Source: Octopus sinensis (taxonomy: Eukaryota). From it: DNA of 64,000 nucleotides. Below are positions 1 to 64,000 of this stretch, piece by piece (within the stretch, counting starts at the first letter, position 1; every line of letters begins with the position of its first letter). The translations under genes and the position numbers were made by a program. The notes beneath the pieces were generated by a model, which saw only the letters and a program-made list of their open reading frames with translations, was not told the origin of the DNA and did no database searches. Location of the stretch: contig NC_043001.1 of the NCBI RefSeq assembly GCF_006345805.1, positions 1,054,001 through 1,118,000 of the forward strand, written 5' to 3'.

Positions 1-14
1 CATGTGTGTGTGTG

Positions 15-350
15 AAGGTGCATGACGTAATGGTTTGGCTATTGGGCTCATATTCATGAAGTTTTGGGTTCAATTCCTTGATTGAGAGATGCCTTACTTC
101 TGAATAAGGCTCACCATTTCATATTGCCCCAATTTACTTTGCTGATAATGAGTACCAGCCAGAGTACTGGTGCAGTTTTCTCTCTCACTTTGTCCCCCCC
201 CCCCAGTTGTCACATTGTTGATGTTTCAGTGGGACAGTGGATGGAGCGTGATGAGGGTGTCTAGGCTTGCTCGTGACTACACAGGCAGCTAAAACTATTT
301 ACAAGACCATGGCAGATGTTACCTCATCACACTCAGTTTAGTGACAGTTA
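15..350 (+). mobile_element. Decayed tRNA-derived SINE
   Basis: Head GAAGGTGCATGACGTAATGG...GGGTTCAATTCC resembles pol III A/B boxes and the SINE heads at 25595 and 18619(-). Confidence 0.45.
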
Positions 351-439
351 TGATGATTTATACGTGTGTGTGTGTGTGTGTGTGTGTGTGGTCCTCTCAT
401 TATAAGCTGTCATACCAAGCTACATGGTGACTCTGTCTG

Positions 440-665
440 AGCTGGTGCCATTTAAAAAGTACTGGTGCTGAGACCACACGAAAAGTGCCCAGTATGCTCT
501 GTAAACCAATTGGCATTAGGAAGGGCACCCAGCCATGGAAACCAGGCCAAAACAGACAATGGAACCGGGTGTGACTCCTGGCTTCACCAACTCCTGTCAA
601 ACCGTCCAACCCATGCCAGCATGGAAAATGGACGTTAAATGATAATGATGATGATTATGATGATG
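440..665 (+). mobile_element. RTE-LINE 3' tail fragment
   Basis: TGGCATTAGGAAGGGCA...CCGTCCAACCCATGCCAGCATGGAAAATGGACGTTAAAT(GAT)n; same tail as the RTE copy ending at 21352. Confidence 0.75.
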
Positions 666-829
666 TCTGAGGAATACTCAGCCGTACATTTATTCAATGA
701 GCAGATAATTCAATCGATCTAACAACTGAAAACTCATCATGGAAACTGATAGGGTTCATCTTTTTATAATCTAGGGAAAATTGGGAAGTAAAAGTCATTC
801 TGTACTATCCCACAATGCCTAGTTGTGAA

Positions 830-1022
830 CTGGCAAGGGATCCTTAAGAGAGTCACTTGACTGACTAGAAACAGTAGCAAAAATCTTTCTCAAATGACAC
901 CACCATCTCACAAGAGAGAAGGAAACATCAAATAATGTTTCCAAGACACCACAAAACTAGACAGGTTTGTCATGGCTGGAAGCGTTGGTCAGCTCAGTTA
1001 AAATTTACCTGATCAACAACAA
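830..1022 (+). repeat. Old dispersed repeat family ending in (AAC)n. Further copies near 1860-2220(-), 7010-7200(-), 26360-26580, 34020-34180, 45100-45260, 45340-45540(-), 49870-50040, 51850-52090, 52140-52360, 57620-57800, 57810-58025(-), 59790-59900
   Basis: Recurring motifs AGAAATAGCAGCCAAATCT..AAATCACACC, GGTCATGGCTGGAA..TTGATCATAGGT and GGCTAAAC(AAC)n seen by eye in many diverged copies. Confidence 0.65.
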
Positions 1023-2409
1023 TATTAAGACAATTGTAGACACCGTGTTGTTTTATATAAATTATTTTCCAGATTTACATAATATTTGTTAACAGAAAAA
1101 AATCTGTTTAATAGGAGCAAAAAAGTAAAAAACTTCCACACATGTAAAACTTGGAGATATTTAATATGCTCCACATTTAGTGATAAAAATGTAATTAATA
1201 AATCTCGTTTATTATCTACTTTCCTCAGTCCTTCCGAATTTTCTCTCAAATACATGTTATACAGCAAATTGATGACATTCACTCACACATATTTTTACAC
1301 ACACACACAAAAGCACACAATCTACAGGGCTTCTATTGTTACAGCAATCTCTCTCCCTCCTTCATTCACAATCTCCAAAGCATGCACACGTGCACGTGCA
1401 CACACACACATACACAAGCACATACACAGTCTACCAGCTATTTTCACATCTCTCTCCACCTTCCCAACGTATATACAAACACACACTATCTTCTACTTTC
1501 AATCTGTAGACATTGTTGTTACACACCATCACGTTGTGACCATATCAAACTGCGCCTACTTTTACAAAAGCTAACAGAAACTCCCCCAGGCCTCAATAAA
1601 AGCAGCCGTTACTTCATCGTCTCTTAATCCTGTTTGGAACGTTTGACATTAGCTTTGTAATTGGCATGGAGTTAAGTGTTAATTATGTCACAGAACTAAC
1701 AAAAATTACCATCTCCTCTGCAGTAGAAAGATGTAATGACAAAATGTGAGGAGCGTTAGGTGGTTGGATTAAAGAGATCTAACAGATGGACAGTTTAGCA
1801 AATAGTCACAGAAACTAGGAGTGCTAGAGACAGTTTCACCATTTCAAGTTGGCAGTGCTGGTGTTGTTGTTGTTGTTGTTGTTGATAATTCCAGGTCAGA
1901 CTTGACTAAGCAGACCCATGATCAACGATTGCAATCCAGCATTTTCCAGCTTGCCTCATCTTTTTCTATGTCCAGAAATACATTATCTAATATGTGCTAC
2001 CATTTGTTTTTAAGGTGTCCCAGTATAACACAGCCACCACCACCACCACCATCACCACCAGCAGGCACCTTGGTTGCCATTTGCAGAATCCATCTCATTG
2101 CAAACATTCCAGTCAGTTCTTCTGGTCAGAAGACACCTTCCATTCAACCTCTTTCCCACCAAACTTGGACAGCCAATAAAGAGTTGAATGATATAAGGGA
2201 TACTTAGTTGCTATTTTTAGCAAAAAATTTCAATTTGTTGAAAGAACGTTTTCACTTTTGTTGTGCTGATAATGTTTGGAGTAAAGCTTTGAATGGCAAA
2301 ACTGCCAAAGATTTTGGTTGCAGTAAAGGCTTAAGACCAGGATGAATTCTTTCTTGATATACTACAACATACCATACTGCTTTGAAGCCATTAATATATC
2401 ATATCAGAA

Positions 2410-2451
<42 letters not shown>

Positions 2452-2455
<4 letters not shown>

Positions 2456-3496
2456 ATGGCCGTCCACTCGTGACTAAGGAAGACCATTGCCGACCTTCAG
2501 GAACATTGTGTGCTCTAGGACTAACTTATATTTTGCATTTGCGGCTCCATTGGTGGCTAATGAGCCCTGCTCTTGACAAGCATACACGACTGCAAACATT
2601 GCAGACCAAGCTTTCCCCATTCACTATACAAGCCGTGCGCTTTTGTGTAGCTCGCTTAAGTTCTTCATGCTGGATACGTGCTCTCTCAAAAGTGTCGATC
2701 CCCTCCTTAACATGCTTCCTCCATCTGTGGCGATGACAGGCATTGTTCTCCTAGTCAGTGTTCTGCATATCACAGGCCTTTAATGAGGACTTGACACAGT
2801 CCATAAATCACAGCCTTGGTTTCTGTCAGAGTCTCCTTCCATTCTCAAGTTCTCCATAGAGCATCTGCTTAGAAATCCTTCTATCCTTCATTCTAATAAG
2901 GTGTCCAATCCAACGCAACCGGTGCTTATGCACCATCGCCTCAATACTCAAGATATCAGCTGTCCTCAGGATCTGTGTGTCTGAAATTTTTGAGGTCCAG
3001 CCAACATTGAGAATGTGTCTGAGACATCTCTGATGAAAATGTTCAAGGACCCTTACCTGACGTTTGAACAGAGTCCATGTCTCACATGAGTAGAGAAGCG
3101 ATGTCAGTACACAAGCACGGTACACAGCAACTTTTGTTCTCCTTGCGATACCATGTTGGGACCAGACACGAGACTGGAAGGAATCAGTTGCTCTCTGCAA
3201 CCTGAAAGATATTTCCTCATCCAGGGAGCAAGAATGGCTGAGTGTGCTGCCCAGGTAGACAAACTTGTCTACTACCTTCAGAATTGTTCCTTCAACCAAG
3301 ATAGCTGGTTCTATATATGGATTTCCTGATGCAGGCTGGAACATTACAACAGTCTTGTCCAGGTTAATGCTGAGTCCAAATGCCCTGCAAGAAGCAGAAA
3401 TGCAATTCATGAGTATTTGCATGTCATCCACTGTATGAGTGACTAAGTCACAGTCATCTGCATAAAGGAGGTCATCAATAATAGATTGGGAAACCT
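2452..3496 (-). mobile_element. 5'-truncated RTE (BovB-like) LINE: RT C-terminal half and 3' end
   Basis: ORF 2826-3665 contains DLLYADDC, GLSINLDKT, FVYLGSTLS, LLYSCETW, RLRWIGHLIRM..RISKQMLYGEL; ends in (ATC)n beside a (TA)n tract. Confidence 0.92.
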
Positions 3497-4483
3497 TTGA
3501 ATTGGCAGCAAATCGGATGGTGTGTTTTACGTGCAACAGCCACGATCGCATGGTGCTTTTTACGTGCCACTGGCACGGAGGCAGTCGGAGCGGCGCTGGC
3601 AATGGCCACATTCGGATGGTTCTCTTATGTGCCACCGGCACTGGTATCACAGTTACGATTTCCATTGATGTTGATCGATTTTGATTTTGATTTTGTTTTT
3701 GTTTTTCACTTGCCTCATCAGGTCTTCACAAGTAGAGTTTTGTGTCCCAAGAAGGAAAGGTATGCATAAAGTGGACTGAGGCCATGGGTTATGGCCTCAC
3801 TTGTCCTGCCAGGTCTTTACGCACAGCATACTTCTAAAGGTCTCAGTGTCTATTCATTTCCTCGGTGAGACCTAAAGTTCAAAGGTCGTGCTTCACCACC
3901 TCATCCCAGGTTTTCCTGGGTCTGCCTCTTCCACAGGTTCCCTCAACCGCTAGGGTGTGGCACTTTTTCACACAACTATCTTCATCTATTCTCGTCACAT
4001 GACCATACCAGTGCAAATGTCTCTCATGCACACCACAACTGATGCTTCTTAGGTCCAACTTTTCTCTCAAGGTACTTACACTCTGTCGAGTATGAACACT
4101 GACATTACACATCCATCGGAGCATACTGGCTTCATTTCTTGCGAGCTTATGCATATCCTCAGCAGTCACGGCCCATGTTTCACTGCCATGTAGTATGGCT
4201 GTTCGTACACATGCGTCATACAGTCTGCCTTTTACTCTGAGCAAGAAGCCTTTTGTCCCTAGCAGAGGTAAGAGCTCTCTGAACTTTGCCCAGGCTATTC
4301 TTACTCTAGCAGTTACACTTTCAACACACCCGCCCCCGTTACTGACTTGGTCACCTAGGTAATGGAAGCTATTAACTATTTCTAGTTTGTCTCCCTGGAA
4401 TGTGGTGGAAGTTGGTCTCTGCGCATTTTCAGTGTTTATTTCTCCTGAGCATCTGCCACATACAAAAACTATTTTTTAAGCAC
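3497..4483 (-). mobile_element. Second RTE-family LINE fragment (RT C-terminus plus part of 3'UTR) abutting the first
   Basis: VKGRLYDACVRTAILHGSETW...LHWYGHV...GRGRPRKTW; upstream FVCGRC and FHYLGD; 3'UTR matches the 12085 and 50603 copies. Confidence 0.9.
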
Positions 4484-4778
4484 ATATTTGAAAAAATAAG
4501 TAGGAATGGCTTTTGGGGGATAATTTTTATGTTAATAATAATGTTGTTTACAATGAGTGACTGTGGTATGAGTTTCAAGCTTCAAATAGCCGTTTTCAAA
4601 CTGAAAAATATATGTTTAATTGGTTGCTTAAATGGCTTATTTAAGCAACCAGTAAAACATATATTTTTCAGTTTGAAAACGGCTATTTGAAGCTTGAAAC
4701 TCATACCACAGTCACTCATTGTAAACAACATTATTATTAAAATAAAAATTATCCCCCAAAAGCCATCTCTATTCATTT

Positions 4779-4787
<9 letters not shown>
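4484..4787. repeat. Near-perfect ~300-bp palindrome (arms ~150 bp, 5-nt loop at 4634-4638)
   Basis: 4484-4633 is the reverse complement of 4639-4787, with few mismatches in the inner ~120 bp. Confidence 0.95.
4669..4717 (+). ncRNA. Hammerhead ribozyme-like motif, type I, U3-A8 variant core (mirror copy on - strand at ~4555-4603)
   Basis: AGU-UUGAAAA-C-GGCU(auuuga)AGCU-U-GAAAC-U(cauaccac)A-GUC-ACU. Confidence 0.55.
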
Positions 4788-4820
<33 letters not shown>

Positions 4821-7800
4821 GGGTACTATACTATTTCTTAGAAATATTATTGTTCTCATATTTATTTTTAAATAATCTTACGCATTTCAGAAATATCTAT
4901 ATATGTATCTGTGTCTGTCTGTCTGATCATCTCTCTATATCTATATATGCACATATATGTATTTATATACACACATATATATATATGAATGTATATATAT
5001 ATTATTTATATATAAATACACACACACAAATATATACATACATGGATATATCTATATACATTTATGTATCTATATGTACACACACACACACATATGTATA
5101 TCTACTGAATTGGCAACATTAGTTAGAATAGTGGCTAGAACATATTGTGGTATTTGCTGTGGTTTTAAGCACCGTGTGATCAAATCCTATTTCGGTCAAC
5201 TTGATCATTCATCCATTTGAAATGCAGAAAGATTGACCTGTCCAGGGATGTGGACTGATGTTACAGCATTGGGGAAAATGCTCATATCTGCTTTGGCTCA
5301 GTACAAACTGAGTTCAAATCCCATTTACTGTTGCTAGACAGGTAAAATCCTCTGATGCTTGGCCAAAATGCTGATATGCCAGGGATATCCTTAAACAAAT
5401 GCCGATGTGGTTCAGCTGATCACTCTGAACGTCAGTATGTAATTTATTGGTTTACACTGGCAATGAGTCTGAGAGTCTTGCAGTAGTCAAAGAAGGAGAA
5501 AAAGAACAACTCAGCTGGATTGGAACATCACCATGTGTTCTAAATATAGAACCAATATTCTGTTATTCCATTGATCTAAATAATTCAGAAATATAAAAGA
5601 ATGGCAGAGGGGGTGAAAGCTTGCTTGTTACCTTGATAAATAGATAGAAAGAAAGAGAGAGATATAGACATGTAGATAAGTAGGTAGATGTGTATGGCTA
5701 GAGAGAGATAGATAGATATAAATCGATAGACAAGCACATAGACAGACAGATAAAGATAAAGAGATAGATATAGATAGATATAGAGATGAATAGATATTGT
5801 GAGAGAAAGGCAGAGGTGGAGGGGTGGCTTAGTGGAGCTATACTGAAGCAGCTACAAGATGTTTACTGGTTAAATATGTCCAGAATTCTTTCATAAAAAC
5901 ACTAATGATTTTAGAATGAAAGTCTATGGATGTAGTGTAAAGCTTGTATGTGTGTGTGTGCATTTGTGTATGTGTGTACATAAATGTATGTCTGCATATG
6001 TATCTAAGTGTGTGTATGCTTGTGTGATTATTACAATAATGTTTCAGTAAGTTTTGTCAAGGCTAAAAAGAGAAATAAACAAAAATTATAAATTAGAAAA
6101 ATTCAAGAATTCAAATCAGTTTTATTTCCACCTTGAAGCCAAATTAAATAATTAAATAAATACACAAATAAAATAGATTAAGAAGAAATTTAAAACAAAA
6201 TGAACTGAGAAAGAAAAACTAGAAATATAGATGTAAACAGAAAAAACACCCCAAAATACTCTAAATCTCCCCAAAAAGGAACATTGAAGAAGAGAAACTG
6301 TGTGAAACCTTAACTATGTTCTATTATGACATCATACTCTGCAAGGTATCTCATAGAAAAAAAAATTCACGATGGCAACTGTAATAATGTTGAGTTGGTA
6401 GAAGTAAAATTTGAAAACTAAAATGGAAAAATGAAAAAAAAAACAGAAAGTAAAAAACAAAATTAGTTTCCAGGAGCAAAAATTAAATAAAGTTAAATAA
6501 GTAAAAATAATTTTTTTTATAAGTGGCTGGAAGAAATGTTGTAAAATTAACAATAATAATAGTAATAATATTAATAATAATAATGATAATGATGATATTA
6601 ATAATAATAATAATAATAATGAAAATAGTAAAGAAGAATAAGAAGTGAAAATTAAAATATTTGCTGGAAAAATTTCAGGTCTGTCCTGTCAGATGATAGA
6701 AACTGTTTATTCAAAGATTATTGCAACAACTTTGAATCTATTTATTTATTTACTTATCTAATTTTGTTGCGAGTGTTTGTGACGGAGATTTACTAAATAT
6801 GATAATATAGTGTGAAGGTATTTTTTTGGTTTTATTCATTGTCAGGGGAAAGGAAATAATAAACAAGTCTGAGTGAATAGCAATGAGTCGATCGATGAGA
6901 AGGTAACGAGGAAAACAATTTGACATATAATATGTACATTGATGACAGTATGAGTGAACCACACGCTGTTGATGTATTGATTTCTTGCTCAAGTACAACG
7001 TAACAGAATGTTAGTGCTGTTGTTGTTTAGCCCTTGGCCAGAAATGATTGGGCAGACCTATGATCAAAGATGTTCTAGTTATGTCTATCCAGTTTTTGGA
7101 AGCAAATTATGTAATGCTTACCCACTTAGTATGGTTGTGATTTACAAGAAATTTGGTTGCTATATTTAGCAGTATGAGCAACTACAAAGATGTTTTGTGA
7201 TTTGGTTGAAGGTAGCAAAGTGTAGGAATGCTAAGGTATGGCAATGAGTCCAACACAAGAACAATGTGCATTATGCTGACCTTGGATGACCAAATATATA
7301 TATATATATATATAAAAGTTAACTGGTAATACTTAAATGAAGAGGAAAGAAACTAAAGGAACAGTAAACCATTTTATCTTAAAGGCATTACCATACTGAT
7401 GCCTTTAAGGAAATGCTGAATGTATATATTTTACTTTTGTTATTAAAACTTCTTTCACTCTGACAATCATTCACAACACTCACCACCCAACAAACAAGTT
7501 TTATCAACACACTGAACCACTGACAGACCAATGAAATCCTAACAGATGGAATATGCAATGGGATTCTTGGCACCAACTAAAACATCATTATTAGAAATTT
7601 TGTTTCCTTGTTGTTCTTCAATGTCCATATATGGAAATACAGGTCCCTGTTATATAATTAGTTACTGTTCTTTTGGATGGGTTTTCTACTTCACAAAGAA
7701 AGCAGCTTCGATTTGGAACAAATCTCTTGTTCCAAATGAGTTGGTGCTGGTAACCAATCATAAAACATTTACAAGAGAATTTTTACTGCAATGGAGAGCA

Positions 7801-8738
7801 GTTTTCTATTTGTTCCGTCTTGTTGTCGGCATTTGGAATAAGATTCATTTTCTTCAGAAAATAACTGATGTCAACAACAGTGGTATGAACGTGTGTGTGT
7901 GTGTGTGTTGTGTGTTGTGTGTTGTGTGTGTGCACACACGCACTTATGAGTGCATAAGTACATGAACACAAACATTTCTTCTCTCCTCCATCTATTTTTC
8001 TTTTACACACAAACATGTACTTGTGTGTGTGTGTGTGTGTGCATGTGTGCATGTGTATGTGTGTGTGCGTGTATGTGTGTGCTTGCGCATATGTGTGTGT
8101 TTGTATGTGTGTGCGTATATGTGTGTGTGTATGTAAACTCTAAAGTTGAAGTCAGATTTTTTCGTTCACTCATCATTGTTTTTGTTTTTAGCTTATCTTA
8201 CTTTCTGTTCTTGCGAATGTAGCTGTATGTCTATGTGTATGCATATGTGTGCGTTTGTGTGTATACGTGTGTGTATGTATGTATAACACATACGTAGATA
8301 CAAACATAAAAATGTGTACATGTGCATGATGATGATATTTATGTGTTGGTGTGTGTGTGTGTATGTGTGTATTTATATACATGTGTATATGTGAATATAT
8401 GGGTGTGAGTGTGCAAACACATACCCACATATACGAATATACACATCTGCATAGGTATATGTACATTTGACTATTTGAGTATGTGTGTGTGGGTATATAT
8501 GTGTATACATACATACACACACACACACACACTCACACACACATACACACACGGCAAGAGAGAGAGAGAGAGAGATCGAAAATAAACATCTGTCTGAAAG
8601 AGCAAGTTGCTATAGAAGCAAACAACAAACTGATTGATAATTTTTTAGCCTTTCGTGAAGTGAACAGGAAAACATATCAAAAAAGTATAAATAAAATATA
8701 CTAAAAAGAAATATAGAGCAAAATCGAAAAAAAATTAT

Positions 8739-8787
<49 letters not shown>

Positions 8788-9369
8788 TACACAAACACAC
8801 ACACATATGTATGTATATATGTATGTGTATATAGTAGAAAGCCTAAACTCAAAAATATATAAAATGGTTGAAAAATATAAAAAAAAATTGACCAGAAAAA
8901 ATCTCTTCGATACAAAATGTCGGTTGGAAGAGAATAATTTTTGTGAAGAGTTTTATTGATTTCGGCTCTCCACCAACTAACCTACCTGCATTGTAATTGT
9001 TGCCTGTTCCTTTAGGAGCCAATTTGGATATAGGTGGGGAAGGGTGGGAAGAAGGGGGAGAAGGGTGTTAAGGAAAAAAGTTGAGGGAGAGGGGAACAAA
9101 ATGTGAAAGGAAAGGGGTTGTATATGTGAGTGGATATGTGTGTGTGTGTGCATATATATATACATACATGTATGTATGTATGTAGTTGCATGCACATATA
9201 TATGTGCACAGGCATCTGTTCAAATACGTGCAGACACACACACAAATATGTGTGTGCTAGTAGACACACATGGGTGCATTTATATGACTGTGTACGGGCA
9301 GGCTGTGTGCCTACACAAGTCTCTTTACATGTGTGAATATGTGTGTCAGTGAGTATGTTACATACATAC

Positions 9370-9374
9370 ATATA

Positions 9375-9424
<50 letters not shown>

Positions 9425-9682
9425 CAAATATATATTCATATAGGCATACATATATACATACATTTATATATATGTTTATACACATGCATATGTAAACATT
9501 ATATATGTGTATACTCATATAAGTGTAAGTCAATTTATTTACACGAAAATATAAATATATGAATTTCTGTGAATATAACCGTATAAATATATATATATAT
9601 ATATGTATATATGTACATATATATATGCATATATATGTATATATATATATGTGTATATATATAAATATATACATATATATAA

Positions 9683-9724
<42 letters not shown>

Positions 9725-9820
9725 TCATCATCATCATATAATATATATACATATGTATTTATTTGTAAATATGTATATATATATATATTTGTTTTGTATG
9801 TGTATATGTATGTATGTATG

Positions 9821-9855
<35 letters not shown>

Positions 9856-9915
9856 ACACACACACATACAAATACATATATATACATATATATATGTGTT
9901 TGTATGTATGTATGA
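9370..9915. repeat. (TA)n/(TACA)n low-complexity field
   Basis: Direct inspection. Confidence 0.95.
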
Positions 9916-10744
9916 TTTACAATCACAAGCCCTCTTTTAAAATTCACGTGAGTTGTAGCATCATGACATATGTGAAACATATATGAATATTGAAAGGAAA
10001 CTCTACACAATATTACATCAACTGGTGTTTACTGGTGTAGACGTTACCTCAGCAGTTGTAGGAGATGCAGACTTTGTTTAGTAGCAGAAAGGATTATATT
10101 GAAGAATTCCATATGACCAAGTGCTTAGAACTCTAAAAGCGGAATACTCTCCACTTGTCCACACAATCAGAAATATATTTTAATTATCTGGCTAGTCCCA
10201 TCCCAGTAATAAGGACTGGTTCTTGCCTGGAAGTCCTCTCATCATAAAAGAAAAATTCTATACCTCTCATCCAGCACTCACACATACGCATATATACATA
10301 CATTCAAGTGCTTTGCAATACCTCAGACTTAAAAACTAGATAGGATGTTTACTATGTAGCTATGTTTTGATGCTGTTTTACTTACCAACACATAAAAGTT
10401 TCTTTAATGTGAAACCATTCAGTAACATGAATCAGCTGTTATGAAACTAAATTTATAATCTGATGCAGTGTAACCTTGACAGTGACTGCATTGTTTTTTG
10501 AATGGCTAACACGTCTTTCATGCTACAATTGTTTTTGCTTCAACACAGACTCCGAGATCAAATTGTTTGCCTTGCATGTACATCACTTGAATTTATAATA
10601 CTGTATGAACAATGCATACATACATACATGCATGCATGCATGCATACATACATACATACATACATACATACATACATGCATACATACATACATACATACA
10701 CACACACACATACATACATACATACATACATGCATGCATGCATA

Positions 10745-10996
10745 TGTAACACACTGCCTAAATACCAATCTTGAGAAATTAGACTTCTCAAAACCTGAAA
10801 GGAGAAAGCTAATTCGAAGACTACAGATCCAATCCATCACTGGAACTGTAAAAATCTGTAAAACTTTCCAGTTTATCATTTAAATATATATATGAGCATG
10901 TCTAGATATGCAACTATAAGCATGAGAATACATACATAAAGCAAAACATACAAATTTGCACACATGCATATATACATTCATACATACATACATACA

Positions 10997-11029
<33 letters not shown>

Positions 11030-11165
11030 GTATACAGACACACATACAAACAAAAATACCCTGTTGTTGATGTTGGAATCCCTATGAAGGAGCCTTGGGT
11101 CTAGGTTAGAAACTGGCTCTTTCTCTATAGACAAAAAGTCTTGAAATAAAACAGAACAATGACAT
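10745..11165 (+). mobile_element. 3' end of an R4/Dong-related LINE embedded in (TACA)n
   Basis: CLNTNLEKLDFSKPERRKLIRRLQIQSITGTVKICKTF matches the C-terminus at 54820-54945; 3'UTR GAGCC...GGCTC hairpin also shared. Confidence 0.75.
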
Positions 11166-11423
11166 ACATACACACACATATATATAATATATTTTAGATC
11201 ATTGGCTCTTGAAGCACCTCAAACAAAGATATAGATAATAAAGCATGTAAATTGGATTGAAAATCTTGAAGTCTGCCCCTGGGACCCCATGCACAACCTT
11301 GGACTTTTCCTATCCAAAACAGCTTTCCAACCCAATACTTACATGCTATTATTTATAGCTTTATGTGCTGTGACTTGAGAGCCAATGTTCCAGAAAAGAA
11401 GTATTTCACATTGTATTGAATAC

Positions 11424-11689
11424 TCTTTACTCTTTTACTTGTTTCAGACATTTGACTGTGGCCATGCTGGAGCACCGCCTTTAATTGGGCAAATCGACCC
11501 CAGCACTTATTCTTTGTAAGCCTAATATTTATTCTATTGGTCTCTTTTGCCGAACTGCTATGTTACAGGGATGCAAAAACACCAGCATCAGTTATCAAGC
11601 GATGTTGGAGGACAAACACAGACACACAAACATATACACACACATACATACATACATGTATATACATACACACATATATATATATGCAT

Positions 11690-11720
<31 letters not shown>

Positions 11721-11900
11721 TATATACACATATATACGATGGGAATCTTTCAGTTTCTGTCTACCAAATCCACTCACAAGGCTTTGGTTGGCCTGAGGCT
11801 ATAGTAGAAAACACTTGCCCAAGGTGCCATGCAGTGGGACTGAACCAGGAAACATGTGGTTGGTAAGCAAGCTACTTACCACACAGAAACTCCTGCGCCT
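11424..11900 (-). mobile_element. Full-length tRNA-derived SINE with CORE-like segment
   Basis: Minus-strand head TGTGTGGTAAG..GGTTCAGTCCCACTGCATGGCACCTTGGGCAAGTG; second full copy at 51390-51840, partial copies at 17960-18195, 23560-23800, 25195-25326, 38370-38520, 57320-57450. Confidence 0.85.
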
Positions 11901-12084
11901 GCGTTTATAAAATTATTATAAATATATATATTCATAGATATATATGAACACATATACACATACATTCACACATGCACACACATATACATATATGTATACG
12001 TATGTATATGTATATATATGTATAGATATATGCATATATAATTATACACACACACACATATATATGTATACATATATATGTGGT

Positions 12085-12654
12085 AAGAAGACCCAACAAG
12101 CCAAGTGAGACCATAAACCGTCGCCTATGCCAGTGGTGTAACGAGCCCAATTATGCATACCTTTCCTTCACTGGACAATAAACTCTGCTTGCAAAGACCT
12201 GTTGAGGCAAGTGAAATCGAAATCAAATTCGATGACTGGCATCCATGCTAGTGGAGCGCTAAGAGCACCATCCGAGCCGCTGATTGGCTTCTGTGCTGGT
12301 GGAACGTAAAAAGCACCATTTGAGTGTGATCATTACCTGAGTCACCTTACTGGCACTTGTACCAGTGGCACATGAAAAACATTTGAGTGAGGTCATTGAC
12401 AGTGCCGCTGGACTGGCTCTTGTGCAGGTGGCACGTAAAAAACACCATTTGAGTGTGACGGTTGCGATACCACCTGACTGGCCCTCATGCTGGTGGCATG
12501 TAAAAGCACCCACTACACTCTCGGAGTGGTTGGCATTAGGAAGGGCATCCAGCTGTAGAAACTCTGCAAGATCAGATTGAAGCATGGTGCAGTCCTCAGC
12601 AAACCGTCCAACCCATGCCAGAATGGAAAGTGGATGTTAAACGATGATGATGAT
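12085..12654 (+). mobile_element. RTE-LINE 3'UTR copy with internal ~65-bp tandem units
   Basis: Homologous to 3497-3840(-) and 50603-51170; ends GTTAAAC(GAT)n. Confidence 0.85.
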
Positions 12655-12669
12655 ATAAATATATATATG

Positions 12670-13003
12670 CAGTATCTCACAAAAGTATGTACATCCTTAA
12701 AAATTTCAGTAAAATTACCATTACTTCAATGCAGTGATTGAACACAAGGGCAGCCACACCAAATATTGAATATAGCAAATAATTCTGAGGGGTGTACATA
12801 TTTTTGTAACATTTGAAAATTAATATTTCATTCATATCGTTGAAAATGTTTATTGTTTTGTGCTTGAAATTTGTACAATGTTTGCATGTATAATATATTT
12901 TATTCAGTATAATTTCAGTATTTATTTCCTCCGATATTATCAGAATAATGGCAATTCTTTTGTAATTTTTTTAGGGGTGAATATCCTTTTAGAGATGATC
13001 AAT
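12670..13003 (+). mobile_element. Tc1-type deletion derivative (MITE-like)
   Basis: Left end CAGTATCTCACAAAAGTATGTACATCC, degenerate inverted right end, internal inverted copy GGGTGTACATATTTTTGT, and transposase C-terminus NAVIEHKGSHTKY*. Confidence 0.65.
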
Positions 13004-13016
13004 ATATATATTTAAG

Positions 13017-13230
13017 AAGGCAGTGATCTGGCAGAAATGTTAGCACACCGGGCGAAATGCTTGGCAGTATTTTGTCTGTCTTTATGTTCTGAGTTCAAAT
13101 TCCGAGGTTGACTTAGCCTTTCTTCCGTTTGGGGTCAATAAATTGAGTACCAGTTTCATACTGGGGTCGATCTAATCAACTGGCCCCGTCCCCAAAAGTT
13201 TTGGGCCTTGTGTCTAGAGTAGAAAAGACT
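13017..13230 (+). mobile_element. tRNA-derived SINE with Meta/MESC-like core. Further copies on the - strand at 22915-23130, 33290-33482, 35401-35612, 41068-41265, 41628-41845
   Basis: A box TGGCAGAAATGTT, B box GAGTTCAAATTCC, core GCCTTTC(A)TCC.TTTGGGGTC.ATAAATT.AGTACCAG. Confidence 0.85.
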
Positions 13231-13372
13231 ATATATATTTAAGTCACATGGATGATGATAATGATGATGATATATATATATACACATACATATACATAAT
13301 GTCACCATTGTCATTTAATGTCTATTTTTCCATAGCTGTTTGCACTTCTTGCCAGCAACCCTCAAGCATATA

Positions 13373-14206
13373 CAGGGTGTTCAGAGTAAATTTGATGATA
13401 TTCTATGTCTCCTTTATTCAGGAACAGGTTGATGTATTGGTGAACAGTCAGTTGGCATTGGAGAGCATAAAGATTAAAGTTGCAGATGAGAGAAAGCTCA
13501 CCAACATGGCAGACTGGAACCTATCTGCATACTGGAAAAGAGTTGCCCACATCCTGGTGATTCACCCCAGTTATTAAAATGCTGACTTCATGACTGCTGT
13601 TCAATGCTCTACATACACTGTAAAGGCTGTTCAACTTGGAGACTATGAGACCATGCATTCTGACTCTGTCCACACATTAGAATTCAATACTCACGTCTTT
13701 TAGAAGGACCTTAGACTTAATTCAGACAGCTGTGAGAAGCTGCTGGAGATTGAGGTCCAATTCCTGGCTGGAGAGAGTTGCTGCTGGAAGGCCACATGCG
13801 GCAATAAAATTCAGCTTCTTGCCATTTCTCTAGAATTTCTTGGAGAATTTCTATGACTTCACCAGCCCCAATTTCTGAACCCCTAATTCCCCCATTTGTA
13901 ATCCAATGGGTGACACTCAGGGTACTTTTGAGAAAGACACCAACTGCTCTGCCTGCAACACCAAGGCTCAGTGGATGGTCAAGGTCTTCTCAGAGACATA
14001 GTGATGAATGCATAGATGCCAGGTTCTAGAGTCCTCTTGAAGTGATGGTGGGAGCTGAGGGTGGCTACTTTGAGTAAACTGCTGTCTACCAGTCACAATC
14101 CACTTGATAGATTTCCATTTTTTGAAATAATTTATTTTTGGCAGAGATTTTGTGTTTTTCTCTCCCTTTTTATGCAAACTGTCAAACTTAACCTGAATAC
14201 CCCATG
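13373..14206 (+). mobile_element. Decayed DD37D-type (maT-like) Tc1/mariner element
   Basis: Degenerate TIRs CAGGGTGTTCAGAGTAAATTTGA / TCAAACTTAACCTGAATACCCCATG; remnants WLERVAAGRP and FYDFTSPNF*TPNSPICNP match the element at 24171. Confidence 0.75.
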
Positions 14207-14249
14207 CTGTGTGTGTGTATGTGTGTGCATAAACATATGCATATGCATA

Positions 14250-14322
<73 letters not shown>

Positions 14323-16102
14323 GCATATGTGTATACACACATACACAAATAGTCCAAGATACCTACATGTACATCTACAACAGTACACACAAACACAAAC
14401 GTGTATATTAGAAGAAAACGACTGCTTTGCCTTCACGCACGCACACACACACACACAATTCTTGTTACTTTGTTCCATATGTAACACACACACACACACA
14501 CACACACATTCCTAATAAGCTTCCTTTTGGTGAGTTGCATTTTGATTTGTATGTTTGAAAGTCGGCCAATATATATTCTTGCTGTTATATGTATATACTG
14601 TTGTTGTTGGTAATTGTGTGTATATAAATATATACACACACACACACAGTATTTGTGTAATGTTGTTTTTGCTGTTATATATATATATATATATATATTA
14701 CCGTCCAACCCATGCTAGCATGGAGAACGGACGTTAAACGACGATGATGATACAGTGTTCTTGTTCTCAATGGTTAAACACTCATACTTCATTCTTCTTC
14801 TTCTTCTTCAATATCTCATCTCCTCCTTCTCCTCCTCTTCCCCCTTCCTTATAATAATTTAAACTTTCTTTTATTCTTTTCTTTCTTTATTGACTCTGAA
14901 TACTTCTTTGCTTAGTTCCCCCCCCCCACCTCCATTTTCTGCTGAGATTCCTTCCTCCTCTGCACTCCTGCAGTTATTGACTCTTCTCTCCAAATGTTGC
15001 ATTGCAATCCATCCACTTTCCTTTTTTTCTTCTTGTTCTTCTTATTGTGTTTATCTTCATGTGTCCTGTTATCACACACATACACCCTCCCCCTCACCAC
15101 CTCCACCTTCTCCTCCTCCTCATCTAGATACTCTATAGTCCTGGATTAAACACTTCTATGTATCCTGCAGTTTTCTATCTTCTGAATTTCAAAAAGTTCC
15201 TAAACAGAGACTGGTTGTCAGTTTTTACTTGCATATAAGTTGTGAAAACTCCTGGCAGTACTCTACATAATATATATATGCAAGACCCAATTGTGTTATT
15301 TTCTGTGCATTGTGTGTATAAGAGTTGGGGATACAAGGGCTGTTGTATGTAAATTGTGTGTGGGTAGCCTAACTATTTTTATAATTCACCCATGTAATTT
15401 CCCCTTATCTCTCTAGATAATGTGTTTCCACCAACATCCCTGTCTCAGTGGTCCTGGATTTTTTATCAATACCAGCTTAATAATGGCATGTGATCTGTGT
15501 TGACCAACATCAACCCAATACCCAGAAGCCATCATGTACTCCATTCAGTTCTATGGGCCTGATGAGTTAGGTTCATTTGATGAGCCTAGGAAACTTCAAG
15601 TTGCAGGGAGCTGATTCAAACTGTTATTAACTAATATATATAACTCCCTCAGAATATGTTGGGTGCCACTGTCTTTCATTTGTCCACTCGTGAATATATA
15701 TATACATCGATGATGATGATGAGGAGGAGGATCTTACTTCTTCAGTGGCTGCATGTATGCACATCTACATATACACACATGTGCCACATGTGCCACATGT
15801 GCCATGTTTGTTTTATTTCTACAATGGCTTTGTGTATGTATTTACATACGGATGTGTATATATGGATTTGTCTCTTGTGAATAATAGACAGAACCTACAT
15901 TTCATGCTTCTTGTTCTTGGTCCCTAATGAGAAATCATTCGGATCAGACCTAATGATTAAAAAATTTTCTTTTCAATCGTTGGAAGCCTTCTACTATATA
16001 CATGAGGTGTGTGTTTAACTATGTATATAATACATAATATATATGATGTCTATAATATGTATCTACAATATATGTGTATATATATATATATGTAAATACA
16101 TT

Positions 16103-16137
<35 letters not shown>

Positions 16138-16138
16138 A

Positions 16139-17384
16139 CAGGGGTTTGACAAAACAATGGAAACACCTAGCATCATAGCATCATAATTTTGAAATATCTA
16201 TAAAACTGTCAAAAGCTTGTTTATTTTTATTTTTTTTGATTTATTATTAGTGTTGCTTAATATGTTTTGCTAAAACTGCTGTTTCTCTTCAGATATCATC
16301 AGAAAAAGGTAATTAAAATTCATCAAAATGACAGATCTATCAGACTTTCAAGGAGGTCAAATTGCTGGTGCTCTAATGGCAGGTGCTAGCATAACAAAAA
16401 CAGCTAAAATGTAATGACAGCCTTTGAGAAAGAAGGAAAAACCTCCTCGTCAAAACAAAACTCCAAAAGAAAACCAAAACTTTAAGATAGAGACCATCAT
16501 ACTTTTTATGCAAATTGTTAGAAAGGATCACAAAAGTACATCTCCCAAAATTACTGCAGAGCTTAATGACCACCTCAAGAATCCAGTTTCCACAAAAATT
16601 GTTTGCCAGAAGCTGCACAAAGCCGGATTGCATGGGAGGGCTGCAATCAGAAAACCACTACTTTCAAAACAAACATTGCAAAGCATTTAGAGTGGAGTAA
16701 AAACCTACAAAATTGGTCCCTAGAGCAGTGGAAGAATGTTATTTTCTTGGACAAATCATCCTTTACCCTATTTCTGACCACCGGCTGAGTATACATGTGG
16801 AGATAGCCAAAAGAAGCATTTGATCCAGACTGCTTTCTTCTAACTGTTAGGCATGGAGGAGGATCTGTGATGATCTGGGGGGAGGTTGGGGACTATATCT
16901 TTGAAATCCAACTCAATGATTTCTCGTCATGGCAGAATTAATGGTCAAGACTATTTAAGCATTTTATCTGATCAAATTCATCCTATGGTTGCAGAACTGT
17001 TTCTGGAGGGAAACGCAATCTTTCAGGATGATAATGCACCAATTCACACAGCTAAAGTTGTTACTGAATGGTACAAGGAACATTCTAGTGAAGTTGAACA
17101 TCGATCTGGCCACAACAGTCCCCAGATTTCAATATTATTGAACATTTATGGTGCATTTGAGAAAAGCAAGTAAGGAGTCGATGTCCTCCACCATCACTAC
17201 AAGAACTGGAGACTGTTTTAACTGAAGAATGGACAAAAATTCCTTTGAAATAAAATTCAAACTTTGTATGAGTTCATACCTCGGAGAATTCAAGCTGTAA
17301 TTACTGTCAAACATGGTCCTACCCTATATTACGCTAAATTTGTTTGAAATTTTAAGGTGTTTCCATTATTTTGTCCAACCCCTG
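16139..17384 (+). mobile_element. Full-length, inactivated Tc1 (DD34E) DNA transposon
   Basis: 30-bp TIRs CAGGGGTT(T/G)GACAAAA(C/T)AATGGAAACACCT with TA on both sides; disrupted transposase from ATG 16328 (MTDLSDFQGGQIAGA..GRAAIRKPLLS..WKNVIFLDKSSF..FQDDNAPIH..SPDFNIIEHLW). Confidence 0.95.
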
Positions 17385-17439
17385 TATGTGTGTATAATAT
17401 ATGTATATATATATCGACAAAATATTCTAACAGCAGACA

Positions 17440-17830
17440 AATTATGAGATGATGAAAATAGGAGATAACTTCATAGATATTCGTCTCACCCACATTCAAT
17501 GGTCGTTAACCCAGCAGAGCACATCAACAAACACTGTAAAAGCAATACCTAGAGCTGTAAATGTGGTCATTCATGAAAATACATTAAGAAAATGAATTCT
17601 AAAGCAGGTAACTGTAAGAGCGCTTGATACGACTAATGTTTTAGAACCAGATTTTGTATGTGTAGCAGCAACAGAGCTACCTGCTTTAGGATTCATTTCA
17701 TTAATGTGTTTTGATGAATAAATGTCTTTCCAGCTCCAGGTATTGCCATTACAGCATTTGGTCGGTAAACTTGTAATGAATTGAATGAGTCCAATAGTTA
17801 TGAAGTTTCATGAAATTTTAATACTCTGTT
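17440..17830. repeat. Diverged ~400-bp fold-back element
   Basis: GCAATACCTAGAGCTG..AATGAATTCTAAAGCAGGTA pairs with TACCTGCTTTAGGATTCATT..CAGCTCCAGGTATTGC; outer AACTTCATA/TATGAAGTT. Confidence 0.75.
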
Positions 17831-18252
17831 ATATGACAGTCAAGAGTAGATTTAATTTAGATAAATTCCAGTCTCTCGTTATACAATTGTAATTGACAGT
17901 AGCACGAGTAGGATTGTTTGCAAAGCCAAATTGATGGCAGAAACATAGTTTCATGTCATTCTTTTATTTGTTTCATTCATGCTGGAGGATTATCTTTGAG
18001 GATTAATTGAACAAAGAGTCCCCAGTTGTAAAGCAGTGGGAGCAGGGACCAACACAAACACAAAGGTTCACATATACAAGCAAACACACACACAGATATG
18101 ACAAGTTCCTTTCTAGTTCTCAGTCTATAAAATCTACTGACTATGTTTGGTTGACCTGAGGCTATAGCAGATGCTACTTACCCATGGTGCCACAGAGATA
18201 TTAAATTCCTGGATATTAGCCTATGGCTTTATATATATATACATATATACAT

Positions 18253-18284
<32 letters not shown>

Positions 18285-18287
18285 GAT

Positions 18288-18619
18288 TGGATCTGTTGGT
18301 CATGAATGGCCATGGGTGCACCTAAGAGGTTCTCCTCCGGGGTACAAGTCTGGGGAAAAAGTTGCCTCACTGGCGTAAGCACAACCTAGAGTTGTTTTCA
18401 TGGAAGACCAGCAATCGCCTGTGCATACCAGCTGCCTCTCTCCATGTCATCGATGTTATCCAAGGGAAAAGCAACTCATTTCTACAGCTGAGTGAACTGG
18501 AGCAATGTAAAATAAAGTGTCTTGCTCAAGAACACAACATGCAGCCTGGTCACAGAATTAAACTCATAACCTCACAATTGTAAGCTTGATGCTCTAACCA
18601 TCGAGCCATGCACCTTCAC
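18288..18619 (-). mobile_element. tRNA-derived SINE (3' part shared with 55610-55790)
   Basis: Minus-strand head GTGAAGGTGCATGGCTCGATGGTTAGAGCA..GAGTTTAATTC, then CTTGAGCAAGACACTTTATTT. Confidence 0.75.
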
Positions 18620-18675
18620 ACAAATATATAAATACATTTATATATATATATACATATATACATACGCATACATAT

Positions 18676-18717
<42 letters not shown>

Positions 18718-18803
18718 CATTAAATTTAGGGTAAAAATTGATATTTATCAATTAGAACCAGTGGTCTAGCATATTAAAGAAAGAATCCGAAGATTAAAAT
18801 ATT

Positions 18804-19165
18804 TATATATACCAATTAAGGACTGAACACGAAAAAGTGGACAGTCAACATGCTAGATATAGACGTCAAATCGTCATTCTCCACAAAAAGTCTATGTTCT
18901 CAGATCAAACTCAACACAAAACCAAAACAATAAACGACCATGCTGATGATGGCTGCACTTTTCCTTGCGGAAAATAACAGCCGAAACTGAATTTAGTACA
19001 TGGGTAAATATTTATTTCGTATATTTTTCACTTGTTTATTGTTTTGGTTTTGTGTTGAGTTTGATCTGAGAACATAGACTTTTTGTGGAGAATGGCGATT
19101 TGACGTCTATATCTAGCATGTTGACTGTCCACTTTTTCGTGTTCAGTCCTTAATTGGTATATATA
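18804..19165. mobile_element. Young fold-back element in (TA)n, Penelope pLTR/retrozyme-like
   Basis: Arms 18804-18935 and 19034-19165 are reverse complements with one mismatch; the spacer holds a hammerhead. Confidence 0.8.
18938..19003 (+). ncRNA. Type I hammerhead ribozyme
   Basis: Stem I CCAUG/CAUGG; core CUGAUGA; stem II GGCUG/CAGCC extended by UUUUCC/GGAAAA; GAAA; stem III ACUG(AAUU)UAGU; cleavage triplet GUA 18996-18998. Confidence 0.9.
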
Positions 19166-19289
19166 TATATACACACACACACACATATTAAAATTATAAT
19201 TTAGGGTATCTATGAGACACCACTATGCTGAAAATAGGAGACAGGATCCAACTCTAAAACCACATTATTTATATATATTTATATATATA

Positions 19290-19700
19290 TATATATTTGT
19301 TGTGCAAGATTTTTTAGGTGAAGTCGTGTGTTGAAACAGATATTGTTATATTTCGGAATGGTCATTTTGCCAGTTTAGACAATAAAAACACACGCACTAT
19401 ATATTTGGTGTTATTTTGCTTCAGTGTTATTTATTTTTTAATCTTATTTCGGCCAGAGTTCTTTCGTCACACTCCTGTGACCGCATCAGTGGTCCTTTGT
19501 TTTCTTCTTTCTTATTTGTGTCTCTCTTTTCTAACCGTCAGCCATTTTGTATTTCTATTGTATGTCTTCATTTGCGCATGCTTATATCTCTATGTGCGAC
19601 TATGTTTATTTAGTGTGTGTGTGGGGGATGCCTGTAATATTTGTATCTTCTGTTTATATATGTTCATGTAATTTGTTTTTGTTGTTGTTGTTTATTCTTA
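19290..19700 (-). mobile_element. Non-coding (TA)n-associated repeat carrying a hammerhead; related termini at 47130, 53330 and 56030
   Basis: Shared terminus GCAAGATT.TTTA.GTGA.TCGTGTGTTGAA.CA.AT. Confidence 0.65.
19451..19494 (-). ncRNA. Minimal type I hammerhead motif, slightly decayed
   Basis: Minus strand GACCA-CUGAUGC-G-GUCAC(aggagu)GUGAC-GAAA-GAAC-UC-UGGCC. Confidence 0.7.
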
Positions 19701-19879
19701 TTTTGTTCATGTGTTTACATCCACATATTATTATCATTATGTATGCTTGTATGTATGTATGTATGTATAACAACAATACTAGTAATAATAATAATAAATA
19801 AAAAAAAAATTTTAAATTAAACAAAAAAAAAACTTATATAGTTATTTATTTCTATTTGTTTATTTATCTGTGTATTTTA

Positions 19880-21352
19880 AACAAAGTTGAAAGTTGGCAA
19901 TGAGCATAGCAAGGAATTTAGTGTACAGCTAGGAGCTTACAAAGATCAATTCTCAGCCCCCTCTTGTTGATCACAGTCCTCCAGGCCACAACAGGGGAAT
20001 TTAAGGCTGGCTGCTCTTGGGAGCTCTGCTGTGTTGATGACCTTGGTCTTATAGCTAAATCCTTACCTGAGCGAGAGAAGAAATTTCAGGTGTGGATGAA
20101 AGGTCTGGAATCAAAAGGAGCTTAGGGTTAATTTAGCAAAGACTAAAATCTTCGTAAGTAGCAAAAAAAAAAAAATCATTGATCTCTTCAATAGGATGGT
20201 CCAGGTCAATATGTAGAAAAGGTGTTGGTTGAACCTCAATATGGTATACCCAGTGCAAGCTATGAACACATAAGTGGTGCAGTGGTGTCAGAGGAAGTGG
20301 TCTTTGTGTGGGACAGATGTATAAGTACAATAAACACTGAGAATGTAGAGAAAATCGACTCCCTCAAATGTCTGGTGGGGTCTTTAGAATAGCAGATACC
20401 TTCTGTTACCTAGGTGTTAAGTTAGCAGTGGAGGAGGAGGCTCTGAGAGCGTAGTTGCTAGAATAACAACAGGCCAGGAAATGTTCAGAGAGCTGCTACC
20501 TCTGTTGGTAACTGAGAGCTTCTCCCTCTGAGTGAAAGCCAGATTGTATGATGCCTGTGTGCTAACAGCTATGCTACATGGCAGTGACACATGGGCTGTG
20601 ACTGCTGAGGACACACAGAGGCTTGAAAGTAATTAAGCCAGTGTAGTCTGCTGGATGGGTAATGTCAGTGTGCATGAATAACAGAATGTGTCTTAAGAGA
20701 AAAATTGGTTATACGAGGCATCAGATGTAGTGTGCAAGAGAGAGGACTGTGTTGGTATGGCCATGTGATGTGTATGGATGAGGGCAACTGCATCAGGAAG
20801 TGCCAATTTCAAATTATGGAGGGAACATGTGGCAGGGGTAAACCCAGGAAGATGTGGGACAAAGTGGTGAGAAAGGGTCTTCAGATATTGGGCCTCATAG
20901 AAGAGATGACAGGGACCAAGACTTCTGGTGGTTTGCTGTACTTAAGGAGACATGTTAAACTAAATAAAATCATGGCTGTTCCTGAATTCAGGCATATCCC
21001 CTACATCCCTCTCTCAGTCAAGAGATCCTAGTCTTGTGTGCTTGTAGGCATTGGTGCCATGTAAAAGCACCATGCTGGTGCCACAGTAAAAGAACCAGTG
21101 ATGGTGCAATGTCACAGTGCCTGTGCTGGTACCACATAAAAGCATCCATGCTGGTGCCATGTAAGAGTGCCCTTGGCAGTGCCATGTTTAAAGCTCCCGG
21201 CACACACTGTAAAGTGGTTGGCACTAGGAAGGGCATCCGGCTGTAGAAACCATGTTAAACAAGACAAAGTGAGCCTGGGAAACTCTCTAGCTGGCCAGCT
21301 CCTCTCAAACTGTCCAACCCATGCCATTATGGAGAACAGACATATGATGATG
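19880..21352 (+). mobile_element. 5'-truncated, decayed RTE LINE with PHD-like insertion in the RT
   Basis: ILSPLL..WELCCVDDL (from LYADD)..LRVNLAKTK..FCYLG..LHGSDTW..LCWYGHV..GRGKPRKMW; RTE-type tail ending (GAT)n. Confidence 0.9.
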
Positions 21353-22079
21353 ATTTTTCATTTTAAAAGAATTTTAAGAATTACAACAGACCACTGACCA
21401 GTTACTGACCAGTGGTTGGCTGGAGGCTCAATGCTGAAATTAGACACAAATTTATTATAGAAATATTTAATTTTGACTGGAATGTCAAGGTTCCCCAAAC
21501 AACTTCTCCATTCAGAAGATGATTAGTAAAATTTCACCCCCTACTCAAATTGGTTACTTCTTTCATCATTTCTACAATCCAGTAATGTTATATATAAAAG
21601 TCACACTCTCTGAGGATTTGATAAATAACTTTCAGTATGTAATTTACATTATGTAACTAATAAACACCTTTTGTTAATGAAATACATGTAAGACAGTGTA
21701 GAGTTAACTTGCAGTAGTGATCAGTGTCTCCAATTACCTGAGATGAACCTACAAGAAGAGGGTTCCCAAAAGTAACAGGAGACAAGTGGGCAACATCCAA
21801 TCGACTGAGATCACTGTACACAGATGCCTGTCATTAAATGGAAATCTGACTTAAATACAATGAATTCCATGACAGCAACGATAACATAAACATCAAAAAT
21901 CACAAGTCATGTTTGGTATTCTTGGAAATGGATCTTCCTATGAAGAAAATAGAATTCTTCAATGATTTTTCTTTCTCTTTTCCTTCTTTCTTTGCTATGT
22001 TTGATGGTTTTGCACTCAGTCGCTGTTCTCAGGTTGTATTTATAACAATTTAGTCACGCAAAATAATTGTAGGCTAATT

Positions 22080-22329
22080 ATATACATATATCTATTATAC
22101 ATATATACACATACACATCTATTATACATGCACACACATAGAAATGTACATACATATATATATATATGCATATATATGTGTGTGTACATATATATAGGTA
22201 TGTATGAATATATATGTGTATATATATGAGTATGTAAATACATACATGTCTGTATGTGTTCGTGTGTACTTATATATATACATATATATATATACATATA
22301 TATATACATATACATATATATATATATAC

Positions 22330-22368
<39 letters not shown>

Positions 22369-22494
22369 ATACATATATATATATACATATATATATACAT
22401 ATACATATATACATATACATATACACATATATATATATATATATACATATACACATATATATACATATACATATATGTATACATATAGATATAC

Positions 22495-22537
<43 letters not shown>

Positions 22538-22550
22538 TATACATACATGC
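22080..22550. repeat. (TA)n/(TATACA)n low-complexity field
   Basis: Direct inspection. Confidence 0.95.
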
Positions 22551-22797
22551 TTTTATGTGTGTATTTTATCTTTTTCTCCATGTCACTCATAAGTAAAATG
22601 TCAATAAGAGAGAAAAATTAGACAAAAATCATAGAGCAAAATAAAAACAAAAAGAAACAACAATAACAACAACGAACACAGAAAAGCAATAGCAACAGTG
22701 TTTGATCTTAAACTCATTAAGTTTCTACAAAAAGCAACACTTTCTTTAGAAATAATTGCCATATTTTCATGAAAATGTAACAGCAACAAACAAACAA

Positions 22798-22833
22798 ATA
22801 ATAATAATATCAATGATGATGATGATGATGATG

Positions 22834-22906
<73 letters not shown>

Positions 22907-22918
22907 TGATGATGATGA
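22798..22918. repeat. Compound (ATG)n(ATA)n(ATG)n microsatellite
   Basis: Direct inspection. Confidence 0.95.
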
Positions 22919-23317
22919 TTTCAAATTTTGGCACAAGGCCAACAAGTTTAGGGGTAGGGATATGTCACTTACATCGACCCCAGAGTTCAACTGGTACTTA
23001 TTTTATCAATCCTGCAAAGATGAAGGGCAAAATCGACCTCGGCAGAATTTGAACTCAGAATAAAAAGACTGGCCAAGTTCTGCTAAGCATTTTGACGTGT
23101 GCACAAACAGTTTTACCAGTTTTCCGTCTTGATTTCTACAAAGAGTCTCTTAAATGCCAAGGGAATCAGAATAAGCTGCAAAACAACAGAGCTGCAAGTT
23201 TGAGTAACAGAAACTACCTATTACTTCTAAGGACCTTTGAGTGGGGAGTGGGTCTATTTTCTGTACATTCTTAGTGTTTATTGTATCTGCACATCTGCCA
23301 CATGTAATGACTACTTC

Positions 23318-23379
<62 letters not shown>

Positions 23380-24170
23380 TAAATGTATATATCATTATAC
23401 GTGTGTGTGTGCATAGACACAGAAATGTATATGGCTAGATATGAAGGGAGTCCTGTCATATACAAAAAGTTGAATATAAACTCTAATGATTACATTTGAT
23501 TTTGTTTTTATGTTGTTTGTTGTTATTGTTTCACATTTTCATTTTTTTCATTTTCTTTATTTTTTACTTGTTTTATTTATTTGACTGTAGCCATGCTGGA
23601 GCACCACCTCGAAGGGTTTTAGTTAAACAGACCGGCCCCAGGTATTACTTCTTTTTCAGCCTAGTACTTATTTGAGTGGTCTCTTCTAACAAACCACTAA
23701 GTCATAAGAATGTAAATACACTAATATTGATTGTCAATTAGTGGTCGGGGACAAACAAAGACACACACACATAGATATACATACACACATACATACATAC
23801 ATACATACATACATACATACATACATACATACATACATACATACATACACACATACATACATATATGTATGTATACATGCATACATACATATCAGATTAG
23901 TGCTTGGTACACCTCCTGGCTTGCCAGTCCTCAGTCAAAGCATCCAACCCATGCCAGCATGGAAAGCAGATGTTAAATGACAACAATGAATTATTGATTG
24001 ATTGATTGATTGATTGATTCATACATACATACATACATACATACATACGTAACCTAATAAGGTTTGAAAATTGATTAAGGTTGTTCATCCTTTTTTTCAG
24101 TCTGCAGAGAAATAGCTAAAATTTGCTGTGTTTATAATTATACCACACACACACCACACACACACACACA

Positions 24171-25062
24171 CAGAGTGCCATGGGTAAACTTTTGCCATTT
24201 TATATTTCTAATTTTGTGCATACATATTGTTTGTTTTTCAATTTTGTTGGCTACACAGTACAGTAGGGTCAGTTGGGTACTCTCTGTGAGAAAAACAGCA
24301 CCATGACATAATTCACTCTGCCAGGAATTTAGAAATGACATGCTGTACTGCTTGGCATTCATGCTGGAGACTTCAACACGAACACTTCAGAATGTTTGGG
24401 TGTCAATCTGAGGACAGTGCAATCTGAAGACACGTACTGAAAGTGTTAAAAATCAAACATCCAGTCAACATCATAGTGTTTTTGGAGTGATCACTAGTGA
24501 TACTGACATTATGCATCCATTCATCTTCCTGCATGGCCTCAAATTCAACATGGAGGCCTACATCAAGTGCGTGGAGGAGGTAGTGCTGCCCTGGGTCAAG
24601 AGAGTGTCTGCTGGAAGACCCTATGTCTGGTAACAGGACTCTGCACCATGCCACATAAGCTGGAGAACCCACTCATGGCTATCAGACAATTTCTGCGACC
24701 ACACCACCCCTAACATCTGGCCACCTAACTCCCCACACTGCAACCCCCTTGATTATTATGTGTAGGACGCAGTTGAGTGAGAGACCAACAAAACTCCCTT
24801 GTAACACCAAAGATGAACTGAAGGCAAGGATTATGGCAGCATTCACCAATTTAAACAAGGAGACCATCCAGAAGAGTTGCAGGAAATTCCAAAGTCGTCT
24901 GGAGGCCGTGTTTGAAGCCATGGCAATTTTATTGAATAAAATCACTCTTTAATATTTCAAGATATTTTTATGTAATTTTGGTAAATATATCTGTTAAAAT
25001 AAGATGTCAGTCTTATTTTCATTTTTGTGTAATTTAGACGACAGTTTATTCATTACACCTTG
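24171..25062 (+). mobile_element. Internally deleted DD37D (maT-like) Tc1/mariner element
   Basis: VLPWVKRVSAGRPYVW*QDSAPCH...WPPNSPHCNPLDYYV with 37 residues between the two Ds; degenerate TIRs CAGAGTGCCATGGGTAAACT / AGTTTATTCATTACACCTTG. Confidence 0.9.
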
Positions 25063-25072
25063 TGTGTGTGTG

Positions 25073-25136
<64 letters not shown>

Positions 25137-25142
25137 TAAATA

Positions 25143-25190
<48 letters not shown>

Positions 25191-25594
25191 GTTGTCCTTC
25201 TTTCAGTTTCTATCTACCAAATCTATATACAAGTCTCTGGTTGACTCAAGACTATAGTAGAAGACACTTGTCCAAGGTACCATGTGGTTGGGGAGCAAGC
25301 TTTTTATCACACAACCATGCCTGCACCTTTAATATTAATATACTTGTGCCTTAACAAATGTCTACCTGTATAATTTGAGATGTTCTTAAGAAAGCTTTTA
25401 GTTGAATGGAGAGAGAAGGAGAAAGAGAGAGGGAGAAAGAGAGAGAGGGGTGGACTGTTTAGCTGATGGCAGGGATAATGGTCAGGGAAAGAGAAATTAG
25501 GAAAGCTTTACTGATATATAATCACATGAGCGCACACACACACATTAACGACTAGTTGTTTGACATTGAAGTGGTGGCTTTATAGTAAGGGTAT

Positions 25595-25883
25595 GAAGGT
25601 GCATGGTTGAGTAGTCGGGAGAGTTTAGCTCACAACTGTAAGGGATGTTTCCTCCTTGAGCAAAACACTTTATTTCACATTTCTGCAGTCTGTTCAGCTG
25701 GCAAAAGTGAGTTGTACCCGTAATTGGAGAGGGTCTAGCCTTGTCCCCTTCTGTGCCCAGCTGAATCTCCCTCAGAACTACATTAAGGGTCCACGGGTCG
25801 TCTGCAAAGTGCTCAACCACTTGCAGGCTGTTCCATTGATCAAATCCATTGGAATCCTCCTCACCTAAACAGCAGAGTGCTAG
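25595..25883 (+). mobile_element. tRNA-derived SINE, internally deleted
   Basis: GAAGGTGCATGGTTGAGTAG head; CCTTGAGCAAAACACTTTATTTCAC segment shared with 18288-18619. Confidence 0.7.
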
Positions 25884-26936
25884 TACATGTAGTACATGTG
25901 GTACATGTAGTACAGCTAGTGGTGTTGGTGAGTGTAGAGGTGGTCAGTGTTGTGGTAGAGGTTAGGAAGAAATCAGCTTTTTTTTTTAATTATTATTGAG
26001 CAAAATTTGATTATTTATTAAATATGGATAGCAATAGACATTGATAGAAGAGAAAGGAGAAGGGAAGACATGAAGGAAGAGAAAGACTGGTGGAGCATCA
26101 GGATGAGCCCAGCTGCAGCAGCAGGGAAGAAGGAGTAAAATGAATGAGAAAGAATACATCAATTACTTACAACAATAGATGAGAGAATAAGTTCAGTCAA
26201 GAACAGCTCCAGTTAGTACAGGAAAAGTGTCTTGTATTTTTTTTTTAATTTATAGAAAATATAGATTCGACCAAGAGATAAAAAGCAGCATAAATTAATA
26301 AAAATAGTTTTTATTCTATAACAAACTGAGAATGGTAAGATATATTTTATACTTGCCAATCAGAACCTCTGCATGGTTCTTTGACCTTATATAAATAAAT
26401 GACAAATCTCCATTTAAACTTACTCTAGCATCTTGATAAAGAAAATGAGGAAAACACACAAGATAATGTAGACTTAGTTACAGTATGTTAAAAATAGATG
26501 GGATGGTCACAGCTGGAAAGCCTTTCTTTCAAAGACTTGCTCAACCAAATTGACTTGAGGCTAAACACCAACAACAACAACTGACCAGGTGGTACTATTA
26601 AGTTAACGATGGCCTGAGATGTGAGTTGCTAAAATCTGTAGGAACCTATTTAAGATAACTTTTATGTAAATAAATACAGAAGACCAAAGATATAAAAGAA
26701 TATTGAAAGAAAAATCAATCAATCAAACAAACAAACTAAAAAAAAACCAGAAATTGCTAGAATTTAATGCAGAAAGAAATATTTTTCTGATAAATATCAA
26801 AAAAAGCAGAAATAGATGGGTGGGGTTAAACTGCATCAAAAATATCACAGATAACAATTTAATGCTTCCAAATTGGCAAATTAAAAATGTTATAATTTTC
26901 ACTATAGACTCTTCATGTAGAGAAATATGTTTGTGA

Positions 26937-26970
<34 letters not shown>

Positions 26971-27738
26971 AGTCTTTCTCTCTGTGTATATGTATGTATA
27001 TGTGTAAATATATACATGTATGTATTTATATGTGCGTATTTACATCAAATACTTATAATATGTATCTCCTACTTACATATAGATACAACATGTGTGTGAG
27101 TGTGTGTGTGTGTATGTGTGTGTGTGCATGTGCAAAAGTGTGAACAATTAAAATGATATCTTGTGGCAGTAGACTTTGTATCTGTGATAAGATTATTTAT
27201 ATGTGAGAGCAAACCAAGATATTCCTGTATAAAACAACTCTCTCTAACAGCCATCAAGTTGACTGTGAAACATTCAGAGAGAAATAAAACAGAAAACAAA
27301 CACAACACAAAAACGAACATATAATAAAAAAAAAAATGATGATGAGGGGGAGGAGGAGGATAACGATGATGATGACAATGAGGATGATGATGAGGAAAGG
27401 TTGCAATAAGGCAGCAAAGATATTCCAAATACAATTTAGTGACACATATCTTGTGAATATCTCCTTAGACTACTAATAATATGAAATTAGAAATGTTTCT
27501 GAAGTAATTCTGATCTAACCAGGATATCTTTCTCTGGTTGTGTTCAGGTTTATATTGCTGCTATTAACATGTTACTCTCTGATTGGTGCGAGGTGGAATG
27601 GCAGTCTTTGTTATCTTCATGGTTATTGCATTTATGCTGTAAAGTTGAAGACTATTCCATATAATGTGCTCATATTTATTGTAATGACATTTCATAGATA
27701 ACAGCTGTAATTAAAGATTGCATGTCTACAATATGGAC

Positions 27739-27789
<51 letters not shown>

Positions 27790-29055
27790 TTTACATATAT
27801 GTATATATATATAAATATATATGTATGTTTTATGTATATGTACTCACATGCACACATGTATACACTCACAGGCATACTGCATATACAAACCATACACACA
27901 TATGTACACCAATTATGTCACATATCTGTGGAGTATATTGTGCATATGAATAGCAACTGCCCCAAAATAATCAGCGTATTTTCTTTCAATGCTGCACTTA
28001 TTACTGAAATGATGTTAGCCATAGGAAAGAGTGAACCTGGAATAAGGATGACCAAGGAAAAAAGTGGTGTGGGACATTCCCTTCAGAATTTTTGCCAACT
28101 TCAAACACAAACCCAACACAGTTCTTTGGGAGAGAAAAATAAAATATTCTGTCACAGAGGTTACAATATATATCATCATCATCATCATCATCATTCATGC
28201 TTCAAATATATGTAGGAATACGTATAACGAATGTACACACATACACACACACACACAACTGCATGCTTGCATATAGATTTTTTTTTATATTATTAGAATT
28301 TATAAACTTTCAACAATTAAAAGCCGTAGTCTCATGGACAGCCTTTGACTTTCTCTATCCAAAAGGGTTTTCACCCTAAAATTTACATTTTAGAGCTCTA
28401 TCATCTACTTTGAGATTTAATATTGATTTACTGTCGGGTGACTTTTGACCAACCTTGTATATATATATATTCATATATATACATATATGTGTGTGTGCTT
28501 ATATATGTACATATATGTAAATATGAGTATGTGCATGTACATATGCGTATGTGCACGTGAGTATGTATGTGTGTGTAAGCACATATGTCCATGCACATGT
28601 GTGTATGCACACATTAGTATACATGTGTATATGCATGCATGCACATATACATATGTACATATAAATGAATATGCATGTGTGTGTGTGCATGCATCTTCGT
28701 TCATATATATATGTACATGTGTATGTGTGTGGGCATGCATACACATACCCATGTACAGATGCGCACACTCACATCAATACAGACATGCATAAAAAAGCAT
28801 ATGAGCGACTCCACGCACCCACATATACAACTATGTACTTGTGCATACCACCCCTTCCTATTTCCCCTCCAACAACCTGGCTGATTTCCTGTTCACCATG
28901 CAGTCAACTTCCTGTTCACCATGTGGTATTATCCAACTAATTGTTGTTGCTGATATACCGATATACCAACATAAAGTCATGGCACCACATGACCTTCCTC
29001 GACCAATCACAACCCATCTTACGGTAATAACAATAAACTTCTTTTAAATTCAAAA

Positions 29056-29095
29056 TGGCTGAAGACTAGCACCACACTTGAAACTCAGAGTACCA
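29056..29095 (+). ncRNA. Decayed type I hammerhead motif
   Basis: UGG-CUGAAGA-(cuagcaccacacuu)-GAAAC-UCAGA-GUA-CCA; near-palindromic stem III ACUC(A)GAGU; stem II poorly paired. Confidence 0.55.
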
Positions 29096-29123
29096 ACAAA
29101 TCTGAACCAAACTATTTTGATCC

Positions 29124-29172
<49 letters not shown>

Positions 29173-29198
29173 AATATATATATACATGCATATATACA

Positions 29199-29250
<52 letters not shown>

Positions 29251-29342
29251 CATTCTTTGCTTGAAATTCACCAGGAAATCATGAAATGGCAGGTACTCAG
29301 ATTCGTAGGAATATTTTTTTTTATGGTTTAATTTGTGCATAT

Positions 29343-29398
29343 ATTCACCTGATGTAAACGCTATTCACCAAAAAATGTCTGAAACAGCTGTAGTGAAT
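29343..29398 (+). ncRNA. Type I hammerhead motif with one core substitution
   Basis: 6-bp stem I AUUCAC/GUGAAU; CUGAUGU; GAAAC-AGCU-GUA with palindromic stem III ACAGCUGU; stem II partly decayed. Confidence 0.7.
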
Positions 29399-30477
29399 GA
29401 ACCACAATCCATCTGTTGTTATTTGCTTATTATTCACCTTACCCAGAACCTGCAATTAGCATGGATCTGGTGTCTATTGAGTGCAGTACTTGTACCCAGG
29501 TGCAGCTGGCTGCTTGTGATTGTACATGCAACTGGAATATAGATCTGTCTTTACTTTGGTATGTTCCACTAATTTTGATTTGTAAACGATAGTGATTTTA
29601 TTGACCTGACTTTGGTGCTTTACTATTTAAGGATTTGATTTGCTGGTATCCTGAACTTTTATGTATACATATATATATTTATAAAATTCACACATACTTT
29701 TGTGTACTCATACATTCATACACACATATAATGGATAACATATTGGTCCACTTACTTAAATTCCTTGAGATTAAATCTCTTTTTTGGATACTTTGTTGTG
29801 TGCATGGTCCACAGAATTAAGTGGTCATGCTCCACTTTGCAAACTATTGGGGAAAAAGTACCATTTCATCTGGGAATATTTTATGAGATGGTCAGAAATT
29901 TGTTGTGAAAATGGTACTCTCCTTCCAACATGACAAAGTGGTATGACTGGGCCACTATAAAGCCAGACAGTCAGTCGTTGTAGAAAGTCAGTGGTAGTAG
30001 AGTCATTGTACAGTTTTTCAGTTGGAGCCAGTGTCAGTTATATGATACATACAAGTTTGAGTTACTGTCAAGGTAAGATGTTTCAAGTCACTGTCTTGTG
30101 GAGCTAACAGCAATAACATTTATAGATGAGTCAAAGGTAATAAGACGTGGAATACCACTACAACATAATAGTGGTGATAGAATATTACAGTGCCAATAAT
30201 AACATAAAAGTGGACGAGGATCTCACATAATACCAGAATTCTTGCTAGAATAAGAGTCATTTGTTACCAGCAAAGGTTCTTCCACTATTTAGGAAAGTAT
30301 GACATCTATGACATACATGATAGTGAATTGGTGAAATATAACTTGGAATTTACAATTTCAATTTCGAAATTTAAAACAGTGTAATTATTTATCATCATTT
30401 AAAGCAGTGTAATTATTCATCATCATTTCGTCTGGAAAAAATCAGAACATACATGGAACTAAGTATGTAATTCTTAC

Positions 30478-30537
30478 CTTTAATGAATTTCCCATACTGT
30501 AAGATTCTGATGAAGGCAAAAATATAGGAATTTGTTT
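30478..30537 (-). CDS. Candidate 60-nt exon of an unidentified host gene (KQIPIFLPSSESYSMGNSLK in one open frame)
   Basis: Acceptor TTTTGCTTTCTGTTTTTGTTTTACAG and donor AAG|GTAAGA flank non-repetitive sequence; no homology recognised. Confidence 0.45.
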
Positions 30538-30739
30538 CTGTAAAACAAAAACAGAAAGCAAAAACTTCAAAACAATGTTGCATCGGATAAAAACAAATAG
30601 AAATGTTAAGATGGAAATAAATATCTGCTGATACAATGTTATGATAATTTCAATTAATGAAGGTGGCGTGAGTGAGGAGAAAACTGGAGAATGAAGGACA
30701 AACACATATACAAAAGACAGACTCATCTAATTTTCTTTG

Positions 30740-32330
30740 CAAACTTATTTGTGGAAGGGTCACGGAGTAAAGTTCTTAAGCATGCCTTCCATCAAGTCCT
30801 ATTAGAAACATCCATCTCCAACTGATCCACCTGAACTCATGGATGTTATCCAACCATTTCATTTGTGATCTACTCCTGGGTCTCCTGCCAATGAGTAGTG
30901 GCTCCACCCGGAGTGGCTCTACCTGGAGTGCTTCTCTGATCTCCAAACTATGCACTCTATTGAATAAGTTTATTCTAAAGACCCTTCATAAGAACTCTAT
31001 CACACCTGCTTGCATTCACTAGCATTTTGGTCGTTGTATACCTTTTTGAGGCCTACAAAGCAAGCATATACCTCTTGACCACACTGCTTGTCTGCCAACT
31101 TGGACTCAACAATATCCTTACATTTCTTCGTCAAACATCCAGCAGAGACTTTTACAGGGAAGGCTTAACAAGGAAATACCTCTGTTATTTGAGCAATCTT
31201 TGTCTCCTTTTCTGAAAATTGGGATTGCATTACCAAATGCCACTGCTGAGGTGCCTTTCCAGAGATCCAGGTCACCTGGCACACATGGCTCAGCCAGAGA
31301 ATACCTTTATTTAAAGCTCTTAACATCTCAGTCTGAATTTCATCCCCTCCAGGGACCTTGCCACAATTGTTCTTGTGATCTCAGTCTCCAAGAGGTTAGT
31401 CATCACTCTCAGATGCACCTCAAGTCCATCAGAAGTTGTTGTGACCTGGTTTAGGAGATCAGCAGAGTATTCTTTCCACTTTGCAAGAATGCACTTCTCT
31501 TGAAAGAGATGGACTTGAAACAAGTTCCTGATAAAAGAGAAAAGGGCTGCTTCTTATTACGAAGTCAGCAAAAGGCCTGCCAGAATACTTTATTTGCTGA
31601 TCTAAAGCTGGATTCCAACTTCCCTCCAATTCCCTCCCATGTCTTAATCTTGGATGCCTTTACTGTCTCTGTGTTTCTTGGCACATTCTTGTACTAAAAG
31701 TTCCAGAAGGAGGACTTGTTTCCAAACCAAGCTTTGTAAGCTTCCTCCTTCTTTGCTCTGATGTCTTTTAACCCCCTGATTGAAGCAAGGGGCCCCCTTG
31801 CCACCCATCACCACACTAAGCTACTTTCATTTGCTGCATTAACAGCCAAGCTGAACAGTTTCCACTCCGTTTCAACATCCTTTATTTGTTTAGGATTTCT
31901 CTGAATTTGGATGCAACAGTGTCTGCATATCTGGTCTTGAACACTTTATTAGCCAGTGCTTCTCATTTTATTCTGCTTTGAGGATTTCTTGGCCTTGGGT
32001 AGTCTCAGACTGAAGACAGTTAAATAGTGACCAGTTGACATCTCAGCCCATCTCTTTACACAAACATCCAGCACAGGATCAAAGAGGTCAGAGACAATAT
32101 CAAGATCAATTGCTGATCTGTGTCTTTGATCTCTTCTATAATGTATATTTATGGATGCCTTTGTGCTGTTCATCTGCTTATCTTGCAACTAAACATCATA
32201 TCTGGTGGGCTTTTCACTATCCATCATCTGCAATCCATTCTCTAGCAGAACATCTCTACTGTGAAAGAGAGACTGGCAGAACTTGATGTTTAGGAAGAGA
32301 AGTGCTGTGAGCTGGTTCCATTTCTAAGTC
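30740..32330 (-). mobile_element. Decayed RTE/RTEX-like LINE with internal deletions
   Basis: APE C-terminal signature LDVCVKRWAEMSTGHYL (from RGAELSTDHHL); ILAKWKEYSADLLN; 3' remnants GRRPRSR..KWLD. Confidence 0.75.
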
Positions 32331-34267
32331 CAGCAAGTGGATTGATCCACAGTTAAATGTTTTGGAAGGAAAATCTATTTGCTGCGATGTTTCATCCCCT
32401 TACATTGTTGTAATATTTCTCATAAAATAAACTGCTTATAACTTACAATGATTTTTAAAATTGATGAAGAATTTTGTAGAATATATTTGAAATAATGAAC
32501 TTGTAGCATTTAAGTTAGAGTTTAGAAGAAGACAAAATGTTCCAACACAAAGTCTTAAGATGAAGATTTTTTAATCATGTCCAAGTTAGCCAGACTTAAC
32601 TCTGTCAGGCAAGAGTGACTTTTGGGAAGTTTCTCTTCAAGATATAAACATCAGGAAAGAAGTTTTTCCTTTTTAACAGAAGACCAATAGTAGAAAGTTT
32701 GCCCCTTCTACAGCACTGATGTCCTGGAGAATGACAGGTATCAATAATACAGTGTGATACCAGTGTCATTACAGGTGAAATCATGACACAATAATCTCTG
32801 TGAATTTATTGCTCTGGATTGGTACATTTTTTATTTAAGCTTTCCCTCCCATGCCTGCTCCCCCACGGATGAGAAGCAGAGGGGATTTCAGAACATACAA
32901 AACTGGAACAAATACCACAAGGTATTTTGTCTGATACCCTGCCAATTACCCAATGAACTCATCCTATTCATTCTAGAATTGTTTACAGAATGAATTACTC
33001 AGAGATGCCATCTGTATGAGAAGCAATCATCAAGTTAGTATTAATAAATCTAACGCAGTGAGCATTATGAAGCTAAACAGAAATAATTAAGTGACGAGAT
33101 GATATTAGGTATTGGGTAATCTAATTCTAATTAGAAAATCAAGGTTGTTTACATATTAGATTAGCCAGGGGTGCCAATTCTCTCATCATTATTTGGTACT
33201 TATGGTGCAGTCTCTGTTTCACTGATGAGAGCATAATAAGACCAAAACATGCCCTAAATTGCTTCTTGTTATATTGAAATAATTAAAATAATTACTTCTT
33301 GCTAGGGCACAAGGTCAACAGCTTTCAGGAGAGGCAATCAGTACATTACATCAACCCCAGTATTTCACCAACATTTTATCTTATTAACCCTGATGGGTTG
33401 AAAAGTCAAAGTTCACCTCAGTGGAATTTGAACTCAAAACTTAAAGAGCCTATGCTCTAACAATTCTGCTAATCTGCTTCTTTGAAAAACTTGAAAGAAC
33501 TGAAAACTAAAACGAATAAAATTTTCATTTGTCCAGCCATGATTTAAGAAAATGGAAAGAATTTTATCATGAACTGAGATTTGTACTCCCCCCACCCTTA
33601 CGACATTCTTTTTTCAAGTTAGGTTTTTAGTGTTCCTTCAATTAAATATGTTAATACTGATTTAACTCCTCATATTGGCAGAATAAAAATTCCTTAGAGA
33701 CACCAGGGAGCCAACACGGAAGCACATCTACACTAGCGATTCTCAAATGGAGTCTCATGGATTTTTTTGAAATACAATTTAAGGCTTCAGAACATCCACA
33801 CTAATAACCAAGCATTTTTTTTTTAAACTTCGTAATTTCTATTTTTTTTTATACCCAAGTTTTCTATATTTTTTTCTGAATTTGTAACTTTAAAGCTCAG
33901 ATTTTTTTTAAACAGAGATATGCATCAGTAATTTTTTTTAGTTTGCATTGAAAGCAATGTTTTTTGTTTGATCTTTAATGCAACTACAAAGTCAAAAAGA
34001 AGATTGGGAACCATTCCACTACATGGTCACTCCATCTAGAAATAGCAACCAAATATCCCTCACATCACACCCTAAAATATTAGAGAAGAAAAAGGCTACA
34101 TTAGATAATGTGGGTAAGCATACTCCTCAAAAGATAGGGTGGTCATATTTGGAGTGACCTTTGATCATAAATTTGCTTCTAATATCTCACTCACTTCGCT
34201 ATTTGGTTAAAATCTTTTTGTTGATATAATTAGAGAAATCAATATTTAGGTAGACAACAAACTACAT

Positions 34268-34342
<75 letters not shown>
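34268..34342. repeat. (TAG)n microsatellite
   Basis: Direct inspection. Confidence 0.98.
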
Positions 34343-34649
34343 CAGCAACATCGGCATTAGTGGTGGTGGGGTTGCAGTAGAAGTGGCTGTGGTAAGCTAT
34401 CAACCTCAAAATTACTAAAACAGTCAGTATGAATTAGTAATTAGAGATCAGTGTATAATGCTCTACTCTGCCCTGTGTAAGGCCGTGTGCTATATGGTGC
34501 CATACTGTGCCCTGCATGGCTGTGTGCTATATTGGATGTCATTTTCACCTTTCACTGACAGCCGAAACAGGAGGCGTATCCACCAACTTAAACCATATTT
34601 TCCCCTTTAGACATTATCATTACAAACAGCTGAGCCTGAAATGGCTGTC

Positions 34650-34851
34650 TTAACCCCTTTGTTACCCTATTCCTGTTGAAAAATTGTTTCAGTTCATTTT
34701 GACAATAAAGAAGAATTCTGTAAAAAAAAAGACTCATGCTGGAAGGAATGGAATTCTGATGAAAGAATTTGAATTCAGATCAATTTAGAAGAAGGACTCG
34801 GTGTCAAAGAAGGAAGGACAGACTCAGGTAGGTTGGAACGAAAAGGGTTAA
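34650..34851. mobile_element. piggyBac-type MITE (older relative at ~42327-42584)
   Basis: TTAA-CCCCTTTGTTACC...GGAACGAAAAGGG-TTAA: TTAA on both sides and CCC-starting TIRs. Confidence 0.7.
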
Positions 34852-35640
34852 ATCAGTTGTCTTTGATTGTCAGAACTGATTCAATAATATCCAATCTAGT
34901 TTCTGATCAGTGACCCCCCCTCTTCACCATGGACATGGAACGACTGGATACTGATTTGGTTGCCATGTCAACAGGATCAGGGATGACTGAAAGCTACTAC
35001 ATCCACTGAGAGAAGGCATGAAAGCCACTACATCAACTGAGAGATACACTATCAAATTTTCATTTTCTGCTTATGTTAGAAAATCAATACAACTGAAGTG
35101 ATTGGTTATTGATTGGAAAGGTTGCATGGCAGCAAGTGGCTGATGACAGAAAATTGGATTAGATAGATTAAGGGGTGGGGATAAGGGTAGAAAGGGGTGT
35201 GAGTCGTACATCTTTTTATTTATTGAATATTTGCAGTGTGGGGTAGGGTGTGGAAGGGGAGGATGGGGGGATAGAACAAAGGATCACTTAGTTTAGTTTC
35301 GTATGAAGACAGAAAACAAATATTAATTGCAAGTTAGGATATTGTGTAAAATTCAAAAAGGGCTCCAAGATTTAAAACCCCATATAAAGACATTAATAGT
35401 AATAATCTTTTCTACTTTAGACAATTTTGGGGCGAAGAGACGAGTTAATTCCATTGACCCTGCTCTCAGTTGATATCTATTGTACTTTACTGACCCTGAA
35501 AGGATGAAAGGTAAAGTCACCCTTGACAGAATTTGAACTCAAAATGCAAAGATGGACAAAATGCTACAAAGAATTTTGTCCAGTGTGCTAGCAGCTCTGC
35601 CAGCTCACTGCCTGAATAATAATAATAATAATAATAATGA

Positions 35641-38313
35641 ATAATTTATAAATACAAAATTACAGAGCAGGGTGTACCCGAGGTAGAAGAAGAGCTAAAG
35701 CAAAATATCCTCGCCAAAGCACAAAGAATTGACTAGTATGAGAAATGCCAACGTTTCTTTGAACAAAACAAACAGTTCAACTCCAACCCCCCAAAAATTC
35801 TACCAAGAACTAGGCAAAAATAAAACAATAAAAGATCAATGCAGCACCGACAGTAAAGGAAGTGGAAGAATTTTGGAAAGAAATATGGTCAGTGAAGGAA
35901 CAACCTCAGAAAAGGTCCATCAACAAATGCAGCACCTGAACAACTCTGGACCCTATAAAAACTGAAGAGGTCACTGAAGCACTGCAAAAACCAAGCAACT
36001 GAAAGGCACCCGGGCACAACAAGATCCCCAACTTCTGGTTAAAATATTTAACAAGAACACATAAAAAGCTGGCTGAGAAATTTAATGAAATACTAGCAGA
36101 GTCGGAGACAATGCCTGAATGGCTCATGGAAGAGAAAACTATCCTAATTCCAAAATGCACTGAAACGGCAAACCCACAAAATTACAGACCAATAACTTGT
36201 CTCCCTACAATTTACAAAGTCTTTACTGCAATAATATTGCAGAGAATGGACAAACATCTGGAAGAAACCAACCTGTTTCCAGAGGAGCAGAAGGGATACT
36301 GCAAGGGCTCATGACTGTAAAGATCAGATATTAATCAATAAAGCCATAATTGAAGATAGCCACAGAAAGAAGAGGGGCCTAAATACGGTTTGGATCCTTT
36401 ATTGAAAGGCTTTTGATAGTATTCCCCATACATGGATCCCAGAAACACTAGCCATGAACAAGGTAGCATCAATAATCATAAAATATAAAAAACATTCCAT
36501 GAATAAATGGCAGACAGTGCTACATCTCCAGACAAAAGAGAGACTCATAAAAACCAAAGCCATCCCCATTAGAAGAGGAATATTCCAGGCGACATGCTCT
36601 CTCCCCTCCTCTACTGACACCTTTATCTGACATGCTAAACAGAACTGGATGTGGATACAACTGTCATGGCAAAGCAATCAACTACCTCTTGTATATGGAT
36701 GATCTTAAACTGTATGCTACAAATGGTAAATCACTACAGACGGTACATAGATTTACCAAAGAAATAAAGATGAACTTTGGCTAAGAAAAGTGTGCCAAAG
36801 CAACCTTGAAAAGAGGAAAACTAGTTAAGAGTAACAACATCACACTAGATAAGGCAAATGAAATAAGAGAATAAGACCAAAACCAGATATACAAATACTT
36901 AAGAACAACACACACAAATGAAATAGAAAATAAGAAAAGAATACTACAGATGAGTTAGATTAATACTGAAAACAGAGCTCAATGCAAAAAGCAAGATAAT
37001 AGGTATCAACACTCTAGTCGTCCCAGTTATAAGTTACAGCTACAATATTTTTAACTGGACTCAAAATGAACTAATCAAAATTGACTGGAAAACAAGAACA
37101 ATAACAGCAGGATTTAGGATGCACCACCCAAAATCTGACATAGAAAGATTATATATACAATGTATCGAAGGTGGTAGAGACCTTATACAGCTAGAAAACT
37201 ATTAGAAAATAACCCTCATATGACTACAGAAATGCCTACTTTGGAAGCAAGGAAAGCTAATACAAATAACTACAAAACACAAGCAAAACAAAAAACTGTT
37301 TTCAGTCTTTAAAGAAGCTGACAAATGCAAAAAGGAAGTCATACTGCCTGACAACTATGAAAAAAAGAAGAAACAACAAAAGCTGTAAAACAGCTGAATT
37401 CCAAACTAAAACTGGAACAGCAACGGATCATGATAAAACGGTGGCAAGAAAAGCCCCTACATGACAGATATTGGGTTAAGCTAAACAGAAAAGAAATAGA
37501 CAAAGCAAAATCCCCAAAATGGCTGAGAAGCTCAGGACTCAAAGCAGAGACTGAAGGATTTTTAATTGCAGCACCAGACCAAAGCCTCCCCACAAGAAAT
37601 CACCAAAAACACATAATGAAAAGAAATACAACAAGTAACTGTAGAATATGTGGTGATGGAGAAGAAACAATAAATCATATTGTCTCTGGCTGCCCAGTCC
37701 TGGCAAAGAAAGAATATATTCACAGACAAGACAGAGTTGGGATCTATATACACTGGAAGCTATGCCAACACTATGGAATAACAACAGAAAAAAAGATGGT
37801 ATAGACATATGCCTGAAAAGGTCAAAGAAAATGGGAAAGCAAGCAAACTCTGGGATATACCAATACACACAAACAGAAAAATCAGGGCCAATATGCTGGA
37901 TATAGTTGTCAGAGATCACCAAGGAGAAAAATGCTTTCTAATCGATGTATCAATACCAACAGATGACAATGTTTCTCTAAAAGAAACTGAGAAACCTTCA
38001 AAATACAAAGATCTGGAAATAGAAGTAACTCAAATGCGGAATCTAAAAACCAGAAACAATTCCTATCATAGTAGGTGCATTAGGTATGATAAAAAAGCAT
38101 TCAGGCAAATGCATAACAAAAACACCAGGACTTCCAAGTATATATAACATACAGAAAATAGCACTACTAGGCACTGCACACATCCTATGCAAAACACTTT
38201 CAATACAGTGAAAATAAGAGCACCACAAGAAGCCACAGCACATACCCAAGGCACACAGAGTTGTGCTTGGTTGTGCAGTGAAAGCACATGATAAAAGTAA
38301 GACTACTGAATAA
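35641..38313 (+). mobile_element. 5'-truncated R4/Dong-clade non-LTR retrotransposon (RT, CCHC, restriction-like endonuclease), disrupted
   Basis: NYRPITCLPTIYK, EEQKG, KAFDSIPH, YMDDLKLY, KAETEGFLIAAPDQSL, CRICGDGEETINHIVSGC, LIDVSIP..KYKDL, QKIALLGTAHIL; starts inside (TAA)n and ends GAATAAT. Confidence 0.95.
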
Positions 38314-38520
38314 TCCCTCTCTCTCTTTCGGAGAGGCACAAGCACCTACACGCACATATACACACACGGCAGTAACTTCCGCCTACCGAATTCAATCACA
38401 AAGCTGCAGTCGGCTCGGGGCTATAGTGGAAGACACCTACCCAAAGTGCCACGCAGTGGGACTGAACCCGAAACCATGTAGCTAAGAAGCAAGCTCCCTA
38501 ACCACACAGCCATGCCCGCT

Positions 38521-38828
38521 CCCTAACTCAGATACCAGGAAACCCCAAAATGGCAGAAATTCAAAAGATAGTGCTCATGGGAACTGCTCATATCCTACGC
38601 AAAATACTTTCTATGTAATCTCAGGGTTTAAAACAATCATAATTTTGGTTTTTTTTTTTTTTAGACATTCACTAGTACAACACCAAAAAACCCCAAGTAT
38701 ATGGCATACTAGGCATAACAACAACATGAACTTCCAACCTGTTGTCTCTTGAGGTCTCTGGGTGAGACTTGGAGCCAACTTGTACAAATATAAAGCAAAA
38801 GTCAAACATAGAATAATAATAATAATAA
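38521..38828 (+). mobile_element. Dong/R4 3' end, second subfamily
   Basis: IPGNPKMAEIQKIVLMGTAHILRKILSM*, a distinct 3'UTR and (TAA)n. Confidence 0.85.
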
Positions 38829-39242
38829 CTTTGACTTCCAGGTGGGACTTTGGTTTCCAGACAAGGTTTTAGAGCACCGAAGGCTGGATATGGTAACTTT
38901 TAGGAAAGAAAGAGAAAAAGTTGATAAATATGGAGACCTGAGAATTGAGATCGCCAAAACCTGGCAGCTACGAGAGTCAAACATAAAGGTTATCTCTATT
39001 GTCATCGGAGAATTGGGTTCAATACCACCCAAGCTGAAGAAACATCTGGAAACGTTAGAAATACCCTACAAACCAGGTATACTGCAAAAGTCAGCAATAT
39101 TTGAAACTGTATGCATATTGCGTGAAATACTGTCTGAGGTCCTTGTGATTTGACAGACAGTAGAAACCCCCAGTAGACACAACAATCAACAATCAACAAC
39201 ATCACGATATTGGATACTGTGTGACGTCTTAAAGAATAATAA
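38829..39242 (+). mobile_element. Dong/R4 3' end, third subfamily
   Basis: EKVDKYGDLRIEIAKTWQL..IVIGELGSIP..LQKSAIFETVCILREIL followed by a TAA tail. Confidence 0.85.
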
Positions 39243-39603
39243 AAGCATATCCCAGTGACAACAGGATCAAAGAGAAAAAGGAAGAAGAAAAACTGAACAA
39301 CTACAACGATTTGAAGTGGGAAATATGAAGATTATGGTCAATGAGGAGTGTAGCCATGATACCAATGGTAACTGGTGCACATGGAAGTATCAGAACTCAA
39401 CTACCAAAAAGACTGGTACAAGTGTAAAAGTAGATCACCTACAAAAATTAGCATTGCTTGGAACTGCCAGAATTCTTCACAGGGTTCTTGAAGCATGACC
39501 AGCAAACAAGTATCACCTTAGTCTGCTGGCTGTGGACAGCTGACACTTTCCATCCATACCAAGCAAAATAAGCTGAAAGCTTTCATATAATAACAATAAT
39601 AAT
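39243..39603 (+). mobile_element. Dong/R4 3' end, fourth subfamily
   Basis: EKLNNYNDLKWEI..HLQKLALLGTARILHRVLEA* followed by (TAA)n. Confidence 0.85.
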
Positions 39604-40564
39604 TAAAAAAATTGAGTGAATATAGCAATATAATCCAATAAAATATAACCTGTGAAAAGTCATAAAGTTTAAACCATGCCAGAGTGGGAGAGAGTGGGAA
39701 GAGAGAGGGAGGAGAGTGGGAGGAGAGAGCCTGAGAAATATAAACAACAATGTTAGTCTTTTATTTAATTCACTTGCTAAAATATCTGAGCTGGAAATAT
39801 TGTAAAGTTATAAATCCCTTGAACTTTTATTTTCATTACTCATTAGTCAACAAAACAGCTACCCATAACATAATGCCATTTTCCATTGCAAAAAGTTCAG
39901 ACACATTTTCAGAAAGAAAATCAAAATCAAAAAATTGAAGGACAAAAAACACACACAAAAATTTAATTGATATTTGTATATTTAATGATTAATGACATTA
40001 GGAAAATATTGTTCACGTTTATAGTTTTTATTCTTCTATATAGTTTACGATTGTTTGTCAAGTAAATTGTTTCATTTCTCAGGTCTCGTAGCTAAAATAT
40101 GTTATCACACAACACAATGTTTCATCTTCATACTAAGAGAGGTAGAAAAAAGAAGTCGTTTGTCAAAAGACACACCTCAATGCTGGCTTCCAGATATTAA
40201 ATTAAAATCCGGCCTTGTTTACTTTTAACTATTTTTACAAAATAATGTCAACGTCAATACTAATTGCTTCTTATTATTTGAGCTGTACATTGGAGTATGC
40301 ATGGTTACAATTTTACTTGGCTTGACCAGTCTTTTCAAGCACAGCAAATTGGCCAAAGGCCTTGATCCCTTGTCGTTCCCCTGAGGAGATGCTGAAGCAC
40401 TATTTCAAGGGCTTAGTCAGTTATGTTGGCCCCAGTACTAATTTCAACTAGGACCCTATTTTTCAATCTGTTTGTTGAACTGCTAAATTAGGGAGCATAA
40501 AGGGATGTGACATAAACAGTAACACTGATGTAAACATAAGCAGATAGAAAGATATACATGCACC

Positions 40565-40600
<36 letters not shown>

Positions 40601-41305
40601 CACACACATAGCCATACAGTTTGTATTCTTGGATGGTGATACTGGGTTCTGATTCACTCAACTCTTGGCGGCCCAGTCCATGTAGCTGTAAAACAGGTTT
40701 CGTATTGCAATACACTTTATTACTAAGACAATATGAGCTTTGTATTATTAGCTTGTATTGCTCCCATGAAATATTTTAACAGGATTAACAAGCAAGATGC
40801 TTCTCCACTAGTGTCATCATTGGAGCCCCATGGCACTGCCACCACCAACACCACACACCATAAACAAGAGGGATTAAAAAGGATATGGAAATGATACTTC
40901 CATACACCTTTCCCTTTTTTTCTACCACATGACTTCATAAATGAACAATCTGGTGTGTTTATTTTGATGGCCCACCAATGTATACAGTGAGTTTCTTTGC
41001 CCTAGGTGTCGGGAAGACACTTGGCAAGAAATGAAAACAAAATTGAATGAAGAGGACGTTGATAATAATGATTTCAATTTTTGGCACAAGGCCAGCAATT
41101 TCGGGGAGAGGAGATAAATCGATTACACTGACCCTAATGTTCAACTAATACTTAATTCACAGACCTTGGAAGGATGAAAGGCAAAGCTGACCCCAGTGGA
41201 ATTTGAACTCAGAACGTAAAGTCAGAAAGAAATGCAGCTAATTGTTTATCCCAGCTTGCTGCCTTAATAATAATAACAATAACAACAACAACAATAATAA
41301 TAATA

Positions 41306-41627
41306 GGATGATTTAAAGTGGGAAATACAAATGAAAGTTGTGGCCAATGAGGAGAGTAGACATGGTACTAATAGTAATTGGTGCAGTTGGAAGTATCAGC
41401 ACTCAACTACCAACATGGCTGAAAAAGATTGATACAAGTGTGAAGGTAGAACACCTACAAAAATCAGCCTTGCTTGGAACTGCAAGAATTCTTTGCAGGG
41501 TTCTTGAAGCTTGACCAGAAAACAATTGTTACCTTAGTCTGCTGGCTGTGGACAGCTGACACTTTCCATCATTCCAAGCAAAATAAGTTGTGAGATTTCA
41601 TCACATGATAACAATAATAATAATAAT
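41306..41627 (+). mobile_element. Dong/R4 3' end, same subfamily as 39243-39603, between (TAA)n tracts
   Basis: HLQKSALLGTARILCRVLEA*; shared 3'UTR CCTTAGTCTGCTGGCTGTGGACAGCTGACAC. Confidence 0.85.
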
Positions 41628-43984
41628 ACTTTTGTGCTGTATGAACAAAGCTTGAAATTTTGTGGAAGGGGGCTAGTTGATTACATCAATCCCAGAGCAT
41701 AACTGGTACTTATTTTATTGACCCAGAAAGGATAAGGGGCAAAGTAGACCTTGGCAGAATTTGAACTCAGGATGTAAAGAAGGACAAAATGCCACTAAGC
41801 ATTTTTTTTCCAGTGCATTAATGATTTTGCCAGCTTGCTACCTTTCTAATAATAATAATAATAATAATAATAATGATAATAATAAGTGAGGAAATGTTCA
41901 GTAGTAATGCATAGAAATATTTTAACAGATCTGGCAACACCTTCAGAGAGATTTAACCAATAATGTTATTGAACCTTATAAAGCAAGAATTTTGTTTTCA
42001 TCTCGTTTTGTTTCTGATAAAATTGATAATTAAACCTAACAACATTACAGCTTGAATTATTCTCAAATATTTCTGATACTTTCACATGAAATAATCAAAC
42101 ACTGTTTTATTGATGTTGCACACCCTATTTATTGTTTTGTTTTATTGGGTAATTGTTGAAGATAAACAAATGCCGGACAAGAATAAACTGTATTTGATTA
42201 ACTGCAGGTTCCATGTGAATGTGAAAGAGAGAAAAGAGTTGTTTAAAGAGATATAATGGTTAGATATCAAAGACCGGGATTACAACAGTTGACACAAAAG
42301 AGACAAGGCTAGAGAGTTATAACAGATTAACCTGGTGTCACCCTGTTTCTCATGAATCAATGTTGCCCTTGTGGGCGAGTTCCTTTTTAAAATAATCAAG
42401 AATATGGAGGAATTTGGTAAAGTAACTAATGTTGTCCTTATTAAGCTGGCGTTTGTTGCATCACAAATTATCCGTACATAATATTACTATGGAAGGCTTT
42501 AATTTAAATATTAACTCTTTCGACTGGATGGTTTGTATGAGAGAAACTGAAGGGGTCTCAGGTGGCTGGAATTAAATGTGTTAAAGGAGATTCATGAATA
42601 AGATAGATTTAGAGTAATGAGGGATTGTCATTGATAAGGATGTGAATGATGACAAAAGGACTCTGACCAACCAGTTGACTGGTTGGTCAAAACAATTCAA
42701 TGAGGAGATTAGGTAAATTGTTAATTAATAAGAATTAAAAGAAACAAAACCAAATCAATATGGGTTTCTAATTGGCAAAAATGATTGCCCCAAGATACAA
42801 CTACATTTGTTTCAACACATTATTTCACTTTGAGAATTTTACAAACTAAATACAAAAATGAAATATCACAAATCATTAACAGGAAAAAAAACTGAAAAGT
42901 TTAATATTTGGCAGAGCTAAATTCAGTTTTTCAGATGAGAAGTTTTTCAATTTAATGCTTGCTTCTCCTCATAGGGTGGCTTCCATATTCCTTTGATCTT
43001 TTCTACAAGATTATTTTATCATCTATTTTTGCAAGATTCCCTCACAAAAAGAAGTTATACAAAAAAACAGCCATGGGAACACATTCCTTGAAAACTAGAT
43101 GTTTGCAACAAGACTACAGTGAGACTAAGGTGACAAGATATAAAGTGACAATGTTTAATTAATAGATGAATATCTTATTGACTCAGGTGATAGACACCTT
43201 TTTAATAACCTGGTAAAGGGCTGGGATCAGGGTAAACTGCATCCAGAACATTCTGTTGAGTGGTTGGGGTCAGGAAAAGTTATCCAGTTGTAGAAACGAA
43301 AACTGAGGTGATCAAGTGAGATCTGGTCCTCTGACCTGGCGAGAAAAGCTGTGAATCTGAATAAAATGTGTCCAACTGAAGACAGCTTTGGAAACAGATA
43401 TGAAACGATGATGAATGAATGGAAAGTTTCAAGCTTGGATCTTAAGGACATTGTTAGAAGATGCAGAAATAGTCATGTGGTCACTTCACAACCATTTGAT
43501 CCTGGTGTTTGTGTTTGACACTTTGGGCAGTGGTCTTCTGACAAACATTTGCGGTTCTCTAAAGGTTTGTAACAGAAATTTGGAAGAGGGAAACTGTGTA
43601 GAAGCCCAATGGGTATATGTGGGAGTATGTGTGTGTATGTATACATACGGATACTAATATACATGTATTTGTCTGTTTGTCTATCTGTCTATCTGTCGGA
43701 CTGTCTGTCCATCTGTCTATCTATCTATCCGTCCCTATATGTGTGTGTGTGTGTGTGTGTGTAAAGTAAGATTCTATTGTGTTTAGAAAAAGATTTTTGC
43801 AAACACAAAGCTCTGCAAGCACAGCTGAGCAGTTCCAGCTCAGTGCCACTGGGTGAGCCTGCTGGGTAACACTTTGAGCAAACAGAAACTGCAGGGAAGC
43901 ACTGTGTATGTGTGTGTGCATGTGTATATATATATATATATATATGTGTGTGTGGAAGGCATTTAAGTCAATAAAAGATGTGCT

Positions 43985-44420
43985 AAAGAAATGCTAGACA
44001 ATACACTAGATGCCAGACTCCTCAATAATACCATTCTCCCTGCATTCTTATATGCTTGTGAGACGTGGACTACTATGGAGAAGGTAGGACATTGATTGGT
44101 TAAGATGTAAAGGGTTATGGAAAGATCCATGCTAAGAATAATATTATGAGAGCATGTTCAAAAGGAAACAATTTGAGAATGAAGTGAATGATGTGATTTC
44201 AGAATACCGAAAGCAGGAATTCCACTGAGGATCACAGACAACAGGTGGAGCTGTGGAGCCTCCCCATGGTATCCAAGAGTTTGGAAAGGCCACTTGGAAG
44301 GCCTCCATGACAATGAGATGATCTAGTCAAGCAATTTAGGTCAAGATGGATAAGAATGGCACAATAAAAACAAAATTGGAAGGGCACTGTGATCAGCTGT
44401 GTACAGTAGCATCTGATGGT
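43985..44420 (+). mobile_element. Decayed RTE LINE 3' fragment
   Basis: LLNNTILPAFLYACETWTT..RVMERSML; RPLGRPP. Confidence 0.7.
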
Positions 44421-44471
44421 CTGGTTGATACTGTGATGTATGTATATACAGCGTGCATACATTCATTCACT

Positions 44472-44522
<51 letters not shown>

Positions 44523-44679
44523 TCACACACACATTTACACATGCATGTATTTATGAATGTGTTTGTGTTTCTTGGCTTTCAAATTGAATGTGCCTTATTT
44601 GAAAACCAGGTAAGGGTTAGCAACAAGAAAATCCTCCGACTGTAAAACAATAACTCTACAAAAGAATTTCTGTCTAACC

Positions 44680-44836
44680 CAGGGGTTCCCAAACTTTTTA
44701 GACCATCGACACCATCATGGAATCCTTGATGTCTCATTGTCCCCCAGGCATATACAAGAAAATAAATAAATAATAATAAGTATATTTGCATTTATCAACC
44801 TCCAGGGGTTAATATCAACCACTTTGGAGACCCTTG
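44680..44836. mobile_element. hAT (Charlie-like) MITE inserted into an RTE-tail repeat
   Basis: TIRs CAGGGGTTCCCAAACT / ACTTTGGAGACCCTTG; imperfect 8-bp TSD GTCTAACC / TTCTAATC. Confidence 0.75.
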
Positions 44837-45950
44837 TTCTAATCCATGCCAACATGGGAGAACAACAAATAAAGAAATGAATATGTGCAAGGACTGGTTG
44901 AATAAGAATTGACAAGTGAACTGAGAATAGGTTGTGGAATTTCCTCAGACTCTCCATAATCAACAACTGGAAATGGGAAGTTCAGCGAAAGTTGGTTGAG
45001 ATGTTCTGGGAAAGAGTTGGAACTTTGAAATAGAATAATCAAAGAAGAGCAACAGACTGAATAGCGGACGTGATCAACAATGACCACACGACTCAATGAA
45101 AATGGCTTCACCAGGTCATTTAACCGGCTCAAAATAGTTAAGAAAAAGGGAAAGTCTCTACTTGGTCATTCTGCTTGCTAAAAATAGCAACCAAATCTGC
45201 TTGCATCACATTCCACAATCTTAAAGAATGAAGGGGACATTGGCCAATGGTTACTAGATATGCATCAGTATAGCTGTGGTGGTGGTGGCTGTGGTGGTAT
45301 GCAGTAATGATGATAACAGTATTATGGGAGTAGTGGTGGGAGGAAGGATTTGACTTCAAGTCATTTCTAAGTAGATAGCTGTCTGAAGACATTCTAACCA
45401 TGACTATCTCTATTTAATTTTGTATATCTTGGTCAACATTGTCCAAAAAGTGTTTTTGCATTTTAGATTATAAGGTGTGATTTGAGGAAGATTAAGTTAC
45501 TTCTTTTAGGAGGCTGATTGACTCCCTCATTGGTTCAGACAGTAGTAGTAGTAGTGGTAACAATGGCAAGGCAGTAGTAATAATGGTATCTACAGTAATA
45601 ATGATGATGGTGGTGATGATAGAGAGGTGAAGTAAGTGAGGGAGTCAGAGAAACTTGTCAAAAGAAGACGAGAAATAAATTAGAAAAATAAAGCTTAAAA
45701 TATAGAATGGATTTCATTAAGAAAGAGCTGATGTGGTCATCGTTGCCATTGGTCGAGATTAGACCATTTATTCCAGTCTATTAAAGTGGTTCTTCTATTC
45801 CAACAGGTTCTGTTAATACAGCATAGTCTTTCACAAACAAACAAAAGAGAGAAAGAAAGAGGGAAAAAAAAAGAAAAAATGAAATGTGGCATAGAGAGTT
45901 CTAGTGAGAATAACATTTTTTTCAGTAGGAGCTGAAATGAAGAGGGGGTT

Positions 45951-45991
<41 letters not shown>

Positions 45992-47129
45992 AAGGGTTAG
46001 TTTTGATCAGTTTTCAGTGAATGGAGAGAGAGGGAAAGAGAGAGGTAGACAGAAATGGAAATGAGAGAAAGGTTTGAGAGCTGGAGAGTTGTTGAGAGAC
46101 AGAGAAGGTGAACTAGGAAAAGAGAGGTTGAGGGAGAGAGATGGAAAGGAAGAGAGCGAGAGAGGTAGAGAGAGAGGTAGAGAGGAAGGTTGTTTCCTTT
46201 GCTTTCAATGTTAATGAAAGTGTGAAAGTTAAATGTTAAGTTGGAAATCTCGATTTCAATTTAGCGAGAGAATTAATTCTGTGTCAGATGTCACAGCATC
46301 AACACGAATACTAATGTTTGGTTCAATTTTAGAAAATTAGGCACAACCAAGGAATTTTCTGTCTGAAAACTAATGCGCCTCACATTCACCTGGAGGAGCT
46401 GGGTGGGTGGCTTTTAAATTTATCTATTTGATTTTATTCATTTATTTGTTGTTACTACTATTTATTATTGTTATTATCATCATTAGCATCATTATTACTG
46501 TTGTTATTATTATTTCAGTCGGGGGTGGGGGTGGTGGACAGGATGATAAAATATCGGAAAACTATTCGTCTTTCTTTCACCTTTTTTTTTTTAAATTACT
46601 TTCCTACAACAAAAACATTGTTAAACTTTTATTTCTAAGAATTTCGCTGTTATTTGCTCAGCAGCAGCACACAAGTGGGTTCTTTTACATTATTATAAAG
46701 TATTTGAAGAGAATTGCTCTCATTTCTTCTCCTCCAAGAATTTAATTTACTGTTGACTCGTGTAAGATATTGAAGGAATTAACTGCAATTGAAGATGGTT
46801 TTCTAAGTAAGTAAAATTCAGGATGCAGAGAGGGAGGGAAACAAAGTTTATGTTGCAGCTAAATATATTCTGAAGATCCATATTTTGATGCTTGACCAAT
46901 CAGCAAAAAAATGTTGAACACTCTATTGATCAACATCACCAGTGTTATGATGACAGCGATGATGATGATGATACTAATAATTTAGGGGACATGAAAAACT
47001 ACAGTTGGTAAACATAAATTCCTTTTCTGACACTGTGTATGTGTATATGTGTGCTTTATACACACACACACACACACTTACACACACATACATTCACACA
47101 ACTATGTGTGTGTGTGTGTGTATATATAT

Positions 47130-47295
47130 GTGGTTTTTTGATTTGGTTTGCAAGATTCTTTATGTGAGTTCATATGTTGAAGCATATTCTGTTGCGTTGA
47201 AAACTTTAGGAAAAATAAAATAGTAAATGAATGGAAACTTTACTGGTGAGTGTATTAAATAACAAGGCACTTAAAGAAAATGACTGTGTCCGATA
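47130..47295. repeat. Rearranged member of the 53330 fold-back family
   Basis: GATTTGGTTTGCAAGATTCTTTATGTGAGTTC..GAAGCATATTCTGTTG joined to the inverted part (TTTAGGAAAAAT..GGAAACTTTACTGGTGAG). Confidence 0.75.
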
Positions 47296-47369
47296 TGTAG
47301 TTTACTAATGGATGGAAAAGCAACCAAACAGGCAGGAAGAACTCATACATTATAAGGGAATTCTGTCTA

Positions 47370-48100
47370 GTTTTGAACCAAAATTGTTGAAGAAGATTTA
47401 ATTAAAATCTCTTTCTATCTGATGTGATGACCACACAAGGGATGTACCACTTTCACTTTCAAAATATTCTTGAAGGGACACATTCATCATGTTGTATTTT
47501 ATGAGTTTTATAAAGGAGTGAAGCCAAGTGCGGCCATAATAAGGTGCAATGGGATAAGTGAGGGCAAGTAGGGAGTTTAGTGTAAAGGATGAGCAAAAGG
47601 AAGGTCAAGCAAGAGTAGTTGATTGGGAGACAGTGGTCGGAGTTGTTGCGGCAACACTCCAGCATTACAGTTAAGGATCTTAGGGGACAATTCAATGTTA
47701 GCAATATGACTGTGTTTACAAAGACACTTGGAAAAGTGTCAAAAGTTGCCAAAAATGAGTCACTCTGTGCAGAGAATCACCAATAACAAATCGATTCCTG
47801 TGAAGCATTGCATCAACTTTATCCCCACATGAGGTTCTTTTAGGTGGGGGAGTGAGAATGTTAAATGCCATCATCAGTGATTCGGTTGTGGTGACAGATG
47901 TACCCGAAAGCTGTGGTGGGTGGGTGGGTTCTGGTATTTAAAGAAGATCATGCTGCGTGTGTGATGTTATGAGCTGATGCAGTGGGTGGGGTGGGGGAAT
48001 GAAGGGGATGCCTGTAGGGATCCTTCCTTCTTTGCTGGAAACAAGTGTCAAGTTGAAGAGCAAAGATTTCACTGTTGTATGTTGGAATATGCAAAGAATT
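47370..48100 (-). mobile_element. Highly decayed CR1/L2-group LINE fragment
   Basis: Weak resemblance to the CR1-type C-terminal region also seen at 63700-64000. Confidence 0.35.
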
Positions 48101-48199
48101 ATCCATTATGTTTCAATAATAGTTAATCAGCCATAACTGAGGTCTTCTTTTGACTCTTCTGATATTTAGGAAAAAAAAATTTTAGACTAAAATCAACAA

Positions 48200-48587
48200 A
48201 AATGCTGAAGAAGATTTTTTTGTTCAGAACATCTCAGACCACACAGGGAACTAAGGGTGTCCCAGAGGAACATGGTTGGGAAAAATTCTTCATCCACTAC
48301 ATTCTTCCAAGCTTGTTACTTCTAGACATCACTTATTTAAGTGTTTAGAAAATCATTCTGATCGACTTAGATGTTATTTCAAGAGGTCAAAAATGTGCTT
48401 ATCTCTTATCTTGGGTCAAAACGTGAGGAATCTTATAAACTTTGCGACCTCAAATTTGCAGATGATGAAACACCGTTACCAAAATCAATCAAGAATCTAT
48501 CCTAATGATTAAACACATCTGCAATCATTGTTAGGTTTTCCTAAATTCATTTCAAAATTGGACAAAACTTTTGTTACAACCTGATAT
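48200..48587 (+). mobile_element. Decayed mariner (DD34D-type) 3' fragment
   Basis: ILHPLHSSKLVTSRHHLFKCLENH resembles LPHPPYSPDLAPSDYHLFRSLQNH; mariner-like end AAAACTTTTGTTACAACCTGATA. Confidence 0.65.
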
Positions 48588-48850
48588 AACTTTGCAAGTT
48601 GACGTACTACTTAACCCACATCATTCCAAGTGTCTTTTGGTAAATATTCTACGGAACCTTTAGCTACGTATTGTTGTTTGTTTGTTGCACAAAAGTTGTT
48701 TGTGAAACTGTTTGTTGTTGTGTATTTGTAAATTATTTTGCCTCATAACAATTATCTTCATCATCGACAAAAACATTGACTTTTGCTTGAAATCTCATAG
48801 CAATCTGTTAATGGATAACTAACTTCACTGCTAATGTAATAGCAGGATGC

Positions 48851-48947
48851 AATAATAATAATAATAATAATAATGATAATAATAGTAACAACAACAATAA
48901 TTATAATAATAGTAACAACAACAACAACAACAATAATAATGATGATG

Positions 48948-49005
<58 letters not shown>

Positions 49006-49021
49006 TAATAATAATAATAAT
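48851..49021. repeat. (TAA)n/(CAA)n microsatellite
   Basis: Direct inspection. Confidence 0.95.
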
Positions 49022-50602
49022 ACATCTCCTCAACATATCACTCTCCCAAATGGAGTGACAATCAGTTTCTCTCAGAGCAATACACTTTATACGCTCTTTA
49101 ACCTCAGTATACTTCATCCATACTTTGTGTGTGTGTATGTATATATATGTATATATATAAACACAAACACTCACATACATATCCACACACACACACATAT
49201 ATATGTATATATGAACATATGTATATACACTGAGGCACATCCACTCACCCCACCAATGTCCTACACCTGTGACATGATGGCATTACAATTCCATTCCAAG
49301 ACACAGATTCACACTCACTCACTTTACCGTTCATTCACTTAATCACACATTTACGAATTAGAATCCAGGCACCACTAAAGCAGATTAATGGTCGGCACCA
49401 AACAGATCCTCTTCAGCTGTCGTCTCACCAACAAAATTACAAAATCCTGTTTCTATACGGAAAATTAAATTCAACAAAATAAGAAGGATAAAACAAAAAC
49501 AATAGGAAAAACTTTTTCTCAACCTACACAGTATGTGACAACAACAACAACAGTTCTGTTTAACAAGTTGTAAGAACCTTGCTTGTTTCATTCACCATTC
49601 CCCCCATGCCCTCAACTAGAGAAAACACAATGCTGAGAGGTAATGTTTATCCCAACTTAAACATTGATGTTCTGTTAGAACAAATTATTCTGCAGTAGTT
49701 ACCCCGAGAGAATCTCTCATATTGGCTTTTTGGTGCAGAATGCACTCTTGTTTATTAATGCCTACATCAGTCAGGGCTTCTTCCAGTTTCTGTGATTCTT
49801 AAACCACAAATAGTTACAAATTCTGCAGGAGAACAGGACACCACACATCCTGTAACATTCATACACAGCATAACTTGGTCATCTACATGGATGCTCAATC
49901 TACAAGAAATAGCAGCTAAATCTACTTTAAATCACACACCCTTCTATCATTAAAAAAAAGAAAAAGGTCACTATAGATGTCATCTTGCATACACAAATAA
50001 TACATGAATAAAAGATGTGATGGTCACAGAATGCCTGATAATTGATGTGATGGTGACTTAGAATTAAATAACAACAAAATAATTTTACAGCGGAAAGATT
50101 ACTTTTCTCCAAGAGGAATATGATTGATGTTGTTAAATTTCTTTATATACTTCCTTCCCAACCAAACAACCCAAACCCCAAACAACCCAAAAACTGAAGA
50201 CCCCCCACCTGCACTCATCCCATAACAATTTTCTAAATTCAGCATCATTTCCATCCAATTCAGATGTACTCAAACATAAAAAATATAAAACACAAAATCC
50301 TAAGTTTACCTTTACTAAAGTATTTATCCCACAAAGTGTTGTGTTAATTATAAACAGCTACAAGCTGCTGTTCTCTCAAAAAAGGTGAATGTCTGACCTT
50401 TGAAGAACTGGTTAAAATGTTGAAATTACTCAGGCCAAAATTATTTTCTTGGCCTCAGAGAGAAAAACATTCAGTTCCACCTGTCTATTTTTCACAGCTA
50501 GTTTAAAGATGCATCTTTAATGAAAATACTCAACCATAAGGCTACCTTATATTTATATTTATGATTATTAAAAAGAGGCTGTGTTGTGTTGCTATTAATT
50601 CA

Positions 50603-51170
50603 TAAGCCAAGTGAGACCATAACCTAGTGGCCTATACCAGGGGTGTAACAGCCCACTTATGCATACCTTTCCTTCATTGGACACTAATCTCTGCTTGCAA
50701 AGACCTGTTGAGGCAAATGAGATCGAAATCAAATTCAATGACTGGCTAGTGGAGTGCTAAGAGCACAATCCTAGCATGATCGTTGCCAGAGCAGCTAACT
50801 GGCTTCCATGCCGGTGGCACGTTAAAAGCACCATTCAAGCGTGATCGTTACCAGCGTCAGCTTACTGGCACTTTGCCGGTGGTACATGAAAAAAACATTT
50901 GAGCAAGGTCATTGCCAGTACCGCTGGACTGGCTCCTGTTGCAGGTGGCACGTAAAAAACACCATTTGAGCATGGCTGTTGCTAGTACTACCAGACTGGC
51001 CCTCGTGCCAATGGCACGTAAAGCACCCACTACACTCTAGGAGTGGTTTGTGTTAGGAAGGGCATCCAGCTGTCGAAATTCTGCCAGATCAGATTGGAGC
51101 CTGGCACAGCCATCTGGTTCGCCAGTCCTCAGTCAAATCGTGCTAGCATGGAAAGTGGACGTTAAATGAT
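50603..51170 (+). mobile_element. RTE-LINE 3'UTR copy with ~65-bp tandem units
   Basis: Collinear with 12097-12654. Confidence 0.85.
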
Positions 51171-51389
51171 ACCCTGTTTGAACATAAAGCCTGTAGAATA
51201 TTTGGGCCTGGATGGTTTAAATGCTAAAAGGGTTGAAGAATCTTTTGTTATCTCAGTCAAAGAAAAAGAGTTTTTAAGTTAACCTTTTAAAATATTATCT
51301 TTTAACAGTTTTAGCTATTTTACTAAATCCCTCCCATTCGTTAGTTTAAAACATCAAATTAATAATTATAGAGATGTTAGGTTTTTTTA

Positions 51390-51840
51390 TCTTTTACTTG
51401 TTTCAGTCATCATGCTATGGCCATGCTGGGGCACCACCTTGAAGGATTTTTAGTTGAATGAATTGACTCCAGGACTTTTTGTGTCTTAAGTCCGGTACTT
51501 ATTCTATTGGTATCTTAGGCTGAAGCACTAAGTTATGGGGATGTAAACACACCAACACTGGTTATCAAACAGTTGTGGGGAGAACAAACACAAACACACA
51601 CACACACAAACATGTACACACACAGACAAACACACACACACACATACACACACAAACAACACAGACACACACATACATACACAAACACACGTCTGGCTTT
51701 TTTCAGTTTCCATCTACGACTCACAAAGCTTTCGTCAGTCTGAGGGTCTGGTAGAAGACATTTGACCCAGGTGCCACACAGTACGACAGAGCTTGTGGGT
51801 GGGAAGCAAGCTTCTTACCACACAACCATGTCTGCACCTA
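51390..51840 (-). mobile_element. Full-length tRNA-derived CORE-like SINE
   Basis: Collinear with 11424-11900. Confidence 0.85.
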
Positions 51841-52788
51841 CCTCTGTTGTCAATTGACTTGTTAGAAATAGCAGCCTAATCTCCTTCATTTCAAACCCAT
51901 CCTTAAAATGAGACTCATTGGAAAGTATAGATACATGGTGTTTGAATAAAAGGTGAGAGGGTCATGGTTAGGACTACCCTATGCCCTAGTTCTTCCTTCT
52001 CAAAGCTGACCACATAAATTCTAAACAATAATATACTGAAGGGTCCCCATCTGGAGACACAAAACAACAACAACAACAACAACAACAAAAGAACTGATTT
52101 AAGCATTGTCTTTATGGCTTTCTTAATGTGAAGTCAAGTGAAACACTCTGGGAGTCTTTTTGTAGTTATTTCATCTGCTTGAAAGAGCAATCAAATTCTT
52201 TCAAATCACAACCCACTATCTTTATAAAAGAAGGACACACGGACCAATGTAAGCCTTAGATGTACCAAAGACAAAGACGCCATGGATGGAACTCGTTCAT
52301 ATGCCTGTTGGATCCTAAAGTGACCTGGGGGTCAAACAATAACAACTGCAACAACAACAAGCAACCACCATTTATCACAGCTACTTTCATAACAGAATTT
52401 AGAAAATGGATTCCGCTACACACCATCACCACCACCATCACCATCACCAGCATCAACATTAGCAGCAGTGCCACCGCTGCCACCAACGCCACCATCATTG
52501 TTTAACTAAGTGACGCTGATCTCATTTACAAAATGTGTCTACCTATTTTATATCGCTTATCAGTTAATCTCTCAAGCGTTTTCCTATCTAAATGTTGCAT
52601 TAGTCTTTAATGAAGCAAGGTGTTTGGAAACATTATTCTGGTCAAAGTCAGCTCAGTTGAATCTTCAATTCTAGAACTTTTGAACTAATGCTTAATAACA
52701 TTGAACTTTATAAACTTCTTTAAAACATCACATGGAAACATTTTGGTGTGAGCAGTTTGTGGTCACACAGAGGCAAGGAAGAAAAACG

Positions 52789-52822
<34 letters not shown>

Positions 52823-53058
52823 GTGTTTGCATTTGTGAAACTCTGCATCTGTGTGTGCTAACTGAAAGCATATCATGGCAACAACTTGTTGTGTCTAACT
52901 CATGATTGCACATACTAAAGTGAAAATTAGGTGTGTGTTTGTGTGTACATGCCTTATGAAGTACTCTTTACAAGGAACTAGCTGCTACTTACAAACATAA
53001 TAGAAACTTATGTACATAAGACTATCAAATAAGATAAGTCCTACAATATTTTATATAT

Positions 53059-53297
53059 GTGGAGGCACATGGCCCAGTGGTTCGGGCAGTGGACTTGCTC
53101 TTGTAGGATCACGGTTCTGATTCCCAGAACGGGCGTTGTGAGTGTTCATTGAGTGAAAACACCTAAAGCTCCACAAGGCACTGGCAGGGGGTGGTGGTGG
53201 CAAACTGTGCTGCACTCTTTTACCACTGCTTTCTCGCACTCTTTATTCAACTGGAACCCTTGTCATTGTAACCGATGGTTACCGATGGTGTGCCACG
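53059..53297 (+). mobile_element. tRNA-derived SINE
   Basis: GGAGGCACATGGCCCAGTGGTT (A box)...GGTTCTGATTCC (B box). Confidence 0.7.
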
Positions 53298-53329
53298 TAA
53301 TTCTAAATATAGACAACAACATTAAATAT

Positions 53330-53670
53330 ATATTTCGTTTTGGATTTGGTTTGCAAGATTCTTTATGTGAGTTCGTGTGTTGAAGCATATTCTGTTGTGT
53401 GTGGGGAGAGTGATTCTCCTTTAGTGCCTTATAATTTTACACAATCACCGGTAAAGTTTCCACTTATTTCTTATTTCTATTTTCCTAAACTTTTCGTTGC
53501 ATCTTGTAACATTTTCAATAGTCAAAACTATTGAAAAAGTTGGAAGACGCAACAAAAATTTTAGAAATATAAAAAACAAATAAGTGGAAATTTTATCATT
53601 GAGTGTGTAAAATTATAAGACACCAAAAGAGAATCACTCTCCCCAGACACAACACAAATAAATAAATATA
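53330..53670. repeat. Fold-back element: diverged ~260-bp palindrome (53394-53654) centred near 53524, with U3-A8 hammerhead-like motifs in both arms
   Basis: TGTTGTGTGTGGGGAGAGTGATTCTC...TTTTCAATAGT pairs with ACTATTGAAAA...GAGAATCACTCTCCCCAGACACAACA. Confidence 0.85.
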
Positions 53671-53717
53671 TATATCACCGTGATCACCGTGACTGACCAG
53701 GCTATCAGATGTTGCTA

Positions 53718-55050
53718 TCATATGGCGGCACTGTGAATGAAGATAGAGTGACCTGGGAATATTACACCAGACTTAGGAAAATATGGCAGTCGGAACTCTC
53801 CTCTTACAGCAAAACAATATCCCACAATGCATTTGCAGTACCAGTGCCAACATTTGGGATACTTGACTAGTCTGTAGAGGAAATCCATTCTATAGATATC
53901 AATACCTGCAAAATCCTGACATCAACTGGGAACTTCCACAGAAACAGTGATGTTGACAGGCTCTACTTAAGAAGAAATGAAGGTGGTAGAGGCCTGAGAC
54001 CAGTGCAGACGGCCTTCGAATGTTATATGGTGTCACTCAGGCTGCACCTGTTAAACAACAGCAGTAAAAATAAATATATATAAATGCAGTCCTGAAAAGT
54101 GAAGTGAGCAACATTGTATGAGTTGGTAGTGAACTCCTCAAGAAACATGCCCTTCCTGATGATCTCCTATACAGCCCCAAAACAGCTGGGCTCTCTTACC
54201 TCAGAGAAGACGTGGATGGAGAGCGCTCAGCATACAGAATAAAGACTATGCATGGGTATGTTGCCTGGAAGCTTGAAGATGACAGTAGAATTGACACGAA
54301 GCACAGCCTCTCTTGGACACAAGACCACTACATTACATCCCACTGGTGGACAAGAGACAGGGATGCTCTTGTAATCCCAAGCTGCCACTGCATGTGTCGG
54401 CTGTGTCATGTTTCTGTGGAAGACATTATGCATGTGATAAGCAGCTATCCTAAAATGTCGTCACAGTACTACACAACTATGCGGCATGATGTTGTCGCTA
54501 AAACAATTTACATTGCCATCCGCAAAAAAGACTGTCCTGGAATAAACTTAGAAAATCCCTCTGTTATGGAATACATTTATAAACACCAACTCAAAGAATA
54601 CTGATGGAATATTCCCATCAAAACTTTTGTTAACTGTAAGCATAACAGACCGGATATTGTTGTTTGGGACAGAGGGGCAAAGGTATGTACCATCATAGAG
54701 GTTAGCTGCCCTGCAGATATTAATATCTATGGACAACTGCTTCGAAACCTCCAGCTTCCATACCCAGAGTAGGAATTCATATTCATACCAATAATAATTG
54801 GAGCTCAAGGTTTTGTTAGTAAATGCTTAAAGGAGAATCTGGATACACTGGGATTTTCAAAAAGAGAAACTCACTCACTGATTCGTACATTACAAGTGCA
54901 ATCTGTGACTGGAAGAGTAAAAATATGTAAGACTTTTCTCAAGTTCCAAATGGGAATTTGTCTGTGTTAGCTACATCCCAAAGATGGGGCCTTGTATCTT
55001 TGTTGAAAATCGGCTCCCTCAATGGAAGATTTATAATAATTAAAAAATAG
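53718..55050 (+). mobile_element. 5'-truncated R4/Dong-related LINE (RT C-terminus, CCHC, RLE), disrupted
   Basis: FHRNSDVDRLYLRRNEGGRGL; CRLCHVSVEDIMHVISSYP; RHD; NRPDIVVWD..IIEVSCP; PIIIGAQG. Confidence 0.9.
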
Positions 55051-55611
55051 AAGAGATATAGATACTTGCATGCATCATCATTGTTTAATGTTTGCCTTCC
55101 ATGCCGGCATGGGTTGGATGGTTTGATAGGAGCTGGCCAAGCCAGAGGGTTGCACAAAACTTAAAAGATTATCTACTAAATAATACTAATAAAGTTGATG
55201 GTAGGTTTTTGAAGTTTCATTCCATGGTAACACTCCATGTATTTTAAGATTGTTCGGGCTGAGTTGCCTCCTTTAGCTAAAGACCTCAAAATTGTACAAT
55301 CTGATTTTGTAGTAAAAAAGAGTGTACCGATCCAATTAAAAAAGAGTGGTTGTGCAAAAAGCAGACTTTATTTGGTAACTGAAAGATTACTGAATCTTTT
55401 GATACCTCATACGACAAAATTGGCAACTCAGTTCTCAAATCCATAAGGAACACATGCACCCTCCCCCACACAAACTCTATTTTATTATATAAGATATATA
55501 TTAAAGACAACAAAGAACAATCTCTTCCCAAATTCAACTCCAGAGTTTCTCAATTAACTCTCTCACACAATTATATATTTGTTTATATAAAAGGCACCAG
55601 TAATGTTGTAT

Positions 55612-55790
55612 TGGCCTTTGCCTTTCTCATGGATAACATTGGTCGCATGGAGAGTGGAGGCTGATAGACATGGCCGACTGCTGGTCTTGCATGAACCACC
55701 AAGCCTGAACTTGTGCCTTGGGGGCGAACTTTTTAAGTACAATTCCATAGTCATTGATGACTGAAAGGGGTCCTTACCATTTACCCTTAA
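55612..55790 (+). mobile_element. SINE 3' portion
   Basis: Reverse-complement match to 18290-18470. Confidence 0.6.
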
Positions 55791-55955
55791 ATGAAAGGCT
55801 TAAATTTTTTGTAAAAAAAAAACATTCCTGATGAATCTCTGAAATGGGAGGAAAGTGCTAAATAAATAATTGTCGAAGATTCTGAGTGTCTCATTTTCTT
55901 AATATATATAATCTGTACACCACTTCCAACAATTTGCATATACAAATATAAATGC

Positions 55956-56028
<73 letters not shown>

Positions 56029-56029
56029 T

Positions 56030-56140
56030 ATGTGTTGTTGTATTTAGGTATGGTCATGTTGCCAGTTTATACAGAAAATACAACATCTGTTTCAACACAC
56101 GACTTCACAACAAGAATCTTGCGAAACAAATATATAAACA
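56030..56140. repeat. Inverted-rearranged fragment of the 19290 family between (TA)n tracts
   Basis: ATGGTCATGTTGCCAGTTTA (+ orientation) joined to TCTGTTTCAACACACGACTTCAC..AATCTTGC (- orientation). Confidence 0.75.
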
Positions 56141-56141
56141 T

Positions 56142-56180
<39 letters not shown>

Positions 56181-56183
<3 letters not shown>

Positions 56184-56302
56184 CAAAATAAGCAAAATAA
56201 GTGGTAATGCAGTATGATCATTTCATGTGACTCCATTTAATTGAATAATATGAAACGATCATACTGCATTACCTCTGGATATCCTTGTTGCTTATTTTGA
56301 TT
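56181..56302. repeat. Inverted repeat adjacent to (TA)n
   Basis: AATCAAAATAAGCAA..GGTAATGCAGTATGATCATTTCAT / ATGAAACGATCATACTGCATTACC..TTGCTTATTTTGATT. Confidence 0.85.
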
Positions 56303-57285
56303 ATAATCACCCCATTTTGAATTATATTGATGATACCATACTAAATTCTGGTGCCTTTAACTTAAGTACCATATTCAACTGAATCTAAATTTTACTGAAC
56401 TTATATATGTGTGTGTGTGTGTTTGTGTATACACACACACGCACACACACACACACACACTGAATGGACTGTAACGTTTCTATTTTGTTATAATATTCAT
56501 ATGTATAGTCACTGACTGATTATATGGTCTTTCTTAGAAGGCAAAGCTATTCCTTACAACAAATAATGCATCTAAAAGGCTGACTGACTGGCTGGCTGGC
56601 TGGGTACCTGTCTAGTCAGTTTGTAAAAGTTAATAACAAAATAATTAATAATCAATAATGAACATCAGGAGAAATTTGGAAGCAAACCTCCAAGACGGCA
56701 GAAGAATAATGGAGAAAATTTCATGAGAAACAGGAATGCTCCTTCTTTGATTTTGTATGATTGCTTTTTTTTGTTTTTTTGTTTAAGAAATGCAAGAATC
56801 TTTAATAAACAAATGTTCCATCCATTAGTTTAAGGAATCTATTGTTCTAAAATGTGATGTAAGAGCATAAAATGAAGGAAAGGATCAAAGAGATTATTCA
56901 GGTAACAAAGAAGGACTCAGTCATCATCACCATCATCATCATCATCATCATCATTATCATTGTCTTCATAATTATCATTGTTGTCATCATCATCATCACC
57001 ACGTGTTCATCATCAGCATCATCGTCATCTTTATAATCATCATCATCATCATCATTATTTTAACATTCACTTTTCCATGTTTACTTGAGTCAGATGGAAT
57101 TATCTAAGCAATTTTCCACAACTGGATGCCCTTCCTGTGGCCAACATTCACTTGTGTCCAAGTAATATTATATTTACCCTTGGCAGGACATCTTTCTGCA
57201 GAAGCTTGCAAATGAAGGACAAGTTTGTATGACGATGCCCTTTGCTTACAAGTATCCCATAAGGCCAAAATAAGGCAAAACATAC

Positions 57286-57318
<33 letters not shown>

Positions 57319-58302
57319 AAGGTCATTTTTCAGTTTCTCGCCACCAAATTTGCTCACAAAACTCTGGTCTACATGTGGCTATAGTAGAAGACTAAGCTGT
57401 CATACAATGGGAATGAATTCCAAACTATGTTCTCATCAACAGGGCCATGTCTGTGTCTGTAGACATGAAACACCAACAGACTGGAATTTACTAAAGGGAG
57501 CGAAAGAGTTTAGCTTGTATTCTTAAAATGGGCAACACTAAATGACATTTCCAGCCTCCTGCAATAGTCTTCATGATTCCTCGGGGCCAACTGGAAGTTA
57601 CAAAAGTAGACGCCAATTAAAGGGTCTGTAAGCAGCTGCTTGATTTGCAAGAAACAGAATCAAAAATTCCAACCATTAGAAGTGGGGCACAAAAGAAAAT
57701 ATAGCTCTTGATATAGTAAAAGACAGGACGGTCATGGATGGAATATCTTTGATCATAGGTTTAGTCATTCACTGAGGATTAGGAGCTAAACAACATAATT
57801 ATATTATTTGTTGTTGTTGGTGTGGCTGCTGTTTAGCCCTAGGTTAATAAACCTTGTGCAGGTCAATAAACAAAGGCTTTCCAGATGTGAGCAACCCATA
57901 AACTTTTATTTTTCTTGATTATGTTATTCATCCAGTAAGCTTTCATTTTTAAGATGGCAGAGTGTTATTTGGGAGAGATTTGGTTGCTATTTCTGGCATA
58001 TCGATCATTCATGTGGAAATCCATTCTACTGCTGATTGATTTTGGTAGAAATCCCAAATAGATGAGGTTCAGAGATTTTTCTCTTCCCAAAGAATTCAAG
58101 ATAAGACTGCATTAATATTCTCAAAGTGCATTTCTTATCACCACACCTTATTCCTGAGTTTGTGAAATTTCGGGGATGAAAAAAGAGAATAGAAAAGAAA
58201 AAGGGGAAAAAAAAAAGATCTCTGAGTAATGAGAATGAGAGAACTTGTAAAGATGTGAAGGAAAATGAATGAATGGGAATCCATCCATCAATACCTATGT
58301 GC

Positions 58303-58339
<37 letters not shown>

Positions 58340-58399
58340 TGTGTGAGTGTATGTGCACACTTCTATACATACATGCATACATGCCCAAAGACACAGACA

Positions 58400-58665
58400 A
58401 GTCCATACATAGCCAAGCGTAAAGATGTTGGAGCTGCTGAGCTGACAAAGAAATTGAATCCTGGGTTTGTGAATCAGGCAACACTGATTGTGCCTTCATT
58501 TTACAATCCCTTTGTTCATTCACCTGAAAATAAGGACCAGAAGTTGCTGCTGAGGTGATTTCTGTGTAAGACTGGCATCCCATCCAGGGAGAGAAGTCTT
58601 GCATTTCCAGTTCTTCAATGCCATGGAAACCAGTTATAAGCTCCAGCCTAAAGCCTTTCTAGACT
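58400..58665 (+). mobile_element. Old SINE with V-domain-like segment
   Basis: GACTGGCATCCCATCCAGGG...CATGGAAACCAG..ATAAGCTCCAGCC. Confidence 0.45.
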
Positions 58666-58979
58666 GATGATTCTATATTTACATAATTGTAGCAATAATA
58701 GGGGTATGCATACCTGCAAATTTTCATAGTGATGGTTATGCCTCTCTATACCTAAATGCCTTTCATAGCAATAATATAGATGTACGTATGTGACAGAAAC
58801 TTCTCCATTTTATTATAATACTCTCTAACAAAGTCAAAATTTTGGTGAGAATAATTTCAAAAGCAATATAAAACTTCATCACTGTACTTAAAGTTGGGAT
58901 GAAAGCAGATACCTTTTGATCATCCATCTAACATTTCCTCAACCAATCTGAGATACTCTTTTCAAATTTCCACCAAAAC

Positions 58980-59650
58980 TGCAGAGTATGAGATAATCCT
59001 TCCTTATTGGCAAAACAGTAACAACACACTTCAACAGCTGTTTCTCTGAGATCTTCAACATGTTGTCCAACAGCATCAAACAAGGCTTTGAAATCTTCTT
59101 TACTGTTCTTCTGAAACAAAGCCACACAACACAAAGAATCTGCTTATCGACTAAATGAGATGACAGCTTCTTTAGTTTGGCAAAGTATCTCATCTCAGAC
59201 TCAAAACAAAAGTTTTTGTAGCACTTTTCAGAATCTTCATGTTTGCTAAAAACACAGCCATTGCCAGCCACAGCAAACAAGTATTCTCGTCACCGATAGA
59301 CCACACCTCTCACACTTATAAGAACTTCTTTATGACTATTGGTCTGTAGAAAGCAAACATCATGGGTATTAAAGGCAGTACTGACCACCATGACCATTGA
59401 TAACAAACTTGTTGTTTATCAGTTTACAAATCTTGGTTATGTCATTGTTGATCGTCTCTCCCTGAGCTCAGAGAGTGGCAAGAGGATTAGAAAGGCGAGT
59501 TCAACTGTTACCTGTCTCAAGTATCAAGAAAAGATAAATGCTAGGGTGAAGGTTAAGACAGAAGTTGTGACTTAACAATGCCTGTGTCATAGACACATTG
59601 GTTGGGACATCGATCACAAATGCCAGACAAGAGAGAAAGCCTTCTACTTG
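58980..59650 (+). mobile_element. Highly decayed RTE (BovB-like) LINE fragment
   Basis: SIKQG; TIDNKLVVYQFTNLGYVIVDRLSLSSESGKRIRKASST resembles FTYLGSTIS.NLSLD.EI.KRIGKAS. Confidence 0.65.
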
Positions 59651-59688
59651 TGTATTAGTCTATGTTTAAATACTCACACACACACACA

Positions 59689-59727
<39 letters not shown>

Positions 59728-60034
59728 CAGATGAAGTGGATGTTTAGTGAGGGATCAAACTACATAGGAGTCCTATTATCATCTCTTTTGGTGCCAATCC
59801 ACCATCGCGAATGCAGAGTGAGCCTCAACTCAATCAGGTCATACTATTTGCAAGAAATAGCAGCCAAATATCCTTCACATCACATCAGACCATATTAAAA
59901 AACAGATGCATAACATAATATCGTCTTTGATATATTATGTCCGGAAAAGAACAAAGTCGATTTGGTCACGACTGAAATGTCTGTGACCGTACATATGTTG
60001 GTGACCTCACAGTAAGAACTGACCTGAAGTAAGA

Positions 60035-60129
60035 ACAGCAGCAGCAGAAACGGCAGCAGCGGCAGCAACAGCAGTAGCAGAAAGAGCAACAACAACAACA
60101 ACAGCAGCAGCAACAACAACAACAACAAC
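60035..60129. repeat. (CAG)n/(CAA)n trinucleotide repeat
   Basis: Direct inspection. Confidence 0.9.
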
Positions 60130-60752
60130 GTGTCATTGCCTTTGAACTGGGAGTCTGCCTCATTGAAGATTATATTCCTGGCATGAGACATCTTCTGCCT
60201 GGCATTTGAGTCTTAAAGAGCAAACCACACTACAACAGTCTCCAGCATCAGTTTGACCGCAATAGTGATGGGTTTTGCCAGTGTTTATTGCTTATCCTAT
60301 TCACATCATCAATAACAGATATATATTTGCAATTTATGTCATAAATTATTGAATTTACACCTTAAAAAGGAATTTTTACATATGTATATCAGTTAATATT
60401 ACACATGCATATGTATATTCTACACACACACACACACTAATGTACATATGCATATATATGTGTGTGTTTGTGTATATATAAATATGTGTGTGTATATATA
60501 TATATATATAAATGTATGTATAGATATATATATGCACATATATACACACTTATATATATACATACACAATCACCCACATGTATATATACATATGTGTATG
60601 TGTGTGTGTGTATTTAAACATAGACTAATATATATGTTTGTGTATACATGTATGTAAATTTATGTAGGTACATGTATACTGGTATGTACATGTACACGAA
60701 GTCTCTTTCTATCCTTCTCTCCCTCGTGTACACACACACACTGCTATGGTGA

Positions 60753-60786
<34 letters not shown>

Positions 60787-60964
60787 ATATGTATGTCTAC
60801 ATATATTTGTTTGCATACACACACATATATAAACGTATATGCATATGTATATATGTGTGTGTCTATATGTAATTTAAATGTATAACATTGAGTGTGTGTG
60901 TATGTGTGTATATATATATATCATACATAAATACATATATAGACTACAATAATAAAGATGTTGT

Positions 60965-61260
60965 CAAAATCGTATGAATTCCAATAATTTCGATAAACTA
61001 AATCTTCTAATTCATTTTGACCCGAAAAATTCAATAATCTCTTTGATTTATAACATTTTCACTATTTCAATTTGAATGATGTAGTTTGGTTGCCGGATGA
61101 AACAAGAAACCTTATTATCGATAATCAAACAACGAAATTGCATTCAAAACTTGAGTCACGTAAATCGGAGCGCTTTCTATTTCTTAACGTGTTAAAACCT
61201 AACAAAAAGAAAACCAAACGCTATATTCGATTTATTCTATGAGAAGGCGATACGCAGATC
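60965..61260. promoter_or_regulatory. CpG-retaining, promoter/enhancer-like patch
   Basis: About 14 CpGs in ~295 AT-rich bp; palindrome ATTATCGATAAT at 61114-61125; TGAGTCA at 61152-61158. Confidence 0.3.
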
Positions 61261-62044
61261 AGATTTTCAGTATTAACAAAATACAATACTAGAAATTTGG
61301 AAAATTTTTTTCAGGCATGAATGATTTCTAAGCTTTCTATTGTAAATCAGTTAATTCCCTTTCAAATATTGTTTTATTACATCTGCAAGAAATCTTAATG
61401 TAAAAAAATGTTGGATTATTTCTTGTCCAAATCTGATCAACAGACAAAGTCTGAGCATCGATGGGGAAGAAGGAATTTTGTGAGACCAAAGAGAGGAAAA
61501 GAGACAGGTGGAGAGATAACAATGGAGAGAGAGAGAGAGAGAGAAAGAGGCAGAGAGAAAGAGTGAGAGAGAGAAAGGGAGATGTGCTGAAAGATTAGTC
61601 ACCTAAGCTATAAAGTGAATTGCAAGATGCAATCCTCTTTATCCAAAAAGGATTTATACAGTTTAATAACTTTTAACTTGCGTCACAGTTGGAATCAGGA
61701 AGTCAAAAGTTTATTAAAATTACAAATACACCCACATAAAATACACACACAACTCACACTCACACACACATACACACAAATACACACACACATGCCTACA
61801 TATGTATGTGTATATATTTGTGTGTGACAGAAGGTTTGAATATATACCCATACCTATGTATATATACGCCTGCATAAATCTATGTATGCAGAGTTTGTGT
61901 AGGTATGTATGTGTCTATTTGTATATAAGTACATGTGTGCATACATTCTTTTATTAGTTTAGTAGTTTTGTTGGACAGTGGCCATACTGGAGTACTGCCT
62001 TCAAAGATTTATTGAATCATTTCAATTCCAGTCCCTATTTTATT

Positions 62045-63077
<1,033 letters not shown>

Positions 63078-63699
63078 AAATTATTGTATACAGTACTCAG
63101 GTGCACCACAACTTGTCAAAAATGTGTATAAAGCATATGCAGTAATGTACAAATGTCTGGGAAGTGAAGAGTGTATGAGTCAGATACATGCTTACGTGTG
63201 TATGGAGGGGAGAAAATCAGGTGTAGTGTTGGCGAATTTATACAATTTGACAATGTATTATGCTTGTGTGTGTGTGAGTGTGTGTGCATGTGTGTGTGAG
63301 TGTGTGTGTGTGTGTAAACATGCATTTGTATATCAGTGTGTGCATGTGTGTATTCTTATTATCATCATTTTTGTAACTGTTTTGTGCCATGCTTTGACTT
63401 TGACTTAGTGAGGCAGCATTCAATGTTGAGATATTCTTCCTGTTTCCAACCCTGGCTGTCTGTCATCTTAGGCATTCTTATTCCATTGGTCTTCCATTTG
63501 TGGTGAGCCACAAGATGTAATGTTTGTCAAAGACAAATGCTATATCCTGAATCAATGAAGAAATGAATTTTTATGCTTACAAAAGCAGACATTTGGGTGC
63601 CCATACGCATTGGGGGTGGATGGGTTGGGGGTGTATTTTCTTGCTGGGACTGGGGGAAGGGTTAGTATTCAGGGCTTCTGCTGACCTTCCAACACCTAT

Positions 63700-64000
63700 G
63701 TGACATTATGTCATTATCATTCCTTTTGAATGTGAGTAAGTAAATTCCTGCTGGAAAGATAGAAGCAGAAAGTGAATTCCAGAGGGATGGCATTCTATGA
63801 AGGAAGGAATGGGTTAGGGCTAGCGTGGTGCCTGGATGGGTTGCAGACAAGAAGAGTCATGAGAGGAGGAGAGACAAGTGGGTTAAAAATGCCTGAGTTG
63901 AGGTGGAATAAATGCATTCTACTCTATAGAGCAGAGGCCATTATGGTATAGGAGGACATGAAGGAGAGAGGAGGCCTGATATCCGTGAGCCAGAGAGTGA
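63700..64000 (-). mobile_element. CR1-group LINE 3' fragment running off the window edge
   Basis: HSFLHRMPSLWNSLSASIFPAGIYLLTFKRN matches the SFF.RT..LWNSLP..FP....L..FK C-terminal motif. Confidence 0.75.

Follow-up and report, generated by a model that had tools for sequence, protein, structure and literature searches.

The locus described here raises the question of why a stretch of octopus DNA should carry the same hammerhead-like motif on both strands of a long palindrome. In the window (the whole stretch of Octopus sinensis DNA that was analysed, 64,000 nucleotides), a left arm at 4484–4633 (− strand) and a right arm at 4639–4788 (+ strand), each of 150 nt, are 93% complementary with 140/150 positions alike and enclose a centre of 5 nt at 4634–4638 (no strand assigned). 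This is the geometry given by an earlier note on this DNA, which had interpreted the motif as a genuine covariant ribozyme. RNA folding of 4470–4800 yields −209 kcal/mol (z −29.8), a value equalled by 0/100 shuffles. The window is AT-rich animal DNA, dense in microsatellites and with LINE pieces, and the palindrome is flanked by a LINE fragment on the left and by an (AT)16 microsatellite at 4783–4814 (no strand assigned) on the right. We regard it as highly probable that the palindrome represents two head-to-head ends of one repeat family beside (TA)n, likely a single insertion of a Hydra-clade Penelope-like element whose 3' end carries a predicted U3-A8 hammerhead. The observation made in the earlier note is confirmed; the retroelement context is what it had missed.

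On the plus strand, 4670–4716 reads as a minimal type I hammerhead-like motif with a U3-A8 core. Stem I pairs 4670–4672 with 4714–4716 and is followed by UUGAAAA at 4673–4679 and an unpaired C at 4680. Stem II pairs 4681–4684 with 4691–4694, with an unpaired U at 4695 and GAAA at 4696–4699 behind it, and stem III of 3 bp leads to the GUC triplet that ends at 4713, after which the cut is predicted. The earlier note had parsed the motif in the same way, and its placement on both strands holds as well, as a mirror motif of identical sequence lies at 4556–4602 (−) with the core starting at 4599. The minimal type I core, (Y)UGANRA ... GAAA ... UH with a 3-8 pair, is present, the candidate helices around it having 3 (I), 4 (II) and 3 bp (III) and the motif being decayed at 4709. 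The weakness of stem I and of the stem II base, already pointed out earlier, is evident: the G10.1-C11.1 pair is absent (U at 4695), and the base of helix II consists of a C-U mismatch plus a G-U. A canonical CUGANGA search would indeed miss such a motif, and searches limited to CUGANGA undercount these elements. The U3-A8 pair is no surprise: its covariation is published for natural hammerheads in the available part of PMC3088659, and the part of PMC4209133 at hand gives about 1,300 matches of U3-A8 hammerheads in Penelope-like elements of Schistosoma mansoni.

A relaxed hammerhead descriptor, tuned after the motif had been seen, finds three places over the 64 kb, namely both arms and one C3-G8 motif at 18943. 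It matches 3/5000 arm shuffles, and its U3-A8 form occurs 0.1 times per shuffled window. At the Rfam gathering score the palindrome motif has no match; the canonical-core motifs at 18943 and 29049 are likewise below it. Among the 52 Rfam matches at E up to 10, hammerhead families are represented by 0; these are microRNA-precursor-type and other models, all under their gathering scores, and they arise because of the hairpin. A microRNA precursor was rejected, since the arms are too long and the scores far below cut-off. The hammerhead fold of this copy is calculated at +0.2 kcal/mol and is predicted not to form. Stem I has a pairing probability of 0 in the predicted fold, even for a single arm, and all three hammerhead stems vanish in the prediction for the full hairpin. 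The proposal that the hairpin would sequester the motif therefore stands as a folding prediction for any RNA made at this locus. By these models the hammerhead in this copy is probably inert. Just 5' of the core, at 4664–4671 (+), a pyrimidine run and CAG resemble a 3' splice site. The intron of the D. virilis Penelope ends at helix I, according to the available text of PMC4209133, and the splice-site-like sequence could explain the short stem I.

The arms do not stand alone. Between 10 and 31% of sampled words were found in 20 runs (five organisms, ten studies), none of which reaches half; no RNA run is listed among them, so that this comparison is uninformative on expression. Of the 24 listed runs, 4 were mapped onto 4600–4796 at 80% likeness (X1, X2 and X3, contigs; X24, RNA); the window's own species may be absent from the runs. 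The right arm is matched by 170, 273 and 291 contigs of X1, X2 and X3 (734 in total), most of them under 95% alike. Depth is 0 across 4600–4634 in all four runs and 0/734 contigs cover the centre, although contigs may drop hairpin centres and such coverage holes are no proof. In three runs, 16, 21 and 15 contigs run on before 4638 into A-rich, non-palindromic sequence, and single contigs contain other opposite-strand joints, at 4639/4727 (X1, X2) and 4667/4758 (X1). Because of the upstream divergence, the other joints and the uncovered centre, each arm is read as the 5'-truncated 3' end of a dispersed repeat, the left one reading outward to the left and the right one outward to the right, and the head-to-head junction at the centre looks locus-specific. 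No further copy of the arm was found in the 64-kb window; for this reason, and because the arrangement is not tandem, a non-LTR retrozyme was rejected. A family-specific pattern search gave 0 loci in metagenome contigs and 0 in viral contigs. For X24, 6% of the run (12.9 million records) was covered and gave 25 RNA reads, 21/25 of which are under 90% alike; their ends show no pile-up, in a number too small to judge self-cleavage, and they are uninformative on this locus.

Four sites inside the motif vary at high frequency among the copies: 4686 (loop II), 4706 (loop III), 4713 (H17) and 4709. Variants were listed from a threshold of 5%, with five weaker rows beyond those displayed. H17 at 4713 is C or A, both allowed, with A in 54–78% of depth, which reads GUA. 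At 4709, G takes 84–92% of depth and restores the pair 4702–4709, so that stem III has 4 bp and loop III 6 nt in the family majority; both arms of the palindrome have the minority letter and a broken stem III. Position 4695 is U in most copies and C in 9–17% of depth, and the highest listed core variants in the DNA runs are A6 (5%) and G12 (6%). The chance of all four variable sites falling in tolerated positions only is about 0.02, as a post hoc estimate. Neither C at 4673 nor G at 4678 appears among the variants listed for the three DNA runs. With no C3 or G8 variant listed, U3-A8 is therefore the family state, and decay from C3-G8 in this copy was rejected. The U3-A8 reading of the earlier note is supported by these results, none of the four common variable sites being in the 3-8 pair. 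Compared with the family's U3-A8 motif, that of this copy is in a poorer state. The family keeps U3 and A8 jointly with no C3/U3 or G8/A8 mix, which suggests selection on the 3-8 pair, and from its sequences a ribozyme at family level is plausible. Stem I still has 3 bp in the main subfamily. Noisy loose-end consensuses (4700–4727) hint at a subfamily that lacks a few bases behind the cut site and in which stem I would reach 4 bp.

Several features agree with the Hydra clade of Penelope-like elements: the layout as judged by inspection, the (TA)n target, the candidate YLSNQ* end just upstream of the motif and the head-to-head joining of the copies. A layout pattern search that left positions 3 and 8 free found at least 121 metagenome loci and 6 viral loci; the resemblance is partly built in, because the pattern was partly drawn from the palindrome motif. 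Among the matches listed (127 loci) there are 107 distinct motifs, 92 of them C3-G8, 4 U3-A8, 5 U3-G8 and 6 C3-A8, and in 23 a CRH..K-type ORF end lies 101–239 nt upstream. Some kind of inverted repeat is present in 19/86 of the listed loci of at least 1 kb: in L028 the two arms of a head-to-head palindrome of 160 bp each carry the motif, L074 and L048 have inverted pairs that are set wider, and the arrangement of L029 is tail-to-tail. One U3-A8 motif, L104:291–342 (+), is a well-formed hammerhead with a UUGAAAA core and a 6-bp stem I that follows a Hydra-type endonuclease C-terminus. It occurs as one copy only and is the better assay candidate for the U3-A8 variant; judged by sequence, the three remaining U3-A8 motifs among the matches listed look like chance matches. 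L104 alone is no proof of covariation, because single decayed C3-A8 and U3-G8 copies occur too. No Pfam family was found for the 721-aa ORF of L069 or for the L104 piece, and they are assigned to Hydra because their motifs are like those aligned in the available part of PMC8557442. A homolog search with L053 returned no informative name among the best 120 of 2380, and the family's own protein was not found there. Hammerheads of this layout are also found in L039, L125 and L127, whose contigs belong to the viral collection as well; L039 and L124 are one and the same stretch.

Within the arm, the link to this clade starts from YLSNQ* at 4638–4655 (+), candidate last five codons plus stop of an ORF resembling Hydra-clade C-termini. 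YLSN is the commonest 4-mer at that place (12/108 Hydra-type C-termini), and a stop at the same distance is found in 17/108, in a set that is biased because its query protein itself has YLSN. The score of YLSNQ* is reached by 5/3000 shuffles and 3/1910 window tiles. The CRH part of the CRHxxKF(Y)LxN-type tail lies beyond the truncation, and loose ends of other copies fit CRHxxKF poorly: by eye, the Cys encoded by a 30-nt loose end precedes YLSN by the right distance, but the residues there are K-K-K-I-F-C as compared to R-H-x-x-K-F in the clade. The distance from this Cys to the core would be about 56 nt, below all 23 ORF-linked loci, and the loose ends imply a 3' UTR shorter than in any of them. 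The clade is defined by a single ORF with RT plus, at the C-terminus, a GIY-YIG endonuclease with RWK, DKT and CxCX5C motifs; no RT or endonuclease sequence of the family was recovered, the ORF link consisting of the five codons and the 30-nt loose ends. Insertion into (TA)n is indicated by the (AT)16, the putative target as read from the sequence, and by a loose-end consensus of other copies that also ends in ATATA. The copies are dispersed and 5'-truncated and show other opposite-strand joints, as is typical of Hydra-type elements. A covariance model of 23 C3-G8 Hydra-type motifs, in which stems I and II covary, scores the two palindrome copies at 11.7 bits (E 1.3; ranks 4 and 5 of 7) and picks a different downstream register for them. 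Membership of the family in the Hydra clade is likely on these sequence features, a grade to which we hold because of the lack of an ORF, the poor loose-end fit, the low model score and the pattern bias.

Other sequences of this type are found in the window. A decayed Hydra-clade GIY-YIG C-terminus (tblastn E 1e-7) lies at 9858–10182 (+), with stops, a frameshift and a microsatellite interruption. At 29049–29102 (+), shortly before a TA run, there is a C3-G8 hammerhead of Hydra layout (28.1 bits, E 5e-5) with a damaged stem II, and weaker ones lie at 29339–29402 (+) and 32989–33043 (−). A second inverted repeat, 18799–18935/19034–19170 (137 nt, 99%), is located near TA runs, and its 98-nt spacer contains a well-formed C3-G8 type I hammerhead with the core at 18943. 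Its stems I and II, of 5 bp each, are present in the predicted fold, stem III is near-palindromic, and the repeat arms are tail-to-tail relative to the motif, which is the rarer arrangement. Going by predicted folds, the 18943 motif is a better ribozyme candidate than the palindrome motif. Left of the palindrome, LINE-like ORF fragments are found at 2826–3725 (−), where the RT match falls below the Pfam cut-off, and at 3879–4475 (−), which has an inverted relative at about 20388–20870 (72%).

The two arms differ at 10/150 positions, of which 7 lie in the outer 22 nt and 3 in the inner 128 nt (Fisher p 5e-5; p 0.002 without the last 8 nt), and the centre is asymmetric. The inner arms have the window's minority letters in common; the outer 22 nt differ, with the left arm carrying family-majority letters at the equivalents of 4772, 4781 and 4782. 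Any one of four causes could lie behind this pattern: arm-to-arm conversion, insertion into an older copy, a variable tail, or polishing. On both sides the inverted repeat ends at the family's own end without extending into the flanks, and ATAT at 4484–4487 may be the left remnant of the (AT)16 target. GCAC is found at 4480–4483 and at 4815–4818; it might mark a target-site duplication, and it is common beside such AT repeats. Arm identity falls at 4762–4771 (+). Next to this drop is a GCCA-CTCTA-like motif, similar to the 3' end of the consensus that precedes Hydra-1_Obim in the available part of PMC8557442. This motif may mark the start of reverse transcription and the remainder an optional tail.

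In the mechanism that we propose, the GIY-YIG endonuclease of the element would cut the TA run. Reverse transcription would start at the 3' end of the element and halt about 150 nt further on, where the last ORF codons lie, and a second inverted 5'-truncated copy would be joined at the halt point, by both-strand priming or by fold-back. Both are possible, and the data here fit either. Inverted junctions are described for Penelope elements in the available parts of PMC3846280 and PMC8557442, and an Anolis protein acts on AT-rich sites, where it cuts and extends both strands (PMC11167929, as far as accessible). The family's upstream letters suggest that the join was originally a short perfect palindrome that has since changed. 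In the parent element, the role of the hammerhead would be to process the precursor RNA, probably in dimeric form or assisted by a protein; published minimal motifs hardly cleave as monomers, and the accessible text of PMC11167929 reports one reconstituted system in which hammerhead cleavage needed protein and was dispensable for insertion. Here, in a copy with neither promoter nor ORF, it is probably carried along as a passenger: its stem III is damaged, and the long hairpin is what any read-through RNA would form instead. We conclude that the locus is probably an ordinary transposon leftover, a 5'-truncated inverted insertion of a Hydra-like element, and that the two-strand layout is due to how Penelope-like elements insert.

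A more far-reaching version, which we consider unlikely, is that this is an undescribed Hydra-clade family in which U3-A8 was fixed independently of the Cercyon elements, with inner arms kept alike by conversion and with hairpin RNA possibly acting against the family. If true, it would be a case from nature in favour of selection for catalysis in Penelope hammerheads; a family that keeps U3 and A8 together is one more natural test case. Slimmer still is the chance of an internally deleted DNA transposon (a MITE or foldback element) that targeted TA and is bounded by long terminal inverted repeats, the motif being there by chance or inheritance. It would account for both arms stopping at the same outer point within TA and for the poor score of the motif in this copy, but not for a centre absent from all matching contigs, inverted joints at different places, family variants that respect the hammerhead layout, YLSNQ* at the inner end of the arm, or Hydra-type loci with the same palindrome layout. 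An active U3-A8 ribozyme kept on both strands at the locus and gated by the hairpin agrees with the intact core of both arms, with the predicted loss of all stems in the full hairpin and with inner arms more alike than the outer 22 nt, which arm-to-arm conversion could bring about. We give it very little credence: stem III is broken by the minority letter that both arms have at 4709, a single arm folds unfavourably, locus conservation is unsupported with a best run share of words of 0.31 and none at half, and the X24 reads are mostly divergent with ends that do not pile up. The functional two-strand device of the earlier note is not supported, this copy having a stem III mismatch and, by prediction, a positive folding energy and an unpaired stem I. 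An assembly or polishing artefact (a fold-back read, or arms equalised by polishing) is equally improbable: no matching contig spans the centre, no run has most of the words and the inner arms are very alike, but coverage holes in contigs prove nothing, the repeat reaches on either side only as far as the family's own end, with different flanks beyond (LINE piece left, TA run right), and there are 10 differences between the arms besides an asymmetric centre.

The insertion of a Hydra-like element thus remains the preferred reading, and it can be compared with known systems. The repeat family may be undescribed; its core variant and its arrangement are both already published. We found no U3-A8 Hydra-clade family in the literature covered, a scope outside which Repbase, Dfam and most subscription papers lie. 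Searches for the wording C3U/G8A returned nothing, those for 'U3-A8' PMC4209133 only, and those joining octopus, Penelope and hammerhead ribozyme PMC8557442 only. The closest system is the Hydra clade of Penelope-like elements with a C-terminal endonuclease (Craig et al. 2021, PMC8557442; e.g. Hydra-2_aJap), which, in the parts available, is alike in the predicted hammerhead near the 3' end, the unpaired bases flanking the base of a 4-bp stem II, the actc/gagt stem III, the (TA)n target, a putative KFYLSN-type ORF end and hammerheads on both strands from an inverted 5'-truncated copy, as in Penelope-13_HM. All 26 Hydra rows in its File S2 are C3-G8, 14 have an unpaired t before GAA, and 5 have the actc/gagt stem III; loop III has 0–3 nt, and nearly all families target (TA)n. 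While the Hydra rows are C3-G8, the octopus family is U3-A8 with a 6-nt loop III and a 3-bp stem I, its 3' UTR is apparently very short, and it is known here without its ORF. The hammerhead listed for Hydra-1_oBim in PMC8557442 is a different sequence from the palindrome motif.

The U3-A8 core is shared with the Cercyon elements of S. mansoni (Cervera and de la Pena 2014, PMC4209133, in the part accessible), where the S. mansoni(4) row has the same UUGAAAA and 3-bp helix I. Both also have one additional base behind A9, a 5' flank rich in U, a 3' flank rich in AU, and opposite-strand pairs, which in Penelope-like elements lie 100–700 bp apart. In contrast to the palindrome motif with its C-U mismatch plus G-U, helix II of Cercyon is longer and closed by G10.1-C11.1, and its helix III is almost nil as compared to 4 bp in the octopus family majority. 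In Adineta vaga, the inverted pLTR junctions that Penelope elements form (Arkhipova et al. 2013, PMC3846280, as available) are also head-to-head and palindromic; they mostly flank an ORF, whereas the palindrome would retain the last ORF codons only. Animal non-LTR retrozymes, in the available text of bioRxiv 10.64898/2026.07.22.740005, are also short, non-coding and derived from Penelope-like elements with a type I hammerhead, but they form head-to-tail tandem arrays, and the palindrome is an inverted pair.

What the first reader, a model, noticed from the sequence alone, without database searches (positions are those of the whole stretch)
4484..56302. Dispersed system of non-coding, (TA)n-associated, fold-back elements carrying hammerhead ribozymes (Penelope-derived or retrozyme-like)
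Seen: hammerhead-shaped motifs at 4669, 18938, 19451(-), 29056, 29343 and 53485-53564, with weaker ones at 33222 and 55825. They lie in short ORF-less elements from about five sequence-unrelated families, almost all touching (TA)n tracts and often duplicated in inverted orientation. Established: type I hammerheads with a palindromic stem III occur in the terminal repeats (pLTRs) of Penelope-like elements, which often leave inverted terminal duplications; retrozymes are non-autonomous relatives. Inference: this genome hosts many non-autonomous self-cleaving retroelement families mobilised in trans, since no Penelope RT/GIY-YIG ORF is visible here. If they lie in a transcribed intron, they could yield cleaved, circular or double-stranded RNAs.
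Basis: partly seen in the sequence, partly recalled or inferred. Interest (0 to 1): 0.85.

Follow-up and report, generated by a model that had tools for sequence, protein, structure and literature searches.

The report
Penelope retroelement stubs with hammerhead ribozymes
Several short repeats next to TA microsatellites in this probably octopus DNA carry hammerhead-shaped RNA motifs that are predicted to cut themselves, and they are most likely the truncated ends of a well-known kind of jumping gene (Penelope-like elements), so the finding is real but mostly ordinary.

Summary
Partly confirmed. One intact type I hammerhead (18938-19003), four decayed but credible ones (19451-19494, 29056-29095, 29342-29399, the mirrored pair 53485-53564) and one doubtful one (4673) are present; 33222 and 55825 do not exceed chance. 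Six of the 8 named sites have a (TA)n tract within 170 bases downstream (background 13%). The anatomy matches published Penelope-like elements (PLEs): palindromic helix III like the Hydra clade, (TA)n targets, inverted partial copies, an extension past an internal TATATA. The elements are not all unrelated or ORF-less: 19451 and 53485 are homologous, with compensatory changes, and end 70-80 bases inside a conserved ORF start, as PLE insertions do. No tandem retrozyme array exists here, and fold-back joints in other copies of the 18938 family fall at varying places. Best reading: 5'-truncated, partly inverted copies of several PLE families. A (TA)n-targeting, hammerhead-bearing octopus PLE is already published (Hydra-1_Obim), and the scan noted a Hydra-type hammerhead on other DNA. 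The parent RT/endonuclease ORFs were not found; cleavage and expression are untested. New members of a known kind.

The parts
18938..19003 (+). Family A: intact type I hammerhead. Helix I 5 bp (7 with one mismatch), core CUGAUGA plus an extra U, helix II 5 bp extended by an internal hairpin, GAAA, palindromic helix III, predicted cut after A18998
   Evidence: minimum-energy monomer fold is the hammerhead fold and the dimer gains 11.6 kcal/mol through a 12-bp intermolecular helix III; covered as one piece by contigs of 3 of 4 runs (18936 to 19009-19013) and inside a 18936-19040 piece in the fourth
19004..19171 (+). Family A body downstream of the hammerhead, ending in (TA)7 at 19158-19171
   Evidence: 160 bases from cut to TA tract
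18812..18935 (-). Inverted partial copy of family A (123 of 124 identical to 19034-19157), joined at the 5' base of helix I
   Evidence: loose ends before 18936 in runs X2 and X5 show that other copies differ upstream of this point
18685..18811 (-). Extension of about 80-95 bases past an internal TATATA, ending in (TA)16; likely the optional PLE 'tail'
   Evidence: contigs of runs X1, X2 and X5 cross this region, e.g. 18736-18809 with no difference at depth 391; interpretation inferred from PMC11167929 and PMC8557442
19451..19494 (-). Family B hammerhead, minimal helix III, one core change (A9 to C)
   Evidence: covariation with 53518/53531
19280..19365 (-). ORF start ([24 protein letters not shown]) cut off about 70 bases after the ATG by a (TA)n tract
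53485..53564 (.). Family C: mirrored pair of decayed hammerheads with a U3-A8 core (53485-53521 on -, 53528-53564 on +) at the apex of the fold-back
53326..53657 (-). Family C element: TA-bounded end at about 53334, ORF start fragment 53331-53414, inverted partial copy 53526-53657 (111 of 130 aligned letters identical)
47121..47295 (-). Second family C copy: TA-bounded end 47122-47197 plus an inverted piece 47199-47295 that begins inside helix II and carries the ATG
56032..56181 (+). Second family B copy without hammerhead: end 56080-56145 before (TA)18, with the ATG half inverted at 56032-56082
29056..29095 (+). Hydra-type hammerhead, helix III ACTC-A-GAGT, weak helix II; TA-rich tract begins about 30 bases later
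   Evidence: same helix III as Penelope-3_HM in File S2 of PMC8557442
29342..29399 (+). Hydra-type hammerhead, helix I 7 bp, helix III ACAG-CTGT, one core change and a mismatch in helix II; nearest TA tract is upstream (145 bases from the cut)
   Evidence: same helix III arms as Hydra-1_aMil, Penelope-1_NV and Penelope-1_SK
4484..4813 (+). Fold-back (140 of 151 identical between arms) ending in (TA)15, with a doubtful UUGAAAA-core hammerhead remnant at 4673-4708 in both arms
55822..55865 (+). Possible hammerhead remnant 42 bases from a short TA tract; not above chance
   Evidence: missed by the descriptors; distance
33217..33260 (+). CUGAUGA motif only; not above chance and not near a TA tract; not accepted

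Best explanation
These are most likely the short, 5'-truncated ends of several families of endonuclease-bearing Penelope-like retrotransposons, each predicted to have been copied into a TA microsatellite and often left with an inverted partial copy beside it. Mechanism: the element's GIY-YIG endonuclease nicks (TA)n DNA (inferred from the clade); its reverse transcriptase starts at an internal site a short way downstream of the hammerhead, for family B/C 70-80 bases into the ORF (end position shown; initiation inferred from the anole Poseidon element); synthesis runs back through or towards the hammerhead and stops early; a second priming or template switch adds the inverted piece (structure shown, mechanism inferred). 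The hammerheads belong to the parent elements' terminal repeat, are built to work as dimers through the palindromic helix III (predicted), and in most solo copies are decaying passengers. 18938, 29056 and 29343 have Hydra-clade-like ribozymes; 19451/53485 have minimal ones and belong to a PLE lineage not identified here.
For: (1) Ribozyme architecture equals the published PLE type: extra base between positions 9 and 10.1, palindromic helix III, and the U3-A8 core variant known from Schistosoma Cercyon PLEs (PMC4209133); helix III arms at 29056 and 29343 are the same as in Hydra-clade entries. (2) Between 19489 and 53518/53531, 3 of 6 counted pairs change on both sides, including C3-G8 to U3-A8; 16 of 18 cells pair, against 28-56% for slid controls; a fourth double change in helix I is seen by eye. 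(3) B/C copies end inside a frame whose variable columns fall 4/4/8 on codon positions 1/2/3, with 3-4 synonymous codon changes in each of the 5 between-copy pairs other than C53-C47; the same start peptide is the N-terminus of an Octopus bimaculoides gene model and occurs in Logan ORFs. PLE insertions end 111-118 bases into the ORF in the anole element (PMC11167929). (4) Inverted 5'-truncated copies, a one-sided tail and (TA)n targets are described for PLEs, and Hydra-1_Obim is an octopus example with a hammerhead about 100 bases from its end (PMC8557442). (5) Family A is a many-copy repeat in three species labels (1127, 556, 226 and 26 contigs laid from 4 of 4 runs) and the 9 listed joints meet the right arm at 18952 (five letters more between), 19054-58, 19082, 19095-99 and 19109, i.e. 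variable 5' ends, 8 of 9 downstream of the hammerhead.
Against: No RT or GIY-YIG ORF was tied to any of these families: none of 475 window ORFs of 45+ residues gave a PLE-type Pfam hit above cut-off, and the start peptide was found on no long protein (10 hits; 8 of 713 candidates, longest 136 aa). The start peptide does not resemble the Hydra N-termini seen and is absent from the stored part of the Naiad/Chlamys/Hydra supplement. The covariation rests on 3 sequences; 43 of 500 shuffles reach it. No copy with a definable junction extends more than about 35 bases upstream of its hammerhead, which a fixed short unit would also explain. Published Hydra-1_Obim has a different hammerhead sequence, so it is not the parent of these copies.
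Confidence: 0.8

Rival explanations
1. They are true non-autonomous, retrozyme-like families: fixed units of about 200 bases that begin at the hammerhead, are transcribed on their own and are copied in trans by a PLE protein.
For: Family A is very abundant in several species labels; junctions at 18936, 53523 and 47198 lie at or inside the hammerhead; animal retrozymes are reported to derive from PLE terminal repeats, with many monomeric copies (bioRxiv 10.64898/2026.07.22.740005); family A shows no clear ORF start.
Against: Retrozymes are defined as tandem repeats with canonical hammerheads (PMC7229834); none of the 38 tandem-repeat rows in the window covers a hammerhead. 5' joints vary among family A copies. 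B/C keep a codon-patterned ORF start.
Confidence: 0.12
2. The fold-backs are MITE-like DNA-transposon derivatives with TA target duplications, and the hammerhead shapes are incidental.
For: 4484-4788, 18799-19170 and 56178-56305 are long inverted repeats bounded by TA; Tc1-type transposase remains lie in the window.
Against: Arms are asymmetric (the right arm of 53390-53657 lacks the terminal 60 bases; 47122 and 56032 are inversions without duplication), joints vary among copies, and the 18943 motif had 0 matches in 30 shuffles while 19489/53518 covary.
Confidence: 0.04
3. Most motifs are chance matches in AT-rich DNA and only 18938 is real.
For: Under the loosest descriptor 4673, 19489, 33222 and 53518 score in the range chance reaches, and 29056 and 55825 are missed; Rfam finds none.
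Against: 19489 and 29349 exceed shuffles under the stricter descriptor; 19489/53518 are homologous with double-sided changes; 29056 and 29343 repeat published helix III sequences. The rival holds for 33222, 55825 and possibly 4673.
Confidence: 0.04

Closest known systems
Hydra clade of C-terminal-endonuclease Penelope-like elements, incl. Hydra-1_Obim of Octopus bimaculoides (Craig et al. 2021, PMC8557442)
   Same: (TA)n insertion; sense hammerhead near the 3' end; helix III as a 4-6 bp palindrome (ACTC-N-GAGT, ACAG..CTGT); short run from ribozyme to an ATATA end, sometimes with an extension past it.
   Different: No Hydra RT or endonuclease was linked to these copies; their hammerhead sequences differ from Hydra-1_Obim; family A runs 160 bases from cut to TA, longer than the roughly 30 bases after the motif in Hydra-1_Obim.
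Minimal hammerheads of metazoan PLE terminal repeats, incl. the U3-A8 variant of Schistosoma Cercyon (Cervera and de la Pena 2014, PMC4209133)
   Same: Extra base after position 9, G10.1-C11.1, short palindromic helix III, mostly solo copies or pairs on opposite strands 100-700 bp apart, and the U3-A8 covariation.
   Different: Here the C3-G8 and U3-A8 forms occur in two related octopus-type families in one window; octopus was not found in the one supplementary file of two that could be searched.
Poseidon element of Anolis carolinensis (Frangieh et al. 2024, PMC11167929)
   Same: Insertions end inside the first codons of the ORF, downstream of the hammerhead, at AT-rich targets, with an optional tail.
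   Different: There the ORF starts within the hammerhead and ends fall at +111 to +118; here the ATG lies about 85 bases after the hammerhead and ends fall at about +70 to +80.
Animal non-LTR retrozymes (PMC7229834; bioRxiv 10.64898/2026.07.22.740005)
   Same: Short, largely non-coding, type I hammerhead, related to PLE terminal repeats.
   Different: No tandem units here, hammerheads are of the PLE type, 5' ends vary, and one family carries an ORF start.

Membership tests
Endonuclease-bearing Penelope-like elements | Type I hammerhead with extra base 9/10.1 and palindromic or minimal helix III near the 3' end | tested here: met
Endonuclease-bearing Penelope-like elements | Inverted 5'-truncated copy adjacent to the 5' end | tested here: met
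   variable joints in other copies
Endonuclease-bearing Penelope-like elements | Insertion end inside the ORF start, optional tail | tested here: met
   family B/C ORF start; family A extension; not shown for 4484, 29056, 29343
Endonuclease-bearing Penelope-like elements | Linked ORF with telomerase-like RT and GIY-YIG endonuclease | tested here: inconclusive
   none in the window and none found by protein search; no genome was held, so longer copies could not be sought
Endonuclease-bearing Penelope-like elements | Partial tandem (direct pLTR) arrangement in full copies | not testable with these tools
   only short truncated copies in the window; Logan contigs on the repeat are about 60-275 bases
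Hydra clade PLE | (TA)n target and long palindromic helix III | tested here: met
   18938 and 29056 (both features), 29343 (helix III; TA tract upstream)
Hydra clade PLE | DKT motif, CxCX5C linker, endonuclease without CCHH | not testable with these tools
   no coding region of the parents recovered; short-motif scan of six frames gave only chance-level hits
Non-LTR retrozyme | Head-to-tail tandem units each with a hammerhead | tested here: not met
   (window only; 38 rows, period up to 500)
Non-LTR retrozyme | Expressed as small circular RNA | not testable with these tools
   only contigs, no raw RNA reads, were offered
Hammerhead ribozyme (active) | Self-cleavage at the NUH site | not testable with these tools
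   predicted only; PLE hammerheads are reported to cleave weakly or only with protein

The most novel reading that the evidence does not exclude
The stubs are not random truncations but 'strong-stop' products: the PLE reverse transcriptase also starts at the internal site in the first repeat of its own mRNA and runs out at, or stalls on, the hammerhead, so that octopus genomes are filled with thousands of hammerhead-to-ORF-start units whose 5' limit is the ribozyme. Three of four definable junctions here lie at or inside the hammerhead and none reaches more than about 35 bases upstream. This would explain why PLE hammerheads are mostly solo, give a direct route from PLE to retrozyme, and make young copies such as 18799-19170, where the hammerhead fold costs only 0.2 kcal/mol at the tip of a 137-bp hairpin, a source of cleavable double-stranded RNA.
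Probability: 0.25. Interest if true: 0.55.

Novelty: new member of a known kind. Interest (0 to 1): 0.27.

Why it matters
As it stands it adds undescribed octopus-type PLE families and a clean, young, many-copy hammerhead that could serve as a test substrate, and it shows a C3-G8/U3-A8 core swap between two related families. It does not reveal a new kind of system. It would matter more if a genome-wide survey showed a hard 5' limit at the hammerhead, because that bears on the open questions of what the PLE hammerhead does and how retrozymes arise.

Tried and rejected
No whole genome was held, so the genome-wide search could not be run. First strict descriptor without the extra base found nothing. 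Rfam: no hammerhead family at three sites nor among the 150 displayed rows of 366. DNA pattern scans: 0 hits in metagenome contigs and viral contigs; peptide scan of metagenome contigs gave 180 pattern matches, none confirmed. Protein atlas: best score 0.84, no family. Four of the 10 hits and two of the 8 carry many short repeats of one motif and look like translated prokaryotic repeat arrays (my reading); they were dropped. A GIY_YIG_2 hit at 57968-58111 (E 0.0085, under cut-off) was inspected and rejected. A KNIP motif at 29318(-) resembling the Hydra N-terminus is out of register and follows a poly-A run: rejected as chance. TAGGGTA beside TA tracts is not enriched (8 against 6.2 expected). 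A high-scoring descriptor hit at 52204(-) has no helix III and no TA tract: not accepted. No RNA holder listed on record; the one guessed-RNA run laid gives no evidence on expression. Searches for octopus or cephalopod hammerhead papers returned Craig et al. 2021 and a count of 235 Rfam hammerheads in the giant squid, but no description of these particular families; Repbase/Dfam libraries were not available, so they may be catalogued there.
Full report
Source. No genome was held. The window is AT-rich animal DNA full of simple repeats and retroelement debris. A peptide read from these elements is the N-terminus of a UniRef protein of Octopus bimaculoides, and the family A stretch is held by runs of five species labels in 10 studies, so the DNA is probably from an octopus (inference).

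Are the motifs there? One is beyond doubt: 18938-19003 has an exact core, an extra U after position 9, helices I and II of 5 bp and a fully palindromic helix III; no such hit arose in 30 shuffles. Its minimum-energy fold is the hammerhead fold and two copies gain 11.6 kcal/mol by pairing helix III between strands. In contigs of 4 runs, the only substitutions listed at 3% or more inside the motif are at 18980 and 18982, plus single-letter deletions at 18989 and 18992 in helix III; none hits a core base, and the common one (18982 C to T; 77%, 64% and 43% of depth in three runs, absent in the fourth) turns a G-C into a G-U pair, while the rarer 18980 change breaks a pair. 29349 and 19489 pass with one core change each. 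53518/53531 and 4673 use UUGAAAA; alone they score at chance level. The 53 kb pair is, however, homologous to 19489: the core pair C3-G8 becomes U3-A8 and two helix II pairs change on both sides; 16 of 18 cells pair, against 28-56% for slid controls, though 43 of 500 shuffles match this with only 3 sequences. The U3-A8 swap is a published PLE variant (PMC4209133, first two of four parts read). 29056 was recovered only by a descriptor written after seeing the Hydra table; its helix III is the same as that of Penelope-3_HM. 4673 is doubtful; 33222 and 55825 are not above chance. Rfam has no model that fits.

Anatomy. Three elements have an inverted partial copy joined near the hammerhead and two related copies are split into an end piece and an inverted upstream piece (47122-47295, 56032-56145). 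In family A the inverted copy runs about 80-95 bases past the internal TATATA at which the other arm stops, and contigs from three runs cross that region, so it is likely family sequence: the one-sided tail of PLEs. Nine joints in other copies meet the right arm at several different places, 8 of 9 downstream of the hammerhead, which is the pattern of variable 5' truncation with fold-back. Families B and C share a 51-base end that reads as the start of a protein: four copies give N/R-I-C-F-N-T-R-x-H-x-K-N-L-A-x-Q-I (one with a stop), variable columns fall 4/4/8 on the three codon positions, and an ATG stands at the matching place in three of five pieces. The elements stop 70-80 bases after that ATG.

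What is known. Craig et al. (PMC8557442 passages; preprint passages and section 11; supplement passages and parts 2, 7, 52, 53 of 59 of a file cut when stored) describe 5' truncation, adjacent inverted copies, a one-sided tail and (TA)n targets for PLEs, and list Hydra-1_Obim from O. bimaculoides with a (TA)n preference and a sense hammerhead at 2403 of 2507. Frangieh et al. (PMC11167929, first two of four parts) show that reverse transcription starts at internal sites 111-118 bases into the ORF, that the tail is the stretch between two start sites, that the hammerhead cleaves only with protein present and is not needed for insertion in vitro. Cervera and de la Pena note that most minimal hammerheads are solo and probably belong to truncated PLEs. 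Penelope-like elements are abundant in octopus, with 31 recently active families in O. vulgaris (PMC13282606 passages; PMC8967140 passages). Retrozymes are defined as tandem units (PMC7229834 passages; preprint 10.64898/2026.07.22.740005, first two of five parts); the window has none with a hammerhead.

Mechanism and limits. Shown: motifs, covariation in one pair of families, TA-bounded ends, inversions, ORF start, many copies. Inferred: nicking of (TA)n by a GIY-YIG domain, internal priming, early termination, template switching, dimeric ribozyme action. Not shown: the parent ORFs. All 475 window ORFs of 45+ residues with normal complexity were scanned; the RT hits belong to non-LTR-type fragments at 2829-3725 and 36003-37801, and no long protein carries the start peptide.

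Verdict. Real, mostly explained: remains of several Penelope-like families, some with Hydra-clade-like ribozymes. It works like a PLE end with high confidence; membership of a named clade is untested for want of coding sequence. The scan recorded a Hydra-type PLE hammerhead on other DNA as ordinary. The one open point worth a genome-wide look is whether 5' ends pile up at the hammerhead. Supplements not seen (file 1 of PMC4209133, the cut part of PMC8557442, the O. vulgaris repeat library) may already hold these families.

Noticed in passing
window 19004-19146 (+): In family A a GTAAAT follows the 3' strand of helix I and a pyrimidine-rich stretch ending in CAG lies at 19130-19146: possible intron signals; no contig joint skips this stretch.
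   Followed up: partly
window 56178-56305: Inverted repeat (79% over 135 bases) directly beside (TA)18, without a hammerhead; may be another truncated-and-inverted PLE end or a MITE.
   Followed up: partly
window 17528-17760: Old inverted repeat (70% over 240 bases) not bounded by TA tracts; unexplained.
   Followed up: no
window 2829-4475 (-) and 20388-20870 (+): Fragments of non-LTR retrotransposon RT (Pfam RVT_1 below cut-off at 2829-3725); RTE-like by recall.
   Followed up: partly
window 36003-39150 (+) and 54122-54604 (+): Broken non-LTR element with RT and zinc-knuckle remains (Pfam RVT_1, zf-RVT); Dong/R4-like by recall.
   Followed up: partly
window 16137-17386: Tc1-type transposase fragment (PF01498 at 16418-16687) between 32-base inverted repeats at 16137-16168 and 17355-17386.
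   Followed up: partly
window 47619-47783 (+): Short helix-turn-helix Pfam hit (HTH_DeoR, E 0.00017), perhaps another transposase remnant.
   Followed up: no
window 11424-12668, 23552-23994, 50604-51839, 13018-13227, 22907-23119, 35422-35645, 41060-41884: Several dispersed 100-550-base repeat families at 70-80% identity, SINE-like in size.
   Followed up: no
window 52160-52211 (-): Second-best hit of the loosest hammerhead descriptor (score 12), long helix II, no helix III, one core change, no TA tract; not accepted.
   Followed up: partly
window 62046-63076: A 1-kb (ATA)n trinucleotide tract.
   Followed up: no
P0011 (UniRef A0A0L8I3J7): An O. bimaculoides gene model begins with the family B start peptide and continues into unrelated sequence: either a mis-predicted first exon or a recruited start codon.
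   Followed up: partly
window 19187-19265: Short non-simple stretch between TA/CA tracts, in line with the end of the family B copy; may be its tail or a further element end.
   Followed up: partly
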